Positions 1 to 64,000 are shown, counted from the first letter of the stretch. The stretch: DNA of 64,000 nt from a virus (IMGVR_UViG_3300007539_000009:32001-96000), one strand, 5' to 3'. Made by a program: numbers and translations. The notes: generated by a model from the sequence alone, not told the origin.

Positions 1-2
1 TA

Positions 3-521
3 GTCGGCATCGACTGTGGCTCCGTGAAAGCCGGCGTTGGGGTCCTAGCTCCGGACCCTGACGTCGGATTTTGGCTGTCTTACGCAGAGCGGTTCGACAT
101 GAAAGCCGGGCTTGTGTTCGAGGATCGTTTGGTATCGTTCGCTAAGCAGCTCGAGAGCTTCCTAGAAGAAGCGAACCCGACTCATGCGTTCATTGAGGAC
201 GTCTGGTTCAATCCAGGAGTCCCTAACCTGCGGTCTATGACTCAGGTCGCAAAGGTGGTAGGCGTGGCCTCAGCCATCACCCGAAGACGGGACATCCCGG
301 TTGTTCTGCTGAATGTCAAATCAGTTCGCCATATTCTAGGGGTGAAGGCTAATCGTGGCGATGTAGCCAAAAAGATAGTACGGAAGCAGATCAATAGGCG
401 CTTTGAGGAGGACCTGGCGTTGCTGGGCTACCCCAAGGGGCTGCTGACTGCGCATCAGGACGTGGCCGATGCAATAGCCGTTGCGTGGGCCGGTACTAAA
501 TGGAAAAGTACGGAGCAGTGA
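3..521 (+). CDS. ruvC: RuvC-like Holliday junction resolvase (5' end lies outside the window)
   Basis: The frame is open from base 3 and reads VGIDCGS (RuvC GID motif). AFIEDV, the K..LG.K segment and DVADAIAVA match the RuvC acidic catalytic motifs. Confidence 0.85.
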   Translation, partial: VGIDCGSVKAGVGVLAPDPDVGFWLSYAERFDMKAGLVFEDRLVSFAKQLESFLEEANPTHAFIEDVWFNPGVPNLRSMTQVAKVVGVASAITRRRDIPVVLLNVKSVRHILGVKANRGDVAKKIVRKQINRRFEEDLALLGYPKGLLTAHQDVADAIAVAWAGTKWKSTEQ

Positions 522-718
522 TCTGTCCCCAGCACGGGGATATCGGTCACGACCTTGGATACGATGGCTTCTCCCAGGACACCGAAACGTCAGTCTCACG
601 GTGCCCCCGATGTGGCCGAGTTCTGCTCGCTGCTGGGGGTGGGGATGGATCGGTACACGCACAAGGGGACGCGGACCTGGATCGTCTTAACCGCGCACCT
701 CAAAGCTCAGCTGGATGA
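500..718 (+). CDS. Small putative zinc-ribbon protein
   Basis: 72 aa with CPQH and CPRC pairs. It overlaps both neighbours, so its coding status is uncertain. Confidence 0.4.
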   Translation: MEKYGAVICPQHGDIGHDLGYDGFSQDTETSVSRCPRCGRVLLAAGGGDGSVHAQGDADLDRLNRAPQSSAG

Positions 719-1067
719 GCTCTGCGACCTGTCTCAGCGCAGCCCTTCTCGGCCGCTGATGTATATGGTCGGTTGGAGCATCCAGAACGGCCTGCTGGAC
801 GGGCTGCTGCCGGACGAAGGTATCTTCGACCCAGAGAACAAGCCCTACCTGATCCGAGACATCTGGGTCCCTGCTCGCTGGCTAGGCCGCGTTGCGGATA
901 TTGCGTTTGAGGCTGAGGTGTACCGAGACAGCCCAAACCACCTGATGGGCTTGTGCTTCCACTACGCGATCGCCCGGAAGCCGCTGGAAGAGTGGGGGAA
1001 GTTCTTCCGGGACGAGGAGGATCTAATCGAGCGGCTACATACCGCAATGCTGGCGCGCATCAAATGA
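645..1067 (+). CDS. Hypothetical protein, possibly tandem ribbon-helix-helix DNA-binding protein
   Basis: The ORF track start is 555; ATG 645 follows GGGGTGGGG. Two strand-helix-helix-like units (TWIVL-TAHLKAQLDELC; IRDIWV-PARWLGRVADIA). The stop overlaps the next ATG (ATGA). Confidence 0.6.
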   Translation: MDRYTHKGTRTWIVLTAHLKAQLDELCDLSQRSPSRPLMYMVGWSIQNGLLDGLLPDEGIFDPENKPYLIRDIWVPARWLGRVADIAFEAEVYRDSPNHLMGLCFHYAIARKPLEEWGKFFRDEEDLIERLHTAMLARIK

Positions 1068-1489
1068 CTGATACAGACTTCACTACCGGCGACGTCGACA
1101 AGCTCAAGGCAGCTATCGACTCCGCAAACAAGCTCGAGAACCTCGGCGACCTCGCAGGGCAGAGCGCCTTCGAGATCGATTGGGAAGAGCTCAACCTCAA
1201 TAGGGGCCGGTACGTGATGACTGGTCGCTCGGCGGTAGTCCCTACGTACGGCGGTCTGACTAAGATCGTGTTTCATATCACTCGGGGCTCGATCAACGAC
1301 CTTGAGAAGATTGCAGAGGCCCTGGCGTTAGCAACCCAGGGCCTTGACATTACCGGCACGTTTGCGGAAGCCGGGCAATCACCAGTGATACGAGGTCAGT
1401 GGGACTTCGTTCTCTTCCAGGTTCCTGCCGTGAACGCTCACAACGTTCACTCTTACTTGCGAGACGCTGCACTGCGTGCCCTGACGTGA
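1064..1489 (+). CDS. Hypothetical protein
   Basis: ATGA overlap with the upstream gene at 1064-1067 and GTGA overlap with the sigma gene at 1486-1489. Confidence 0.7.
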   Translation: MTDTDFTTGDVDKLKAAIDSANKLENLGDLAGQSAFEIDWEELNLNRGRYVMTGRSAVVPTYGGLTKIVFHITRGSINDLEKIAEALALATQGLDITGTFAEAGQSPVIRGQWDFVLFQVPAVNAHNVHSYLRDAALRALT

Positions 1490-2337
1490 ACGAATACCAC
1501 GAACGCTATCTACAAGGTCTAACCGCTAAGTATCCCGTACTTGATCGTGAATACGAGCGGCAGCTGCTGCTTCGTGTCGATCTGCACGGAGACCCTGTGG
1601 CTCGAGAGCTGCTGTTCAAGCACAACGTGCGGCTCATCATCAACTGCGTTCAGAAGTTCTGCCACGTCAACGACCCACGCTTCCAGGACTTGTTCCAAGC
1701 TGGGTCAATGAGCATCTTCACCGCCATCGACCGCTTCGATACGTCACGAATGCGAGACGACGGCAAGCCGATCAAGTTCTCCACCTTCGCCGTGTGGTGG
1801 ATCATGGCTGGTGTTCGATCGGAGCTACAGAAGCTGCAGATCAAGACGCCGCCTAGTTTCCAGAAGCTGCGTGCCGACTTCCAGAAAGCAGCGAGAGAGC
1901 TTCGCAAAGAGCTCAAGTACACACCGAACGAAGACGAGGTGTTCGCCCGGCTGGAGTGGAGTGAGATCGACAGGGCACTGTACGAGATCAGCTGTGATCG
2001 ACAGATCGTTTCCCTATCCAACATCACCGCATCTGGTAGCTCTGACTCTGTAGGATCAGACGACCTAGTAGATGGCAAAGACACTGAATCGCTAGCTATC
2101 GAAGCGCTTCAGCAAGAGGACCTCGCGGCTGCAATAGCGCAAGCACTTGAAGGTCTCGAACCGATAGAGGCTGATATCGTTCGCCGGCACAACGGCCTTG
2201 GCGGTGAGGAGCCGCAGAGCTGCGAGCAGATATCACACGTGTACCTGATGACGCGTGAGCAAGTCCGTGACATACACGCAGGCGCCCTTGCGCAGCTTTG
2301 GGTGCTCCTAGAAGAGCTCAAAACGCAGGTCGAATAG
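1486..2337 (+). CDS. Phage-encoded sigma-70 family RNA polymerase sigma factor (no region 1.1)
   Basis: Region 2.1 ARELLFKHNVRLIINCVQKF, region 2.2 FQDLFQAGSMSIFTAIDRFD, region 2.3 KFSTFAVWWI, and a region 4 HTH-like segment GLGGEEPQSCEQISHVYLMTREQVR. GTG start is coupled to the upstream stop. Confidence 0.9.
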   Translation: MNEYHERYLQGLTAKYPVLDREYERQLLLRVDLHGDPVARELLFKHNVRLIINCVQKFCHVNDPRFQDLFQAGSMSIFTAIDRFDTSRMRDDGKPIKFSTFAVWWIMAGVRSELQKLQIKTPPSFQKLRADFQKAARELRKELKYTPNEDEVFARLEWSEIDRALYEISCDRQIVSLSNITASGSSDSVGSDDLVDGKDTESLAIEALQQEDLAAAIAQALEGLEPIEADIVRRHNGLGGEEPQSCEQISHVYLMTREQVRDIHAGALAQLWVLLEELKTQVE

Positions 2338-2395
2338 GGCCGCAAAACAGGCCCAAACACTGCCAAAAATGACGTGTTTTCTGCCAGAAGTCTAT

Positions 2396-2452
2396 TGAGG
2401 GAACGTGTACCAACGTGGTGCACGCCCTCTTTCGTAGACCTCCAGCAGAGGA
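2396..2452 (+). promoter_or_regulatory. Conserved 57-bp structured leader, copy 1 (hairpin plus SD)
   Basis: 54/57 identical to 3123-3179. Contains GAGGG-AA-CGTGTACCA-ACG-TGGTGCACG-CCCTC and ends in AGAGGA, 7 nt before GTG 2460. Confidence 0.75.
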
Positions 2453-2459
2453 CAAAGCA

Positions 2460-2927
2460 GTGAACAACTTCAGCGACGACTTCAGCGGCTCCTTCAGCGA
2501 CAAGCCCAACGCCTCGACCAACGAGGCGAATCGCCGTCGGCGCCAGGAGAAGCGCGAGGCCGAGAAGGCCGCGCGCGCGGAGGCCAGGGACGAGGAGGCG
2601 CAGGACATTCTGCGCAAGATCGGGAGCGCAGCCGAGGGGAGCACAGATCCGCTCATGAAGCGCCTGCCGACGCTCGTCGAACAGGGCATCGCCCTGGTCA
2701 AGCACGAGTACAAGCGCTACACGCGCCTGTCTGTGCTGATGTGGGCGGGCGTCGCCATGGCCTTCGCCGGCCTGCTGGCGAACGGCGTGGGGACGTTCTT
2801 CGTCGCCAACCTGGAAAGCGGATCGGACATGTACCGGTCCGCGTTCCTCCTCACGTGGCTCTCCGGAGCCGTGGCCTTCGCCGGTCTGATGACCGGCGCC
2901 ATCTGCGGAATCATCCGCCGGCGGTGA
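2460..2927 (+). CDS. Hypothetical membrane protein (two C-terminal hydrophobic helices)
   Basis: SD AGAGGA before GTG 2460. Charged coiled N-terminal half, then LSVLMWAGVAMAFAGLLANGVGTFFV and AFLLTWLSGAVAFAGLMTGAICGII. High GC3. Confidence 0.75.
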   Translation: MNNFSDDFSGSFSDKPNASTNEANRRRRQEKREAEKAARAEARDEEAQDILRKIGSAAEGSTDPLMKRLPTLVEQGIALVKHEYKRYTRLSVLMWAGVAMAFAGLLANGVGTFFVANLESGSDMYRSAFLLTWLSGAVAFAGLMTGAICGIIRRR

Positions 2928-2934
2928 CAAGTAT

Positions 2935-3039
2935 TCCTGACATCAGTTGCCCCTAGTAGGGTGTCAGGATCGATCGGTACTACTGGGGGCGGATCAGCTT
3001 CCTGCACGACTCGGGTACACCGAGCTCAAGTCGTGTAGG
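2935..3039 (+). ncRNA. Candidate structured RNA: H-type pseudoknot followed by a stem-loop
   Basis: Pairings 2935-2944/2960-2969 (10 bp), 2949-2959/2980-2990 (11 bp) and 3001-3011/3029-3039 (11 bp). Each has one G-U pair, favouring the + strand. Intergenic. Confidence 0.4.
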
Positions 3040-3122
3040 CGTACGGGTTCCACGAACGGGCCTGCGAGCCAGCCGCGAATTGTCCTGCGGGCCGAGCATC
3101 TCGAGGACGGCATCTGTCTTGC

Positions 3123-3179
3123 TGAGGGAATGTGTACCAATGTGGTGCACGCCCTCTTTCGTAGACTTCCAGCAGAGGA
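3123..3179 (+). promoter_or_regulatory. Conserved 57-bp structured leader, copy 2
   Basis: Direct repeat of 2396-2452 with three C/T differences. SD AGAGGA lies 8 nt before ATG 3188. Confidence 0.75.
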
Positions 3180-3187
3180 AAACCAAC

Positions 3188-3712
3188 ATGCAGTTCATCA
3201 ACCTGACGTCCCACGACGTCGTTCTGAACAGCGGCGTCACCATCCCCGCCTCGGGGACCGTGGCGCGCGTCGCCGCCAACTACGGCGACTTCGACGCTGA
3301 CGGCATCGCCGTCCAGTCCTTCGGGCAGGTTCAGGATCTGCCCGACCCCGCTCCGGGAGTTACCTACGTCGTGAGCGCGCTGGTGCTCTCGGCGTCCGAC
3401 CGGACCGATCTGGTGGCCCCGGCCACCGGTCACCCGGACTGCGTCCGGGACGACTCGGGACGCATCAGCAGCGTCCCGGGGTTTGTGCAGTCGGCTAAGG
3501 CCGCTGCGCAAGCGGACCGCCGCGCGGCGGCGGACCAAGTGGTGGCGGCGTTGAACGCCGGCACCTTCACTGCGGCCGACGCGCGTCGGCTGCCCTGGGA
3601 CGTCGCGAACTCCGTGTTCGCACGCGACGACTGGGACCCTGACGCCGTCACTGACGGCGTGTTCGACGCGCTCCAGGACCTCGCCGACGCCTACGTCGGA
3701 GGTGTCCAGTGA
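3188..3712 (+). CDS. Conserved phage hypothetical protein (INLT.H family)
   Basis: MQFINLTSHD...IPASGTVARV...LPDPAPGVTYVVS...RTDLVAP...VRDDSGRI resembles a recurrent small phage family. SD present, very high GC3. Confidence 0.75.
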   Translation: MQFINLTSHDVVLNSGVTIPASGTVARVAANYGDFDADGIAVQSFGQVQDLPDPAPGVTYVVSALVLSASDRTDLVAPATGHPDCVRDDSGRISSVPGFVQSAKAAAQADRRAAADQVVAALNAGTFTAADARRLPWDVANSVFARDDWDPDAVTDGVFDALQDLADAYVGGVQ

Positions 3713-4161
3713 TCGCCGTCACCCCGGCGGGCGTGCCGATCGGGCACGCGGACCACTCATTGACGGAGGCCCACTGGGCCTTCATCGATGAGGTCATGAG
3801 GGAGGAGCCGCAGGACGGCTTCTTCCGACTCGCTGTGCGGCTCCCCGACGAGCTGCCGAGCCTGCCGTCGGCCCTGTACGGGCCGGCGTGCGATGACGAT
3901 CCCATCAAAGACGATGAGGTCGAGTACGTGGTTCGAGGCAACCGCCCCGGGCCGTCGCGACTCATCGACCGTCCTCACCGCGAGGGCCGATGGGTCGTGG
4001 TCATCGGCCTCGGAGTGCTCTCCGAGAGGCCGATGATCTTCACGGCCTACGGGTCGTTGAACGCGGTCATCTCACCGCGTGAATGGTGGGATGCTTCCAT
4101 GCGCCCTGCCGAGGCCATCGAGTCCGCCCAGTTCTGGGCGGAGCACGCACTGGCCAAGTAG
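3709..4161 (+). CDS. Hypothetical protein
   Basis: SD GGAGGT, GTGA overlap, high GC3, followed by a terminator. Confidence 0.75.
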   Translation: MIAVTPAGVPIGHADHSLTEAHWAFIDEVMREEPQDGFFRLAVRLPDELPSLPSALYGPACDDDPIKDDEVEYVVRGNRPGPSRLIDRPHREGRWVVVIGLGVLSERPMIFTAYGSLNAVISPREWWDASMRPAEAIESAQFWAEHALAK

Positions 4162-4182
4162 CACGGCCCTTGGGCCGCGTCC

Positions 4183-4207
4183 AGAGACCCTTCGGGGTCT
4201 CTTTTTT
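4183..4207 (+). terminator. Intrinsic terminator
   Basis: AGAGACCC-TTCG-GGGTCTCT (C-UUCG-G loop) followed by a T tract, just after the 3709-4161 stop. Confidence 0.85.
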
Positions 4208-4228
4208 ACTCGCTGCTCTTGTTTTACA

Positions 4229-4270
4229 TGAAAGAAGGAGCCATCAGCTGGCCGGCTGGTGGCTCCTTCA
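4229..4270 (-). terminator. Probable terminator of the minus-strand structural transcript
   Basis: About 15-bp stem at 4234-4269 just downstream of the 4292 stop, with a short U-rich tail on the minus strand. Convergent with the + strand terminator. Confidence 0.55.
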
Positions 4271-4291
4271 CTTCAGGAGGGGGGTCTGGGA

Positions 4292-4675
4292 TCAATACAG
4301 ATGGGAGTCTGACTTTGCGGCTGTATAGCCTTCTGCTACGCGCTGCTTGCCGTAGCGCTTAGCCCGACTGCGATCCTTGACTTCGTCGTGAACGTACTCT
4401 GCCTTGTGCGACGGCAGGAAGCCTTTGGCTCGCTTCTTTCTGTATCGATCGTGCTTCACCTGCACCTCACCCGGGCTGACTATACCTCTAGGGTCGTAGC
4501 CGTGCGCCACCAGCTCGCGCTCAAAGCCACGAGCCATTGTGCGGTCCTGCACCCGCTCAGAGTACGTGGTCGACTTCTTCCTACCTAAGCCAGGGAAGAT
4601 CGATCGACGCTCGGTCGTAAGCTCAGCGGCGATCTTGTAAAGCTCGTCGCAGTAAGCAGCACCGAGGTCCATCAC
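4292..4675 (-). CDS. Small basic protein with N-terminal DELxKIA tag (putative internal head protein)
   Basis: N-terminus MMDLGAAYCDELYKIAA, Arg/Lys-rich body, overlaps the tube gene stop. Confidence 0.7.
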   Translation of the reverse strand: MMDLGAAYCDELYKIAAELTTERRSIFPGLGRKKSTTYSERVQDRTMARGFERELVAHGYDPRGIVSPGEVQVKHDRYRKKRAKGFLPSHKAEYVHDEVKDRSRAKRYGKQRVAEGYTAAKSDSHLY

Positions 4676-5421
4676 GCGCCAGCTGAGTTGGTCGACAGCT
4701 GAATCGGGGCAATGCGGTCGAACTGCCCTGAGACGTTTTCAGTCATCACAACAGTCGAAGCATCGACCATCATGTTGTGTGTCTCAATATAGCAGTCCTC
4801 AAGGTACATAGCGCCGTACGGCCGGTCACGCGTGTCCTTGAACACTAGTGCCATACCGAACGGAACATTGAACAGCTCCGAGGTCAGGTTGGTGAAGAAG
4901 TCACGGTTCTGAACCTCAGTCGTTGATCCGCCCCAACCCGGTGCCACATCAAGCACTTTGTCTGGGAAGAGCTCGTTGTACGTCTCCAAGTAGGAGATCG
5001 GCTGCCCCTGCTCGTCAGGATCGATGAGCAACTCAGTACCGAACTCACCCAGTTTCTGGCCAGGGCCGATCGGAGCGAGCGCGTAGAGCAGACGCATCAA
5101 GCTCGGGCCGTAGAACAGGAAGCGCGAGACCGTGAAGTTCGCGAACATCCGTCCGGGCACCAAGTAGCTGCGCTTAGAGCCAATCTCGAACAGACGGCTG
5201 AGCTGCCTGTTCTGCGCGACCTGAATGCCTTGCAGCAGCCCAATCGGGATCAGCGAGTTGGTAGCGGTGAACCCCACTGCCGTGGGGTCGCCGGGTGTGA
5301 GCATGTCCAGACGAGCCGGACCGGCAAGCACCAGCGTCGACTCAGACGACACATACTCGCCGTTCTTGATCTCTGTCTGGACGTGCTCGTTAGTCCAGTT
5401 CCAGTTGAGGTAGCTCGTCAT
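4672..5421 (-). CDS. Tail tube protein (contractile tail)
   Basis: PIGLLQGIQVAQNRQLSRLFEIGS...VSRFLFYG...PFGMALVFKD...YLEDCYI pattern of tube proteins. Lies directly downstream of the sheath gene. Confidence 0.7.
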   Translation of the reverse strand: MTSYLNWNWTNEHVQTEIKNGEYVSSESTLVLAGPARLDMLTPGDPTAVGFTATNSLIPIGLLQGIQVAQNRQLSRLFEIGSKRSYLVPGRMFANFTVSRFLFYGPSLMRLLYALAPIGPGQKLGEFGTELLIDPDEQGQPISYLETYNELFPDKVLDVAPGWGGSTTEVQNRDFFTNLTSELFNVPFGMALVFKDTRDRPYGAMYLEDCYIETHNMMVDASTVVMTENVSGQFDRIAPIQLSTNSAGA

Positions 5422-5439
5422 TGGATGATGTTGTTTCTT

Positions 5440-5721
5440 TTAGGACTTGCGCCGGCCACGAGCCGAGCGCTGCTTGTCTCGCTCTCTTTTGTGCGCAGCA
5501 GCCGCTCCGACGCCTGAGCCAGCCACAACACCTACTGGTCCTGCGAGCGCGCCGCCAGCGAGGGAGCCGGCGAGGGAGCCGGCAGCAGACCGCCAACGAC
5601 TACCGTGCTCTGCACCGATAGCAGCGCCGATCGGCCCAAGCAGCGCTCCACCAGCACCAGCTGCTCCTGCGCCTGCAATCTTGGCCAGTTCGTCAACAAA
5701 TCCGAGAACGGTTGAGGTCAT
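5440..5721 (-). CDS. Small glycine-zipper protein with DELxKIA tag
   Basis: MTSTVLGFVDELAKIAG, then Gly/Ala zipper helices and a basic tail. TGATG coupling to the sheath gene. Confidence 0.7.
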   Translation of the reverse strand: MTSTVLGFVDELAKIAGAGAAGAGGALLGPIGAAIGAEHGSRWRSAAGSLAGSLAGGALAGPVGVVAGSGVGAAAAHKRERDKQRSARGRRKS

Positions 5722-8700
5722 CAGATGAAGATGAAGATGGTGCCTTGCGAGGCGGAGAAGAAAGGTTCGACCTGGTACTCCATGATGAAGCCGTCCGGCT
5801 GATCCGGGTCGTCTTCGATCTTGTTGAGTTTGATCGACTTGATGTGCTTCTGCTCGAGGATCGAGTTTCGCACGCCTTGCTGGATGCCTGAGAGAACGTC
5901 GTAGAAGCCCTCGTCTCGGATGTAGGTACCGAGGATCGGGCGAATCGCCGCGCGCAGCAGTCGAGCGAAGTTGTCGATCTGCGTGGTTACTGCGTCCTCG
6001 TAGAACTCCACAGCCGTGGTGTCCGTAGTCAGAGCGCGGATGGCGCTGACCGTAGCTCCTTCGCCGCCAGGCTGCTGCATGTAGTAGTTGCCGGCGTTGA
6101 TGATGACGTCCTGGTCGTCAGCGCTGCCCGAGAACGGGTCGATGATCGACTGGATACCAGAGCCGGCAACCTTCGTCAGCGGCCGTGCAGGGCCGTACTC
6201 AGCGCGCTTGGCTGCTTCGATCGCGCAGGCGTACTGCATGCCCGCCTGGTAGTCCACGACGTCCTCATTCACCGTTCCGTAGAACCCGGTGGTGTCTGTG
6301 AACGTCAGCAGGCAGCGAGACGGGAAGATGTTGCGGACACGCCGCTCACTGATCGCATCGGTGTAGGCTGCGATCGAATCACGGAACTCCGTGGTCGATA
6401 GCAGCTTTGACTTGATCGTGTAGGCCGTCACAGTCAGGTCTGTCACGCCCTTGGCAATATTCCCGTCGGGAATCATTGTCAGAGTCGTAGTAGAGCCAAC
6501 TACGTTGACGACTGTGATTCGACCGGAGAAGTCGATCAGTGTCGTGCCATCGAAGGCTGTGCCTGAGAACTCATCACCGACGATGATGTCGTCTACGGCG
6601 GTAAGGTCACGCTGGACTGTGACTGTCTGGACGCCGCCCGGATCAGTGCGGCTGATCATCGGAGCGTCACCCGACTGCAGCGAGGACTTGTCCTCCTGCG
6701 TGACGTGCCACTTCGACTGGTACAGGATCCGCTCCCGCTTGTTGACGGGCAGCGACTGTGTCAGTACATGCGTCTGAGCTGCAGACAGCACCAGGTCGTC
6801 TTGGGTCAGCGGGACGATCGAGTAGACCGCATCGCTGGCCGCTGCCGCAAAGGCCGTGTTCCAGGCTGTGACGTTGTTGTCGCCGACCTGCAGGCAGTAC
6901 ACCTCTGTGTTGGTGTTCTGCGTGGCAAGCTGCGCGGCTAGCGCCAGCGGGTTGTCCGGAACCGGATCCCCCAGAAGCGACTGGTAGGTGCTGGCCGTGA
7001 CCCGGATGAACGTGTCTGTCGACGTGTTCAAGATCTCGGCGTAGCTCAGCTTGACCGTGCCTTCGAGGCTGGCACCAGACAGTGTCTTCTCAACTGTGTA
7101 GTTGAGGGAGCTCGCTGCATCGGCGCTACCCACAAGGAGGATGTCGTCACCAAGCACATCCGGGCTTGCGGCGATGTCTACTGCCGTCTGGAAGTAGATT
7201 GCACCCTTGACCGTCTGAGTGTCCGGCACGTTGTTCGGGCTGGTCGAGAGCTGCGTAATCTCGAGCGTCGAGTCGTTAACTACGCGCTTGACCGTGAAGT
7301 CAGCCCGCAGCGGGCGACGAACGCTGAACCCGATGTCTTCGATCGTCTCGTTCGACTGGAGAACGATGCCCTTGTTCGGGTGATCTTTGACCGTAAGCTG
7401 CGTAGCGCTGTCTTGCGTGATGACCACGAACAGCAAAACACCCGCGTCGCTAAACACGAGGTCACCCGCTGCGACGCCGTCGGCGCCGAAATCAGTGGAG
7501 CCGTTAGCGGTAAGTACGCGCTCCCCGCTGACGTTCTCCGCGCCGATGTCCGCTGTGTCCCCAGTCAGGGGCGAACCCGGGTTGCAGATTACGTAGTCGA
7601 CGTTAGATGCCGACAGCGTGTCCGAGTACATCTCGCCGAACTCGCGGACGACCAGCGTGTTGTCTGTGCCCGGCGAATGCCCGGACGGGCTCGGGCTAGT
7701 CAGGTTGCCGGCATTTGTGATCTCGAACACCGGGCGATAGATACCGTCAGTGTCCTTGATGAGGATGTGGTCGCCGACCTCTACTGTGCCGGGGAAGCCG
7801 GTGATAGCGGTGTCGATGAAGTTTCGAAGACCAGCTGCGTCAGCTGCCGAGAACGAACCTGTGGTGCCGCTCGCGCCTGCGCGCGGCGCGTAGGTGTACG
7901 CGCGGAAGGCTACGCCTTCGTTCGGGTCCGCATCTACGTAGTCAGGCAGGTCGCCACTGGCAAAGTCCTGAACTATGTGCTGGTCAGTAGCCGCAGTCTC
8001 GTCAGAGACTGTGTAGAACACCGGGCGATACTCAGCGTTCTCGTTCTGCGTGAAGAAGATCGTGCCAGTGAACGCAGCGTTGTCCCAGACTGTGACGGTG
8101 GTGCCGGCAGAGGGCAACGTCACAACACGCTGGTTACTGGCAACAGCGATTGCAGGGCTGCTGAGCAGTGACCCCTCGCTCTGCCCGACCTGGTCGAACT
8201 CAAGGCCGATGCCCTGGCTTCGGATGCTCCAGTGGTCGAGGAACAGGACGTCACCTTGCTTGACGCCCGTACCCGTCGAACCGAAGCCGCCGGCTGTGTT
8301 GAATGCTGTACTGGTGCTGCGAAGCGTGCGGATGCCGTTCGCATCCTCAGGCTCGACCAGGATCTTGGCTGCCTCGACTGCGCCGATAGTGCTCGGCCCT
8401 TTGTCTAGGCGGGTGACCAACAGCTGGTCGTCACTGATCAGGCCGCCGCTGGCAACCTTGTACGTAGACACGCCGTTGACCTTGATGATGTCTCCATCAC
8501 CTACTTGGTCAATGACGAAGTCAGCCGACGAATCAGTAAAGCTGCTCTCTGTCGGCGTATCGGTATCAACGGCGAACACACCGGCGGTACCTGATGCGAT
8601 CTCGAAGGTCGCGCTGGCGCCAGCAGCAATGGAGAAGTTCGGTGTGGTTGCCGACTCATCCAGGTTGGCGAAAGACACACCAGTCGTGATCTCCGCTGTG

Positions 8701-8975
8701 CCTAGGGTCGGGTGCGTGACGAAGATCGCGGGCTGCAGCAGAGCAGGTGACGCGGTCTCGTTCTCTACAACACCACCCTGCCAGTTGGCGAAGTCAACTG
8801 CAGTCAGCGGCGTGCCGGCGTTGTAGTCGCCTGCTCCCGCGTCGATCTGGTAGTTGAGGCTGCGGTTCAGACCAATCAGCAGAACCGGCAGGTTGGTTGC
8901 CGGCGGGGTACCACTGATCGTGGTGAACTGCTGAAAGATCTTCAGTCCAGGACGAAGATTAGATGAGCTGGCCAT
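5721..8975 (-). CDS. Tail sheath protein with large inserted domains
   Basis: N-terminal RPGLKIFQQF...PVLLIG, core DNPLALAA...VYSIVPLTQD...KRER, and C-terminal IEDDPDQPDGFIMEYQVEPFFS resemble a sheath. Next to the tube gene. Confidence 0.75.
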   Translation of the reverse strand: MASSSNLRPGLKIFQQFTTISGTPPATNLPVLLIGLNRSLNYQIDAGAGDYNAGTPLTAVDFANWQGGVVENETASPALLQPAIFVTHPTLGTAEITTGVSFANLDESATTPNFSIAAGASATFEIASGTAGVFAVDTDTPTESSFTDSSADFVIDQVGDGDIIKVNGVSTYKVASGGLISDDQLLVTRLDKGPSTIGAVEAAKILVEPEDANGIRTLRSTSTAFNTAGGFGSTGTGVKQGDVLFLDHWSIRSQGIGLEFDQVGQSEGSLLSSPAIAVASNQRVVTLPSAGTTVTVWDNAAFTGTIFFTQNENAEYRPVFYTVSDETAATDQHIVQDFASGDLPDYVDADPNEGVAFRAYTYAPRAGASGTTGSFSAADAAGLRNFIDTAITGFPGTVEVGDHILIKDTDGIYRPVFEITNAGNLTSPSPSGHSPGTDNTLVVREFGEMYSDTLSASNVDYVICNPGSPLTGDTADIGAENVSGERVLTANGSTDFGADGVAAGDLVFSDAGVLLFVVITQDSATQLTVKDHPNKGIVLQSNETIEDIGFSVRRPLRADFTVKRVVNDSTLEITQLSTSPNNVPDTQTVKGAIYFQTAVDIAASPDVLGDDILLVGSADAASSLNYTVEKTLSGASLEGTVKLSYAEILNTSTDTFIRVTASTYQSLLGDPVPDNPLALAAQLATQNTNTEVYCLQVGDNNVTAWNTAFAAAASDAVYSIVPLTQDDLVLSAAQTHVLTQSLPVNKRERILYQSKWHVTQEDKSSLQSGDAPMISRTDPGGVQTVTVQRDLTAVDDIIVGDEFSGTAFDGTTLIDFSGRITVVNVVGSTTTLTMIPDGNIAKGVTDLTVTAYTIKSKLLSTTEFRDSIAAYTDAISERRVRNIFPSRCLLTFTDTTGFYGTVNEDVVDYQAGMQYACAIEAAKRAEYGPARPLTKVAGSGIQSIIDPFSGSADDQDVIINAGNYYMQQPGGEGATVSAIRALTTDTTAVEFYEDAVTTQIDNFARLLRAAIRPILGTYIRDEGFYDVLSGIQQGVRNSILEQKHIKSIKLNKIEDDPDQPDGFIMEYQVEPFFSASQGTIFIFI

Positions 8976-8981
8976 GTCAGA

Positions 8982-9788
8982 TCAGGGTGAGGTGCCGTAC
9001 CACTGGTCGAGGAGGTCTTCCGGAGACCCGTTGATGATGCTTGTAGGTGCTGCTTTCACGCACCCAAGGCCGTCTCCGGCCGGTTCCGGGTAGCCACTTC
9101 CCGACAAGTTGCTGATGCCTGCTGCTGTGGCGTACGTGGCAGTGGTTGACTTGACCCAGTTAAGGGTTTGGTGCACCACTAGCGTAATCGGCGCCACAAA
9201 CAGATCGTGCTGAGAGTCCGCACGCACAGACCGTGCTTCGCCGATGATCGGGCTGTCGATCTTGTGGATCCGAGACCCGTCTCGAATCTCCTTTTCATGG
9301 AAGCGGATGAAAGACCCCGCAAGCCACGCCAGGAGCTCGGCGTTCAGATCGTTGCGTGCGTAGCAGTTGATGCTGATGGGAACAGTCGTGTTGTCCTGGA
9401 ACTCAGCCTTTGACCGACCGGTCGTTCCGAAGACCCGCTGACCGGTAGAACCAACGGTGGTTCGGGGAACAGCGCCCCCGAACCCTTTGCCGTTGATCGC
9501 CAAGTCATTGAACGAGAACGTGCCCCGACTGAGGATGATCGCCGGGCGGCCATCTGTCTTGAACACTTCACTGCTGAACGAGTCAGCGATGACGAGCTTG
9601 CTGTCATCGCTGATCTCGTTGCTAGGTGTCAGAACAAGACGGAAGGGGTTCGGCCGCGCGGCGAACTCAGGGAACGTCTCTTGCTGAAAAACGTCTCGGA
9701 ACACCTCGAGCAGAATCCGCCGAGGGTAAGTCAGCGGATTGTGTACAGCGGGATCTGCCGTCCCGAAGCTCGGGGTTCCGTCAGCCAT
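8982..9788 (-). CDS. Putative tail completion / tail terminator protein
   Basis: Position between neck and sheath genes. RPAIILSR...ISINCYARNDLNAELLAWLAGSFI alpha/beta pattern typical of terminator-like proteins. Confidence 0.45.
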   Translation of the reverse strand: MADGTPSFGTADPAVHNPLTYPRRILLEVFRDVFQQETFPEFAARPNPFRLVLTPSNEISDDSKLVIADSFSSEVFKTDGRPAIILSRGTFSFNDLAINGKGFGGAVPRTTVGSTGQRVFGTTGRSKAEFQDNTTVPISINCYARNDLNAELLAWLAGSFIRFHEKEIRDGSRIHKIDSPIIGEARSVRADSQHDLFVAPITLVVHQTLNWVKSTTATYATAAGISNLSGSGYPEPAGDGLGCVKAAPTSIINGSPEDLLDQWYGTSP

Positions 9789-10326
9789 TCTGTCGGCGAG
9801 ACGCCAAGTACCCGATGCCGCCTGCTACGCCAAGGCCAGCAAGAACCGGATTCCGCCGGACTGCGCTCATGAGCTTGCTGCTGCCCACACCGGACCCGCC
9901 GGACCCGCCGCCGCGACCAGCGCGGACCTTATCTAGACGTGCTTGACGAGTAGCAGCGGCTGCGTCGCCTGCGGCGCGAGCAGACCCGGCGGTGCCCGGG
10001 TTTTTCATCGCGCGCTGCATGACTTCGTTGCCCCATATCGTCGGATTCTTGGCAGCGACTTTCTCAACGTACGCCTGCATGGCGTTGTCGAGCTCGGCAG
10101 CACGCTTCTCAAAGACCTCTTCGACACCTGCGAGGAATGCCGGGTGCTCGATCAGCTGGTTCAGCTGGAAATCCGTGATTGCGGCGATCTTCTCGACCTC
10201 CGGCTCGGGCTGCGGCTCCTCAACTACAGGGGCAGCCGGCTCCATCTCCGCGAAGAGCGCGGCTGTCTTCGTGTTGTGGCCCAGGATGTCACTGAGCTCA
10301 GTGATTAGCGTGTGTTCAGCGTTCAT
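9781..10326 (-). CDS. Protein with three K-x-A sites, acidic N-half and basic C-half (putative internal head protein)
   Basis: TKTAA, EKIAA and EKVAA. The C-terminal part is basic and ends in a hydrophobic helix. Confidence 0.7.
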   Translation of the reverse strand: MNAEHTLITELSDILGHNTKTAALFAEMEPAAPVVEEPQPEPEVEKIAAITDFQLNQLIEHPAFLAGVEEVFEKRAAELDNAMQAYVEKVAAKNPTIWGNEVMQRAMKNPGTAGSARAAGDAAAATRQARLDKVRAGRGGGSGGSGVGSSKLMSAVRRNPVLAGLGVAGGIGYLASRRQNG

Positions 10327-10895
10327 GATTTGCGACGAAGTCTGTTGTTCAGCCGGGACTCTTCCCAGCGACTTGCCCCTCTGTGAACAGCGTAGAGTCC
10401 TGCTCCTGACGCTGCACCTTTAGAGACGCCCCGTAAGGCAGCCTGGCCGACGGCTTTACGGCCGGCACCAGACGCGGACATAGCGCCTATAGCCGCCCCA
10501 GCCAGGGCACCGGCAGAGGCAGCATTAATTCCGGGCCGGGGATTTCCGGCTTTTCGAGCTCGGTATTGAGCGTAGCCCAGCCCAGCTCCAACACCCACAG
10601 CAGCTGACGCAGGCAAGGTCCGAGCTACTGCTTGAATCTGCTTGGCGGTCCTCAGGTTTGCAGGCGTCGTGCGGGCTACCTGCTTGGCAGTGCGGGCAGC
10701 CAAAGCCGCGTGGGCAGCACCGCTAGCAACCAAGCCCACCATGCCTGCACGCCCTCTTGGCTTAGCTGACGCTTTTGCCGCCTGAAACTCTTTGACGGCC
10801 TCCCACTCAGGGTCTAGCCGTCTGGGTTTCGTGCCTGCGGCGTCTGCGAGCTTGTCTAGCTCGTCTAGGAGATCACTGACTGACTTGCTTGTCAT
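10323..10895 (-). CDS. Basic Ala/Gly-rich protein with N-terminal DELxKLA tag
   Basis: MTSKSVSDLLDELDKLAD, amphipathic Gly/Ala helices, Arg/Lys rich. Coupled overlaps at both ends. Confidence 0.7.
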   Translation of the reverse strand: MTSKSVSDLLDELDKLADAAGTKPRRLDPEWEAVKEFQAAKASAKPRGRAGMVGLVASGAAHAALAARTAKQVARTTPANLRTAKQIQAVARTLPASAAVGVGAGLGYAQYRARKAGNPRPGINAASAGALAGAAIGAMSASGAGRKAVGQAALRGVSKGAASGAGLYAVHRGASRWEESRLNNRLRRKS

Positions 10896-13800
10896 CAGAA
10901 GTCCACACTCAGGATGCCCAGGTTAGGTGACCCCGCGCTGGGTGCGTTAGCGAAGGTAGTCTTCCCTGGCACCGCTCGGATCAGAATAGGGTTGAGTGTG
11001 CTCAGGTCCGGCACTTCAAGAGTCGTCTCGATGTCTGACGGATTGATCCGAGTCAACGAGAATGATTGGTTTACCAGCACTCTCTTGTACTCAGCTGGAG
11101 TGATACCACCAACTCGATACCAACCACCTTGGTTAGTCTCGTGGATCAAGTCGCGAGGACGCAGCAACGGATAGTTAGCCATCATTGCGCGTGTCACCGT
11201 ATCCTGCCGAGTGATGTCTCCAGGCGTGTTCTGCTTGGACTCCGGATCAATGACAGCAAGTGTGGCAATGGGCTCGTAATACCCTTCGGTGTATCCGGTG
11301 CCAAAGCACATCGGACAATCCGGGTCGCTGCTCTTTTGCATGACTGCATCCCAGCAGCTGCAGCGGTCTTCTGCGAACCGACGCTGGAACACCAGCACAG
11401 GCGATCCGCCTTGGCGGACAAGAACCTGGCTAGCGCGCATGGCGTTGATGGCAGGTCCCGTGATGTCCCCATCAAGCCGCACCGGGTCGTACGCCGGTAA
11501 CGCTGAGTTGTTGACTACCAGCTGCAGTCGGTAGAATGGCCGGCGCCACAGGTCACTGACGTTGACCGTGCTATCGAGATAGAACTGATTCAGCGCGGGT
11601 ACGAGGTCGATCTGCTCGTACGTCCCGTTTTCGGAGTACGCACGATCAATCCGGACCTGAGCAGTGTTCGGGTTCTCGTTGCCTACAGTCCACAGGTTCC
11701 ACCCAATCAACTGGGACTGGGCGTCCTGCTGGTAGACACAGATGTTGTCGAGGCGCATGCGAGTAGGGGGTGCTCCCGTAATAGATTGTACGACGGTCAG
11801 CTCGGCGGCCTGACCAGTCACGCTGTACGCCCGGTCTCCGATGAAGAAGTAGTAGAAGATGCCCCCAGATGCAGGGCGCAGCTGGAAGTTGACTGCCTGA
11901 GGGAAAGAGGGGGTGTCGGGGAACTGATTGCCCAGGCTGTCCACGCCTGTGGCATTGAAGACCACTGTGCCCGCTCCCAGGTATGCCTCTCGAGCTAGTT
12001 CGGCGCTTTGACCGGCCACCAACAAGGCCGAGGACTCTGCTATGAGGAACAAGGCTCGGGCGTAACGAAGATCGGCCACTTGTCCGTCTACGTAGTAGTT
12101 GGCTGTTTCAGCAGTCAGGCGCAGCTGCCTGCTAAGCGCCGCGTCTTGCCCGGCAGCAGTAAACAGCCCTTCGTCTGCAACCAAGATCTCGCCGACAGGG
12201 AACAGGGCGTCTTGGCCAGCCACAACGTAGGTGCCTAGCTCAGCCTCGAGCGACACCGCCTTGGCCACCGTCGCGTCCTGACCCGTCACAACAAATGTTC
12301 CGGTGTCGTTAACTACTGTCAGACGAAAAAGACCGGGCTGTCCCGTGACAACAAAGGTTGCAGTGTCAGCGACAAACACTTCTCCCAGCAAGAACAGAGC
12401 GTCCTGGCCCGAGACAGCGAAGCTAGCGGGGCTGGCTCCCAACTGGGCTGCGCGGCGGAGATCAGCACCTTGTCCTGTAAGCGTGAATGTCGCGACCTCA
12501 GCCGCAAGCGATTCGTCATTGAGGAACGCCGCCTCAAATCCAGTCAGCGTGAATGTTGCTTGCTCGGCCAGCAGCCCAAAGCCGAACAGTATCGGTTGCC
12601 CTGCTACTGTGTACGTTGACTGATCAGCAGCAAGCAGCAGCCCTCGTGACAGCGCCGCGTCTTGACCAGTGAGCGCAAACGTCGTTTGCTCTGCGGTGAA
12701 GAGCAGTGCTCGTAGGAAGCCTGCGTCTTGCCCAGTAAGGGCAAAGGACCCGACCTCGGCTATGAGCGATACACCAACAGCCAGCGCTGCGTCCTGGCCC
12801 GTGACGACGTAGGTGCCTAGGTCAGCTGTCAGCCTGCGGACCACCGACAACGTGGCGTCTTGGCCTGATAGCGCAAAGACACCTACTTCGGCAATGAACA
12901 AGTCGTCGAACAGCAGGCCGGCGTCCTGGCCGGTGAACGTGTAGCTGGCCTGATCGGCCGTAAGCAGCGCTGCGCGCGTAAGTACAGCAGCCTGACCTTC
13001 AACCGCAAAGGCCGCCTGCTCCGCAACTATGCGCAGTGCGAGGTCAAAAGCTGTGTCTTGACCAGTAAGCGTGTAGCTCTGCTGCTCAGCTACAAGTTCA
13101 AAACTAGCAGCAAGCCCAGCGTCTTGGCCGCTGAGTGTGAACGTAGCCTGCTCTGCAGTCAGCGACAGGCCGAGGATGAAGTCTGTGTCTTGGCCGGCCA
13201 GGCTGTAAGACGCCTGAGCTGCGTCTATGACCCGTGCTGCTGCTAAGTCGGCTTGTTGCCCGCTAACAGTGAACGACGCGTCATTGCTGACAAGAACTGC
13301 GTCACGTGTCAGCGCAGCGTCTTGTCCAGCGAGCACAAACGTTGCTTGATCAGCAGCAAGCGTCACTCCCCGGTTGAGCGCCGCATCTTGCCCGGTCAGC
13401 GCGTAGCTCTGCTGCTGGGCGAGCAGCGCACGTTCCGCAGTCAGCGCTGCATCCTGGCCGGACAGCGTGAAACTTCCACTGTCAGCGACAACGGAAAGTC
13501 CTCTAGCAAAGGCAAGGTCTTGGCCGACTAGGGAGAACGTTCCCTCGTCCGCTAGCAGGGTCAGCCCACGATTGAGCGCAGCGTCTTGGCCAGTAAGTGT
13601 GTACGTCTGCTGATCAGCAGTAAGTGTCAGTCCTCTAGCAAACGCTGTGTCCTGGCCAGTAAGTGTGTACGTCTGCTGATCAGCAGTAAGCGTAAAAGCG
13701 CCTACACCGGGAGGCGAGTACGTGAACCCGCTGAAGTCAATGACTTGGTAGCGGATCTCCGAGTCTTGTCCGGACCGGATGCGCCGAAATTGCACTGCCG

Positions 13801-14752
13801 TTGGCGACAGTGTTTCGTAGAGCCACAGTGGGCGCGTAAACGCAGTGCCTGTGCCGTTACAGGAGTTCCACCCGGTAACTACCGACTGGTTGGTGTCGTA
13901 GCTACTGACGGTGTCGGTTACTGTGAAGTCACCAGAGGCGGCCGTGACAGTATCGCCGTGTTGTACCACGAGTCCCGTAGGCGACGGGAACTCGATGATC
14001 TGCCACGCAATGTTGCTCGAGTAGCTGGTTGTCTGGTCGTACCGCTCAACGAAAATATCACTGGCGTTGAGAGTCGTTGCCAACGAGCACTGCTCGAGAC
14101 CGTTGCTATCGTGGTCAAACGTAGCGATCAAGAACGACCGAGATGTGTCGACCGTCACACCGGTACTGATCGTGGTGCCGGCGGCCAGGTTACCGCTGAC
14201 GTTGTCATACCCGTGAGTGACCGTGACGCCAGTAGGAGAAGCCCAGGTGACGGCTTCCCACTGAATGAAGTTTCGGTACGTACCGGACGCAGTGGCTCTA
14301 ACCGTAGTCGCGCGACTAGGGCTATCTAGGTGGACTGATACGAAGCCGTCAAACGCTACCGAGCTGTTAGCGGTGTTGTTGACCCACGTAGTCGCGGTCA
14401 AGAACGTGCGGTCAACATCCAGAGGGCTGGAGAAGTTGATTGCGCCTGTTGATGATCCTGTAGCGATAAGCGACAGACCCCTCCGAACAAAGAACTCCTC
14501 TGCATCGCAGGTTACGGCGTAGACACCTACATTGCCCAGAGCAGTGGTCGCAGGTCTTCGAGAGCACTCGATCCCGCTAGGGCTAATCAGCTCAGTACCA
14601 AACGCCCAAGTGTCTGGCCCCTCGTTAGCCGTAGAGGAGTTGCCAGAAGCTCGAGTGATCAAGAACGTTCTCTCTACATCGACAGGACTGATGTGCAGGA
14701 TCGTGCCATCAGTTACCGACGCAGAGCTAACGTACTGAACTGTAATAGACAT
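10895..14752 (-). CDS. Large neck/collar protein: beta-rich N-domain, about 26 x 22-aa repeats, FN3-like domain and C-terminal neck (head-tail connector) domain
   Basis: C-terminus LVRQGGSPVLVFQRR..DRCSCWD...DCPMCFGTGYTEGYYEP...YPLLRPRDLI...YRV resembles neck/head-closure proteins. Central (L/V)xGQDAxL repeats. Confidence 0.65.
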   Translation of the reverse strand: MSITVQYVSSASVTDGTILHISPVDVERTFLITRASGNSSTANEGPDTWAFGTELISPSGIECSRRPATTALGNVGVYAVTCDAEEFFVRRGLSLIATGSSTGAINFSSPLDVDRTFLTATTWVNNTANSSVAFDGFVSVHLDSPSRATTVRATASGTYRNFIQWEAVTWASPTGVTVTHGYDNVSGNLAAGTTISTGVTVDTSRSFLIATFDHDSNGLEQCSLATTLNASDIFVERYDQTTSYSSNIAWQIIEFPSPTGLVVQHGDTVTAASGDFTVTDTVSSYDTNQSVVTGWNSCNGTGTAFTRPLWLYETLSPTAVQFRRIRSGQDSEIRYQVIDFSGFTYSPPGVGAFTLTADQQTYTLTGQDTAFARGLTLTADQQTYTLTGQDAALNRGLTLLADEGTFSLVGQDLAFARGLSVVADSGSFTLSGQDAALTAERALLAQQQSYALTGQDAALNRGVTLAADQATFVLAGQDAALTRDAVLVSNDASFTVSGQQADLAAARVIDAAQASYSLAGQDTDFILGLSLTAEQATFTLSGQDAGLAASFELVAEQQSYTLTGQDTAFDLALRIVAEQAAFAVEGQAAVLTRAALLTADQASYTFTGQDAGLLFDDLFIAEVGVFALSGQDATLSVVRRLTADLGTYVVTGQDAALAVGVSLIAEVGSFALTGQDAGFLRALLFTAEQTTFALTGQDAALSRGLLLAADQSTYTVAGQPILFGFGLLAEQATFTLTGFEAAFLNDESLAAEVATFTLTGQGADLRRAAQLGASPASFAVSGQDALFLLGEVFVADTATFVVTGQPGLFRLTVVNDTGTFVVTGQDATVAKAVSLEAELGTYVVAGQDALFPVGEILVADEGLFTAAGQDAALSRQLRLTAETANYYVDGQVADLRYARALFLIAESSALLVAGQSAELAREAYLGAGTVVFNATGVDSLGNQFPDTPSFPQAVNFQLRPASGGIFYYFFIGDRAYSVTGQAAELTVVQSITGAPPTRMRLDNICVYQQDAQSQLIGWNLWTVGNENPNTAQVRIDRAYSENGTYEQIDLVPALNQFYLDSTVNVSDLWRRPFYRLQLVVNNSALPAYDPVRLDGDITGPAINAMRASQVLVRQGGSPVLVFQRRFAEDRCSCWDAVMQKSSDPDCPMCFGTGYTEGYYEPIATLAVIDPESKQNTPGDITRQDTVTRAMMANYPLLRPRDLIHETNQGGWYRVGGITPAEYKRVLVNQSFSLTRINPSDIETTLEVPDLSTLNPILIRAVPGKTTFANAPSAGSPNLGILSVDF
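11990..13700 (-). repeat. About 26 tandem 22-aa repeats, consensus LxAxxxxFxLTGQDAxLxxG
   Basis: Counted from the translation; 66-bp period. The first two units share an exact 38-bp DNA duplicate (13587-13624 and 13653-13690). Confidence 0.9.
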
Positions 14753-14766
14753 GGGCTCTAAACGAA

Positions 14767-14807
14767 CGTGGGCGCGGCACCACCGTTAGGTAGCAGCCAC
14801 GCCCACG
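14767..14807 (-). terminator. Long intergenic hairpin (weak terminator or processing stem)
   Basis: CGTGGGCGTGGC...TAAC...GCCGCGCCCACG, about 18 bp with G-U pairs on the minus strand, followed by TTCGTTT. Confidence 0.45.
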
Positions 14808-14825
14808 ACTTTGCAGCAGCAGCGA

Positions 14826-15242
14826 TCAGGCGATCTGCAGTAGACCGTTGGCGTCGCTGAAGTCGATCGTCAGACTCTCGCCGTCACCAAGCGTGAGTGC
14901 TGAGCCGTAGTCGTACCAACCAATCAGCGGGTCCGCCGGCGACGTAGGACCGTCGTTGTAGATGACTACGTACTGGAACGGACCAGTAGACCCCCCAGAC
15001 GATGTCATCGTCAGGTCCGCCAGCGTCAGCTGATAGGTACCTGATGTCTGGGTGCTATCACTGGTGGTGATGTTGCGCGAGCTCAGGTTCGTGTATGCGA
15101 TCTGAGTGATGTTCGCCAGCACCGTGTTGGTAGCAACAGGGGCGGAGTTTGTCAGCGCAACAACTAGCTGATCAGTTGCTAGATCGTGAACACCGTGGGC
15201 GATGTCCTCAACGAACTGGTTGAACTTGTTGAACGTTGCCAT
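14826..15242 (-). CDS. Small virion structural protein
   Basis: MATFNKFNQFVEDIAHGVHDL.TD.LVVAL...GPFQYVVIYND...DPLIGWYDYG.ALTL.DGESLTIDF matches a recurrent phage virion protein family. Confidence 0.7.
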   Translation of the reverse strand: MATFNKFNQFVEDIAHGVHDLATDQLVVALTNSAPVATNTVLANITQIAYTNLSSRNITTSDSTQTSGTYQLTLADLTMTSSGGSTGPFQYVVIYNDGPTSPADPLIGWYDYGSALTLGDGESLTIDFSDANGLLQIA

Positions 15243-15778
15243 CAGTTGCTCTTCTTAGAGAATGCGCGATGCGCCATGTTCGTGGCCGCCATGCCAGCCA
15301 GACCGGCGACCACGCCGCGTGCGCCGCCTCCGATCCTACTACCTTTCCGCACCTTAGGCGTGTGCGGGTCTATGTAGCCGATCTGCTTAGTCTTAGCCAG
15401 TCGGTCCGCCACCGGGGTGTGTGTAATGGTGGCTGATGTAGGCTTACTTACCGGTGCTCCTGCCGCATGCGCATCGCTCAGGTTCATGTGGCGCCGAATG
15501 TCGGTTAGCCTGGTCTTCTGCTGGTGACTCCTTGCTGCAGATGCGACGCCAGCACGGACTTTGTTCTCTCCGTACCTGAGCGTATTGCGCGCAGCCACGA
15601 GTGCGCGGCCCGGCTTGTTGGTCCAAGCGCTCACGTTGGGGTTTGCTCGGTGGGCTGTGTAAGCAGTCCCAGCAGCAGCAGCACCGCCTAACGCAGTTGC
15701 CGCTGCTCTGCCCTTACTGCTATCGTCATCAGCAGCTAACTTGGTCAGCTCGTCGATGAATGCGTCTAGGTAGTTCAT
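15242..15778 (-). CDS. Basic protein with N-terminal DELxKLA tag
   Basis: MNYLDAFIDELTKLAA, Gly/Ala hydrophobic helices at both ends, basic middle. Confidence 0.7.
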   Translation of the reverse strand: MNYLDAFIDELTKLAADDDSSKGRAAATALGGAAAAGTAYTAHRANPNVSAWTNKPGRALVAARNTLRYGENKVRAGVASAARSHQQKTRLTDIRRHMNLSDAHAAGAPVSKPTSATITHTPVADRLAKTKQIGYIDPHTPKVRKGSRIGGGARGVVAGLAGMAATNMAHRAFSKKSN

Positions 15779-15801
15779 TGGTTTGGCGATATTGCTTGAG
15801 G

Positions 15802-16353
15802 TCAGATGATGAAGTACAGGTTGTCGCCGTCGTACCCGTCGTAGTACTCGGTCTGACCCGCACGGTAGCCTCCATCACCGTAGGCAACTGAAATGTTCTG
15901 GCCTACTTTGAACTGGGTCTTCTTGTTTTCGTACTCAGCGCTCCACTCAGACACGATGGCCTGCAGGTTGCGCCAAACGGCGTTAGGCTGCGCGTTGACG
16001 TTACCAGCTGTATACGGCATGTCATTCCGCGCGAGCTTGAGGATCGTGGAGCGCAGCAAGCGCACAGCAGAGCCGAGCTGAATGATCGGTCGAGCCCCGT
16101 GGAACCGGTTGTTGGTCACCAGATCCAGGGGCTCAAGCCGATCGGACAGGAGCGGGGGAGTGCCGTTCCAGTCCTCAATAGTGTCGAGGATGTACCGCGC
16201 GATCTTCTCGTTCGAGTTCTCCTCGCCGTCGAACAGCTCGTTGGTCTGCGCGTAGTCCTGCACCATCGACCGGACCATGCGAATCATGATCGTCGGGATG
16301 GGAATACCCTGCTCAGTTGCAGTGCGGTAGGAGCTGTACGACGGCTCAACCAT
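15802..16353 (-). CDS. Putative head-tail adaptor (neck) protein
   Basis: Second gene after MCP. Helical protein with IEDWNGTPPL and LARNDMPY..GN segments typical of adaptors. Confidence 0.5.
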   Translation of the reverse strand: MVEPSYSSYRTATEQGIPIPTIMIRMVRSMVQDYAQTNELFDGEENSNEKIARYILDTIEDWNGTPPLLSDRLEPLDLVTNNRFHGARPIIQLGSAVRLLRSTILKLARNDMPYTAGNVNAQPNAVWRNLQAIVSEWSAEYENKKTQFKVGQNISVAYGDGGYRAGQTEYYDGYDGDNLYFII

Positions 16354-16949
16354 TACAGCTCGAGGTCCAGCTCCTCTTCGTCGTCTTGGTCGTCAAGCAG
16401 GCTGACGTCAAGCTCGTCCAACTGAACGAGCTCTTCGATGATGTCACGCTTGTTGAGCGCTGTGCTCAGTCGCAGACCGTGCACTTCAGCGAGCGTCAAG
16501 AGCTCAGCTTTGGTGTGGGTCCGCAGCTCTGTCACCAGCTCCGCCTGTCGTTCGACCTCCGGGTCTACCTCGGGCTCGACTACCGGCTCAGGTGCGGGTG
16601 TCGGCTCCGGTTCAACTACCGGTTCCGGCTCGGTCACCGGCTCAGGCGCGGGTGCCGGTTTGGGTGCTGCTGCTGCGCGCTTGGGCCGCTCCGTCGGAGC
16701 TTGGATAGCCGTCTTGGCTACGCCCTTGGCGTGCATGACACGCACCGCTGTCTCCGGCAGCACGTCTACACCGATGTACTCGAGCACGCGAGTACGCGAA
16801 TCCATGATTGCGATCTGGGGACCAAATCGCTGCATGAACTTGTGAGTGAGGCGGTCCCGGCGGACCTTGCGGTAGCGCTGCGGTCCGATGTCAATGTCCG
16901 GCAGTTTGCCGGTGATGCCGAAGTTGCCGACTGTTACGACGCTACCCAT
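16353..16949 (-). CDS. Protein with PE/PV-rich linker and C-terminal HeH/Rho-N-like motif
   Basis: EPEPVVEPEP linker, then LRTHTKAELLTLAEVHGL.LSTALNKRDIIEEL. Located directly after MCP, where such proteins often occur. Confidence 0.65.
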   Translation of the reverse strand: MGSVVTVGNFGITGKLPDIDIGPQRYRKVRRDRLTHKFMQRFGPQIAIMDSRTRVLEYIGVDVLPETAVRVMHAKGVAKTAIQAPTERPKRAAAAPKPAPAPEPVTEPEPVVEPEPTPAPEPVVEPEVDPEVERQAELVTELRTHTKAELLTLAEVHGLRLSTALNKRDIIEELVQLDELDVSLLDDQDDEEELDLEL

Positions 16950-16966
16950 TGTTCTGTGTAGTGGGG

Positions 16967-17014
16967 TAAAGGAAAGGGGCCCCGCAGACGGGGAACGTCC
17001 GTCTACGAGGCCCC
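16967..17014 (-). terminator. Intrinsic terminator after the major capsid gene
   Basis: GGGGCCTCGTAGACGG...CCGTCTGCGGGGCCCC followed by TTTCCTTT on the minus strand. Confidence 0.75.
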
Positions 17015-17040
17015 GTAGGTCACATCAGATCCGGATCAGA

Positions 17041-18321
17041 TCACTCGTTGAACGGGTTGCCCGGATCGTTGTAGAAGGTGAAGGTACCGGTCGTGTTGAG
17101 CGCGGTGCCTGCACTGTTCTGGAACAGGTTCGGCATGTCGATCGAAGCGCCCGACAGCAGGATGCTACCGATGCCCTTGATGTTGCCGAAGCCCATGCCG
17201 ACTTCTTCCCACGCCTCGAACTCGATGAAGCGACCGCGCTTGTCGATGAAGAAGCGCGTGCCCTCGAGCAGGAGGAAGCGACCGAGGAACTCGGGAGCCG
17301 GGAACGAGAACATCTGACCGGGCTGGACGATGTTCGGGTTGTCGCGGACCGTGGTGACGAAGGTGTACCCACCGACAGTGGTGTACTTGTAACCGTCACG
17401 CGTGATCTCGCTGGTGATCTCGAGGCCAGCCTCGGTATCAGACCATGCGATCGTGTCAGTCCAGTCGACCTCGTGCAGGAGGAAGACACGGCCCTTCATC
17501 TCGCGAGCGGGCTGGACCTTCATGAGGTCACGCAGCACGTTGCGGTCGAACTCCGTAGCCGTGGAGGTCAGGAAGTTCGAGAAGACCGCGTTCGCCGGGT
17601 TGTAGTTCGGGTGCGTGGCGTCGAAGTCCGCATCCCAACCGTGCGTGGCCGGAGCGCCGGCACTCGGGCTCAGGGCACCACCGTCACCGACAGCACCGGA
17701 GGTACCGGCGTTAGCGACGTTACGGGTGTAGATGTAGGAGGCGAAGGAGTACTTCGAGTTGAAGTTCTTGCCAGTCGCCTGGGCCATATCGTCACCCTCG
17801 TGGGTGACGGTCCCGCGATCGACCAGGGTGTTCATGCGACGGCGGGTCGCGAGGAACACAGCAGTCCGGACGTGATCCATGAAGATCTTGTCCTCTTGCT
17901 CCTGGATGTCCTTGACGGTGTTCTGCTCGAGAACCTTCGTCAGGGGCATGCGGTAGGAGCGAAGTTCGGACTCGCTCTTCTGGAACTTGTCGGAGCTGAT
18001 CGTGGTGAAGCGGATCTCGTACCGCTTCGCCTCGATGTAGGTCTTCGACGGCTCGCCACGCATGTTGATCTGCATGGCCAGCGAATCGGGCTCGATGTCG
18101 TCGATGTACGACAGGCCCTCATCGGTCGTGTTGCGGGTGAGCTCTGCGGTGGTGACTACCTGCGGGGGAAGCACACGACGAGCGAAGCTGTTTTCACGGA
18201 GCTTGTCCTGGATGTAGGAGCCCGTGACCTCAGCGGTCTTCTCGAGTGCGTCTCCGCCACGGTTGATCGCCTCACCGAAGAGAGAGTTGAACTCATCCGC
18301 GTTAAGCTGGAAATCGCTCAT
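17041..18321 (-). CDS. Major capsid protein (HK97-fold expected)
   Basis: 426 aa with the strongest codon bias in the window. IQDKLRENSFARRVLPPQVV...KFQKSESEL...DIQEQEDKIF pattern. Order is protease, scaffolds, cement, MCP, terminator. A single LEKTA at residues 26-30. Confidence 0.8.
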   Translation of the reverse strand: MSDFQLNADEFNSLFGEAINRGGDALEKTAEVTGSYIQDKLRENSFARRVLPPQVVTTAELTRNTTDEGLSYIDDIEPDSLAMQINMRGEPSKTYIEAKRYEIRFTTISSDKFQKSESELRSYRMPLTKVLEQNTVKDIQEQEDKIFMDHVRTAVFLATRRRMNTLVDRGTVTHEGDDMAQATGKNFNSKYSFASYIYTRNVANAGTSGAVGDGGALSPSAGAPATHGWDADFDATHPNYNPANAVFSNFLTSTATEFDRNVLRDLMKVQPAREMKGRVFLLHEVDWTDTIAWSDTEAGLEITSEITRDGYKYTTVGGYTFVTTVRDNPNIVQPGQMFSFPAPEFLGRFLLLEGTRFFIDKRGRFIEFEAWEEVGMGFGNIKGIGSILLSGASIDMPNLFQNSAGTALNTTGTFTFYNDPGNPFNE

Positions 18322-18367
18322 CTGTCTTGAGTGGTGGTCAGTTGTGGAAGGAGGGTGTCAGTTCAGA

Positions 18368-18898
18368 TCAGGCGAGCGCCGGAGCCGTGAACGGACGTGA
18401 GTGGAAGTCGAAGAACGCGTAACCACCCTCGACACGCGTGATGGTGCCGTAGTAGTAGTCGCCTGCGTTGTACGCCTCGGCATCGAACTTGCCGCTGGTG
18501 GCGATGAACACGCCCTGACCAACGGTCGGAAGCACGGCGTCGTTCCAGGAGCCCGCCGGGAGGCCGATCTCGAAAGCACCCGAACCCTGGATGCCGGTCA
18601 GACCGCCACCTTGGATCGAACGCGTCGGAGCGCCGGCATCAGTCGGGTCCGTCTGGCTGAACTGGATGTCCGTGCGACCGGAGTCGACGAAGTTGACCAG
18701 AACGCGGATGTCCGGGGCGGTAGCACCAGAGGCGGTACCGGTGGGAGCAGCTGCGTAGCCAGTGGAGGCAACGACGAAGGGTTCACCTTCGGCGATGTCG
18801 AACGAGCCGTCGTACTTGACGGCCTGCAGGTTGACGCTGGTGAGCTTCGCGTTGAGCGCGACCGTGCTCTGCGTCTTGCGAATTTCGCTAGTAGCCAT
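18368..18898 (-). CDS. Capsid cement/decoration protein
   Basis: 176 aa, beta-rich, directly upstream of MCP, strong codon bias. No K-x-A site. Confidence 0.55.
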   Translation of the reverse strand: MATSEIRKTQSTVALNAKLTSVNLQAVKYDGSFDIAEGEPFVVASTGYAAAPTGTASGATAPDIRVLVNFVDSGRTDIQFSQTDPTDAGAPTRSIQGGGLTGIQGSGAFEIGLPAGSWNDAVLPTVGQGVFIATSGKFDAEAYNAGDYYYGTITRVEGGYAFFDFHSRPFTAPALA

Positions 18899-18904
18899 GG
18901 TTTG

Positions 18905-19273
18905 TTACTCGGGGTTGAGTGCTGTCCGAAGTCCAGTGATCAGCCGGGCTTCGGCCGATGCACCAGACGCAGAGTCACCAGTACCAGTGTGGTCCAGTGC
19001 TCCGACGTCTGCTGAACCGAATCCGAGAGCAGCGGCCTGCTTGACGAGAGCGATGCTCTCGGGGTTGGTGCGGTATTCCGCAACCTTCTCTGTCATGTCC
19101 GCAGGATCAACCAATCCGTCCTCCACGAGCGCCATAACGCCGCGATAAACCTCCAGATCTTGCTGAAGGGCCGCAACCTCGGCTCGGGCGCTATCGCGCT
19201 CAGCAGCCTGCTTGCACAGAGCGTCACGAAGACTCTCCAGCAGGTCGATTCGGACTTGGACGGTCTTACCCAC
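18905..19273 (-). CDS. Putative scaffold/core protein
   Basis: Helical and acidic. CKQAA, EKVAE, VKQAA. Confidence 0.6.
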   Translation of the reverse strand: MGKTVQVRIDLLESLRDALCKQAAERDSARAEVAALQQDLEVYRGVMALVEDGLVDPADMTEKVAEYRTNPESIALVKQAAALGFGSADVGALDHTGTGDSASGASAEARLITGLRTALNPE

Positions 19274-19275
19274 GT

Positions 19276-19488
19276 TCAGGTGGCTTTGGAGAGGAGGTCG
19301 ATTGCAAGCGCGAGCTTGGCTACGCCGGTACGGCTCGACTCGGTCGAAGCCGCCTGCTTTGCCAAAGTCTCGTCGATCTCGCGGGTGAGCTCCTCTTCTT
19401 GTTCCGCTGAGGAAGGCTCAGCCTCGATAGGGGCTTTGCCTGCCTCAACGGCAACCTTGAGAAGCTCGTCTAGGGAAGAGAACTGCAT
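19276..19488 (-). CDS. Putative small scaffold/core protein
   Basis: 70 aa. LDELLKVA, AKQAAS, AKLA. Confidence 0.55.
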   Translation of the reverse strand: MQFSSLDELLKVAVEAGKAPIEAEPSSAEQEEELTREIDETLAKQAASTESSRTGVAKLALAIDLLSKAT

Positions 19489-19502
19489 CGCTCAGTAGAG
19501 CG

Positions 19503-20003
19503 TCAGCGGCTCTCTTCGTCTTCGCCCAGGATCTCAGCAGTCAGCTGCGCCAGGTGGCGACCGAAAGCCTCTTGCTCGTCCTCGGCAATCTTCTCGAGAT
19601 CGTCGACGGTGACACCAAGCTCAGCGAGGCGCTGACCGAGGACGCGACCCAGGCCGATGACCTGTTCCGCCGCCTCTTTGTTGAGCTCTTCGTCGCCGAA
19701 GTCGGGGCCTTCTTCTACGTCTTCGTAGTAGCCCTCTTCGCTGGCCTCTTTGACCTGCTCGTCGTCCTCGAAGGAGGCTTCGACAAGGTCAACGGCCAGA
19801 GAGAACTGCTCCGAGCGCGACAGGTCGGACGAAAGCGAGCCTTCCTCCATGGCCTGCTTGACGATATCGGTAGCCTCCGACAGGCGAGCAATGCGATTCT
19901 CATCGCCGGCCCAGGCTTCTTCGACTGCGGCGATCTTGGCCAGCAGCTCTTCTTCGACTTGAGCTTCGCGGCGCTCAGCCAGGTAGTTACTGAATGAGGT
20001 CAT
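19503..20003 (-). CDS. Putative scaffold/core protein
   Basis: Very acidic. All five lysines are in K-x-A. Confidence 0.65.
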   Translation of the reverse strand: MTSFSNYLAERREAQVEEELLAKIAAVEEAWAGDENRIARLSEATDIVKQAMEEGSLSSDLSRSEQFSLAVDLVEASFEDDEQVKEASEEGYYEDVEEGPDFGDEELNKEAAEQVIGLGRVLGQRLAELGVTVDDLEKIAEDEQEAFGRHLAQLTAEILGEDEESR

Positions 20004-20039
20004 TGGTTCAGTGCGCTTGAGGTTGCGGCGGACAGTAGA

Positions 20040-20447
20040 TCAGGCGCCCGCTTTGGGGAGGTTCCGCTGCGGGTTGACGACCGGTGCCGGGTTGCCCGAG
20101 ATCGCGCCGTCTTCTTCAGCACGAACGCTGGTATCGTCGCCCGGTGCGTGGGCTTCGCCCTTGAGCAGACCGATCTTCTTCGCCGTAGCGTGGACCGGAC
20201 CCTCCGGGATGGCGATACCGCGACCGCCAGCCGGAACGCCAGCAGCGAGCTTCTCGATCATGTGCGAAACAGCAGCTTCGCCAAACTCACGACCTGCGGC
20301 CTGTAGGTCCTCCGCGAGTTTGTCCATGGTGTCTTCGTCAGCGGTGGTCGCTTCGGTAGCCGCGTCCGAACCTTCCGAGGCGGTCTTCTCGACCTCGTCA
20401 GCTTCAGCTGCGAACCGCTTGAACAGGTCTTCGATGTTCTGTGACAT
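20040..20447 (-). CDS. Putative scaffold/core protein
   Basis: Acidic. EKTAS, DKLAE, EKLAA. Confidence 0.65.
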   Translation of the reverse strand: MSQNIEDLFKRFAAEADEVEKTASEGSDAATEATTADEDTMDKLAEDLQAAGREFGEAAVSHMIEKLAAGVPAGGRGIAIPEGPVHATAKKIGLLKGEAHAPGDDTSVRAEEDGAISGNPAPVVNPQRNLPKAGA

Positions 20448-20454
20448 GGTTGGT

Positions 20455-21828
20455 TCAGATTGCGGTTGCCAGGAATGGCATCCAGTTGGGAACCGAGCTC
20501 GATGCTCGGGGTACAGTGAAAGCTGCGTCTACGCCGTTTCGCTGCAACGCGAAGCGGATGATCGGGTCTCTCTCCTGTAGCGCAGCAAACTTCTCCAAGT
20601 CTATCTGACGCAGCAGGTTACGGTACCGATCGTGCCCGTAGGCAGACGCAGTTTTTACTAGGGCGAAATGAGAGAGCTGGCTCGCGGTGCGCCTGGTGAA
20701 GTACGGATCGAACATCGACCGCTTCTCCAGATGCGGCTCCAAAGCCATTACCAGTGTGCGGTTAGGAGAAGCCAGCGGCAACGGATCTGAGATTTGAGTC
20801 TCTCCAGCCACTTTCTCGTACTCGTCATTCGTCAGATAGATCCCTAACGACACGCAAGCGCGCAGGGCTTCCTGTGCTCCAGCGTTGGCCAGTTTCTCGA
20901 GTACACCGGCCGGGAGCGGCTTAATGTATGTGAGGTCCTGGTGGGCTGACTTTTTCACGAAGTCGACCAGGCGGGGGTCGGTATCCGACTTCTTGGCAGG
21001 AACTGACTTAGCCACAGGCTCCATCGGCATGTCCTTCCGTATCTCGGACTTCTTGGACAGCGAAGCGCTGGCTACTTTGCGGATCGACCACGCGCTGCGA
21101 TCGGCCGGTGTGAGCACCCGGGAGATATCGAAGAAGCGCGGGAAATCGTTGTACGCGTAAACACGGCGACCATCAGGGAGCATCCTCCCCAGCCAGTTTT
21201 TTAGGTGGTCGCAGTAGTCGGCGCGCTGCTTAGCCGGGTTGCCGCAGATGCTGCAACGGTCGTAAGGCAGCTTAGCGCCCATTGACCACGGGACCGGTGT
21301 ACCGTCGTCAATCATCTTGACGACGTCAGGCGCGTGCTTTGTGCGGACGAACACAATCAGCTCGACCCGCTTCATCTTGTCGTTGTATGCGCTGGCGATC
21401 ACATCGCCGATCGACTTCGCAGGGTCTTTGTTCTCGTGGAACTTGTAGACGTGCGCGTAACGCGGGAACGTGTGCTCGCCGTACGCTTCTTTGGGCGGGA
21501 TGACGATGTTCGGGTACTTCTTCCGAACGCGATCATTGATGTAGCGTGCGATGTCGCTAGGCGGATCCATAGCCTTGAGGCTCCACTCCGGGAATGCGTC
21601 CCCGTTGCGGTTATGGCCCCAAGTCTCGCACGCACCTAACGCGTTCAACAGGACGTAGCGCCCGTCTTGGCGCGGCTTCAGCTGCTCAGCTACACGCAGT
21701 AGCGACTCAGGTGTTGAGTCAGCAGATGCGATCTTGTCGAACGTCGAGCCGTGCACAAGGCTGTAGTCAGGGCCCCAATCGTGGTAGCCGCCTACATCGA
21801 ACGTCTTGCCTGAGGTTGCGAAGCTCAC
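20455..21828 (-). CDS. Prohead (capsid maturation) protease, HK97/assemblin-like, with zinc-finger insertion
   Basis: NRNGDAFP; candidate His in KFHENKD; GDVIASAY; candidate Ser in PWSMG; CSICG...YCDH; FFDISRVLTPAD. Lies upstream of the scaffold and MCP genes. Confidence 0.75.
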   Translation of the reverse strand: MSFATSGKTFDVGGYHDWGPDYSLVHGSTFDKIASADSTPESLLRVAEQLKPRQDGRYVLLNALGACETWGHNRNGDAFPEWSLKAMDPPSDIARYINDRVRKKYPNIVIPPKEAYGEHTFPRYAHVYKFHENKDPAKSIGDVIASAYNDKMKRVELIVFVRTKHAPDVVKMIDDGTPVPWSMGAKLPYDRCSICGNPAKQRADYCDHLKNWLGRMLPDGRRVYAYNDFPRFFDISRVLTPADRSAWSIRKVASASLSKKSEIRKDMPMEPVAKSVPAKKSDTDPRLVDFVKKSAHQDLTYIKPLPAGVLEKLANAGAQEALRACVSLGIYLTNDEYEKVAGETQISDPLPLASPNRTLVMALEPHLEKRSMFDPYFTRRTASQLSHFALVKTASAYGHDRYRNLLRQIDLEKFAALQERDPIIRFALQRNGVDAAFTVPRASSSVPNWMPFLATAI

Positions 21829-22160
21829 TTTTTGTTGCGCTCTTTCATCCTACGCCTGTGCGAACTGTAAGCGCGCACAATGTCCTCGTTAGCACGTAGT
21901 AGTGACCCAATAGCCTTCCCTCGGCTCGACCCGAGCTTGCTGAGCTCGTCAGCGAACCCGCAGAGCATTGCGTACTTAGCCGGCCCTTCTACGCCTCGAT
22001 AGTTGCGGTGCTTGCGAGAGTGCTTGCGCTGGTAGCTTTCTCGATTCTCGAGATGACCGGTTTGCGGGCCTGCTCGACGAGTATCTGATTCGTCTTGCTG
22101 ACGATAGACGGGAGGAGCACCGCCCGGGTCGGTGATGGCGGTGTACTGATACTCGGCCAT
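21825..22160 (-). CDS. Small basic protein with internal GFADELSKLG tag
   Basis: Coupled overlaps on both sides; carries a variant of the tag. Confidence 0.6.
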   Translation of the reverse strand: MAEYQYTAITDPGGAPPVYRQQDESDTRRAGPQTGHLENRESYQRKHSRKHRNYRGVEGPAKYAMLCGFADELSKLGSSRGKAIGSLLRANEDIVRAYSSHRRRMKERNKK

Positions 22161-22870
22161 CAGTTCTTCTTGCGGCCCGCGAAGCCCTCCATCGCCTTGC
22201 TCGACAGGCTGGCCACTGACTTACCGAGCTCAGGCAACCTCGCGGTGCTCTCATCACGGTAGGACCCGTAATCACGTTGCAGACTGAGCAGGTCCTTGAC
22301 GCGCGTAGTTGTCAGTGCGCGGGGACCGAAGGTCTGCATATCCCGCATCACGTTGCCCGCCAGCAGCGGATCCGCCGCTACATCAGGAGCGAAGTTCTTG
22401 ATGATTCGGAAGTAATGGTGGGCGTTGGGATCGTCGCGCAGCGTTGGGTTCTCGTGGACGATCTGCTTGACGGACTCGTTAATCTGCCGCCCACGCTGGC
22501 GCTTACGGATGCTGGCGCTGATAGCAGGCGTTGCTGCCAGAGCAAGGCCCGCACCCGCACCTACAAACTTGATCGCGTTCGCAATGTTCGTCGGGTTCCT
22601 GAGCGCCGGCAGCAGCGTGCTAGCTGCGCCAGTCTTCTCAAGCCGGTCGCAGTCGTCTGCCAACTCCTGGCAGAAGCCTAGGAAGCTCTCTGCGTAATCC
22701 GGATCCTCGATCTGCTGCGCAGCTTCTTTGACCAGGTCGACAACAGCCTCACTGTCATCTTCGCTGATCGCGCGCGCCAGCTTTACGCCGAAGTCTGACA
22801 CATCTGCCCGCTGATCGCGAGAGAGGTGCGTGCCGTAGAGGCAGGCAAACTCAGTGAATACTCCGCTCAT
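22160..22870 (-). CDS. Hypothetical head-associated protein with hydrophobic helix
   Basis: VKLAR, VKEAA, LEKTGA. Acidic N-half, hydrophobic IKFVGAGAGLALAA segment, basic C-half. Confidence 0.65.
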   Translation of the reverse strand: MSGVFTEFACLYGTHLSRDQRADVSDFGVKLARAISEDDSEAVVDLVKEAAQQIEDPDYAESFLGFCQELADDCDRLEKTGAASTLLPALRNPTNIANAIKFVGAGAGLALAATPAISASIRKRQRGRQINESVKQIVHENPTLRDDPNAHHYFRIIKNFAPDVAADPLLAGNVMRDMQTFGPRALTTTRVKDLLSLQRDYGSYRDESTARLPELGKSVASLSSKAMEGFAGRKKN

Positions 22871-24033
22871 TTGCTCTTATGCGCCGCCGGCGTTGCTTTG
22901 CTTTGGTGGGTACCGGGGATGTAGTCACGCGTCAGCTGACCGAACCCCCGTGTGATTGCTTTGTCTGCACCGGAGCTCAGTACGTCTTTTAGTGACGTAG
23001 GCTTGTAGCCCTTCATCACAGAATCGACACCGCTTTGAGATGCAGCTGTCTTTGTTATTGCCGCGTCGATTACAGCTGCAAACCCATCGGTTGTGGCTGT
23101 GCGAGCATCTAGCGACTCTGCGAACTTCTGAACTTGCGGCTCAGCGGTTTCGTTGTCCATGATCACTTGCTGGATGTCACGAACAGTGCTGCTCAGGTTG
23201 TCGACCTCGGTTTTCCAATCGTTGAGGTTCTCCGAGAGGTCCATCTTGCGCTTGACCTCGGTCAGCGTGCCGTAGAGCGCCGCCCGACCGTTGATGACTG
23301 TCACGTCCGGCCCACCAAGACGACCGCCTGAGCGATCGAAGTCGTCGACGGCGGCAAGCTCAGTGGCGTCAGCCAGGGCGACGTTAGTGGGGTGCGCATG
23401 CTTACGCATCTCGTTCTGAACCGCCTGGAAGATCGGGGTCCAGCGGCCGGGGCTGTCCGGGGTCAAGCACTGAGCGTATTTGTGCATGTCGGCCAGCCGC
23501 CCACGCGCTGAGTAGACGTACTCAGTGGCGAGCTTCATCAGCTCAGTCATGTCCTCGCGGAAGTCCTGAGCTAGACCGATGGAGCGCGCATTGATCATAC
23601 GCCCGTAGTTGTCAGCGCGAGATGCGACCTTCTCCAGGTGGATCAGGGCTGCGCGCTTCTCGGCCTCGTACAGCTCCTTAGACTTCGGATCAATCCGGTC
23701 CAGGTCGCGGTCGAGGGTCGAGCCCCGCCCAGTGATGAACGAAGAGGCGACCTTACGGATCTCCTGTACGGACACCCCTTTGTCCTGCGGGCCGAGCAGC
23801 TCGAGGACGGCATCTGTAGATGCCAGGTCAAACTCCTGGCCGCCCTTGGCTGCCACCTTGCGGAGCCCGTCACTGGTGGCGTGATTGGCGGCTGTCACCA
23901 GCGAGCCGATCTCCAAGCGCGTCAGACCCTTGTCCTGGGCGATCTTGGCGATTGACTCATTGAGGCTAGCGCCGTCACGGACGTAGGTCCGCGCAGCGTC
24001 TTGAGCCAGCAACTGAATCTCGATGTTTTTCAT
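22867..24033 (-). CDS. Helical head-associated protein with about 10 K-x-A sites
   Basis: AKIA, RKVA (x2), EKRA, EKVA, MKLA, HKYA, RKHA, QKFA, TKTA. Confidence 0.7.
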   Translation of the reverse strand: MKNIEIQLLAQDAARTYVRDGASLNESIAKIAQDKGLTRLEIGSLVTAANHATSDGLRKVAAKGGQEFDLASTDAVLELLGPQDKGVSVQEIRKVASSFITGRGSTLDRDLDRIDPKSKELYEAEKRAALIHLEKVASRADNYGRMINARSIGLAQDFREDMTELMKLATEYVYSARGRLADMHKYAQCLTPDSPGRWTPIFQAVQNEMRKHAHPTNVALADATELAAVDDFDRSGGRLGGPDVTVINGRAALYGTLTEVKRKMDLSENLNDWKTEVDNLSSTVRDIQQVIMDNETAEPQVQKFAESLDARTATTDGFAAVIDAAITKTAASQSGVDSVMKGYKPTSLKDVLSSGADKAITRGFGQLTRDYIPGTHQSKATPAAHKSK

Positions 24034-24094
24034 GGGTGAGCAGGGCCGCTAAAATCGCCCTCATACCAATCGTAGGCGCCCTGGCGGGCAAGAG

Positions 24095-25873
24095 TTAGGG
24101 CAGGTTGGGCAGCAGGGTGGTTGTGAGCTCGCCGTAGTACTGCATACAAGCCGCCTCAGCGTACGCCAGGCTGTGGAATGCGTCGTCCGGGACCTCGTGG
24201 TCGTATTTGTAGGTGTTCCGCCGCTCGTCGAACTCGATGTAGATACCGGTGAAATCAGACACAAACGGCTTCAGGTCCATGAAGTTGAAGAAGCGCGTCT
24301 TGCCAGTTCTGATCTTGTCGACAATCAGCTCGATCATCTGGTTGCGGTCGATCGAGTAGCGCTCAGCGTCAGGGCGCCACTTAGCCAGGAGGCCCTGCTG
24401 GACGTACTGCATCTGCATCAGCAGCCGCTCAGCGCCGTACCAGTTCCACCCCAACTCGTCGACCAGTCGGGCGTTCTGAGCCGCACCAAAGCCCCAGTCA
24501 GCTCCGCACCAGCGCACGTTGCACTGGGTCATGATCTCGTTGAGCGCTCCTACCTGCTTAGAGAGGTTCACTTCTGTACCAGTGAACTTCTTCATGTAGA
24601 GAACGTGGAACACGCCTTGTTTGTCACGGTGACCAATTGTGATCACGGTGTACGACGGGTTGTCTCCCTCTCCTGAGCCGTAGTCAATGCCGGCAAATAC
24701 CGGGACGCCGCGATTGGCTATTTCGCGGATAGCACGAAACTGGCTCATCTCCCGCTCTTCGCACGCATTCCGCATGACGCTTTCGGTCAGCACTAGCTGA
24801 CCCTCGTCATACGGCAAGCCCAGCACCTCATTGAAGTACCGACGCGCGCTGTACTCTTCGCGCTTGGCCTTGACCTTGGCGTGGCTTTGGAACGGTACGA
24901 TCAGCTGCGGGATGCGGAAGCCCCAGCGATGGTCTAAGTAGCTCGGCTGGCTGGGAACCCACTTGCCGTTTCGCGGTTCGATCTCTTTTCGACAGCGCGT
25001 GCAGCGGTAAGCATCGTCCGCAACGATCTCGTCATCTGGATAGTTCCAGTGATTACATGCGCTGCACTTGATCAGCCACTCGAACTGGCTGGTTCTAGTC
25101 CAAGTTCGGCTGATTAGGTTGGATGTTGTCTTCGGTGTTCCAGCGTACAGCCGGAACTTGCGATGGTCCTTGGCGTGGGATTGGCACTCCTCGAGAACCT
25201 CAATCGCGTCGGAGACAATGTCCTGAATCTCGTCTACCAACAGGTGCTCGCAGGTGATGCCTCGAGCGTTGTCAGCGGACAGGTAGCACGACCGGAAGTT
25301 GAAAAACGCACCGTTGGTGAACTCACGGGACGAGACTTGCCACAGCGTCTTGCTGGGCTGCACCCACAGGCCCATGTCCGGTGAGTCCTCACACATTGCG
25401 CGGAATCGCTGCGTAGAGAACACGGACACCTGATCCCATCGAGGCGCGATGTATAGCGTTTTGTACGCTTTGTACATCGCAGCCAACGAGATGGACTTCG
25501 CTGCCTGGGACGTGGACTTCTCAACCTGTCGTCCAGCCAGCATCAGCACGTTACGACACCCCATTGGGTACTGCTTGCGCAGGTCATAGACGCCGTACAG
25601 GTACTCTCTGCCTGTGAAGTCAAACGGCTCGCGGTCGACAGTCAAGAAGTTCTTGACGAAGCCAGAGACAGTAGAAACCGCCTTAGGTCCGCCCAGGTCT
25701 TTCTTGACTCGGTGAGCCGCGACGTGCTGGCTCTCCTGAGCAATCTGCTCTGCCTGCTGGTTGTACTTCGACCAATCGATCGCCTCGAGGTCGTTGTTGG
25801 CCAGCGTGACCGCCACGTCACGCAGCAGCTGTGCATGTGTAGTGGGCGGAGCAGTTCCTAGAAGTTCAGCCAA
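24095..25873 (-). CDS. terL: Terminase large subunit
   Basis: Walker A GRQVEKST, Walker B LLVDEIQD, motif III AGTP, zinc ribbon CSAC..CTRC, nuclease FAGIDYG and DDAFHS. Confidence 0.9.
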   Translation of the reverse strand: MAELLGTAPPTTHAQLLRDVAVTLANNDLEAIDWSKYNQQAEQIAQESQHVAAHRVKKDLGGPKAVSTVSGFVKNFLTVDREPFDFTGREYLYGVYDLRKQYPMGCRNVLMLAGRQVEKSTSQAAKSISLAAMYKAYKTLYIAPRWDQVSVFSTQRFRAMCEDSPDMGLWVQPSKTLWQVSSREFTNGAFFNFRSCYLSADNARGITCEHLLVDEIQDIVSDAIEVLEECQSHAKDHRKFRLYAGTPKTTSNLISRTWTRTSQFEWLIKCSACNHWNYPDDEIVADDAYRCTRCRKEIEPRNGKWVPSQPSYLDHRWGFRIPQLIVPFQSHAKVKAKREEYSARRYFNEVLGLPYDEGQLVLTESVMRNACEEREMSQFRAIREIANRGVPVFAGIDYGSGEGDNPSYTVITIGHRDKQGVFHVLYMKKFTGTEVNLSKQVGALNEIMTQCNVRWCGADWGFGAAQNARLVDELGWNWYGAERLLMQMQYVQQGLLAKWRPDAERYSIDRNQMIELIVDKIRTGKTRFFNFMDLKPFVSDFTGIYIEFDERRNTYKYDHEVPDDAFHSLAYAEAACMQYYGELTTTLLPNLP

Positions 25874-26942
25874 CGTCTTCAGCCCCCTTGTCTTTAGGGA
25901 TCTCGAAGAGGTTGTCGTCGACGTCGTCTTCTCGGATCTCGAAACGATCGAACACAGACTCTGCCTCAGCTTGGCCTACCGGCTTGCGCTTGGGATCCTC
26001 TGCGCGGTCAACCAAGAGCATGAGCGCCTTGAAGTCGCGGTCGAACATGGCGCGCGAGTCGGCGTCAGATGCATCGCGGTTTAGGTAGACCCGCCGCATG
26101 AGGCTGAGCTGCAGCGTGCTGAGCATTGCTTCGGTTCCTGCTTCGCCGTCATGGAGACCAAGCTGAGCCATGACCGAATCGACATCGCTACCGATACCGA
26201 TGGACAGCAGCTTGCGCACGGACGGCTTGAGACGCTTCAGGTGGGCTTTGAGCTCTTCGCCGTTCAGGAACGAGTAGTCCGAGAACAGCTGCTGATAGAA
26301 CAGCAACTGGTCGGGGTTAACGGACATACCCGTCATGCTCTCTGCCGCTGCCTGGATCTCCTCAAGTGATGAGGTCGTAGCCAGCAGTGTCTCGAGCGTC
26401 CACTTCTCCTCTGGGTGCGTCAACAACCAAAAGCCGTCTACACGCTCTGGGTTGTCGTAGAAGATGTCAATCTCGCAGGTCTCCAGCACTGTGCGCAGCT
26501 GCTGGGTCTCTACTTTGGTTGACGGTTCTTTGCCTGCGTTGACGCAAACTCTCAGCTTGTCCGGCAGGTTCCGCAGGAAGATGACGTAATGCCGCTCTAG
26601 CTGCGACTTAGGAAACCGCGACGATGCGAGGTTGTACTCAAGCAGTTCGTCGTAAACGTCGTCTAACGGGAGCTGTAAAAACCGCAGAAACAGAAAGCGT
26701 TGGAAAGGTACACGAGATACCCGAGTGCGCTGCGTAGCGGACCCAAATGAATGTATATGATTACCCGCGCCGTGTAGCAGACGCCGATTGGCGACTGTTA
26801 GCTTCGTCCTCAACAGACCGTGCTTTGCTTCCCAGCTCAGCTCTAGCTGTCCAGAGCCTTCTAGCTCTCGCAGCGTCCGGTCTGTGATGCCGAACTCTTT
26901 GCATAGTTGGACGCGGGAGTAAGCCTTATCGGCTTCTCCCAT
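25866..26942 (-). CDS. Hypothetical protein with N-terminal HTH; candidate terminase small subunit
   Basis: YSRVQLCKEFGITDRTLRELE HTH-like start. Overlaps the terL start. Confidence 0.5.
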   Translation of the reverse strand: MGEADKAYSRVQLCKEFGITDRTLRELEGSGQLELSWEAKHGLLRTKLTVANRRLLHGAGNHIHSFGSATQRTRVSRVPFQRFLFLRFLQLPLDDVYDELLEYNLASSRFPKSQLERHYVIFLRNLPDKLRVCVNAGKEPSTKVETQQLRTVLETCEIDIFYDNPERVDGFWLLTHPEEKWTLETLLATTSSLEEIQAAAESMTGMSVNPDQLLFYQQLFSDYSFLNGEELKAHLKRLKPSVRKLLSIGIGSDVDSVMAQLGLHDGEAGTEAMLSTLQLSLMRRVYLNRDASDADSRAMFDRDFKALMLLVDRAEDPKRKPVGQAEAESVFDRFEIREDDVDDNLFEIPKDKGAEDVG

Positions 26943-26945
26943 GGC

Positions 26946-28628
26946 TTACCCGCTGTAAGTAATGTTCTTCAGTTCCGTCAGGTCGCGGATAACAGCGTCT
27001 AGTGCAAACAGCGCTGTACGGATCGGAGACGAGTCAACCTCAAGGCCAACGCGTGCTGCAATCAGTAACTGAGCAACGGCGCGACGAGCGTCTCGCATCG
27101 TGTCCAGCGACTCCACGAACTTCAGGACGTTTTGCTCGTTCAAGAAGTTGAGGCTGAGCACTGCGTCTACTGTGCGTCGGCTCAGCTCTTCTGCGCTTTC
27201 AGCACACTTGATGAGCTGCTGGCGCTCAGCTTGGTAGATAGCCTGCTCAACCAGAGCTGCCGTTTTCCAGAGAGCTGCCTTCTCTTCGTTCGAGAGAACC
27301 GGCATGCCTTCGATCGGCTTAACCTCCGGAGCGGGCAGCTCTACGTAGCTGACTACGCCATCAGCCATCAGCCGGCTAGCGGCCTCTTTTGCGAAGGCAT
27401 CTTCATACGTCCGTCCGAGGTAGTCAGCCAACTCACGCAGTCTGACTGTCTCACCGTCAGGCATGCGGGCGTAGCCGCCTACCTTTGTGATCGTTTGGGC
27501 TGCCGGCACGTCGCTGGTTGTGGGCTGGTAGTCCACAGGCTGTGCCTTGTCTGCGAGCTTCAAGAAGATCCAGTCGTCGTTCAGCAGGATGGTGTCCACA
27601 TCCCCTTCAACACGCTGGAACGGTTGCTCGCTAGCAGTCTTGCGGAACTTGATTGACTTATCGCCACGCAGTTCAGCGATGTAGTCATTGCCGGCGGAAC
27701 CGCGAATGTTCACGGGCTCGGTGACGATGGTGTCCGCCGATTTGACGAACACAAAGACGCCGGTACCGCTCCAGTCGTCCTCCTCAAGCTCCGGCACGCC
27801 GTCGTACGCAGAGCCCCACAGGGGACGATCAGTAAACGCGGCAGTTTTGTCGAGGCCCACAAACGCCTGGACACCTTCACGCAGGTCGTCCAAGTCGAAG
27901 TAGTAGACGTTGTGCGCTACGAAGCCGGCTCGCTCACCATCAGCGGTAGCGACCTTGTATATGCCCGGTTCCTGGATCAGCTGAGCAGGGTTGACCTCTA
28001 CATCGACTACGGCTGCTGCTGCTCGCGTGTCTTCAACGACAGGCTCAGTGGCGTTTGCTGCGTACTTGCGCAGCACGTCCTCGAAAGCGCGGCTGGTCGT
28101 CAGACCCCACTCCAGCTGGTTCGGCTTGAGGTACGCCATAGCCTGCTTGACTTGATCGTCAGCGTAGCTAAGCGATGCGTAAGCGTACTTGCCGTCAAAC
28201 GGAGGCAACGTGAGATACGCAATCGATGCGTCGGACGACTCACCTGAACGGCCCGGCTTCACCGGCTCCCCGATCGGGTCGTCACGCTGCAGCGCTTCCT
28301 CCAGCGCAGGACGTGTGAGCGGCAGCACGTCCTCTTTGCTAATGAACACGTCTAGCGGTGCTAGGCGGCAATCAGAGATCACGACAGGGATGATTACCTT
28401 GTCGTCAATGTTGATCGCACCGACACCGTGCCCACTATCAGAGTCCGTCTTGTTCATGCGGACGTTGATGTGGTAGTCGGCCAAGTACGGCTGCGTTTGG
28501 TGCAGCACGTCCATGACCTCCTCAGGCCAGTTCTTTGAGTCACGTGACAGCCGTGAGGATGCCGACTTCTCGAAGTCGCCGAAGCTCGGGGCCTCAGCAA
28601 ACAGCGCTTGTCCCCGGAGCTTAGGCAT
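26946..28628 (-). CDS. Head-associated protein with about 13 K-x-A sites
   Basis: 13 of 27 lysines are in K-x-A (hand count). Confidence 0.7.
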   Translation of the reverse strand: MPKLRGQALFAEAPSFGDFEKSASSRLSRDSKNWPEEVMDVLHQTQPYLADYHINVRMNKTDSDSGHGVGAINIDDKVIIPVVISDCRLAPLDVFISKEDVLPLTRPALEEALQRDDPIGEPVKPGRSGESSDASIAYLTLPPFDGKYAYASLSYADDQVKQAMAYLKPNQLEWGLTTSRAFEDVLRKYAANATEPVVEDTRAAAAVVDVEVNPAQLIQEPGIYKVATADGERAGFVAHNVYYFDLDDLREGVQAFVGLDKTAAFTDRPLWGSAYDGVPELEEDDWSGTGVFVFVKSADTIVTEPVNIRGSAGNDYIAELRGDKSIKFRKTASEQPFQRVEGDVDTILLNDDWIFLKLADKAQPVDYQPTTSDVPAAQTITKVGGYARMPDGETVRLRELADYLGRTYEDAFAKEAASRLMADGVVSYVELPAPEVKPIEGMPVLSNEEKAALWKTAALVEQAIYQAERQQLIKCAESAEELSRRTVDAVLSLNFLNEQNVLKFVESLDTMRDARRAVAQLLIAARVGLEVDSSPIRTALFALDAVIRDLTELKNITYSG

Positions 28629-28980
28629 TGCGTGTCACCTGCAGTACACCAATGTGCTGCGGATCGGTTCCTGGTGAGAACTTGTCAGAATTGACAGAAA
28701 CGAAGATGGGCGCGTAGCGACGGTATGCATCCAACGTGATTGCTTGGGCGGACGTACCAGTGGCGTTGAAGCCTCCGGTCTCTCCGGGCATCAACGTAGC
28801 CCACGTACCGCCGGCGCCGGCTACCTGGATACGCAGGATCACAGGAATGCGACCTTTGTTGGTGATGCTGTAGCTAGCGTTGGTTGTAACGCCTATCACA
28901 CCAAGCTGCGTCGTCTTGACGCTTGAGGTGCTGTCGAACGCGGGTTCAACGCGGACCCAGTACTGTGTGAGATTGGTCAT
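28621..28980 (-). CDS. Small beta-rich virion protein
   Basis: 119 aa, follows the spike gene. Confidence 0.6.
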   Translation of the reverse strand: MTNLTQYWVRVEPAFDSTSSVKTTQLGVIGVTTNASYSITNKGRIPVILRIQVAGAGGTWATLMPGETGGFNATGTSAQAITLDAYRRYAPIFVSVNSDKFSPGTDPQHIGVLQVTRNA

Positions 28981-28998
28981 AGCTGCTTAGACCCATTA

Positions 28999-30435
28999 TC
29001 AGGTCATCGGGACACTTGTGGGACCGCTCGGACCTTCGGGCGTCGGGTGAATGTGTGCGTTGTAGCTGGTGCGGATCTCGACCAGGTCCCCCAAGGCGTC
29101 CGCCACCAAGCCGGCAGCTGTGACATTTCCTTGGGCGGTCACATTCCCTTGAATGTTCATGTTGCCCTGCAGCTCGACGTCGCCAGTCACGTCTACTCCA
29201 TTCTGGGAAACTACAACTGTCCTGTTGACAGTGACTTCCAGCCCTTCGTCAGTCAACCGGAAGAACTGAGACCCGCGCTCTACCCGTGTGCCTTGGGAGT
29301 CAATGACCAGCTGATGCGGGGTGCCTGACCCCGTCTCCTGGATCTTGAGCTCGCCGGAGTCCGAGTTGAACGTGATGTCGAACTTGTCACCAACCTTGAA
29401 GTGGACGCCGGCTGAAACAGGCCCGCCAACAGCATCCTGCACCCCTCCAGGGGTGTTGGGGTTCGAAAAGTCCGTGCTGGGGTGCGGCGCATTCTCTGCG
29501 GCCAACTCCCCCATTTCCAGGCTCAGCAGCTGCTCTCCAGCCTGCTGCTGCATCCGGTAGGTGTTGGTCTCGTTGTCGATCTCCTCGACGCGATGGCCAC
29601 CCCACAGCCGGCGGCGCCCTCGAGCAACGATCGGGAGGCTGCCCAGCCCCGCTACATCATCGACAATCACCAGAGGCACGAATCCGGTGAACTCCCGCAG
29701 GTCTACGTCTTGCGCAAGACTCTGAGCCCGAAGCAGGTTCAAGTGCGTCACCCGCCCCTGTGTCGCCCCGGAGGCAGTGACCGTGGTGTGGGTGTCCGTC
29801 CACCCTGCAGACTCAAACGACCAGTCCCGACACGACGCTTGGATGCGGTTTCCCTGGGAGTGCATCAGGAAGTAGGTGCGGCGGGACTTCGGTTGGAGCA
29901 AGATGTCTCCGAAGTCGTAGACCCGCACTAACGCACGCTCCTGGTTGAGCCGCGCACGGTTCTGCATGATCGCGTCACCGGGGAAGATCGCCGACTCAGC
30001 GATGCCGCGCTGGTCTATTCGTCGGAAGCTGATCTGCTGACCTGTGCGGTTGAGGAGGTCACCTTCGAGGTTGGTTGCAGAGTCAGCAAGCTGCTCTTCG
30101 ATGGTGTTGGCCTCTGTGCCTGTATTGGCAGAGATGACATCAAGCTCACCGATCACTACCCAATCAGCACCTACGAAGTGAGCAGTGATTACGCGCGTAC
30201 CTTGCGAGTACGGCCGTTCTGCGCCTTGCCGCATAGCGGAGCAGAGACGATCCCCGATACGGTCGATCGTGACGTTGTAAACCCGTGTCTTCGGGTTGTA
30301 GCCACGAATCACACCAGCAAACATCTGGTGCGACCGGTTCACCCCTCGCGTTTGGTAGGCGTACAGCTGCTGACCCGCTGTGCTCAACACAGCAGGCTTA
30401 TTGCCTCCAAGTCCTGAAGGGTAGCCCGCGTCCAT
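28999..30435 (-). CDS. Baseplate central spike (gpV/VgrG-like)
   Basis: OB-fold-like N-terminus (GVIRGYNP.TRVYNV...GTRVI), C-terminal beta-helix VTGDVELQGNMNIQGNVTAQGNV, and an apex H-x-H (NAHIHP). Confidence 0.75.
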   Translation of the reverse strand: MDAGYPSGLGGNKPAVLSTAGQQLYAYQTRGVNRSHQMFAGVIRGYNPKTRVYNVTIDRIGDRLCSAMRQGAERPYSQGTRVITAHFVGADWVVIGELDVISANTGTEANTIEEQLADSATNLEGDLLNRTGQQISFRRIDQRGIAESAIFPGDAIMQNRARLNQERALVRVYDFGDILLQPKSRRTYFLMHSQGNRIQASCRDWSFESAGWTDTHTTVTASGATQGRVTHLNLLRAQSLAQDVDLREFTGFVPLVIVDDVAGLGSLPIVARGRRRLWGGHRVEEIDNETNTYRMQQQAGEQLLSLEMGELAAENAPHPSTDFSNPNTPGGVQDAVGGPVSAGVHFKVGDKFDITFNSDSGELKIQETGSGTPHQLVIDSQGTRVERGSQFFRLTDEGLEVTVNRTVVVSQNGVDVTGDVELQGNMNIQGNVTAQGNVTAAGLVADALGDLVEIRTSYNAHIHPTPEGPSGPTSVPMT

Positions 30436-30887
30436 CAGATCTGCTTGACGCTCTCCTTCAGCGACTCAATGATCTTCTCGCGAATCTCAGGACGCCGCGT
30501 CTCGATGATGCGAATCAGGCGCTGCACCCAGTCTTTGAGTGAGATCCTCAAGCCCTTTTGTTGAGGCAGGGCAATCGTCTTCTGCGCAAAGCGGCGAACG
30601 ATTTCGCGCTCCTCACCAGTGGCCGGAGCACCTTTGTAGTCGCGGCGGAACTGCTGTGCTTCCAAGTCTTGCCGACGGCCTGCGCGGTCGATCTCAGTCG
30701 TTGTGTACTGATGCTCAGCAATCTTGGCGAGCTCAGACACGTAGCTCTCCATAGCTCCTCGTTTCACAAATCCTCCTGGTATAGTTCGGCTCCCGGGCAG
30801 CACCGCACGATTGAATCCAGTTCCGGCCGTCAACTTGACGTTTGCCAGCTTTTCAAGTTGAGCCAAGAGTGCTTCGTATGCGTTCAT
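30435..30887 (-). CDS. Small protein with two ELxKxA tags
   Basis: LLAQLEKLAN and YVSELAKIAE. Coupled to the RNAP stop. Confidence 0.65.
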   Translation of the reverse strand: MNAYEALLAQLEKLANVKLTAGTGFNRAVLPGSRTIPGGFVKRGAMESYVSELAKIAEHQYTTTEIDRAGRRQDLEAQQFRRDYKGAPATGEEREIVRRFAQKTIALPQQKGLRISLKDWVQRLIRIIETRRPEIREKIIESLKESVKQI

Positions 30888-33800
30888 ATCTTGACAGGGC
30901 GCTTGACAGAGTCGATGGAGCGCAGATTAGTCAGCGCCAGTTGAGAGATGGGATGACCTTTTTGCAGATCAGTCTTCAACCCCATGGTGGGGGCTCGCTC
31001 GAGCGTCTTCTGGAGCTTTTCGTGGATTAGCGATCCGACAAAGTCGGTGCTGTAGCTAGGCGCGGCCTTGATGCCTGCGACCAGCGGCTCGTATTCGATC
31101 TCTTTGCCCCGCATCTTGCGAATCTTGGCGTTGTACTCTTCGATCTGATTAGTAAGCACAAAGTCGCCGGACACGACACCGAACTTGGACCCATCGTTGG
31201 CTTCAGTGACCTTCGCCCGGTTGGTCAAAGGCGTGATCGCAGTCTCATAGATCTTGCGGCGAATCTTACTGCCTGACGCGCTGTAGTTCTTATCCAGCTC
31301 ATCAATCAGGTAGTTCTGCACGCGCGGCAGATCTCCTGTGAGGTCCAGCAGCTCTTTCGGCTCGACGATGCCGTGGCGGCTGAGTTGATCGCCTGCTTTG
31401 ACCCGCTGGCCTCGCGTCACCTTGGTTGCGAGCTCTTGCGGGATGAAATGTCTAGTGCCCGACACGAAGACATAGTCGCCCCCGGTAGGACCGGGCTCGA
31501 TCTTGTTAACTACACCGTCGTTCTGAGCCAGAACTGCTTTACCTCTAATGGTTTGCGGCATTTCCAGGATCTGCTTGATCCGGTCAAAGCCAAGGTTCGA
31601 CTCTGAGCCAACCGCACCACCTGTGTGGAACGCGCGCAACGTCACCTGCGTAGCACGCTCGCCAATAGTCTGCCCAGCAAGCGCACCAATGTGGAAACCA
31701 ATGCGAGGTGACTTACCACTCTCGTCGAGGCCAAAGCATTTCTGGCAGATGCCGCCAACTGCCTTACACGTCATAGGCGAACGCACCTTGATGCGCTTCT
31801 CGCCCTTCTGCCGCAAGCGGCGTGCAAGCTCTTGCGTGATGATTTGATTGCGGTACGCACCCTCAGCACCGTAGCGGTCGGAGATCTCCTTGTCGTCAAG
31901 AGACATCTCGATACCCTGCATCGTTCCGCAGTCATCCGCTTTGATGGTCATCTCGACGTTCGAGTTGACCAGCAGGCGGCTTAAGTAGCCTGTATCAGCA
32001 ACAGACAGACCTTTGTCGATCAGACCCTTACGTGCACCAGGCGTTGTGCTGAGGTAGGCGCCAAGGTCGTGGCCTTCTGCGTAGGACTTGCCGACGATGA
32101 TCGGTACGACCTGGTTTTTGTGGTCACGGGTGCCTACGGGGCTAAGCACCATCTGCTGGATCTGGCCTTTCTTGCCCAGCGCGCCAGACAGCGGACCAGC
32201 CTCGACGAACCGGTTGTTGATTGCAGCGTCTAGCAACAAGCTGAGCTCCGCCACGGCCTCGTTAGCCGCTACGTCGTACCCGACGGTCTTGCTGCGGCGC
32301 TTAGCCTTCCTAATCACCGCATCCCGCTTCTTCGTGTCGATTTCCAGGTCGCGGAGACTGACGCTGAAGCCGACTTCGGTGACGTAGTGGTTGCCGAGGT
32401 TCTTGACCTCTGTGATTACACGCGCTGCTTCGCCGGACGAGAGCTCGCGCCCCGCACGCTCCAGATCGGCGTCCATGAGCTTACGTGTCGTTGAGCGGTA
32501 CGCAGGCCGCACAGCTTGCGGGAAAGTCTGCGCGTAGATCCACTGGCCGATGCAGTGCACCTGCCCGCCCACGCGTGCCGCCTGGTTCGCCTTGACCTTC
32601 TTGTCGCGGTAGAGCTGGAACAGGCTTTCCCAGTTACTCACTGACGGCGTGTTGCCTCTGACCTTTGGGGTGGTCATCAGGTACACACCCAGCGCAGTCT
32701 CCTTGGTCGGCGAATGTACGAGACTGTGGTCCTGCGGGCTGAACAGGTTTTTGCTAGGCAGCAGCCGGTCAAACGCCTCTTTGCGCGCCTCTTCCGACAC
32801 CGGCACATGGATACCCGCCGTGTCGCCGTCGAAGTCCATGTTGAAGCCACCCACAATCAGCGGGTTGACCTCAACGGCCTTGCCTTGGATCAGTCGCGGC
32901 TTAAACGCTTGGATCGAGAACTTGTGCAGCGACGGGGCGCGGTTCATCAGCACAGGCCGATGCTCCATCTCAATCTCGAGCGCCTTGACGGCCAGCGGAT
33001 CGTTCTCTTCGATCGCTTTGCGTGCTTCGATAGGTGTCTTGCCCATCGACTGCAGCCGCTTGACCACAAACGGCTTGTACACCCGAGCTGCCATCTCTTG
33101 AGGCACACCGACCTCATCGAGATGCATCTTCGGGTTCGGAATTACGGTTGACCGCCCCGTAAGATCCTGCGCCCTACCGGACACTTTCGATTGGAAGAAC
33201 CCATACTTCGGAGCTGTCTTCCCTTTGATCTGTGAGACGAAACCTTGAAAGTTGCGTGCGCGAGTAAGTGGGTCACTCGTTCCGACCACACCTCCCACGG
33301 CTCCCGTGAGTGCTTGGTAGAGCGGACGTAGGTTCTCCTCATCAACCCCGAGACGGCGCAGCTCGCGAATCTGGTTGTTGACGAGCATGACTTCCCGGTA
33401 TCCGTGCACTGCGTCAGCAACACTCAGCGTCCCATCAGGCTGCACCGCAATCTGACGGAACTTGGGCGGAATCACGGGGAGCTGTTTGTTTACATAGGCG
33501 TCGGCAGGCTTGATGCCTGACACTTTCAACGCCTTCAAGTACCGCAGCCGCTTGTGCGCCTTATCCAGCCCAGTGCCGCGCTTACCAGCAGCGGCTTTCT
33601 CGGTGATCTGAATCTCTTTCTCTACGTCAACGTTATCCAGGATGCGGCGGACACCGTCAGCCCCAGTGATGTTGCCCTCGGCTTCTTCAGTGATCTGACC
33701 GTCGGGCGTCACGAACAGCTGACGATCGATGATCTGCTGCAGCTGCTTCTTAGTCTTGAAGGCGCCGACTGCTGCGACAGCATCGATCATCAACGGGTGG

Positions 33801-36800
33801 ACAACCGGAGTTTCGAGGGTGATGTGGTTCCAGCGGTTTCCACCAATGCCGCCTGTCAGGCCAGGATCAAACAGCCCGCCCTTCTCAGGGTTCAGGTTCT
33901 TCGCGTTGACTACCAGCGGCTTCTTCAGCTCGCCGCTCGACATCGACAGGATCTCGTTGTCAGTCATAGGTGTAGCTTTGATAGTGCTACCTGACTGCTC
34001 GAGATTGATGCCAGCTGCGAGCAACATGGCAATGAACTTCTCTTCTACAAACGGCGTCTGCGGAGGAGGGGTCGGCTGCCCGGTTTGTACCGCGCGCCAG
34101 TACTCGTCGTTGCGCTGACTCTTGAGCCCGAACGCGTCGTGCAAGAACGCGGTGGCATCGCCGGACAGCAACGAGAACGTGTCTAGCGCGCCAATACGCT
34201 GCGCACTGGCGTCACCGCCTTTGGTCGGCTGTTGGTCAACGGAGTAACGCTCACCAGTAGCGGCGCGTGCAGAGATCTTCTTCGATACCTGGTGCTTCAG
34301 CTTGAACCAGGTCATGTTCCCGACGAGCACGTCATCGAGCTGGTCGCCCGTGGTGGGATCAACGATCGTCTCCTCGTCGCTGATTCCAGCGTCTGCGAGC
34401 TCCTTCTTGAGCTTCTGCAGTGTGCCGGCAGTGCCCTTCTCGTTGAAGTTGTCTGCGTAGTAGACCTTGCCCGTCTTCTCTGCGAGCTTGCCAGCTGCTG
34501 CTTCAAACAGCTGACCAGTATTGACACGCCCCGGCACGCCAGCCGGGTTCATTAGCAGGTCAATGGTCTGGTCATCCTGACCTTTGGGCATTTCGTTGTC
34601 CGGAAGGATGCAGTTTCCCGACCAATGACATTTACCGTTTCGTCGGACATATACCAAACCACCAGGGACTGTCACGCAGAACACCTCACCGCTGTACTCA
34701 GTGGTGTATCGATCTTTGTTCTGGAACCCCTGCTCAACGCGATCACGGTACAGAGATAAGCACCACTGATCGCGATACTCGTTGCGACCAGCAACAAATC
34801 GAATGACCCCGCTACCTCCTGTGAGAACCCAGGCGCGGTGCAAGTCTACTGCAAGCTGTTCTGAGGTTATCGAAATACACATAGCTTGGTGCTTCGGCCG
34901 TTTCGCGCCGTCGCCCAAGTTGAACGCGTCTACAAGTCGTGTGAGCGCTGCCTGAGACGTATGAAACCAATGCTCAGGTATGTACTTCTCCCACGCATTA
35001 CCCAGGCTGTGCAGATACTCGTACACAGCTTTGTTGGCGAACCGGAAATAGCCGTGCCCTCGAGATTTATCGGTGTAGTGGTACTTCCAGGTGATCCCTA
35101 ACTTGGTGAGCAAGGCCCCGATACGTTTACAGTTGTCGGGATTAGCTACCTGGCTTTGGGCGATATGAATGCGATACTGACGCACTTGTGCGACGCCGTA
35201 CCGACCACCGGCTAAGCAGCCTTCAGCCAGATACCATCCCAGCAGCTCGGCGAAGTCTTCAGTATTGAACTTACGAAGACAGTCACGCCCTTTAGCTCTT
35301 GCTGCTTTTGGTAGTACAAACACTGCGGCAGTGTGTTCAGGAAGCGAAGATTTAGCTGCGTACTGCAGGTACCGACGTCCCTTGACTTCATCAGCTCGCT
35401 GGAACTTGTATTCAGCGGTCTGACCGCGATAGTGCTCGATGCGGCTCCACACCCGATGGTCTGGCGTTACCAGATAGTCGAGGTGGTCGTTGGCCACTCC
35501 GTACATCGGCCCAGAGTAATCGAACCGATGAAGTGCTTCTGGTGTGACGAACTCAAGACGGCCGCCTATTTGCGCGCTAATCTTATCTGATAGCGTCAGC
35601 TCTGAAAACGGCTTCCAGCCATTGGCAGTGAGAATATCTGTCTGATCGTCAAAGCAGGTCACGATGCCCTTAGATCCGTGGCGAGATGACAGCTTGTCAC
35701 CGACCTGCATCTGCTCTTTGGTGTGGATGTAGACCTTGACAAATCCACGTGACTCCACAACGTCAACAACAGTGCCCTCATATGCACTGTCCCAGACTTC
35801 TGAGATGTCTACGAACTTCAAGCCCGCACTGCGGTGCAGCTTGCTGTAGTCGTACTCCGGGTGGTACTCCGCTTCCTGGATAGCGGGGATCAGCACAGTA
35901 CCCGGAGGCACTGTTGCACCCTTTTTGACTATGCCGGACTCGGTGTAGAGGTCAGCAGGACAGTTGGCGACTTCAGTAGGGAAGGCAGCCAGGTATTTCT
36001 TACGCCCGACATGTACCTTCTTCTTGATCTGTACGCGGAACTCATACTTGTGCGTAGAGGTCAGCTTCTTGGCGCACGACTCAGAAATGACGATACCGTC
36101 CTCGAAGTTGTACCCCTTCCAGGCGGTGTACGCGACTTTGAGGTTCTTCCCCATAGCCAGCGAACCGTCTTTGGTGAAGTTGTTTCGCGCTACGTCCTGG
36201 CCAGCTTTGACACGGTCTCCTACTTTGACGATCGGCTCGTCGTGCAAGTAGGTGTTTGAGTTCAGCGGATAGTTATGCCTAAGCGGCACTTTGTAGACGC
36301 GACCACGACTAGGTCGGATCTTGATGTAGTCGTCAGTGACCTCAGTCACCACACCGCCACGAGCCTCGCCAGTGCGGATGTCGACAGCCTTAGGCGTTAG
36401 CGCTGACCCAAACAGCTCCTCGTAGCCACCTCCTGCAAGCCGGTGCTGCACTAGAGGCTTGTCGGGGTCTACAAGCCCTACCGACTGTTCAACGTGCTTG
36501 TCCCCCATCAACACACGGTTCGCGTGGTTGTTGTTGAGGAATGGCACCATTGCCGTGGTGCTCGAGAAGAACGCGTCAGGCGACACGAAGATGTAGTCAA
36601 CCTCGCTAGCCTTAACGTCAGCGATCTGGTTGCGCCGACGTGCGCGGACCGACTCGGGGTCTTTCGGCTTAGGTTTGCCATCAAAGCCCTTCTTGGGGTC
36701 CTCCGGCATGTTGCTGTACTGGTCAGGGAACGCAACGGTCGTACCGTCGAGGTCCTGAACAGACACCTCGGTGCGCTTACCTGTCGCTGCAACGTAGACA

Positions 36801-38050
36801 GGCACAAAGAGCGTCTGCCCTTTCTTGATAGCACCAAGCGAGAGGTGGTTGGTCACACCGACCTTATCGCCCTCAGGTGTATGCAGCGGGTCGAGCAGGC
36901 TGAAGTGCGACGGGTGTACGGTGCGCACGTCGTCAGTAATGGCGTGCGAGCTCGAGATGCCGCCGTCTCCGATGGTTGTGACCAAGGCATTGACCGAGGC
37001 CATGTCCAGCGGGTTGTTCTGGTCGCTGTAGCGCGTGAACTCCGACGTGGTGAAGAACTGGGTGACCGGCTCAGAGAACGTCATCGGCGGGATGACAGAG
37101 TCGATCGTCGGGTTCCGCATCAGCTCGAACTTGAGCTTGCGCTGAATGGCAGGAGCAGCGTTCTGGATCTTCTCAGGTACGAAGTCCTCGACTGAGTGGA
37201 TCGATTTGAACGCCAGAGACTCTTTGTCGTCTGCCTGCGCTTCCTTGCGCGAAACAGCCAGCGCTTTCTTGACGCCTTCGTAGAACGCCGAGCGATCAAT
37301 CTTGCTGACCGGCCGGCCTACCGTCAGCTTGTTGACAGCAGGGTCCAGCGGCTTTGATTCCATGAACTCCCTGACGAGCCTCATCTGCTCGTCGAGTTCG
37401 TTGCTCTGCGCGTAGGGCCGCAGCTTCGACAACATACGCTCTACGTCTCTGCGCAGATCCGCAGCCTCGAAGTTAGTCGGGTAGAGCTCGTTCGTCAGCA
37501 ACTGCCGGATCTCAGCATCGCGCATCCCCATGCAGCGCAGCACAGAGTAGATCGGCACATGGAAGCCGGAGCCGATACGCAGCCGGATTAGACCCGTATC
37601 CCGGTTAAGCAGGATTTTGAGCGTTCTCGACGCTGTGGTGTTGAGGAACACCTCAACCTGGTTGTCGTTAGCATCTGACGTGTAGATACCAGGACGCAGA
37701 CGAAACTGGCTGACGACTTGGACTTCCTTGCCCTTTACCAGGTAGCTGCCGTTGGCCGTAAGGTGCGGTATTAGCAAGATCGGATGCCGGTTTTTCTCGT
37801 CCAGCACCTTGCCACTCTCGTTCTTGATCTTGACGTCAGCTACCAGGACAGCATTGAGCGTGCCCTCTTTGAGCTTCACGTCTCGCTGTCGCTTGACGTC
37901 TAGCAGTACGTCAGCACCCACTTTGCGCCAACGGAAGTTGGACGCAGTAAGCGTGCTCTTGTCCCCGATCACCGGGAACTGAGCTTTGACGATGTCCTCG
38001 CTTTTAGCCAGGAGCTCCGTGAAGCGCTCTAAGTGCGCGGACTCAATCAT
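30884..38050 (-). CDS. rpoBC: Single-chain multisubunit-type RNA polymerase (beta-beta' fusion) containing an intein
   Basis: beta motifs: DQNNPL, VHPSH..LDPLHTPEG, NRVLMG, GYNFEDGI, GDKLSSRHGSKG, QRIG. beta' motifs: GRAQDLTGRSTVI, LMNRAPSLH, catalytic NMDFDGD (32822-32842), bridge helix GARKGL, trigger loop QTIGERATQVTLRAFHTGG. No stop at the junction near 33990. Confidence 0.95.
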   Translation of the reverse strand: MIESAHLERFTELLAKSEDIVKAQFPVIGDKSTLTASNFRWRKVGADVLLDVKRQRDVKLKEGTLNAVLVADVKIKNESGKVLDEKNRHPILLIPHLTANGSYLVKGKEVQVVSQFRLRPGIYTSDANDNQVEVFLNTTASRTLKILLNRDTGLIRLRIGSGFHVPIYSVLRCMGMRDAEIRQLLTNELYPTNFEAADLRRDVERMLSKLRPYAQSNELDEQMRLVREFMESKPLDPAVNKLTVGRPVSKIDRSAFYEGVKKALAVSRKEAQADDKESLAFKSIHSVEDFVPEKIQNAAPAIQRKLKFELMRNPTIDSVIPPMTFSEPVTQFFTTSEFTRYSDQNNPLDMASVNALVTTIGDGGISSSHAITDDVRTVHPSHFSLLDPLHTPEGDKVGVTNHLSLGAIKKGQTLFVPVYVAATGKRTEVSVQDLDGTTVAFPDQYSNMPEDPKKGFDGKPKPKDPESVRARRRNQIADVKASEVDYIFVSPDAFFSSTTAMVPFLNNNHANRVLMGDKHVEQSVGLVDPDKPLVQHRLAGGGYEELFGSALTPKAVDIRTGEARGGVVTEVTDDYIKIRPSRGRVYKVPLRHNYPLNSNTYLHDEPIVKVGDRVKAGQDVARNNFTKDGSLAMGKNLKVAYTAWKGYNFEDGIVISESCAKKLTSTHKYEFRVQIKKKVHVGRKKYLAAFPTEVANCPADLYTESGIVKKGATVPPGTVLIPAIQEAEYHPEYDYSKLHRSAGLKFVDISEVWDSAYEGTVVDVVESRGFVKVYIHTKEQMQVGDKLSSRHGSKGIVTCFDDQTDILTANGWKPFSELTLSDKISAQIGGRLEFVTPEALHRFDYSGPMYGVANDHLDYLVTPDHRVWSRIEHYRGQTAEYKFQRADEVKGRRYLQYAAKSSLPEHTAAVFVLPKAARAKGRDCLRKFNTEDFAELLGWYLAEGCLAGGRYGVAQVRQYRIHIAQSQVANPDNCKRIGALLTKLGITWKYHYTDKSRGHGYFRFANKAVYEYLHSLGNAWEKYIPEHWFHTSQAALTRLVDAFNLGDGAKRPKHQAMCISITSEQLAVDLHRAWVLTGGSGVIRFVAGRNEYRDQWCLSLYRDRVEQGFQNKDRYTTEYSGEVFCVTVPGGLVYVRRNGKCHWSGNCILPDNEMPKGQDDQTIDLLMNPAGVPGRVNTGQLFEAAAGKLAEKTGKVYYADNFNEKGTAGTLQKLKKELADAGISDEETIVDPTTGDQLDDVLVGNMTWFKLKHQVSKKISARAATGERYSVDQQPTKGGDASAQRIGALDTFSLLSGDATAFLHDAFGLKSQRNDEYWRAVQTGQPTPPPQTPFVEEKFIAMLLAAGINLEQSGSTIKATPMTDNEILSMSSGELKKPLVVNAKNLNPEKGGLFDPGLTGGIGGNRWNHITLETPVVHPLMIDAVAAVGAFKTKKQLQQIIDRQLFVTPDGQITEEAEGNITGADGVRRILDNVDVEKEIQITEKAAAGKRGTGLDKAHKRLRYLKALKVSGIKPADAYVNKQLPVIPPKFRQIAVQPDGTLSVADAVHGYREVMLVNNQIRELRRLGVDEENLRPLYQALTGAVGGVVGTSDPLTRARNFQGFVSQIKGKTAPKYGFFQSKVSGRAQDLTGRSTVIPNPKMHLDEVGVPQEMAARVYKPFVVKRLQSMGKTPIEARKAIEENDPLAVKALEIEMEHRPVLMNRAPSLHKFSIQAFKPRLIQGKAVEVNPLIVGGFNMDFDGDTAGIHVPVSEEARKEAFDRLLPSKNLFSPQDHSLVHSPTKETALGVYLMTTPKVRGNTPSVSNWESLFQLYRDKKVKANQAARVGGQVHCIGQWIYAQTFPQAVRPAYRSTTRKLMDADLERAGRELSSGEAARVITEVKNLGNHYVTEVGFSVSLRDLEIDTKKRDAVIRKAKRRSKTVGYDVAANEAVAELSLLLDAAINNRFVEAGPLSGALGKKGQIQQMVLSPVGTRDHKNQVVPIIVGKSYAEGHDLGAYLSTTPGARKGLIDKGLSVADTGYLSRLLVNSNVEMTIKADDCGTMQGIEMSLDDKEISDRYGAEGAYRNQIITQELARRLRQKGEKRIKVRSPMTCKAVGGICQKCFGLDESGKSPRIGFHIGALAGQTIGERATQVTLRAFHTGGAVGSESNLGFDRIKQILEMPQTIRGKAVLAQNDGVVNKIEPGPTGGDYVFVSGTRHFIPQELATKVTRGQRVKAGDQLSRHGIVEPKELLDLTGDLPRVQNYLIDELDKNYSASGSKIRRKIYETAITPLTNRAKVTEANDGSKFGVVSGDFVLTNQIEEYNAKIRKMRGKEIEYEPLVAGIKAAPSYSTDFVGSLIHEKLQKTLERAPTMGLKTDLQKGHPISQLALTNLRSIDSVKRPVKI
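34613..35656 (-). mobile_element. Intein (348 aa) with LAGLIDADG-type homing endonuclease, in the RNAP beta part
   Basis: Begins CFDDQTDILTANGWK after GSKGIVT, ends VRRNGKCHWSGN before Cys (CILPDNEMP). Contains LLGWYLAEG and AFNLGDG motifs. Removing it restores the RHGxKG...P..EMP beta motif. Confidence 0.9.
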
Positions 38051-38474
38051 CAGCGTCGTCCGACAACCCAGCGAAAAGCTCGTTCAGCTCTTCGTCATCT
38101 TCGCTGTTCAGGACGCGCCGTGCTTCTGCCTGGTCATCTCCTTCGCGCAGCTCTTGCTGGGACTTGTAGAGCGGAAGGTTATCGCCCTTCTCGAAGTAGA
38201 TGACGCGGATGAAGTAGTCACCGGCAGCTGAGGTCTTCTCAGTAGCGCTGATGACTTCGTAGCGCGCCGTATCGTTGTACAGCACCTGCCATCGACGGCA
38301 GTCAATGTCCTTGTTCATGTCGAGCAGCTCGATACGTCGAGCACGCGACACGTCCATCTCCTCAGAGTCAATACGCAGGAGCGCAGCAGTGAGCTTGGGC
38401 ATAGCTCCTTGCTGCTTCAGTCGTTGTGCAACGCCTTGCTGCACTCGGTCTGTGAGGGTCCTGCGTCGGGTCAT
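38043..38474 (-). CDS. Hypothetical protein between portal and RNAP
   Basis: Overlaps the portal stop and the RNAP start; acidic tail. Confidence 0.65.
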   Translation of the reverse strand: MTRRRTLTDRVQQGVAQRLKQQGAMPKLTAALLRIDSEEMDVSRARRIELLDMNKDIDCRRWQVLYNDTARYEVISATEKTSAAGDYFIRVIYFEKGDNLPLYKSQQELREGDDQAEARRVLNSEDDEELNELFAGLSDDADD

Positions 38475-40432
38475 ACCGGACTGTTCTCTCTGCGCGGCGG
38501 CTTCTGCTCAGGCAGCGGCTTGATGTCGTTCACCTGATCTTGGATCAGCCTCTGACGCCGCCTGATGGCAGCAGCTAGCGCCGGGTTGGTCTGCTGTAGG
38601 ACGGCAATCTCATGCTCGATCATGTTCGGCGGGATCGTTTTGAGCATGTTGTCCGACATAGTGTCGAGCATCTGAGGATCAGCCTGCCAAGACGTGTCCC
38701 CAGGCTGCTGACCTTGTTGCGGAGCGCCAGCCGCAGCGGACTGATCAGGAGCACCACTAGGTGCTCCATTAGGCGTCCCGCCTTGGTAGGGGTCTCCACC
38801 TCCAGTTTGGGCGTTCGGATCCCCTTTTGGTGCGTACTCAGCGATGTAGCCTTGCTCCCGAGCTTCGCGGATATCCGCCTCGAGTGCCTTCTGTTGGGCC
38901 ACTTGAGCCTTTGCAGCGTACTCAGCCTGGATCACGCTGGCCTGTCCTTGGACCTTGGCAGCCTGCAGCTGCTGACGCTCCATGACTGCCAAGCGCTCGA
39001 TCTCTTCCTTCTGCTTGCGCGTGTTCTCGCGCTCGAAGTCGAAGCCGAGCTCTTCGATCGTGGTCTGATCGGACAGCGTGTTCGTTTGCCGCAGCGACAG
39101 CGCGATCTGCTTCTGCTGCGCGTCGTCCGCCATCTTGAAGTCACGGTGACGCAGGTGAATCGGCGGCATGCCGCACCAGCGCGTCAAGCGCGGGATGACG
39201 AAGTCCTTGAGGAAGTTATCGAGCTGCTCAATCTTGTTCAGGAAGATGTTCTCCAGAACACGCAGCGAGATTGACGAGCCAGTCCAATTGAGTCCGCCGT
39301 ACACAAACTCCTGGGGCGTGTCCAGACCACCAGTGATCTGCTCCCGCACCATCGTCATGTCGTTGTGGACATTGAGCGCCTGCGCGTCACCACGGATGTT
39401 CAGCATCTGCGCAGGGAACGGCATGGTGTAGATACCGTTCTGATCACGACGCCACTTCTGGATGATGTTCATCATCTTGTCTGACCAGTCCCCGAGGTCC
39501 GCAGCCATGTGCGGGCTGGGGCCGCCAGCGGGTGCTGAGGGCGTGAGGACAGTCAGCGGCAAAACGTGATCAAGCGCAATCGCTTCTTGTGCCCGGCGGT
39601 ACGTCTGGAAGAGCCAAGCGTCTTTGAAGACCGGGAGAAGCGGCGGGAGCCCGAAAGCGTCGTCCTCCATAGAGACGCTCGGGTTCTTGAAGTGGTAGAT
39701 GTTGTCGGGATCTAGCTTGACGTTCTTCTTCTCCTTCGTCGCCTTGAGGATCGACATCGGAGTTTCAAGGATTAGATCGCGGTTGGAGTTGGCGTCCTGA
39801 ACACGCTTACGCAGCCACTGAGGGATGCGGTAGATGTACGTCGAGCTGTCGCTGAACGGGTTGTACCGGACGTCGATGTACTTCGGGTTCCAGCGAATGA
39901 TCTTGGTTCGCTTCCGGTTCTTGACCGGCCGATCGTAGACCTCGAAGTCTTTGTTCTGCGTCTTGCACTCAGGGCAGTGACCCTCGAATCGGTTGTCGCG
40001 GTACTTCCAGTCCTTGTGCGTCCGCGCCATGAACTTGTGCCCGCAGTGCTTACAAATCAGGTGCCGGTCGAACGGTCGGTAGATGGACGCAAAGGCGTTG
40101 CCGTAAACCTCGTTGTCCAGCAGCAGCTTGTACTCCGCCTCGCGCAGCTTGATGTTGCGCTCGAGCAGCTCACGCCACGCTCTAGTTGAGTACGAGCTCT
40201 CAGACTCGTAGATCAGCGGTGTGATGACATACGAGCACTTCTTGTTGATCGTCGGAGCGATCTCGGAGTGCGTCGTGTAGAGGTACAAGCACCACCGAAA
40301 CATCTCCTTGACGGAGTTCGGGATGTAGCTGGTGCTCGGGTCGAAGAACGGGTGAGCGTAGTTGCCTAGCCCGCGTCCTCTGCTGCCAGAGCCTGACCGG
40401 TTGCCAAGTGAGTTACTGGATTCGAGGCTCAT
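38471..40432 (-). CDS. Portal protein with zinc-ribbon insertion
   Basis: LLLDNEVYGNAF, IYHFK.P...FGLPPL, EQITGGLDTPQEFVYG, HLRHRDFKMADD segments typical of portals. CKHC...CPEC insert. Confidence 0.75.
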   Translation of the reverse strand: MSLESSNSLGNRSGSGSRGRGLGNYAHPFFDPSTSYIPNSVKEMFRWCLYLYTTHSEIAPTINKKCSYVITPLIYESESSYSTRAWRELLERNIKLREAEYKLLLDNEVYGNAFASIYRPFDRHLICKHCGHKFMARTHKDWKYRDNRFEGHCPECKTQNKDFEVYDRPVKNRKRTKIIRWNPKYIDVRYNPFSDSSTYIYRIPQWLRKRVQDANSNRDLILETPMSILKATKEKKNVKLDPDNIYHFKNPSVSMEDDAFGLPPLLPVFKDAWLFQTYRRAQEAIALDHVLPLTVLTPSAPAGGPSPHMAADLGDWSDKMMNIIQKWRRDQNGIYTMPFPAQMLNIRGDAQALNVHNDMTMVREQITGGLDTPQEFVYGGLNWTGSSISLRVLENIFLNKIEQLDNFLKDFVIPRLTRWCGMPPIHLRHRDFKMADDAQQKQIALSLRQTNTLSDQTTIEELGFDFERENTRKQKEEIERLAVMERQQLQAAKVQGQASVIQAEYAAKAQVAQQKALEADIREAREQGYIAEYAPKGDPNAQTGGGDPYQGGTPNGAPSGAPDQSAAAGAPQQGQQPGDTSWQADPQMLDTMSDNMLKTIPPNMIEHEIAVLQQTNPALAAAIRRRQRLIQDQVNDIKPLPEQKPPRRENSPV

Positions 40433-40435
40433 AGA

Positions 40436-41032
40436 TCACTTAGGCACGGCCATTTGGCCAATCTTGTTGGCTACGTACAGATCGATGTTGTAGAGGCGAT
40501 TCGACTGTACCTGAACGACATCCTCTAGATCAGGGTTGTCATTCCGCTTGGGCTGAATCGCGCGAATAAGGTCTTTGTACTCAGCGTCTGGTTCAGGCTG
40601 AGCAAAGGCAAGCATAGCTGGGTACTTGATCAGCCCGTCGCGTCGGCAGCACGCCTGCACGTACCCCTGCACTTCACGGCTGAACGTGCGCTTCTTGAGC
40701 GGCAGCAAAGCTCGAAGAGCATACTCAAGCTCCTCGACCGCGACCGGCTCGAACAAGTCAATGTCGTAAGGCAGATCGTTCATCGCCAGGCACGTGTTCT
40801 CGAACACGTGGGCATCCGTGAAGAATCGATCTGTGAGCTTGAATGCCCGAAGAGCCATGATCTTGCTCTTCACAATGTCCGAGCACTGAGCGTGGAACTC
40901 GCGCTCAATCTCGGACCACAGCGTCTCCGGCTCCCATTCCAACCAGGCGCCACCAAACTGCTTACTCAGCAGCTCTTGGTAGACGCCTGGAAGTATGTGG
41001 TGGGCGCGAAATACGCCCGCAAGCTCTTTCAT
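40436..41032 (-). CDS. Hypothetical protein
   Basis: 198-aa globular-looking ORF, tightly packed between neighbours. Confidence 0.65.
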   Translation of the reverse strand: MKELAGVFRAHHILPGVYQELLSKQFGGAWLEWEPETLWSEIEREFHAQCSDIVKSKIMALRAFKLTDRFFTDAHVFENTCLAMNDLPYDIDLFEPVAVEELEYALRALLPLKKRTFSREVQGYVQACCRRDGLIKYPAMLAFAQPEPDAEYKDLIRAIQPKRNDNPDLEDVVQVQSNRLYNIDLYVANKIGQMAVPK

Positions 41033-42051
41033 CAGCCAAAGTACTCGTCGAGGGCTTCGCGGTACGGCCCATCGAACTCAGACTTCAGATCTCGAGCAAC
41101 GCTGGCCGTCTTGACGTACGAAGTATCCCATCGCGGGAACCTGTTCTCAAGATCAACCAGGAACTGATCCTTGGTTGTCAGACCCTCCGCAGGAGCCAGC
41201 TTGTGCTGTGCCTCCATGCGCCGAAGCTCGTTGGCTGTCTTGCGCAGGTCCATACCACCGAAGCAGGCAAGGTACGGGTCGCGCATCTCCGGGCCGTATT
41301 TGGGACGAAGGCCAGCTGCACGATCGAGCGTTTCGATCTCTTGGGCGAGCTTGATGCCGTCCTGTGGGTCGTCTAGCACCGGCTGGTGGTTAGCCAGCTT
41401 GGTGTAGATGTCCGAGAACTCAGTGCCCTCTGTCAGGGTGCTTCGGTCTCTGAGCTCGCCCTCGAACCACGGGCCCAGAATCGGCTTCGGCACGTAGTCC
41501 CAGACTCGATCGTCAGTGATGGCAGCAGTTCCAGCCTGCTTGAGCAGGCCGTCCGCAAACTCACAACGATCACGCGGAGTCATCTTGGAGTAGTTGCGAA
41601 CGAACTGATCCTGCAGCACTTCGGCGACCTTCTCGAGGCTGCCAACGCACTGCTGCTCCGGGGCCTGCTCTACCACCACTTGAATGACGGTCGGGTCCGC
41701 ATCGCTCGCTGCTTCTGCCAGCTTCTGCAGTCCAGAGCTGGGCCGGAGGCCGTAGTGCTCGAACGCTGCATTGATCCGCGAAGCAGCCGTCTTCACCACA
41801 TCCTCGGGCAGCGACTCAGCGTTGCTCTCGAGATACGCTGCTGAGAAGAACGCAGCTGCGCGGGTGTGGATCGGGTATCGGCGTTGATTGACACTACCGT
41901 CAGCGATCTTCACGGCGAAGGCGCGGTCGGGAAGCGAGTCAATCTCGTGAGGGTGGGGGAGCTCCTTACCGAAGAGCTGTTGGGCGTCGATGCTGTTGAC
42001 GAACGAAGGATCGTCATACGCATCGATCACCATCCCGGCGAGTTTGAACAT
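41032..42051 (-). CDS. Head-associated protein saturated with K-x-A sites
   Basis: 11 of 17 lysines are in K-x-A (hand count). Confidence 0.75.
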   Translation of the reverse strand: MFKLAGMVIDAYDDPSFVNSIDAQQLFGKELPHPHEIDSLPDRAFAVKIADGSVNQRRYPIHTRAAAFFSAAYLESNAESLPEDVVKTAASRINAAFEHYGLRPSSGLQKLAEAASDADPTVIQVVVEQAPEQQCVGSLEKVAEVLQDQFVRNYSKMTPRDRCEFADGLLKQAGTAAITDDRVWDYVPKPILGPWFEGELRDRSTLTEGTEFSDIYTKLANHQPVLDDPQDGIKLAQEIETLDRAAGLRPKYGPEMRDPYLACFGGMDLRKTANELRRMEAQHKLAPAEGLTTKDQFLVDLENRFPRWDTSYVKTASVARDLKSEFDGPYREALDEYFG

Positions 42052-42683
42052 CAGTTCTTGGCCTCCTGGCCGTCCTTGGTCTTGGCAGCAGGCTTTTTGT
42101 CCTGCTTAGCGTCCTTGTCGTCCGCTTTGCCCTTACTCGGCTTAACCGTGGCCTTGGCCGCCGCACCAGCCACATCAGGCTTCTTACCTGACGCCTTCGG
42201 CTCAGCCTTTTCGGACTTTGCCTTATCTGCTGCTTTGGCCTCAGCCTTCGGTTCGGCCGAACCCTTAGACCCAGATGCCCGGGTCTTAACAGCCGCAGCT
42301 GCACCGGCTGTAGCCGGATTCTTAGCTTCTGCGATCTGCTGTTCGAGTTGCGTGTATTGGAGTCTGAGTTTTGCGTTCTCTACCAGCGTCTGGAGTCGCT
42401 GGTTCTCTGCCTGCACGGGATCGATCATCATCCCGGGCGGAGGCGCTGCACCGACAGCGGCGTCTGCAGGCTGCTCGGGAGCGGCAGGACCGGTTTGCGT
42501 AACCTCGTCCGGCACTGCAGGGGCCTGCTGAGCGGCAGGATCACCCTGCGGCTTGGGGGCTTTGGCTGACGGCATCTGCTGCCCAGGAAGGCTGCGCTGC
42601 TGTGTAGCGTCCCACTTGAGCTCGATGTTGGCGAGCTTAGCCAGGCCGTCTACGTAGCCGCGGTAGAGGGTTCGGACGTTCAT
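42051..42683 (-). CDS. Tagged protein with Pro/Ala linker, coiled coil and Lys/Ala-rich tail
   Basis: GYVDGLAKLAN near the N-terminus; histone-H1-like KA-rich C-terminal third. Confidence 0.7.
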   Translation of the reverse strand: MNVRTLYRGYVDGLAKLANIELKWDATQQRSLPGQQMPSAKAPKPQGDPAAQQAPAVPDEVTQTGPAAPEQPADAAVGAAPPPGMMIDPVQAENQRLQTLVENAKLRLQYTQLEQQIAEAKNPATAGAAAAVKTRASGSKGSAEPKAEAKAADKAKSEKAEPKASGKKPDVAGAAAKATVKPSKGKADDKDAKQDKKPAAKTKDGQEAKN

Positions 42684-42709
42684 TTCGTTAGTCCTTGGAC
42701 TACTTCAGC

Positions 42710-45700
42710 TTAGGAGTATGCGATGAACGAACCGGTGTCGCCCCAATCGTTCGCGCCCAGCGTAGCACCTGCGATGATGCTGCCGTTTGCGAACTGAAGT
42801 GCGCAAACAACTGGTGTCGCTGTGGTGAACGAAGCATCGGGGTACGTGTTGTTCACGCCCGGCTCGGGAACATTCATCGTGATCTGGATCTCGAACGGAG
42901 ACACCAGCTTAGTTACTGCAATGTTCTCGAACTTGACCCCGTAGAGGTCAGAGGCCACCGCAGTCACGGCAGGGGCCTCAGTGGTGGCAACTGCTTCGCG
43001 CAACCGCACGGTCAGCGTCACGAAACCACCTTCAGTGCCCGGGCCCACTTGCGACTGCAGCGAGCGCGCTACATCGAGCTGTGTGGCGCCTTGGGTCGGA
43101 TCGACATTCACCTTAGGACCACGAGCGTGTTGCCCGTAGCGAACAGTGGTGCCGATAGAGGTCAGTCCTCGCGCATTCCCCGCACCAGTTGCGTCCACAG
43201 CAGCCAAGTCCCACTCGCCAGCACCGTCAGGGTGCGTAGCAGGCCGGTTGAGCCATACCCGCGCTCGGAGGTTGCTGTAGGGGATTGATGCCGGAACACG
43301 CGCGATGATCTCGTCTGTGCTCTGCGTGACAATTTCTACCACCTCAATCCGATCCTCGGACAGTGCGGCGCTCAAACCAGGACCAGGCGGCGTCTCTTTG
43401 ATGTCAGAGCTGACCGAGTCATCCTCTTCACCGACGATCTCTAAGTACACACCAGGGTCGCTAGCCGGATCGCCCAGACCGCCAGGATCGACGTTGGCGC
43501 TACCCAGGTTGGTGCCCTGTATGCGTAGCAGTGCTGTCTTGTCCGTGTTCGGAACCGGCGCAACAACCGTAGCTGCGTCAGGATCAGCGAACTCGTTATA
43601 CAGCGTCAAGCCTGTGATCGTCGGATCGCCAGCCGGCTGCGAAAGGATGAACCCAAGGTTTCCTGCACGCAGCGTGTTGCCGCCAAGGTAGTTGATCGCA
43701 ACACCGAAGCTGCGGCCCGCTGTAGAGGCTGCGATGTCTACCGAGTACACCAGCTGCGTGCTGCTTGACGAGGTCAAGGTAGCACTCGAGAACGCCGTGT
43801 CGTCGCCGCTATCAAACAGCGAGTACGAGTAGTTCAGCGCACTGGCTCCTGACGGTACTGAGCCGGGAACAAGCCCGGTTCCGTAGATAGTCAGCGTTGC
43901 GCCAGTTGTGCCTTCGTACGCAGGTGTCAGCACAGCGCTGCGAACACGCGGAGCAGCGGGCTGGACGATGCGGGCTGACGTACCAGCCGTCACAGTCTGC
44001 GACAGCGTCGAGTCTGTGATCTTGGTGGTCACCAGCTTGCCTGCTTTGTTATCTGCCCAACGAACAAAGCCGCTGATACTTGACGTCGTTGCCGCTGTGA
44101 TCGTTGTTGACGCAGCCACGGTAGTACCAGTTGAGTCAACGAAGTCAACTGTCAAGTTACTGCCTGTGCCGTCTTCAGGTGCAAACCGACCAGCGATCGT
44201 GAACTCGCTGTACAACCCTTCAGCAGGTGCACCGCTGAAAGACGTCGGGTTAACCGAGCTGGTGAATGGGCCACCGCCAAATGTGGCGCCGAGCGTACCG
44301 GGGTTACTACCGCCGCCGCCAACACCTAAGGACTGGACAAACTCCAAAGCTGACAACGCCACAGTGGACGGGCCGGTACCTCCTGGCGCAGGCTGCTTGG
44401 TGATCACTAGGTCTGCCGTATCGCCGAGAGCGGCAGTGCCGTTAAGCTGAGCGGAGATTGTCCACACGTTGCCTACAGGGTTAGGCAGCACTACGAAGGA
44501 ACTGAAGTACCCGCCGCTTGTGGTGATCGTCGGAGGGCCGCCATCAAAGTTACTAGCGGCACCAATCAGGTCGATCTCAATATTGAACACCGCTCCTGGG
44601 GCAGCAGCATTCGACAGATCTAGCTCACCAGGTAAGTGGTCAGCAGCAGGCAGCACTTGAATGCTGTTGAACGTCGGATCCTGATCGAACGTGATCTGAC
44701 CGGCAGACGACACGTTAGAGTACTGGCCATCCGGGTTCCGAATGACGATGTCGAACGCACCTGTAGGAGTTACCGTTGCGAGCGTATCATCGGGGTCGAT
44801 CACATTGAGCGGAATGACCCAATCCCCTGCGCCGCCTGCGGGGATAGCCGGCGTAGCCCCGGCCACGCTGATGTACGTCGGATCCAGTCGTGTTGTTGCA
44901 GTAGTGATCGCACCTGACGTCACCACCAAGCCCGGAGCGTAGAACTCAACCGAAGCTCCGTCGACGATAGCTTCGACATTCAGCGTGATCTGGTTGTCCG
45001 CTGAGCTATCGTTCTCGATCACACCAGCTGACGCTGTGTTGATGATCGCAGGCTCTGCAGGCGTAGTGCCCGCAGCTACTTGACCAAAGTTGATTGTGAG
45101 CTCTTGGCCGGCTTGCCCTTGATCGAAGGCGAGTTTGTTTCGATACGTGACAACGATGTTCTCGCCTTCTGTCGCTGAAAGCTCTTGAAGCTCTAGGGCA
45201 AAGACCTTAGTAGCACCGGAACCATTAGCAGAGAAATCAGAGTCAGTGAGCGTTGTGCCGTTGTTAGCAAAGCCCGACACGAGATCAGCCTCAAACAACC
45301 CTGTCTGACCGGACTCCCAGTCGCTATGGGAAAGGCTCGCTAGGACTGTGACGATGTTGCCGGCTTGGGTGATCGGGTCGGTACCATCACTCGGATCGAT
45401 CAGGATGGCTCCGTTTGAACTTAGGGGCCGTGCGCTGATCTCGCTGACTAGAGCAATATCGAACGCACCGAACTCAACGTTGCTGGTCTGGTCGAAGACA
45501 CGAATGCGAAGGTCTGTTCCGCCAGTAAGAGCAGCGGTGAAGAAGTCATTGTTGATCTTCCACGTGCCCCAGAACCCGTTGTTCTCGAACCCGATAGAGT
45601 TGGGCCCTATAGCCGGGTTGAACTGAGTTGTGCCGATAGAGCCGTCAGGTAACGGCGCACCGCTAGGCACTGTGTTCGCCATCGCTGTATCCGGCATGTT

Positions 45701-48076
45701 GATTACAGCAAAGCTAGCCTGAACCTGCGCGTTAGGGTTAGCGAACACGTACGGAGCAGATACGTTAGGCGGTAGCCCGTCTGTCGGTAGAACGCTGTTT
45801 GCGTCACTGATGCTCCACACCGGTCCGTCGCCCGCTTGACTCCAGTACCCTTGGCCAACCGGCATGTCGATGCCGGAGAAACCAAACAGCACTACATCAC
45901 CTTCGGTAAGACCGTTGGTGATCGGCTCCCAGCTAGGATTAGTGGCGTAGGGGTCGTACTTGAACTTGGTCAGCGTGACCGGGTAGTCAAATGGGTTACC
46001 CTGCGCGATGCGCAAAGCTCCGGGGAACTCTGCTGACCAATCTGCAGTGTTCGTATTGAACTTGGGCGTCAGCCTAATGGTGAACGTTGCGCCTTTCGGC
46101 AGCACCGACAGCGCTGTTGTAGCTGCTGCTGAGATCAACTTTCGCTGGCTACCTGTATCGTCGATAGTGATCTCTTGATCACTGAACACGATCATGCCGC
46201 TCAGGAAGCCCAGCGCTCCCGGGCCGTTGTAGGTCGGATACAGCTGTGTGCCAGCCGGAATGAGCTGCGCGTTGGCAGAGTTCTGCATCCAGCCTTGACC
46301 GCCGCTGTAGTACAGGTCTTGATCGGTGAAGATACTGACCTGCACTAGCTGCTGGGAGTCAGCTACGTTGTTGTTAGCGTCCCACTGACCTTCGGGCAAG
46401 TTACTGCCTTCAAGTATGAGCTCGCTCAGTGCCGCAGCGCCTGCACCGATAACAGTGGCAGTTGGTACGTAAGGGATGCCTGACTGAGATGCAGCAGGCG
46501 CCGGCGGCTCGCAGAACACCGTGAATGATCGCGGCTCTGCTACGTTGGTCTCCACCACCAGGAAGCCAACATCGTTGCCGTTCTGCGCAATAACCTCAGA
46601 GTCAATGACCCACGTAGTGCCGAAGATGTTGGGGCCGTCGTAGTCAAAAGGATCGCCGACATCGAGGATGCCACCGTTGACGAACGGATCGCCTACGTCG
46701 ACGCCACCACCTGTGGTGCCAGGCGGGCAGCACGGCTCCCCACCACCTCCGGGATCAATGTCGGTCGTCGGTAGCTCGCCGGGGGTAGGCAAGAAGATGT
46801 CATCTTGCGAGGTGACCGTGACGCACCGCACGCGCATCTGGAGCGCGCTGCCTGTCCGGACGTCGTAGCCAACACCAAACCCGATGCGACCAAATTCCGG
46901 CTCAACCGGGTTGGACGTAGCGAACACCTGGTTGATGAGCTCGTCGACCTTCGAGTAGAAGCTCCGCTGCTGCGCCGTGGCGGTGCTGGCGGGGCTGCAG
47001 GTGAAGGTCGCGGCCAGTCGGTAGTTGTAGTAGTAGTGGAACGTGATCGCCGGAGTGTCGTTGTCGAGTTCCGACTCTACCTTGGCTCGTGACACCGAGA
47101 ACTCGTGACAGCCCTCGAGGAACTCTTGCGTCAAGTCACCTGAGTAGCCTGTGACCGGCGTGAACAGCGTGTCGATCGCCGTAGTCAAGTCAACAGTGAC
47201 TTGGGGCGACGGACCTGTGCTCGTGTCAACGCTGAGCTGGTAAGTTAACAGGTTGGAACCTGCGGCCTTGCTAATCAGCAGCGAAACGCCTCTTAGGGTA
47301 GGCCGGTTAACACCTCCCACCTGCGGAGTGCTCAGCAGGTCCAGGCTCAGCGTGACCGCATCACCTGTGGCCACCAGGTCCGTTGCGCCGTCACTGACGT
47401 CGTCGACTACGACAGTGACGCGCTGAACCAGGCCGTGAGGTACGTGACAATCAGCAAGCGATGTGACGGCGCCAGTAGTCGCCTCAGGCACAATCAGCTC
47501 AGCTCGAGTGCCTGCGCCGGACCCTGCGTTGTTTCGCACAGCAAACGACGGCCCGTCTGTCGTGACGTCAGTGGCCCAGCACTGGTCGCCAAGCAGCGTG
47601 CCTACGGGCCAGTTGAAGTTGTCGGTCCAAGCAACTGCCGCAGACGTGGTGGAGTTATTGAGCAGCTCCTCAGCCGCTGTTTGCGCCTGGGCGGTGACCA
47701 AGACCACGCCGCTGGACAGCTCCTGAATAGAGGTGTTCGCGAACTGGATCTCAGTGACGTTAGTGAACTCGTCACTGTTGTCGGCATTGGTGACCTTGCC
47801 CAGGGTCTCGTCGGTGAACGGACCGTGGATCGACGCATCCGCAATATGCGTATCGATCTCCGCGTGGGTGTTGGTCCCCGCGTCATTCAGATTGGCGTGG
47901 TCAATCTTCGGGCCCTGGCCGTTCACACCAGAGTGGCTGTGCCCGACCTCCCCTGCGCCAGAGAACTGATCATCAAGAATCTGGAAGTTCTCATTTACCG
48001 GGACATCCCACTCGTTTTTGTTCGAGCCTTTGTCCGGCAGGTTGAGGTTCAGGTTGTTCGACTTGGGATCAGCCAT
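42710..48076 (-). CDS. Large tail fibre / appendage protein with Ig-like (IPT/TIG-like) domains
   Basis: N-terminal NLNLNLPDKG..EWDVPVNENFQILD fibre anchor and GHSH. Repeated P.I......L.I.G..L Ig-like units in the C-terminal half. Confidence 0.7.
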   Translation of the reverse strand: MADPKSNNLNLNLPDKGSNKNEWDVPVNENFQILDDQFSGAGEVGHSHSGVNGQGPKIDHANLNDAGTNTHAEIDTHIADASIHGPFTDETLGKVTNADNSDEFTNVTEIQFANTSIQELSSGVVLVTAQAQTAAEELLNNSTTSAAVAWTDNFNWPVGTLLGDQCWATDVTTDGPSFAVRNNAGSGAGTRAELIVPEATTGAVTSLADCHVPHGLVQRVTVVVDDVSDGATDLVATGDAVTLSLDLLSTPQVGGVNRPTLRGVSLLISKAAGSNLLTYQLSVDTSTGPSPQVTVDLTTAIDTLFTPVTGYSGDLTQEFLEGCHEFSVSRAKVESELDNDTPAITFHYYYNYRLAATFTCSPASTATAQQRSFYSKVDELINQVFATSNPVEPEFGRIGFGVGYDVRTGSALQMRVRCVTVTSQDDIFLPTPGELPTTDIDPGGGGEPCCPPGTTGGGVDVGDPFVNGGILDVGDPFDYDGPNIFGTTWVIDSEVIAQNGNDVGFLVVETNVAEPRSFTVFCEPPAPAASQSGIPYVPTATVIGAGAAALSELILEGSNLPEGQWDANNNVADSQQLVQVSIFTDQDLYYSGGQGWMQNSANAQLIPAGTQLYPTYNGPGALGFLSGMIVFSDQEITIDDTGSQRKLISAAATTALSVLPKGATFTIRLTPKFNTNTADWSAEFPGALRIAQGNPFDYPVTLTKFKYDPYATNPSWEPITNGLTEGDVVLFGFSGIDMPVGQGYWSQAGDGPVWSISDANSVLPTDGLPPNVSAPYVFANPNAQVQASFAVINMPDTAMANTVPSGAPLPDGSIGTTQFNPAIGPNSIGFENNGFWGTWKINNDFFTAALTGGTDLRIRVFDQTSNVEFGAFDIALVSEISARPLSSNGAILIDPSDGTDPITQAGNIVTVLASLSHSDWESGQTGLFEADLVSGFANNGTTLTDSDFSANGSGATKVFALELQELSATEGENIVVTYRNKLAFDQGQAGQELTINFGQVAAGTTPAEPAIINTASAGVIENDSSADNQITLNVEAIVDGASVEFYAPGLVVTSGAITTATTRLDPTYISVAGATPAIPAGGAGDWVIPLNVIDPDDTLATVTPTGAFDIVIRNPDGQYSNVSSAGQITFDQDPTFNSIQVLPAADHLPGELDLSNAAAPGAVFNIEIDLIGAASNFDGGPPTITTSGGYFSSFVVLPNPVGNVWTISAQLNGTAALGDTADLVITKQPAPGGTGPSTVALSALEFVQSLGVGGGGSNPGTLGATFGGGPFTSSVNPTSFSGAPAEGLYSEFTIAGRFAPEDGTGSNLTVDFVDSTGTTVAASTTITAATTSSISGFVRWADNKAGKLVTTKITDSTLSQTVTAGTSARIVQPAAPRVRSAVLTPAYEGTTGATLTIYGTGLVPGSVPSGASALNYSYSLFDSGDDTAFSSATLTSSSSTQLVYSVDIAASTAGRSFGVAINYLGGNTLRAGNLGFILSQPAGDPTITGLTLYNEFADPDAATVVAPVPNTDKTALLRIQGTNLGSANVDPGGLGDPASDPGVYLEIVGEEDDSVSSDIKETPPGPGLSAALSEDRIEVVEIVTQSTDEIIARVPASIPYSNLRARVWLNRPATHPDGAGEWDLAAVDATGAGNARGLTSIGTTVRYGQHARGPKVNVDPTQGATQLDVARSLQSQVGPGTEGGFVTLTVRLREAVATTEAPAVTAVASDLYGVKFENIAVTKLVSPFEIQITMNVPEPGVNNTYPDASFTTATPVVCALQFANGSIIAGATLGANDWGDTGSFIAYS

Positions 48077-49023
48077 TATTCAGCCCGGCGCATGTTCTGC
48101 TGGGTTCCAGAGATACTCGAGATGTCCGCGTGCGCTGCGTCGGGCACGACGAACTTCAACGCGTAGCCAGCGGCGGCGATCTCCAGTGTGACCAACGCAC
48201 CACGGACAAGAGGAGCCGCAAAGACCCCATTCTCGTCTACCGTGGTGACGAAGGCGCGATGTTCCTTGAACAAGGATTGCCGTACCAACAGCGGAGTGTC
48301 CTTGTCGTGCACGTAAAAAAGAGGCCGTGCGATTCCATCAGACTGGCCGGTGACATCGACCAGCCGGCCGCTCACAACGCAGATAGGCTCCTCAGTGCGG
48401 TAGGCCGCGACTGTGCTGGTGAGCACCTGCGTGTCGAACTCCGCTGAGCTCGGGCTAGACAGGTCTTGCTCCAGCCGCGAGATCCGGTACTCCACGTTTT
48501 GAGCCGCGCCAGCAGTGCCGTAGTCCGTGACGTCTACGAAGACCGGCCAAACAGAGAAGCCGATGATCGTGTAGTCGGTGACCCCAGGGGCTCTGGATTC
48601 GATCTGGTAACCCGTGATGGGCACGGTGGCTGGCTCCCAGGTCACCACCGTCGATGTGGCCGGGCGTGCCTGGAGCGGGTAGAACGAGTAGGCGTTCCAG
48701 CTCGAGCCATCGGCTAAGGTCGCGTCCTGCCACGTCCAGCGAATGCTGAGCAGCGCGCCAGGGAACAGATCAGAGTCGGAGAGCTCGAGCCCTGTGACCT
48801 CGTAATACGTCCCCTCAGCGTCTGAGAGCTCCGATATCGAGGGATACGGGCTCGTGGGGCTCGAGGGAATAGGCGAGAGACCGGGCGAGTACGTACCGAA
48901 CGTAGGGGCGTACACCAGCTCGCTGAGCTGGTTGTAAACCTCTGCTTCTAAGCCATCTACGGCCTGTCCGACGCCTGCGTCGTCACGGATGCGGAGCGTA
49001 AAGCTCGGCGTAAAATCAACCAC
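48076..49023 (-). CDS. Virion protein with FN3-like domain
   Basis: VVTWEP...ITGYQIE...YTIIG...FVDVTD...EYRI FN3-like pattern; SP-rich loop; SD GAGGT. Confidence 0.6.
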   Translation of the reverse strand: MVDFTPSFTLRIRDDAGVGQAVDGLEAEVYNQLSELVYAPTFGTYSPGLSPIPSSPTSPYPSISELSDAEGTYYEVTGLELSDSDLFPGALLSIRWTWQDATLADGSSWNAYSFYPLQARPATSTVVTWEPATVPITGYQIESRAPGVTDYTIIGFSVWPVFVDVTDYGTAGAAQNVEYRISRLEQDLSSPSSAEFDTQVLTSTVAAYRTEEPICVVSGRLVDVTGQSDGIARPLFYVHDKDTPLLVRQSLFKEHRAFVTTVDENGVFAAPLVRGALVTLEIAAAGYALKFVVPDAAHADISSISGTQQNMRRAE

Positions 49024-49033
49024 TTGGTACCTC

Positions 49034-49073
49034 GGCGGGACTACACCTGAGTCTCCTCAAGTGTAGACCCGCC
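49034..49073 (-). promoter_or_regulatory. 17-bp hairpin with GAGA (GNRA) tetraloop, immediately before the SD of 48076-49023
   Basis: GGCGGG-T-CTACAC-TTGAG-GAGA-CTCAG-GTGTAG-T-CCCGCC on the minus strand. No U tract. Confidence 0.55.
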
Positions 49074-49086
49074 AAATGGCTGGCTG

Positions 49087-49332
49087 TCAATTACCGCCTA
49101 GTGGCCCCCGCACAGGAGGCATCACCAGTGCGAGCTTGACCGGCACGAACTCGATCAACGCGTGCTCGTCTTGGTAGTCGAGAGCCTCCTCTAAAGAGGC
49201 AAAGATCAGCGGTGCTGATGAACCTTCAGTGGTCACGCATTTCTCCGCGCCACGCCAGGAGATGTCTGGATAAGGCGAATGCAGTACCCAGCATTCGTAG
49301 TCAATCGTGAGCTTCTTCGTGGCGAACTTCAT
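49087..49332 (-). CDS. Small hypothetical protein
   Basis: 81 aa, last gene of the accessory cassette. Confidence 0.55.
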   Translation of the reverse strand: MKFATKKLTIDYECWVLHSPYPDISWRGAEKCVTTEGSSAPLIFASLEEALDYQDEHALIEFVPVKLALVMPPVRGPLGGN

Positions 49333-49669
49333 GCACTGTGAGTCCTGCTTGGAGTGCCTGCTTGACGCAGTTCTTGGTACCGGACCCGCCAGGGAACGCC
49401 ACGATTGTGCGCGCGATCCCTAGATCGATCATCTCCTTGTTGCGAATCGGTCCAGCCGCTCGGCCGTGCTTGTCCCAGTCCGCCGGAACGGTGAGGCAGC
49501 GCACAGCGCGATCAGCTGCCCAGACACGGGCAAGATGGTCTGCGCCTTCTGCTCCACCCTGGATAACCATGGTCGGTTTGAGGCGGTCTAGCACTTCGTA
49601 GACGCGGGTGGTGTCGCTGTAGGTGCTACCGCCAGTGACGATGACTGCGTTGTTTCCAGGGTCTTCCAT
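49301..49669 (-). CDS. SLOG-superfamily protein (DUF2493/YspA-like)
   Basis: VIVTGG..Y.D...VIQGGAEGAD.LA..WA...PADWDKHGRAAGPIRN.EM...IVAFPGGSGT is the characteristic motif series. ATG 49669 directly follows the upstream stop. Confidence 0.85.
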   Translation of the reverse strand: MEDPGNNAVIVTGGSTYSDTTRVYEVLDRLKPTMVIQGGAEGADHLARVWAADRAVRCLTVPADWDKHGRAAGPIRNKEMIDLGIARTIVAFPGGSGTKNCVKQALQAGLTVHEVRHEEAHD

Positions 49670-49670
49670 T

Positions 49671-50741
49671 TCAAGCCGGAACAAGGGACTGCTGCACGGT
49701 TTGGGGAGCGTCGAGAACAACTTCGTAGCGTTTGTTTTCGACAGTGGCGGATGAGGGTCCTACCCAGGTGTGCGCTACGAACACCTGGCGAGGCGTGCCG
49801 TCGTGGTTGCGACGATAGCGCTCATGACGAAGAGTCTTCCAGTGCGCTCTGCGCGCATGACCGTGAGTGAGCTGACGGCCAGCCTCACTCGACGCATCGA
49901 TCTTGAATGTCTCTCGGATCTGCTTTCTAGTCAAGAGGGTGTAGTTGGGGCGTTGCCACCCACGGCGGATAGCACCCTTCTTCGGCTTAGAGCCGGTAGT
50001 TGCTTGTGATTTCACCAACCACCGGTCGCCGCTGTTGAGCAGGCAAAGCTCTTCGACTGCTGTGGTAGGGTGGGTGATGAAGTCCTGCCGCGTAGGTGCC
50101 CACCTATCGTTGTCGTCCATCATCTGCTCTTCAGTCAGCGGACGATCAACAATCACGAGGTCCTTTGCGTACATCTGCATACCGAACGGGACGACGCCGA
50201 CTTTGTAGTCCGGCCCGGGGCCATCACCGTCACCTTCCGCCATGCGAAACACGCCGCTAAGGATGTAAGTAGCGCAGCCCCGCAAGTCCCTCCTGTCTGT
50301 GGTGACGCCGTACATGCGCCGAAAGTCTGCCAGGATGTCGGCATCGGCGTCTTTGTCCATGAACCCGTCACCTGTCACGGCCGGCATGAACACTGCGAAG
50401 CCGCGCACGCTGTCCGTGCCGAAGTCGCGCTTCTCTCCTTTCGCAGGAAGCATGTCACTGAGCTTGATACTGCCAGGATCCATCCCCTGACTTCGCGTAG
50501 AGATGTCAAACAGCACCACACACGATCGCCGATCCTCCACCGCTGTCACCGGAAACGGCAACGCGAACATGCTGAAGTCCTGACTGGCGAGCTCTGCCTT
50601 GTGCTTGCGCATCTCCTCGTTGGGGTCGAACTCGAAGTGAAACAGTGATGCTTTGCGCAGCAGCTGCCCGTACTGCTCATCGAGCCGAGAGTGCCATTCG
50701 CAAAGCCGACACGCCTGGTCAAAGATCGGTGTATTACTCAT
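49671..50741 (-). CDS. Phage hypothetical protein with C-terminal H.RRAHW motif
   Basis: GHARRAHWKTLR...VFVAHTWVG is a recurrent phage C-terminal motif. Start at 50741 gives an 8-nt overlap with the upstream gene. Confidence 0.7.
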   Translation of the reverse strand: MSNTPIFDQACRLCEWHSRLDEQYGQLLRKASLFHFEFDPNEEMRKHKAELASQDFSMFALPFPVTAVEDRRSCVVLFDISTRSQGMDPGSIKLSDMLPAKGEKRDFGTDSVRGFAVFMPAVTGDGFMDKDADADILADFRRMYGVTTDRRDLRGCATYILSGVFRMAEGDGDGPGPDYKVGVVPFGMQMYAKDLVIVDRPLTEEQMMDDNDRWAPTRQDFITHPTTAVEELCLLNSGDRWLVKSQATTGSKPKKGAIRRGWQRPNYTLLTRKQIRETFKIDASSEAGRQLTHGHARRAHWKTLRHERYRRNHDGTPRQVFVAHTWVGPSSATVENKRYEVVLDAPQTVQQSLVPA

Positions 50742-50925
50742 CGAGTGCCGCGCAGTCATCAAGTACTTCGGCGAACGCTAGAGCATCTGCGTACGATCCA
50801 TGTAGATTCTTTCCTTTCTGGAGCTTGGCCCAGAACTCTTGTAGTGAGTGCCGCTCGCTTTCTGTTTCGGCACAGAGGTGCAGCACCTCTTCTTCTTGCT
50901 GCTTTTGTGTGCGGATCAGCTTCAC
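50734..50925 (-). CDS. Small hypothetical protein
   Basis: SD AGGAGAGG before GTG; coupled overlaps. Confidence 0.6.
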   Translation of the reverse strand: MKLIRTQKQQEEEVLHLCAETESERHSLQEFWAKLQKGKNLHGSYADALAFAEVLDDCAALDE

Positions 50926-51125
50926 GCTAGGTCCTCTCCTCTCTCGATCTTGGTAGCGCAGCTATCGCAGTAGGCGTATTGCGGCAGCAGCTTGACTTTG
51001 CGCTGGCAGCCTTCGCAAGTCTTCTCGACTGACTCCTGAGCGACGCGGTCGTAGAACTCCTGCATGTCAGGATCGTCCATGTCAGCCCAGTGGCCGAAGT
51101 TGTCGTCGTAGTAAACGCCAGACAT
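50922..51125 (-). CDS. Small zinc-ribbon protein
   Basis: CEGC...CDSC; SD AAGGAG. Confidence 0.7.
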   Translation of the reverse strand: MSGVYYDDNFGHWADMDDPDMQEFYDRVAQESVEKTCEGCQRKVKLLPQYAYCDSCATKIERGEDLA

Positions 51126-51171
51126 GTTGCTCCTTGGTTTGTAACGAACGCGGACAAACTACTCATGACAC

Positions 51172-51208
51172 AAAAGAAGCCCGCACTACCGAAGCAGTAC
51201 GGGCTCTT
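51172..51208 (-). terminator. Intrinsic terminator
   Basis: AGCCCGTACTGC-TTCG-GTAGTGCGGGCT followed by TCTTTT on the minus strand. Confidence 0.8.
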
Positions 51209-51223
51209 ATCACAGCGTGGAAG

Positions 51224-51514
51224 TTACTCAGTGGGCGGCCAGGCGTCCGGGATCTCTACCGACTTCTGCTGCGCTTGCATCGCAGCCTGACAGTAGAGGC
51301 CGAGCGCGCGCATGATCGCAGCGCTGGTGCGCGCGTCCATCGAGATGTGAGAGCGTGTGCCTTCCGCGCTCTCGTAGACCAAGCAGATCTGCATCTCACC
51401 TTGGTCTCGATCCATGCCAACAAGCGTGTAGGCGAGATCCTCGCTCGTGATGGAATCCATGCAGAAGCCGGTGTCGATGTCGGCCTCGTCTTCAAAAGGG
51501 TATTGCATTGTCAC
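51224..51514 (-). CDS. Small acidic hypothetical protein
   Basis: 96 aa, co-oriented, ends just before the terminator. Confidence 0.55.
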   Translation of the reverse strand: MTMQYPFEDEADIDTGFCMDSITSEDLAYTLVGMDRDQGEMQICLVYESAEGTRSHISMDARTSAAIMRALGLYCQAAMQAQQKSVEIPDAWPPTE

Positions 51515-51545
51515 TCCGTGGTAGACCCCTGACGGTGAGACTATG

Positions 51546-51830
51546 TTAGCGCTCGCGTTGCGCTACCGAGCCCTTCTCCTTGATAGGTTCTTCTACTCGC
51601 ACGTAAGTGTCGAGCGTCTCTCGTATTGCGCGAACAGCGCAGTCTCTGGATGACGAGAGCCGGAACGCTGTGGTCTGTAGGAAGTCCTTGGGCCGACGGA
51701 TGCGGAACGTGACGGTGTAGTCCACCTCTGCCTCATCCTCGAGCGCATCGATGCCGTTGTGCTTGATGTCCAGCACTTCACCGGAGATGATCGTCACTTG
51801 ATGCGGCCGGCTAGGAGTCTCTTCAGTCAT
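51546..51830 (-). CDS. Small hypothetical protein
   Basis: TGATG coupling to the upstream gene. Confidence 0.6.
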   Translation of the reverse strand: MTEETPSRPHQVTIISGEVLDIKHNGIDALEDEAEVDYTVTFRIRRPKDFLQTTAFRLSSSRDCAVRAIRETLDTYVRVEEPIKEKGSVAQRER

Positions 51831-52753
51831 CAGTTCGTCGGGTAGAGAAGCTGGATCTCGTCACCAGCCTCGAGAAGACGCCGGTCTTGCGTGAACGTGA
51901 TAGACAACCCATCACCGGCGATCGTGTAGTCAATCCCACTGACCAGGGCCGCACCGTTCTGGAAGACCAGCATGGTGGCAGCCACCGTCACAGCGGGGTT
52001 GATGTCTATGGCTACATCCTGCCCTGAGCTCCCCAGGCCAAGCAAGCTCCCAGGCACACATCCTTCGATCTTGTTCCAAACCTGCCCGCTGACTGAAGAT
52101 GCGTCCAGCCGCTGGCCCAGGCTCTGCCCGATGTAGAGGAAGCCGGTGAACCAGAAGTCAGAGCCCTCCGGCACACCTACCTCGTACGGGTCGTCCTTGG
52201 TGAACACCAGGATGCCGGTGCTCGGATCCCACAGCGGACCAGCCGGGTGGTCAGGTAGCAGCTCACCACCGAAGCGAGGCGACGGTGTGCCGTACCACAG
52301 CTGCGCAGCGTATGTCTGACCTTGGCTGTTCTCTTGTGGGTTATCACCGTCCACCCACGAGTCCAAGAAGCCTACGCCTGGATCTTGTGTAGCAAGAGGC
52401 GGAGTAAGGACAGACGCGCCTGTGACAGCGATCCAGCCCCGGTTGTCGGGGACACTAGGGATCTGTACGAGCTTGAGCCCGCTGTTCGGCGGATCTGAAG
52501 TGTCGCCATAGCGCCGTACAAGCGAAGTCGTTCCTCCATTGATCAAAGCTGGCGCAGGGATCTCCAACTCCTCACCAACAGTTTGATACGCACTGACAGT
52601 TACGTGGCTAGGTAACGACGTGGTGCCACCAGCCGGCGCAGGATCCTCACCAGGGAAGAAAACCTCAGAGAGGTGCGCCTTGTTTAGCAGTCGTTTAACT
52701 GCCCATGACAGCCACGCCTCTTGCTGATTAGTAAACGTCGCCATCACAAGCAA
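51830..52753 (-). CDS. Tail/fibre-associated virion protein
   Basis: C-terminal LVFQNGAALVSGIDYTI.GD..SITF....EAGDEIQLLY beta-domain of a type seen in fibre proteins. Confidence 0.55.
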   Translation of the reverse strand: MLVMATFTNQQEAWLSWAVKRLLNKAHLSEVFFPGEDPAPAGGTTSLPSHVTVSAYQTVGEELEIPAPALINGGTTSLVRRYGDTSDPPNSGLKLVQIPSVPDNRGWIAVTGASVLTPPLATQDPGVGFLDSWVDGDNPQENSQGQTYAAQLWYGTPSPRFGGELLPDHPAGPLWDPSTGILVFTKDDPYEVGVPEGSDFWFTGFLYIGQSLGQRLDASSVSGQVWNKIEGCVPGSLLGLGSSGQDVAIDINPAVTVAATMLVFQNGAALVSGIDYTIAGDGLSITFTQDRRLLEAGDEIQLLYPTN

Positions 52754-52768
52754 TCAAATAGAGATAGC

Positions 52769-53998
52769 TCAGCAGTTCCACTTGTCGAGCGCAAGCTTCT
52801 TCCGCGTCGGTTTGCCGCTCTTGTCGTGCATCGGCCCCGGCATCCCGCCCATCCGTGCACAGAAGCTCTTGCGCCTCTTGTCCTCGCTTGAGCCCGGCTT
52901 GATCTTGCTCGGGTCCTTGGTAACCGCCATCTTAAGCTTGCTGCCTGGATTAGCTTCTCGATACGACTGAACACCTTTGCGGTTCAGCCCGCCCGTCTTG
53001 CTCTTGCCTTCGCTGCGAGTCCATGCAGGTGTCTCCGACGCTTGTTTCTTGAGCTTGCGCTTACGCTCTTTCGCCTCTTCGCCGCCTGCGTGGCCGTCTA
53101 TGAGCGACTTGGAGGCGTAGATGTCGGTGCGGCGTGCGGCGATCTTCTGCAGCTCGTCCTCGAAGCCACGAAGCATCGCTGTCTTGGCCACGTGCGCGTT
53201 GTCGATCCAGTTGGGGTAGGGCCGACCGTTAGCTGCAGCGCGTGCTTTTGCTCGAGACTTCTGCTCGGGCGTCAGCGTCTTGCTCTTACCTTTGGCTTCC
53301 TTCGGGTTCTTCTTGTCCCAGGGAGCCTCCTCAGCCGCTTTGAGCATCCCGCCGCCAGTGAGAGAGCCGGCAGCTCGGCTGGTGATGTTGTTGCTGCTCA
53401 ACGTGTTACGTAGGTGGTTCGGGGCACTGACTTGACCCATCATCGGCTTCGGCGGCTTGTTCATCTGCATCGACCTTATCGGCTTGAGCGAAGGCGGCTT
53501 CGGCAGCGCCTTGAGCATACTGAGAACTGCAGCTGCTTTCACCAGCCGACCGTCAGCTGCGACGCCCGGGGGTCGGGCAGTAGTGTCTTTCTTCACGCGA
53601 CTTGCGTACCTGCCTGCGGCGTAGATCAGCCCGGCAACAGCAGCACCTTTGATGGCGTTGTTGCGAGCGCTGTTGCGAATAATTTTGAGCCCAGCTTTCC
53701 CCAAGTCTTGTGCACCTTGGTTGTAGCTAGATGAGATTCGGGCGCGAGTACTAGGGGAACCGGCTAAGTACTGCGAGCGCATTGCGGGGTCAGTCTTGAT
53801 TGCCTTAGCAACAGCCCGTGACGCTCCCGACCAGCGAGCTGATTGGCCCGCTTGACGCGCCACCTTGCTGTCAAGACCTTGCAGGCCCTTGGTGATGTTG
53901 TCGGCCGCACGACGGAGACCCTTGTAGTAGCCTCTTACTGCGCCGAGGGCCGCACCGGTGATTACGACCTCGCCATATCGCTTAGCTCGATCACTCAC
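52769..53998 (-). CDS. Very basic modular protein (apparent polyprotein) ending in a DUF6321-like module
   Basis: Modules separated by VKAA, LKAA, AKTA, DELQKIA and KKQA. C-terminal AWTRSEGKSKTGGLN.KG..SY...PGS.LK...KRRKSFCARM...LDKWNC. Confidence 0.7.
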   Translation of the reverse strand: MSDRAKRYGEVVITGAALGAVRGYYKGLRRAADNITKGLQGLDSKVARQAGQSARWSGASRAVAKAIKTDPAMRSQYLAGSPSTRARISSSYNQGAQDLGKAGLKIIRNSARNNAIKGAAVAGLIYAAGRYASRVKKDTTARPPGVAADGRLVKAAAVLSMLKALPKPPSLKPIRSMQMNKPPKPMMGQVSAPNHLRNTLSSNNITSRAAGSLTGGGMLKAAEEAPWDKKNPKEAKGKSKTLTPEQKSRAKARAAANGRPYPNWIDNAHVAKTAMLRGFEDELQKIAARRTDIYASKSLIDGHAGGEEAKERKRKLKKQASETPAWTRSEGKSKTGGLNRKGVQSYREANPGSKLKMAVTKDPSKIKPGSSEDKRRKSFCARMGGMPGPMHDKSGKPTRKKLALDKWNC

Positions 53999-56900
53999 GC
54001 GCCGCTACTCCAGGGGGTGTCAGTGGATTGGTTGAGCATCTGCAGTTGGGTGATAACAGTGCGCAGGCCGATGCTGCCGTGAAGTGCGATGCGGACTACT
54101 GCCTGGTTGCTGGTGTTGCCGGTAGTGAAGGCACCGGCCCGCCAGTAGATGTCAACGTAACCAGCGCCAATCGTGATGCCTCCTGTGTCTGCCGCACCGT
54201 AGCCGTCCTCTCCAGACTCGTACAGGCTGGAAGCACCTGTTGTGAGCATGTCGAGCCAGCCGGTCTTGCCGGGGTTACCCAGCGGCGTATCAGCGTGCAC
54301 CGAGCTCTGGTCGCCAACGAACTTGATCTCCGCGCTGATACCACTCAGGGTCGGGACCGGAGAAGCGCTGGGGCCGACGTTGTACCAGCTGCCAACGAAG
54401 TCAGGGCTACTGAGCGGAGAGCTGTAGCTCTCGTATGAAGTTAGCGCCGGAGAGGCGGAGGCATCCCGCAAGTAGCCGTACACCCGCAGACGACCCTGGT
54501 TGGCCGCTGTGCCGCTGGTGAACAGTCGGTAGTAGACCACTGAGCTCTGAGCCGAGTAGTCGGTGTAGTAGTCGTAGGACGGGCTACCGTAGCTGCCGTA
54601 GACGTTGAACGGGCTGCTCAGCGCAGGCATCTGCGTGCGTGCATCGTACTCCGTAGCTGTGTTGTAGCCGGGGTGTACGAGGCCGAGGTCGCTGACCTGC
54701 GCCGGGCGCGACGTGCGTGTGCCCGGATTGACCGCAAACGTCTTGCCCGAGCGGGCCTCAGCTGACGGCGAGCCGTCAGTCACATTCCAGGTGCTTTCCG
54801 TGCCTAGCGCCGTGAGCTCCGCACCACTCGGCCAACCGTACGTGCCAGATTCGAGCACGTCCCCTGCCACGGGCTGGGTAGTGAACGAAGTGAAGATGGG
54901 GCTGGTAACGGGGCTAACGAGGTCGGTCCCACCCCATGTGTCGGGGTAGATTCGATACTTCTCACTGGCGAAGGTTTCGACAGTAGTCGTACCGACAGAG
55001 GCGCCGGCCCGTCCGAGGTGTAGTAATCGCCCATACGGAGAGCCATACGGGTCGGAGAAGTTCAGCACCACATCCGTGTCGCTGACGAACACATCGTTGA
55101 AGTTGATCGTCAGGTCACGGCTGGTGTAGCCGTCCGACGCCACCAGCGCGGTCATCGGCTGAACCGTGTCGTACGGATCAGTCGGTGTACCGAGCAGGAA
55201 CACCGTTTCCGGGCTAGGGATCCACGTAGCGTCTTGCGGGCTGGCATACGTGGTCAGGTAGTACTGCAGGTCGAACGAGTACGTACCGTCGCTCGCATCC
55301 GCTACGGTCAGCAGGTTCTGCTGGTACGTGATGTTGTAGAGGTTGTCCGCATCGACGTAGAGGCCCCAGTTCTCCGAGGCAGTGACGTGCGGGATGCCCG
55401 ACACGTAGCGGATAGCCACACCGTTGTCGATGCTCAGCTCCGCCGTGTTGATCACCGGATCGGCCGCGCCTGTGTACTGATCCTTGAAGATCTCAATGCT
55501 GTTGGTGCGGTTGACTCCCGAACCGGTGTCATGGGAGATACGTACCCGGTTGAAGCCAAGGGGCGCCGGGAAGTCCGTGAATACCGGATTACCTGAAACG
55601 CGTAGCTCGAACACAGGCGCTGATGTGTTATCCAGACCGAGATAGTCAACCGCTTGGAAAGCGATCTTGGTCGTGGGGCTGCCACCGGGCTGCACAGGGT
55701 TGCTACCCATGTGGGTCGCCACGTCGCTGTAGTTAGGAGGAGATCCTCCGATAGCTGTAAGCGCGTTGCCGTAAGTCAGCGATATGTCAAGCTGCTCCAG
55801 CACTGTCCAAGTGCTCGGTGACGGGCTAGCTGTGCCCAGCTCGAGCGAAAGCGTGCCTGCGTTGCCCGGATCGCCGAACGGAGTAGTCACAACACTGAAC
55901 GTCGTGCCTGCCGTGCCGGCTACCAAGTTGGTGACCAGATCACCCGGCTTGTACCCCGGTGACGCGTAGACGATGGTCGGGCTGCTGTCAGACAGGTAGC
56001 TCTGCTGGAACGCAGGGATGTAGGTCTCGTTAAGCGTCGACAGCGCACCTGATTCGCTGGCCGTGGTGAACTGCGAGGCCAGCGCAGTGTTGATCGAAAA
56101 CAGTGCATCTTCAATCGTCATGCCTGACGTCAGCGTCAAGTACCCGGAGATGTCTTGATCCAGCGTGAGGAAACGCGCTGTGTGCGAGTGACCACCTGAT
56201 ACTCCGCCGGTCGTACTAGTGCTGACTGCTGCAGCACCAGAGAACAGCGCGTTGATGCGCTCCTTGTCTGTAGTGCTGTGCAGTCCTGCTTGCGACGTAG
56301 TGGCATCCGGGATGTTGGTACCAACAACAACCTCATTGGTCCCGGTCGAGAAGGTGACGAAGGTCTGGCCCGCGTGAGCAGCATCTTCGCCAGCCGTCAG
56401 CTGAATGTTCTGCGAACCATCAGGTGCAACACTGTTGATGGTCGCAACGCCCGGATCAGCGTCTAGGCGAATCTGATTGGCCGTAGGCGTGACAGTCAGG
56501 TAATCACCGGCCAGCAGCGTCAATGCACCCAGCGAATCGAACTGCACTGAAGTGCTCGAGCCGCCCAGCTGCTCAGCAACAAGTGTCGCAAGGAACGACA
56601 GCTGAACAGTAGAGGAAGCTGAGAACTTGTTGATGCCCAGCGCGCCGCTAGCAACCGTCAGCCCAACGTTGCCTGCGGCATCCGGCTCGATCTGAGCCAG
56701 TGACAGCAGCGGGTTGGACGGAATGGCATCAGACAGCTGCGCTAGGATCGCAGCGTCAGTCGACCCAGTCTTGTTAGCCGTACGGATGAGGGCATCCGCA
56801 TCGAGGTTCCCGAGGGTACGGCGACGACCGGCCACAACCTTGAACGGTGCCGGAGGTACAGCACCACGACTGTTGGGCGTCCACGCAACTCGGAGCGTGA

Positions 56901-58611
56901 TGCCTCCCGTGCTGAGGAAGCCGTCCGCATCGACTTGACCACCGCCCGACGGATTGACTTCCGCTCCGCCAACGATATTGACCTGGGTGATCTGGGCCTG
57001 GTTTCCGTAGGCATCTACAACCTCATCCCAATTGGTGAGATCCTCAACAGGGCCTGCGCCGCTGCGATCGTACCCGTCGATCAGTGAGAACGCCTGCTGA
57101 CGTACCTGCGCTGCTGTGGTCGTGGAACCGCCAACCCAGTACTTGTCTGCCGTGGGGCTGTTGAACGGATCAGTTGACTGGATGGTGACAACACCAACAG
57201 TCGCTGAGTTCCACAGTACGTCCAGCGCGTAAGCAACTGCCGTGACTGTCTGAGCCGGGCTCGCTGCCTCGTTCGTGGCGTACAGCGGGCTGACCAACGC
57301 GCCGCCTGTAGTGACGACCGAGGCCGTGCTACCAGGAATGACGTTGGTGACTGTGGAGTCAACCGTAGCGGCCAGTCGCAGGTAGTTCGCGGGGCTCGAG
57401 GGCGACAGGAAGTAGTCGCTCTGGAACACCAGGTAGTAGTCCGTGCTGCCGCTCAGAATGATCGGCGACGCAGCGACACCGGGGCTGGCCGGGCTGACTG
57501 CGTTAGGCACAGTCAGCGGGACGCTGATTGCGAACGTCTCGTCCCAAGCAGCTCGGCTTGCGTCAGTCTTGAACTGGCTAGGCGAGATGTAGCCGACTGC
57601 CACAACCTTAGGCGAGCTACCTAAGGGCGAGGCATAGACCCCTGTGTTGATCGCAACAGTATCAGCCGGTGAGCCTGCGATCTCAGAGATCGAGACGGTC
57701 ACCCCGCCTACCTGGCCGGTAGCGGGGCGGCTGCCGTACACCGTAAGGGCGTCTACCTTGGCGTCAGCAGGCAGTGTGATAGACTGAGCTAATGCCGGAT
57801 AGCCGATTGAGAAGTCCGGCGAATCGTACGCCGATCCGCTGGTGTACTCCGTCAGGACAACATCGAGGTTGTCACCGAGGTAGACGTCAGAGGCTGTGAA
57901 GCCAATTGCCTGGACCGGTGTGGTCGGTGACTCCAGCGAGTCGTAGGCCGTGACCGTGAGCACTACCGGCTCAGCTAGGACCTTGGCGTTGTCCTGCAGG
58001 TCCCTGACTACGTCGTACAGGCTGATGACCGCCGGACCGACCGACACACCTGCGCTGGGCGAGGGGCTAGCCGGGGTCGGGCTCGAGGGAGATGCGCTCG
58101 GCGACTCAGGGATGGTTGCGTCTGATGCGCCACTAGCAAAGCCGATCTGCCCTGCCCAGTGCGAGAACACGTCAGCCTCAAAGGCACCACCAGGGCCGAG
58201 GCGGACGTTTCGACGGGGTCCTTCTGCGAAGTGGCCAGTGACCTCTTCTCGAGTCACGCTGTCTGCCGGGAACCGCTCCACCTGCGCCTGCAGCGTGGGG
58301 TCCAGCATTAGCGTTGTGCGGCGCCGGTAGTTAGCCGGGCGAACAGTCAGTGAGGGCGTGAGCTGGGCGGTAGCTCCAACGGCGTCAGTGACTGTGATTG
58401 TCGGCGTGTAGACACCAACTTGGGGGGCGAGGATACCGGCAGTCGTCTCTGCGAGCGTACCGGTATCGAGGTCAATGGTCATGCCCTCAGGCAGACCAGT
58501 GGCGGTCCAGCGGTAGGGGAGGGTGCCGCGCCGCGCTTGAACCCGGACTCGGTAGCTTTCACCTACGAACGCGTTGGGGAGCGCCGTAGTGATGATTGTC
58601 AGATCAGCCAT
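53995..58611 (-). CDS. Large Ser-Pro-rich virion fibre protein with N-terminal putative Ig (He_PIG-like) domain
   Basis: LTIITTALPNAFVGESY...PYRWTATGLPEGMTID..TG.L...G.YT.TITVTDA.G Ig motif; GHSH; about 37 SP dipeptides. Confidence 0.7.
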   Translation of the reverse strand: MADLTIITTALPNAFVGESYRVRVQARRGTLPYRWTATGLPEGMTIDLDTGTLAETTAGILAPQVGVYTPTITVTDAVGATAQLTPSLTVRPANYRRRTTLMLDPTLQAQVERFPADSVTREEVTGHFAEGPRRNVRLGPGGAFEADVFSHWAGQIGFASGASDATIPESPSASPSSPTPASPSPSAGVSVGPAVISLYDVVRDLQDNAKVLAEPVVLTVTAYDSLESPTTPVQAIGFTASDVYLGDNLDVVLTEYTSGSAYDSPDFSIGYPALAQSITLPADAKVDALTVYGSRPATGQVGGVTVSISEIAGSPADTVAINTGVYASPLGSSPKVVAVGYISPSQFKTDASRAAWDETFAISVPLTVPNAVSPASPGVAASPIILSGSTDYYLVFQSDYFLSPSSPANYLRLAATVDSTVTNVIPGSTASVVTTGGALVSPLYATNEAASPAQTVTAVAYALDVLWNSATVGVVTIQSTDPFNSPTADKYWVGGSTTTAAQVRQQAFSLIDGYDRSGAGPVEDLTNWDEVVDAYGNQAQITQVNIVGGAEVNPSGGGQVDADGFLSTGGITLRVAWTPNSRGAVPPAPFKVVAGRRRTLGNLDADALIRTANKTGSTDAAILAQLSDAIPSNPLLSLAQIEPDAAGNVGLTVASGALGINKFSASSTVQLSFLATLVAEQLGGSSTSVQFDSLGALTLLAGDYLTVTPTANQIRLDADPGVATINSVAPDGSQNIQLTAGEDAAHAGQTFVTFSTGTNEVVVGTNIPDATTSQAGLHSTTDKERINALFSGAAAVSTSTTGGVSGGHSHTARFLTLDQDISGYLTLTSGMTIEDALFSINTALASQFTTASESGALSTLNETYIPAFQQSYLSDSSPTIVYASPGYKPGDLVTNLVAGTAGTTFSVVTTPFGDPGNAGTLSLELGTASPSPSTWTVLEQLDISLTYGNALTAIGGSPPNYSDVATHMGSNPVQPGGSPTTKIAFQAVDYLGLDNTSAPVFELRVSGNPVFTDFPAPLGFNRVRISHDTGSGVNRTNSIEIFKDQYTGAADPVINTAELSIDNGVAIRYVSGIPHVTASENWGLYVDADNLYNITYQQNLLTVADASDGTYSFDLQYYLTTYASPQDATWIPSPETVFLLGTPTDPYDTVQPMTALVASDGYTSRDLTINFNDVFVSDTDVVLNFSDPYGSPYGRLLHLGRAGASVGTTTVETFASEKYRIYPDTWGGTDLVSPVTSPIFTSFTTQPVAGDVLESGTYGWPSGAELTALGTESTWNVTDGSPSAEARSGKTFAVNPGTRTSRPAQVSDLGLVHPGYNTATEYDARTQMPALSSPFNVYGSYGSPSYDYYTDYSAQSSVVYYRLFTSGTAANQGRLRVYGYLRDASASPALTSYESYSSPLSSPDFVGSWYNVGPSASPVPTLSGISAEIKFVGDQSSVHADTPLGNPGKTGWLDMLTTGASSLYESGEDGYGAADTGGITIGAGYVDIYWRAGAFTTGNTSNQAVVRIALHGSIGLRTVITQLQMLNQSTDTPWSSGA

Positions 58612-58891
58612 TGGTGGTGGTCGGGGTCTGGTGCAGCGATTCCAGCCATTCGGGGATCTTGCTACCGATCATGAGAACCGGCTGCTCTTGCCCCATCACC
58701 CCCTTGGGTATCAGTAGGGCAGGCACAGCCGGTAGCTGGTGTTTCTCCGCAAGGTTAGGCATGCGGGCTATGACCATCGTACGAGCTCGCTGGACCTCCT
58801 CTACAACTCGGGGCAGCACCTCCTCGCATGCGCGGCAAAACGGCGAGTAGAAGAAGGTGACGTAGGGGACGTCGTAGTAGATGGAGCTCAT
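58604..58891 (-). CDS. Thioredoxin-fold protein (CxxC)
   Basis: VTFFYSPFCRAC...LAEKHQLPAVPALLI: CxxC plus the cis-Pro loop. Confidence 0.75.
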   Translation of the reverse strand: MSSIYYDVPYVTFFYSPFCRACEEVLPRVVEEVQRARTMVIARMPNLAEKHQLPAVPALLIPKGVMGQEQPVLMIGSKIPEWLESLHQTPTTTNG

Positions 58892-60003
58892 AGCTTGATG
58901 CAGGCGCGCACAGGGAATGACGGAGGCACTGAGGTCATCTTGGTCGTGAGCTTGTGCGTGTGGCGCGTGCCTAGCACCTCAGCCGGCTGCTCTCCTGGGA
59001 ACTGAGGCAAGGTCCCGAATAGCGGGGTGCGTACAAAGGCTTGAGACCCGAATGGGATAGGAATTGGCGTCTCATGCAGAACTGACGACGCATCACCAAA
59101 AGCGTCGGGCGGCCCCTCCGGGTTGTGGTCATGCTCGTCGTTACCGACCAGCACCTGTGCCTGGCCGTCGGCATCAGGGATGGCGTGCTCACCGTTGACG
59201 CCGAGCAGCATCGCCTCTGCCCCGTTCATGGCATCCCTGAACCCCGGCGGGCACGCATCGCCCTCGAACAGGATCACCAGGCCACTAGGTACAGTGACAT
59301 CGCAGATGCTGGGCACGAACGGGAGCGTGTTGCCCGTAGGTCCTAGCACCGATGTGATGCTGGAGATCGAACAACGGGAACCTACGGTACCTACGAGCTC
59401 GAGCTGGAACTTCAGTGACGCTGCTGTAGCCGGGATGTCTACCTGGCGGACGATGCGGCGGTTCTGCCCAAAGGTAGAGGACTCGTCGCGTGTGCTGAAG
59501 ACCTCCTCCTCGCCATCCAGCAAGCGCATGTTGATGGTGACGTTATTCTTACCGGCAGCACCGCTGTACGCCAGCATGATCGGCTGGCCGCGCAGCTTGG
59601 CTAAGTCGCTGAAGTCTTGCTCGAAGTAGATCGAGCCAGCTGCGCTAAATGTGACACGAGCAAAGTTGCCACCATCTCGAGCGAAGACAGAGAAGCCGGT
59701 AGACGCGTCAGTGGGCGCTACCTCAACACTGCCTTTCACCCCGTAGACGTCCCACGACCCTACGCGGTTCTCGAGCCCTGCTTCCTCAGCCGGAGCGAAC
59801 GAGAAGCTGGTGAACCGGTACTGCTTCTGGTCGATGAACGTGCGCTTCGGTGTTGTGGTGCCGCCGCTGAATGCTGGGTTGACGTTCTCAACTAGCGCGG
59901 TGGTGCCGGGGAACGAGTCAAACCCACCGTTATTCAGCAGGTTGTACCGCGCAAAGTCATTGGCGGTTGCCTCGTACTTGTCCGGGATGTCGGCAATGCC
60001 CAT
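58888..60003 (-). CDS. Tail fibre protein with carbohydrate-binding-like domain and tail-collar domain
   Basis: NLLNNGGFD CBM-like start, collar motif VPSGLVILFEGDACPPGF, H-x-H motifs, C-terminal PPSFPVRACIKL. Confidence 0.7.
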   Translation of the reverse strand: MGIADIPDKYEATANDFARYNLLNNGGFDSFPGTTALVENVNPAFSGGTTTPKRTFIDQKQYRFTSFSFAPAEEAGLENRVGSWDVYGVKGSVEVAPTDASTGFSVFARDGGNFARVTFSAAGSIYFEQDFSDLAKLRGQPIMLAYSGAAGKNNVTINMRLLDGEEEVFSTRDESSTFGQNRRIVRQVDIPATAASLKFQLELVGTVGSRCSISSITSVLGPTGNTLPFVPSICDVTVPSGLVILFEGDACPPGFRDAMNGAEAMLLGVNGEHAIPDADGQAQVLVGNDEHDHNPEGPPDAFGDASSVLHETPIPIPFGSQAFVRTPLFGTLPQFPGEQPAEVLGTRHTHKLTTKMTSVPPSFPVRACIKL

Positions 60004-60004
60004 G

Positions 60005-63000
60005 TCAGAGCTTTTGGCAGAGGGTTACGAGTCGAGCAAGCGGCATCGGGAACCGGTAGGTGTCGAGGAACCCGTGGTCGTGCTCTGCAGCAACAGGAGT
60101 GAACGGGATGTCTTCCGTGTCAAACGCCCCACCACTGGTCGACCCCGTCTCCTTGACACGAGGCAGAGTGGGACCAGTAGGGCCGCCACTGCCGTTAAGG
60201 ATCTCGTGGCTGTGGCCGCCTGACCCGTAGTTCATTTGCGTATCAGGCTCGTCGTAGCGAACGTATCCACCAGCCTCGACACGCAAGGACACCACGTCCT
60301 CAGGCAGCTCTAGCTGCCCAGCCACCGTCAGCGTAGTGGATGACTCTAGTGCTCGAGTCGACCACACCTGCCCTATGTCTGTTTGAGCGTTGGTCTGCAC
60401 TACACCAGCGATGGCTACGTTGCCGTTGCCGTCAATCGTGTGTTGACCTACGCCATACAGCTTTGCTGGACGAACCGAGATGACTCCGATGTCCGAGATC
60501 TCCTCAGTGATCTCAGTGCCAAACAGCTGCTGGCCGTCGTAGCGCTTGAATATGTAGCGACGAGCTGGGTCACCGTTAGTAAGATTGAACTGGTTGATAG
60601 CTGTGCATCGGACGATAGTACCGACAGTTTTGTCGACAACCGACAACCAAAGCACATCACCTACTGACGGCTCGAAGACTGATGAACTCCCTGCGAGAGG
60701 CACCGGCGGCCCTCCCAGGAACTGGGTTTTACGCACACCGTAATAACCAACAGGCACGCCTCCTTCAAAGAGTAAGGACGTGCCGACGTTAATATCGAAC
60801 GGCAGCCCGTCGCTAAACGTCTCTGTCTGCTCCTCGGCACTAGGACCTACGGGCGGAGTCGGCTGTTGACCTTGGTTCTGACTGACGAGGCCACCAAGAC
60901 CAACGAAGTTGGGATAACCAACCACTCCTTGTCCTTGACCGCCAGTATTGCCACTAGGGTCAGTAGGAACAGCGGAAACCAAAGACCCGACGAGTTGCGA
61001 AGTTCTATTGTTTACATCCGTGATCAAGAACGCAGGGTCCTGGTCTTCCGCAGCAGCACGGAAGCTATCTAAGGTGATACCAACGTTCGGTAGTACGGCT
61101 TTGACGTGTCCTGGTACAGACGCCAGATCGAAGAACGAGGCAGCGGTCAAAGCAGAGGATGCACCAGTAGGGCCAACTTGGTTCGTAACCACACCGAATG
61201 AGGGAGTATCGAACCGGTAGTCACCGTAGAGGGTGTACTCTGCGAGAATCGTGCTAGGCAGGACCGGGGTACCCTTTGCGTTATTCCAGGTGGCTTGAGC
61301 GTAAGTAGTCAGATCTTCATTAGGTGCTCCGATGCGCAGGTGGTCGATAGTGACGTCAGCAGTAGAAATCGGGTTACCGCTGAGCACTTCAGCTGCACCA
61401 ACCTGGAGGAACACAGAGTCATCGTTGATCGGAATACCTGTGCCCGTAACTTGGTTCGCGAAAGGCACGCGTGTGGTCGACTGCACGTTGTACGCCGCGC
61501 CGCTGACGACCATGGTTGCGCCGTAGTTAGCACCCGACCCCGGGTTAGCTGCAAAGTCAAAAGACGATCCCGCCTTGAACAATGCAGCAACGTGGAACCA
61601 TCCGCCTACTGTAGAGCCTGATGCTGTGGGGTTGGCCCAATCGATCACGTCATCTGTGGTCGCTGTACTCGTGAGGTACGTCGAGTTAGCCCGGATGTAC
61701 ATGACGGCCTGGAGGCGCCCGTCGGTAAGGATCTTGATGCCCCACCCGACGCGCTTAGCCGTATTGTTGTCGTCGATGTTGACTGTGTTTGCGATCCAGT
61801 GCTCTTGGCTGTTGTCGAACGCTCCAGGGTTGTACTTGAACCACAGATCAACGATTGCTTCGTTGGTCGGCACAAGTGATTGAGCGCTACCCAGGCCGCC
61901 TCGGTAGAAGCCTTGATCTCCGCCACCCAGCTGAATCGCGTTGCCGGGCTCGTCACTGACGCTCAGCTCGGCAAGCTCTGCAGGAGGAATTGTCGCGCCG
62001 TTGAAGCGCACCTGCATTCCAGGCTGCATGAGCTGCTGGAAGCTCGGAAACTCGATGGTCTCGAAGTTCACGTTTCCAGTGCCGACCTCTAGCGACTCGA
62101 CGTTGGTAGCACCTATCAGCTCGATAGGTGCACCGGCCTCGTCAAGTAGTGAGAACTCCTCATTATTCCACACCAGTGTCGTGCGATCAGTAATCGAATC
62201 ATAGGTAGTACTGCTAGGCAGGGGTAGCGTCACTACAGGTGCAGTGCCTGAGTTAGCAAAGCCTTGCAGCCGTTTGAACCCGGGAGGACAGATGCCGCCC
62301 CCTGCGTACATAACCACAGTGCCAGGCGAAATGACGTTGTCCAGTAGGTCCACTCGGTGCACTAGCGGGTCTACCGAGACCGTGTCATTGAGCGTGGTGC
62401 CCGGAGGCAGCGCGTTGTCGTCAGAGATAGCCACGCGCTGCGTAATGTCGCCCTTGCATGCGTACACGTCTGACACCTGGCAACGCACCGCGCCTTCCGC
62501 GATAGAGCTCATGATCGGCACTTCATTGACAGTACCGGCTGGCCAAGGCTGGTTCTGCGCAAAAAAGAAGTTACCGAAGGACGGAAGGTACGAACTTGTC
62601 ACCGTCACAACGCTCGTAGCGCCCGATGTGTCGATTGATGACGTCAGCACGCGGATCTGCGGCTGAACGTCCAGCAGAGTGTTGATCCACGGCTGGTCAG
62701 CGAACACACCTGGAGTACTGGTGAGCAGCGCCACCTTACCTACGGCAAGCCAGTCAGGTATGAGTATTGTCGGGACGCCCAGGTCTATCGCCACCGACAC
62801 GACCTCGACAGGTGAGCCACCGATGGTCTCCGTAGTAGCTTCGATGCTCTTAACAAGACCGCTGAACTCGCCGGCGTCGCCTGACTGCGGCGGCTGGATG
62901 CGCAAGGCAGCGCGGCCATCCTGAGGCACGGTGAATTCGCGGATGATGCGATTCACGTAGCGACGGTAGGTCAAATCCTCGTTACCGTTAGGCAGCTCAA

Positions 63001-64000
63001 ACCGTACATCCAATGATTCCGCCGATTCAGCGACAATACGCTCGGACAGTCGACCAAACCCGTCTATGTTGCCGTCAGCCTCTAATTGGCGAAACTCGAG
63101 GATAGGTAGGGCGGGGCGCAGGAACTCACCGGCTGCTTTGTACGTCATCGCTACTGTCATGTCGTAGCGATACACCGGCAAAGTGCGCGTGACGTTAGCT
63201 ACCGACTTAGGGAAGATCGCCCACGACATCGGCTCTTGGTCTTGCGCTGCAGGAGGCTGAGCAAACAGCACGTTAGCCGACTGGTTAATTACCAGAGCTA
63301 GCGTGAAAGTAGTTTGCGTAGCTCCGACGTTGAGGTTGCTGATCGTGCCGACGCCCGGTAGCGGCGCTTCAACGACAAAAATGTCTCCATCGCGCAGACC
63401 TGTGACACCTACGACTTGAAATCGTGGCAATGCGTTGATCACCGCTGCAGATGCGTCAATCGTCACCGTCCAGGTGTCTACGCCAAACTCAGACGTAGCC
63501 GCAATACTGATGCCTGAGATGCCGTCAGTCAGCTGGTTGGCTACGTGCTGAATACTGACATCAGCAGGAGGAACTACGGTCAGGCCATGATATGTGAAGC
63601 GATCTAGCTGAGGATTGCCAGCATTAACGGTGTCGCCTGGAATAAACGCAATGCCGCTATAGTTCAGCAGCAACTGCCCTACTCGATACACCCCGGAGTT
63701 TGTGTCGTTGAACGTGTCCGTCAGCGGCAGTGCATCACCCGGCTTCTGACGCACCTCGTACTGCTCGCGAGCGAACGACGGACCATCCTTGAGCTGCACC
63801 GTGCCTGTGTGCACGAACGGATGCTGGAAGATCAGATCAGAGGTGTAATTCTCTAGCGGCAGCTCCAGCGGTACGGCAAACAGATCGTCCAACACCTTGC
63901 CATCAATCGTGCTGAACTGCTTGAGCACCCGCAGTCCCGCCTTCTTGTAACCAAGCGGGATGAACTCAAGTCCGGTGACTAGGCGAGAGCTAGGGAACTG
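60005..64000 (-). CDS. Large tail fibre protein with collar and LamG/concanavalin-like domains (5' end lies outside the window)
   Basis: The frame is open to base 64000. Collar motif ISPGTVVMYAGGGICPPGF; LamG-like VDLWFK...GGWFHVAALF...IDHLRI; H-x-H motifs; C-terminal TLCQKL. Confidence 0.7.
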   Translation of the reverse strand, partial: QFPSSRLVTGLEFIPLGYKKAGLRVLKQFSTIDGKVLDDLFAVPLELPLENYTSDLIFQHPFVHTGTVQLKDGPSFAREQYEVRQKPGDALPLTDTFNDTNSGVYRVGQLLLNYSGIAFIPGDTVNAGNPQLDRFTYHGLTVVPPADVSIQHVANQLTDGISGISIAATSEFGVDTWTVTIDASAAVINALPRFQVVGVTGLRDGDIFVVEAPLPGVGTISNLNVGATQTTFTLALVINQSANVLFAQPPAAQDQEPMSWAIFPKSVANVTRTLPVYRYDMTVAMTYKAAGEFLRPALPILEFRQLEADGNIDGFGRLSERIVAESAESLDVRFELPNGNEDLTYRRYVNRIIREFTVPQDGRAALRIQPPQSGDAGEFSGLVKSIEATTETIGGSPVEVVSVAIDLGVPTILIPDWLAVGKVALLTSTPGVFADQPWINTLLDVQPQIRVLTSSIDTSGATSVVTVTSSYLPSFGNFFFAQNQPWPAGTVNEVPIMSSIAEGAVRCQVSDVYACKGDITQRVAISDDNALPPGTTLNDTVSVDPLVHRVDLLDNVISPGTVVMYAGGGICPPGFKRLQGFANSGTAPVVTLPLPSSTTYDSITDRTTLVWNNEEFSLLDEAGAPIELIGATNVESLEVGTGNVNFETIEFPSFQQLMQPGMQVRFNGATIPPAELAELSVSDEPGNAIQLGGGDQGFYRGGLGSAQSLVPTNEAIVDLWFKYNPGAFDNSQEHWIANTVNIDDNNTAKRVGWGIKILTDGRLQAVMYIRANSTYLTSTATTDDVIDWANPTASGSTVGGWFHVAALFKAGSSFDFAANPGSGANYGATMVVSGAAYNVQSTTRVPFANQVTGTGIPINDDSVFLQVGAAEVLSGNPISTADVTIDHLRIGAPNEDLTTYAQATWNNAKGTPVLPSTILAEYTLYGDYRFDTPSFGVVTNQVGPTGASSALTAASFFDLASVPGHVKAVLPNVGITLDSFRAAAEDQDPAFLITDVNNRTSQLVGSLVSAVPTDPSGNTGGQGQGVVGYPNFVGLGGLVSQNQGQQPTPPVGPSAEEQTETFSDGLPFDINVGTSLLFEGGVPVGYYGVRKTQFLGGPPVPLAGSSSVFEPSVGDVLWLSVVDKTVGTIVRCTAINQFNLTNGDPARRYIFKRYDGQQLFGTEITEEISDIGVISVRPAKLYGVGQHTIDGNGNVAIAGVVQTNAQTDIGQVWSTRALESSTTLTVAGQLELPEDVVSLRVEAGGYVRYDEPDTQMNYGSGGHSHEILNGSGGPTGPTLPRVKETGSTSGGAFDTEDIPFTPVAAEHDHGFLDTYRFPMPLARLVTLCQKL

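Follow-up and report, generated by a model that had tools for sequence, protein, structure and literature searches.

A K-x-A motif concentrated in the head module of an uncultured phage is a probable recognition and cleavage code of its prohead protease

The window analysed here is a stretch of 64,000 nucleotides (IMGVR_UViG_3300007539_000009:32001-96000) from an uncultured phage with a genome of 183 kb. On its minus strand, the terminase gene is followed by the gene for a 388-aa helical protein, two small ORFs, the predicted protease gene, three genes for small acidic proteins, one ORF, and the gene for the major capsid protein (MCP). The order from terminase to MCP is the same in the metagenomic relatives L001-L003. 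The protease gene sits in a head-morphogenesis module, near scaffold and capsid genes. The following ORFs carry the analysis of the motif K-x-A:

5721..8975, minus strand: ORF of 1084 aa, used as a negative control
17041..18321, minus strand: major capsid protein, 426 aa (PHROG 'major head protein', E = 8e-6)
19503..20003, minus strand: scaffold-like acidic protein, 166 aa, pI 4.1; K-x-A at 5/5 lysines
20455..21828, minus strand: predicted prohead protease, 457 aa; 9 K-x-A sites vs. 3.3 expected
22867..24033, minus strand: all-helical scaffold- or core-like protein, 388 aa; 10 K-x-A vs. 3.3 expected
24095..25873, minus strand: large terminase, used as an internal negative control (Pfam GpA_ATPase and PHROG terminase, E = 8e-66)
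26946..28628, minus strand: acidic protein, 560 aa; 13 K-x-A vs. 3.2 expected, all in the variable N-terminal 475 aa
41032..42051, minus strand: acidic protein, 339 aa; K-x-A at 11/17 lysines; start M-F-K-L-A-G

When the five minus-strand ORFs 19503-20003, 20455-21828 (protease), 22867-24033, 26946-28628, and 41032-42051 are pooled, K-x-A is observed 48 times vs. 12.2 expected under a composition-shuffled null, a 4-fold enrichment. The remaining genome is at expectation (166 vs. 154). Within-protein shuffles (1e5 permutations) gave p values of 2e-5 for 19503-20003, 2e-5 for 26946-28628, 1e-5 for 41032-42051, 5e-4 for 22867-24033, and 3e-3 for the protease. After Benjamini-Hochberg correction over 196 ORFs, four of these have q < 0.05 and the protease has q = 0.09. 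When all 1600 combinations of two residues at gaps of 0-3 were scanned without prior choice, K-x-A ranked first in the head region (85 vs. 49.7, p = 3e-6). The lysine counts of an earlier sequence-only reading were reproduced for the 166-aa and 339-aa proteins (5/5 and 11/17) as well as for the 560-aa (13/27) and 388-aa (10 sites) proteins. The enrichment which it had proposed survives a composition-controlled null and is confined to the head module. Its figure of 'about 18 ORFs' does not hold by counts, where four to five ORFs are enriched singly, and stands only if the motif is extended to [LIMFV]-x-K-x-A (16 high-scoring ORFs, 13 N-terminal tags).

The signal depends on direction; in the same shuffle tests, A-x-K, K-A, K-x-x-A, R-x-A, K-x-S, and K-x-G all stay flat. 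It is also in frame, with mixed synonymous codons, as AARNNNGCN is distributed 48:3:1 over the reading frames. A hydrophobic residue is found at position -2 in 29/47 sites, and [LIMFV]-x-K-x-A occurs 35 times in the five enriched ORFs vs. 3.1 expected. In relatives, M/L/I at position -2 carry 1.3-2.3 bits and the residue after Ala favours Ser. In full, the motif is roughly [DE]-[DE]-[LMIF]-x-K-[TIVLEQ]-A-[SAEG].

A flank matrix was trained on the relatives alone and then applied to the sites of the window. Head sites have a mean score of 1.87, other K-x-A sites one of -2.11 (Mann-Whitney p = 3e-9). Scores above 3 are found in 16 ORFs within 9781-53998; in the remaining ~120 kb, three isolated sites reach this level. 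An N-terminal [LIMFV]-x-K-x-A is present in 13/43 ORFs of the virion block vs. 4/153 elsewhere (Fisher p = 7e-7). An ORF with just one site offers weak evidence when taken by itself.

The negative controls lack the signal. The terminase has 29 lysines and no K-x-A (2.35 expected), and its orthologues have 0-1 site. In the 1084-aa ORF, which was called a sheath in the sequence-only reading alone and was said to be close to chance, K-x-A is indeed found at 4/25 lysines vs. 2.55 expected (p = 0.25); no site scores above 1.5 and no Pfam match was obtained. ORF 18368-18898 has zero K-x-A.

In related phages, the enrichment recurs. Syntenic orthologues in L001-L004 are enriched in K-x-A, which is not true of the terminase or of most of the MCP. 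Among cultured phages, K-x-A ranks first of all pairs in the head modules of Arash and Bacillus phage G, and it is enriched in Vibrio D69. When all of the Arash genome is counted, K-x-A is found 41 times in the head module vs. 21.8 expected and 206 times in the rest vs. 238.5. The protease of Bacillus phage G alone has 8 sites vs. 2.5 expected. A gene for a ThiF/E1-like protein is present in Arash and in Vibrio D69, both of which are K-x-A-enriched. This, together with the invariance of the lysine at conserved sites, would fit a role of that lysine as a modification acceptor, e.g., in E1/E2/Ubl conjugation, similar to the SUMO psi-K-x-E consensus. However, a ThiF search of Bacillus phage G gave no match, so that the enrichment goes with the protease family and not with E1. 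Nor would an acceptor lysine account for the invariant Ala two residues on, its replacement by Gly (see the MCP below), or the placement of sites in propeptides and linkers. We consider this explanation extremely improbable.

The product of 20455-21828, which the sequence-only reading had taken for the protease, is, according to its AF2 model, a protease with the gp21/assemblin fold of MEROPS clan SH (S77-like). The model shows an N-terminal propeptide, a catalytic core at residues ~40-246 (pLDDT above 90), and a helical C-terminal domain of ~170 aa (285-457). The top match in VIA-align is T4 gp21 (5JBL; Z 9.9, rmsd 2.8 A, 137/166 residues aligned), followed by six herpesvirus proteases (Z 5.3-7.1). 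In Foldseek, ranks 1-3 are the three 5JBL chains (probability 0.85-0.96). The homologues show no variation at H131 or S182 (the serine of P-W-S-M-G) and at least 90% conservation of H208, which gives the order His-Ser-His; the family also has an invariant Cys/His cluster. PHROG 18299 'head maturation protease' matches residues 131-247 (E = 1.6e-5). By tblastn, matches carrying the annotation of a capsid maturation or prohead protease were found in Gordonia phage Pupper and Rhodococcus phage E3. A Pfam search returned no family at E <= 0.01, and the family profile found no match among PDB sequences.

The first 100 listed protease homologues contain 746 K-x-A vs. 292 expected. Two sites of the protease and one of the MCP are candidate cleavage positions:

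21727..21735, minus strand: protease site K32-I-A34, candidate N-terminal autoprocessing site
21070..21078, minus strand: protease site K251-V-A253, candidate cut by which the core would be set free of the helical C-terminal domain
18232..18240, minus strand: MCP site K28-T-A30 (context D-A-L-E-K-T-A-E-V), candidate propeptide cut

Both protease sites are K-x-A in 84/85 homologues, the lysine of K32-I-A34 being invariant. Both lie in disordered segments of the AF2 model which border the well-folded catalytic core: K32-I-A34 within segment 28-34 and K251-V-A253 as the first site of linker 247-281.

In the MCP, K-x-A occurs at 1/16 lysines. This single site, which had been described as L-E-K-T-A at residues 26-30, was found again, and its matrix score (8.1) is the highest outside the scaffold proteins. 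At this alignment column, L001, L003, and L004 also have K-x-A, and L002 has K-T-G. In Arash and Vibrio D69, the MCP reads L-[VT]-K-E-A-G, and the conserved block ..Q-K-L-R-E.. comes after it here too. As judged from these alignments, the site at residues 28-30 is positionally conserved with one Ala-to-Gly change.

The 166-aa protein 19503-20003 has 5 sites vs. 0.6 expected, spaced by 24-36 residues and all scoring 4.7-9.5. Its orthologues in L001-L004 are enriched too, with some sites moved. The family of the 388-aa protein (48 sequences) has 489 sites vs. 175 expected (p < 0.01 in 39/48); sites are conserved at residues 30, 59, 135, 185, and 328, and occur in 104 alignment columns in total. 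Its AF2 model consists of long helices (pLDDT 77), for which Foldseek found no PDB match. In the 560-aa protein, the last site (K474) directly precedes a conserved C-terminal domain of ~85 aa; the orthologues have 11-15 sites, some at kept positions and many moved. The five homologues of the 339-aa protein (9-12 sites each) are all enriched, as are all six members of this family, and a start M..F-K-[LI]-A with a conserved site at residues 3-5 is common to all. Across these alignments the pattern is one of site turnover at constant density, with few positions conserved and many moved. Four further proteins have high-scoring or multiple sites:

9781..10326, minus strand: 181-aa protein; 4 K-x-A vs. 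1.4 expected (p = 0.03, weak alone); sites 46 and 74 score 4.9 and 4.3
18905..19273, minus strand: acidic 122-aa protein; K-x-A at 3/4 lysines; orthologues in L001-L003 have 4-5 sites
20040..20447, minus strand: acidic 135-aa protein, pI 4.6; high-scoring sites at residues 21, 43, and 66 (4.1-6.3)
22160..22870, minus strand: 236-aa protein; one high-scoring site, K48 (5.5), weak alone as a single site

A further group consists of basic proteins which carry the motif as an N-terminal tag:

4292..4675, minus strand: small basic protein, pI 9.7; tag C-D-E-L-Y-K-I-A, residues 9-16
10323..10895, minus strand: small basic protein, pI 11.5; tag L-D-E-L-D-K-L-A, residues 10-17, score 4.3
15242..15778, minus strand: small basic protein, pI 10.8; tag I-D-E-L-T-K-L-A, residues 8-15, score 6.4, its only K-x-A
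30435..30887, minus strand: small basic protein, pI 10.0; tag L-A-Q-L-E-K-L-A, residues 8-15, and site K55 (scores 4.7 and 4.9)
42051..42683, minus strand: basic 210-aa protein, pI 9.5; tag D-G-L-A-K-L-A, residues 12-18, score 3.2

Such tags look like targeting sequences, and K-x-A might be a motif which is never cut, serving for docking or capsid targeting (to the prohead interior, the scaffold, or the protease) or as a structural helix motif of head-core proteins. Many sites are in predicted helices; in the 388-aa protein, most are inside helices and not in loops, which counts against cutting. So does the start of the 339-aa family, where M-F-K-L-A is an odd cut location and a cut at residues 3-5 would remove just five residues. 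Helical periodicity, however, would raise A-x-K or K-x-x-A too, and neither is raised. Docking leaves unexplained the invariant sites in the disordered linkers that border the protease core, the regular spacing in 19503-20003, whose only lysines are motif lysines, and the fast positional turnover at constant density. We thus regard an uncut motif as very unlikely.

T4 gp21 (MEROPS S77, PDB 5JBL) cuts after Glu in (L/I)-x-E, and the T4 maturation programme comprises gp23, gp24, gp22, gp67, gp68, and IPI-III with capsid-targeting leaders. The phage studied here resembles T4 in the predicted core fold of the protease and in having its gene among scaffold and capsid genes. It also shares a motif of two fixed residues with one free residue between, sites flanking the protease's own core, and many putative substrates: a short capsid propeptide, multi-site acidic scaffolds, and small basic proteins with short leaders. 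Unlike gp21, the protease has 457 aa, a helical C-terminal domain, an invariant Cys/His cluster, and no Pfam match; and K-x-A is enriched in the five ORFs instead of [LI]-x-E (25 vs. 18.8).

Herpesvirus assemblin (VZV, HSV, HCMV, KSHV, EBV) cuts (V/L/I)-x-A|S, with two sites per substrate. In the structural comparison it comes next after gp21, and the putative catalytic residues of the phage protease also have the order His-Ser-His. If the register is K-x-A|S, the preference for Ala at P1 and Ser at P1' would be shared as well. In contrast to assemblin, P3 would be Lys rather than hydrophobic, and there are dozens of sites; [VLI]-x-A is not enriched in the five K-x-A-rich ORFs (35 vs. 43.8).

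The proteases phiKZ gp175 and SPN3US gp245 use an S/A/G-x-E (AXE) code on many head and ejection proteins, with several motif copies inside propeptides and self-cleavage of the protease (PMC10052503). These likewise are programmes of large-phage head maturation, but their motif ends in Glu, and [SAG]-x-E is at expectation in the five ORFs (36 vs. 34.0). No sequence similarity of the protease to gp175 or gp245 was found. The sequence-only reading had proposed a code distinct from those of T4 and phiKZ, which agrees with the lack of enrichment of both Glu-ending motifs in the same ORFs.

We consider it likely, with a probability of roughly three in four, that the prohead serine protease encoded by the phage itself (20455-21828) recognises K-x-A and cleaves there. 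Enrichment, specificity, conservation, site placement, and protease fold were computed directly; from these we infer cutting, its register, and the fate of the fragments. The processing code suggested by the sequence-only reading is supported by sequence, placement, and fold. A literature search found no publication on a K-x-A head-protease code.

As for the register, a cut after Ala is the most likely (P3 Lys, P1 Ala, P1' Ser/Ala/Glu/Gly), and it matches the P3-x-P1 grammar of T4, phiKZ, and herpes assemblin. The same protease could instead cut after Lys, with a hydrophobic P3, P1 Lys, and P2' Ala. There is precedent in the maturation of the HK97 capsid protein, which is cut after a lysine, and the hydrophobic position -2 fits the hydrophobic P3 of T4 and herpes if Lys is P1. 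However, the near-invariant positions are K and A, and the characterised relatives fix P3 and P1 strongly. The sole natural substitution seen at a conserved site, Ala to Gly, is typical of a small S1 pocket, and Ser is favoured following Ala, as at P1' of assemblin. A cut after Lys therefore appears rather unlikely to us.

With cleavage by the prohead protease as the preferred reading, maturation may proceed as follows. The helical C-terminal domain would build the protease into the prohead, where it would free its own catalytic core by cuts at K32-I-A34 and K251-V-A253. It would then trim ~30 residues from the capsid protein, reduce the acidic scaffold/core proteins (19503-20003, 20040-20447, 18905-19273, 22867-24033, 26946-28628, and 41032-42051) to short peptides, and remove N-terminal tags of 15-18 residues from the small basic proteins, which resemble T4 internal proteins.

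More tentatively, and with doubts outweighing confidence, K-x-A may be a loading tag as well as a cut site, the protease having kept the ancestral Ala|Ser chemistry of herpes assemblin with Lys read at P3. In that case, the set of packaged proteins could be predicted from sequence throughout a large phage clade that is mostly uncultured. A leader of 13-18 residues ending in [DE]-[DE]-L-x-K-[LI]-A would suffice to load an unrelated protein and would then be removed, which would make it usable as a portable capsid-packaging tag.

The K-x-A motif (Lys-x-Ala) takes up all 5 lysines of the 166-aa scaffold-like protein (19503-20003), 11 of the 17 lysines of a 339-aa protein (41032-42051) and 13 of the 27 lysines of a 560-aa protein (26946-28628), and it occurs 10 times in a 388-aa protein (22867-24033), all encoded on the minus strand. 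The major capsid protein (MCP) carries a single site (L-E-K-T-A at residues 26-30), a 1084-aa ORF has 4 of its 25 lysines in the motif, and ORF 18368-18898 has zero. All of these counts from the sequence-only reading reproduce on recount. The reported enrichment also outlasts a composition-controlled null, for which each protein's own residues were shuffled 100,000 times: the best five ORFs, which are the four proteins just listed and the protease (20455-21828, minus strand), reach p = 1e-5 to 3e-3. After Benjamini-Hochberg correction across 196 ORFs, q is below 0.05 in four of them, with q = 0.09 for the protease.

In a motif-blind scan of every residue pair at gaps from 0 to 3 (1600 in total), K-x-A ranks first in the head region (85 observed vs. 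49.7 expected, p = 3e-6) and is unremarkable outside it (166 vs. 154 expected). None of the related patterns A-x-K, K-A, K-x-x-A, R-x-A, K-x-S and K-x-G departs from expectation in the five ORFs; the signal is directional and exact. Composition and helical periodicity were rejected as its cause, the shuffle null being exceeded and A-x-K and K-x-x-A being flat. A DNA-level motif was likewise rejected: by reading frame, the counts of AARNNNGCN are 48 (in frame), 3 and 1, and the sites draw on mixed Lys and Ala codons, resembling usage across the rest of those ORFs. K-x-A is a protein-level signal.

The sites of the five ORFs have flank preferences, with Leu, Phe or Ile at position -2 in 29 of 47 cases, acidic residues at -3 and -4, and Ser, Ala or Glu at +3. 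None of these preferences is found at the 160 K-x-A sites of non-head proteins. A position matrix trained on 204 sites from relatives only (consensus E-[ED]-[MLI]-E-K-[TIEQV]-A-[SEA]) separates the five-ORF sites from all others (mean score 1.87 vs. -2.11, p = 3e-9). The extended form [LIMFV]-x-K-x-A is observed 35 times in the five ORFs, with 3.1 expected, and occurs N-terminally in 13 of 43 ORFs of the virion block vs. 4 of 153 others (p = 7e-7). The earlier figure of about 18 motif-rich ORFs is too generous on raw counts, because only five are individually enriched; a wider spread does hold for the longer motif, since 16 ORFs between 9781 and 53998 have matrix scores > 3, while the remaining ca. 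120 kb contains only three single sites.

Judged from their sequences, the candidate substrates fall into two classes, one with multiple sites and mainly acidic, the other small and basic (pI 9.5-11.5), in which a leader (e.g., I-D-E-L-T-K-L-A) places one high-scoring site at Lys 13-16. The C-terminal half of the protease is grouped with the multi-site class.

Candidate substrates in the window
18905-19273, minus strand: acidic multi-site protein, many K-x-A
19503-20003, minus strand: acidic multi-site protein, pI 4.1, five K-x-A with a spacing of 24-36 residues
20040-20447, minus strand: acidic multi-site protein, many K-x-A
22867-24033, minus strand: near-neutral multi-site protein, 388 aa, 10 K-x-A
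26946-28628, minus strand: acidic multi-site protein, 560 aa, 13 K-x-A
41032-42051, minus strand: acidic multi-site protein, 339 aa, 11 lysines in K-x-A
4292-4675, minus strand: small basic protein with leader K-x-A
10323-10895, minus strand: small basic protein with leader K-x-A
15242-15778, minus strand: small basic protein with leader K-x-A
30435-30887, minus strand: small basic protein with leader K-x-A
42051-42683, minus strand: small basic protein with leader K-x-A

The window (bases 32001-96000 of one contig of 183,184 bp) comes from a phage with a G+C content of ca. 60%, and nearly all genes between 4292 and 64000 are on the minus strand. The strand of four head genes was decided by third-position G+C content, which for the MCP frame (17041-18321, minus strand) is 0.84 vs. 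0.56 in the overlapping plus-strand frame. Almost none of the K-x-A-rich proteins are named by Pfam or PHROGs, and BLASTn revealed no DNA similarity between the head module and cultured phages.

The protease has no match in Pfam and a weak PHROG match (head maturation protease); among its tBLASTn matches are genes whose annotation reads capsid maturation or prohead protease, and pattern-scanning IMG/VR with the enzyme gave no match. An AlphaFold model built from 52 homologues predicts a confident core (ca. 40-246), a helical C-terminal domain (285-457) and disordered segments at 1-18, 28-34 and 247-281. The modelled core superposes best on T4 gp21 (5JBL; Z 9.9, rmsd 2.8 Å over 137 residues), followed by the proteases of VZV, PRV, HSV, HCMV, KSHV and EBV (Z 5.3-7.1). 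This predicted fold supports the original assignment of the ORF as a protease. H131 and S182, the serine of P-W-S-M-G, are invariant among the homologues, and H208 is nearly so. The gp21/assemblin-fold core also has an invariant Cys/His cluster, C192-x2-C195 ... C206-x-H208 (residues 192-208, encoded at 21205-21255), which is shared by Arash gp222, phage G gp19 and mycobacteriophage Colt gp87. The cluster resembles a metal-binding site and includes H208, the candidate third catalytic residue.

K-x-A is present at K32 (..F-D-K-I-A-S..) and K251 (..I-R-K-V-A-S..) in 84 of 85 full-length protease homologues, and both sites fall in the two segments, disordered in the model, that bracket the catalytic core. 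The other sites of the protease are in the C-terminal domain, and their positions drift between sequences. In four syntenic relatives, one of which has K-T-G instead, the MCP site stays in the same column of the alignment, and it is followed by a conserved block (..G-x-Y-I-Q-D-K-L-R-E..). The capsid proteins of Salmonella phage Arash and Vibrio phage D69 have L-[VT]-K-E-A-G upstream of a similar block.

A homologue search returned 323 relatives of the protease, and the first 100 of those listed contain 746 K-x-A vs. 292 expected. Four metagenomic relative contigs were fetched, with proteases 31-45% identical to that of the window; three (L001-L003) retain its gene order. The same ORFs (570-aa, 385-aa and scaffold-like proteins, protease) are enriched in all four, and their terminases have 0-1 K-x-A. 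In the head modules of Arash and Bacillus phage G, K-x-A likewise ranks above every other residue pair, and it is strongly enriched in D69, so that the enrichment recurs in related phages. Counted genome-wide in Arash, K-x-A occurs 41 times in the head module (21.8 expected) and 206 times elsewhere (238.5 expected). At the distance of mycobacteriophage cluster C (Colt) the code fades: K-x-A is only weakly enriched (15 vs. 7.2) and another residue pair ranks first. Colt's protease domain is part of a 1240-aa fusion protein.

The 388-aa family (48 sequences) contains 489 K-x-A vs. 175 expected, with five conserved positions among 104 alignment columns that carry sites; the 560-aa and 339-aa families behave in the same way. 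Steady density with shifting positions would indicate a short linear motif selected for number and spacing, and a structural element is not expected to behave so. A docking or structural motif leaves the linker sites, the spacing and the site turnover unaccounted for, and helical periodicity is excluded. Two observations speak against cleavage: many sites of the 388-aa model lie inside helices, and the 339-aa family keeps a site at residues 3-5, all 6 members starting with M(..)F-K-[LI]-A-[GA]. The latter is the shortest possible leader that keeps a hydrophobic -2 residue (Met1).

Modification of the K-x-A lysine by ubiquitin-like conjugation (E1/E2/Ubl) was also considered, as Arash (OQ632216.1, 176809-177291, minus strand) and D69 (OZ195729.1, 173999-174484, minus strand) each have a ThiF/E1-like gene close to the right genome end. 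This reading leaves the invariant Ala unaccounted for and is weakened because phage G is enriched, yet no ThiF/E1-like gene was found there. Colt has no such gene either.

These findings are in keeping with a T4-like maturation programme that follows a different code. By analogy with other prohead proteases, the enzyme would enter the prohead through its helical C-terminal domain. It would free its own core by cuts at K32 and K251, trim the capsid protein, cut the acidic core proteins to short peptides and strip the leaders off the small basic proteins. Cleavage sites of T4, phiKZ and herpesviruses have fixed residues at P3 and P1, and herpesvirus assemblin cuts at Ala|Ser, with Ser at P1'. 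We favour a cut after Ala, because K and A are the two fixed positions like P3 and P1, because the only natural replacement seen at a conserved site swaps Ala for Gly, and because Ser is preferred in the next position, matching the assemblin P1'. Alternatively, the cut may fall after Lys, the hydrophobic -2 residue then acting as P3.

T4 gp21 with its substrates is the closest known system, sharing the predicted fold and the overall logic. Unlike in T4 and phiKZ, the Glu-ending motifs [LI]-x-E and [SAG]-x-E show no enrichment in the five ORFs, in support of the proposed distinct code. The described codes that we found for gp21-type phage proteases (T4, phiKZ, SPN3US) are all Glu-ending, as are all large-phage prohead motifs described in PMC10052503. 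A literature search found no report of a K-x-A prohead motif, and no peptide-level data were found in the Arash virion proteome paper (PMC10585845). If true, cleavage at Lys-x-Ala would add a new class of specificity to the gp21/assemblin fold, might link it to the herpesvirus Ala|Ser rule, and could be tested directly in a cultured Salmonella phage. The clade with the motif comprises hundreds of metagenomic relatives, the cultured phages Arash and D69 and, more distantly, phage G. Being short and strongly enriched, with conservation over this wide clade, the motif would permit prediction from sequence alone of head-incorporated proteins, trimming points and small basic proteins probably packaged with DNA.

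The N-terminal 475 residues of the 560-aa protein are variable and indel-rich, with K-x-A at the edges of variable blocks; the last ca. 85 residues, directly after the final site (K474), are best conserved in the family. A word-based search found few relatives, BLASTP gave no match to the annotated phage G portal, and Arash gp218, whose annotation says only structural protein, matched weakly at the N-terminus (E = 0.001). The protein may be a portal, scaffold or cargo carrier. The 388-aa model has no Foldseek match in the PDB. ORF 52769-53998 (minus strand) codes for a very basic 409-aa protein (pI 10.7, 49 lysines) with a C-terminal DUF6321 domain; its 10 K-x-A (7.0 expected) are not significant and only two are high-scoring. 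The 653-aa ORF 38471-40432 (minus strand), with no Pfam or PHROG match, has two zinc-ribbon-like C-x-x-C pairs (C-K-H-C ... C-P-E-C, residues ca. 126-157). Four ORFs beyond the window, within genome positions 138033-139555 and 157570-158819, have an [LIMFV]-x-K-x-A leader (106033-106263, 107277-107555, 125570-126544 and 126541-126819 when counted as genome position minus 32000). These may be additional packaged proteins whose genes lie outside the head module.
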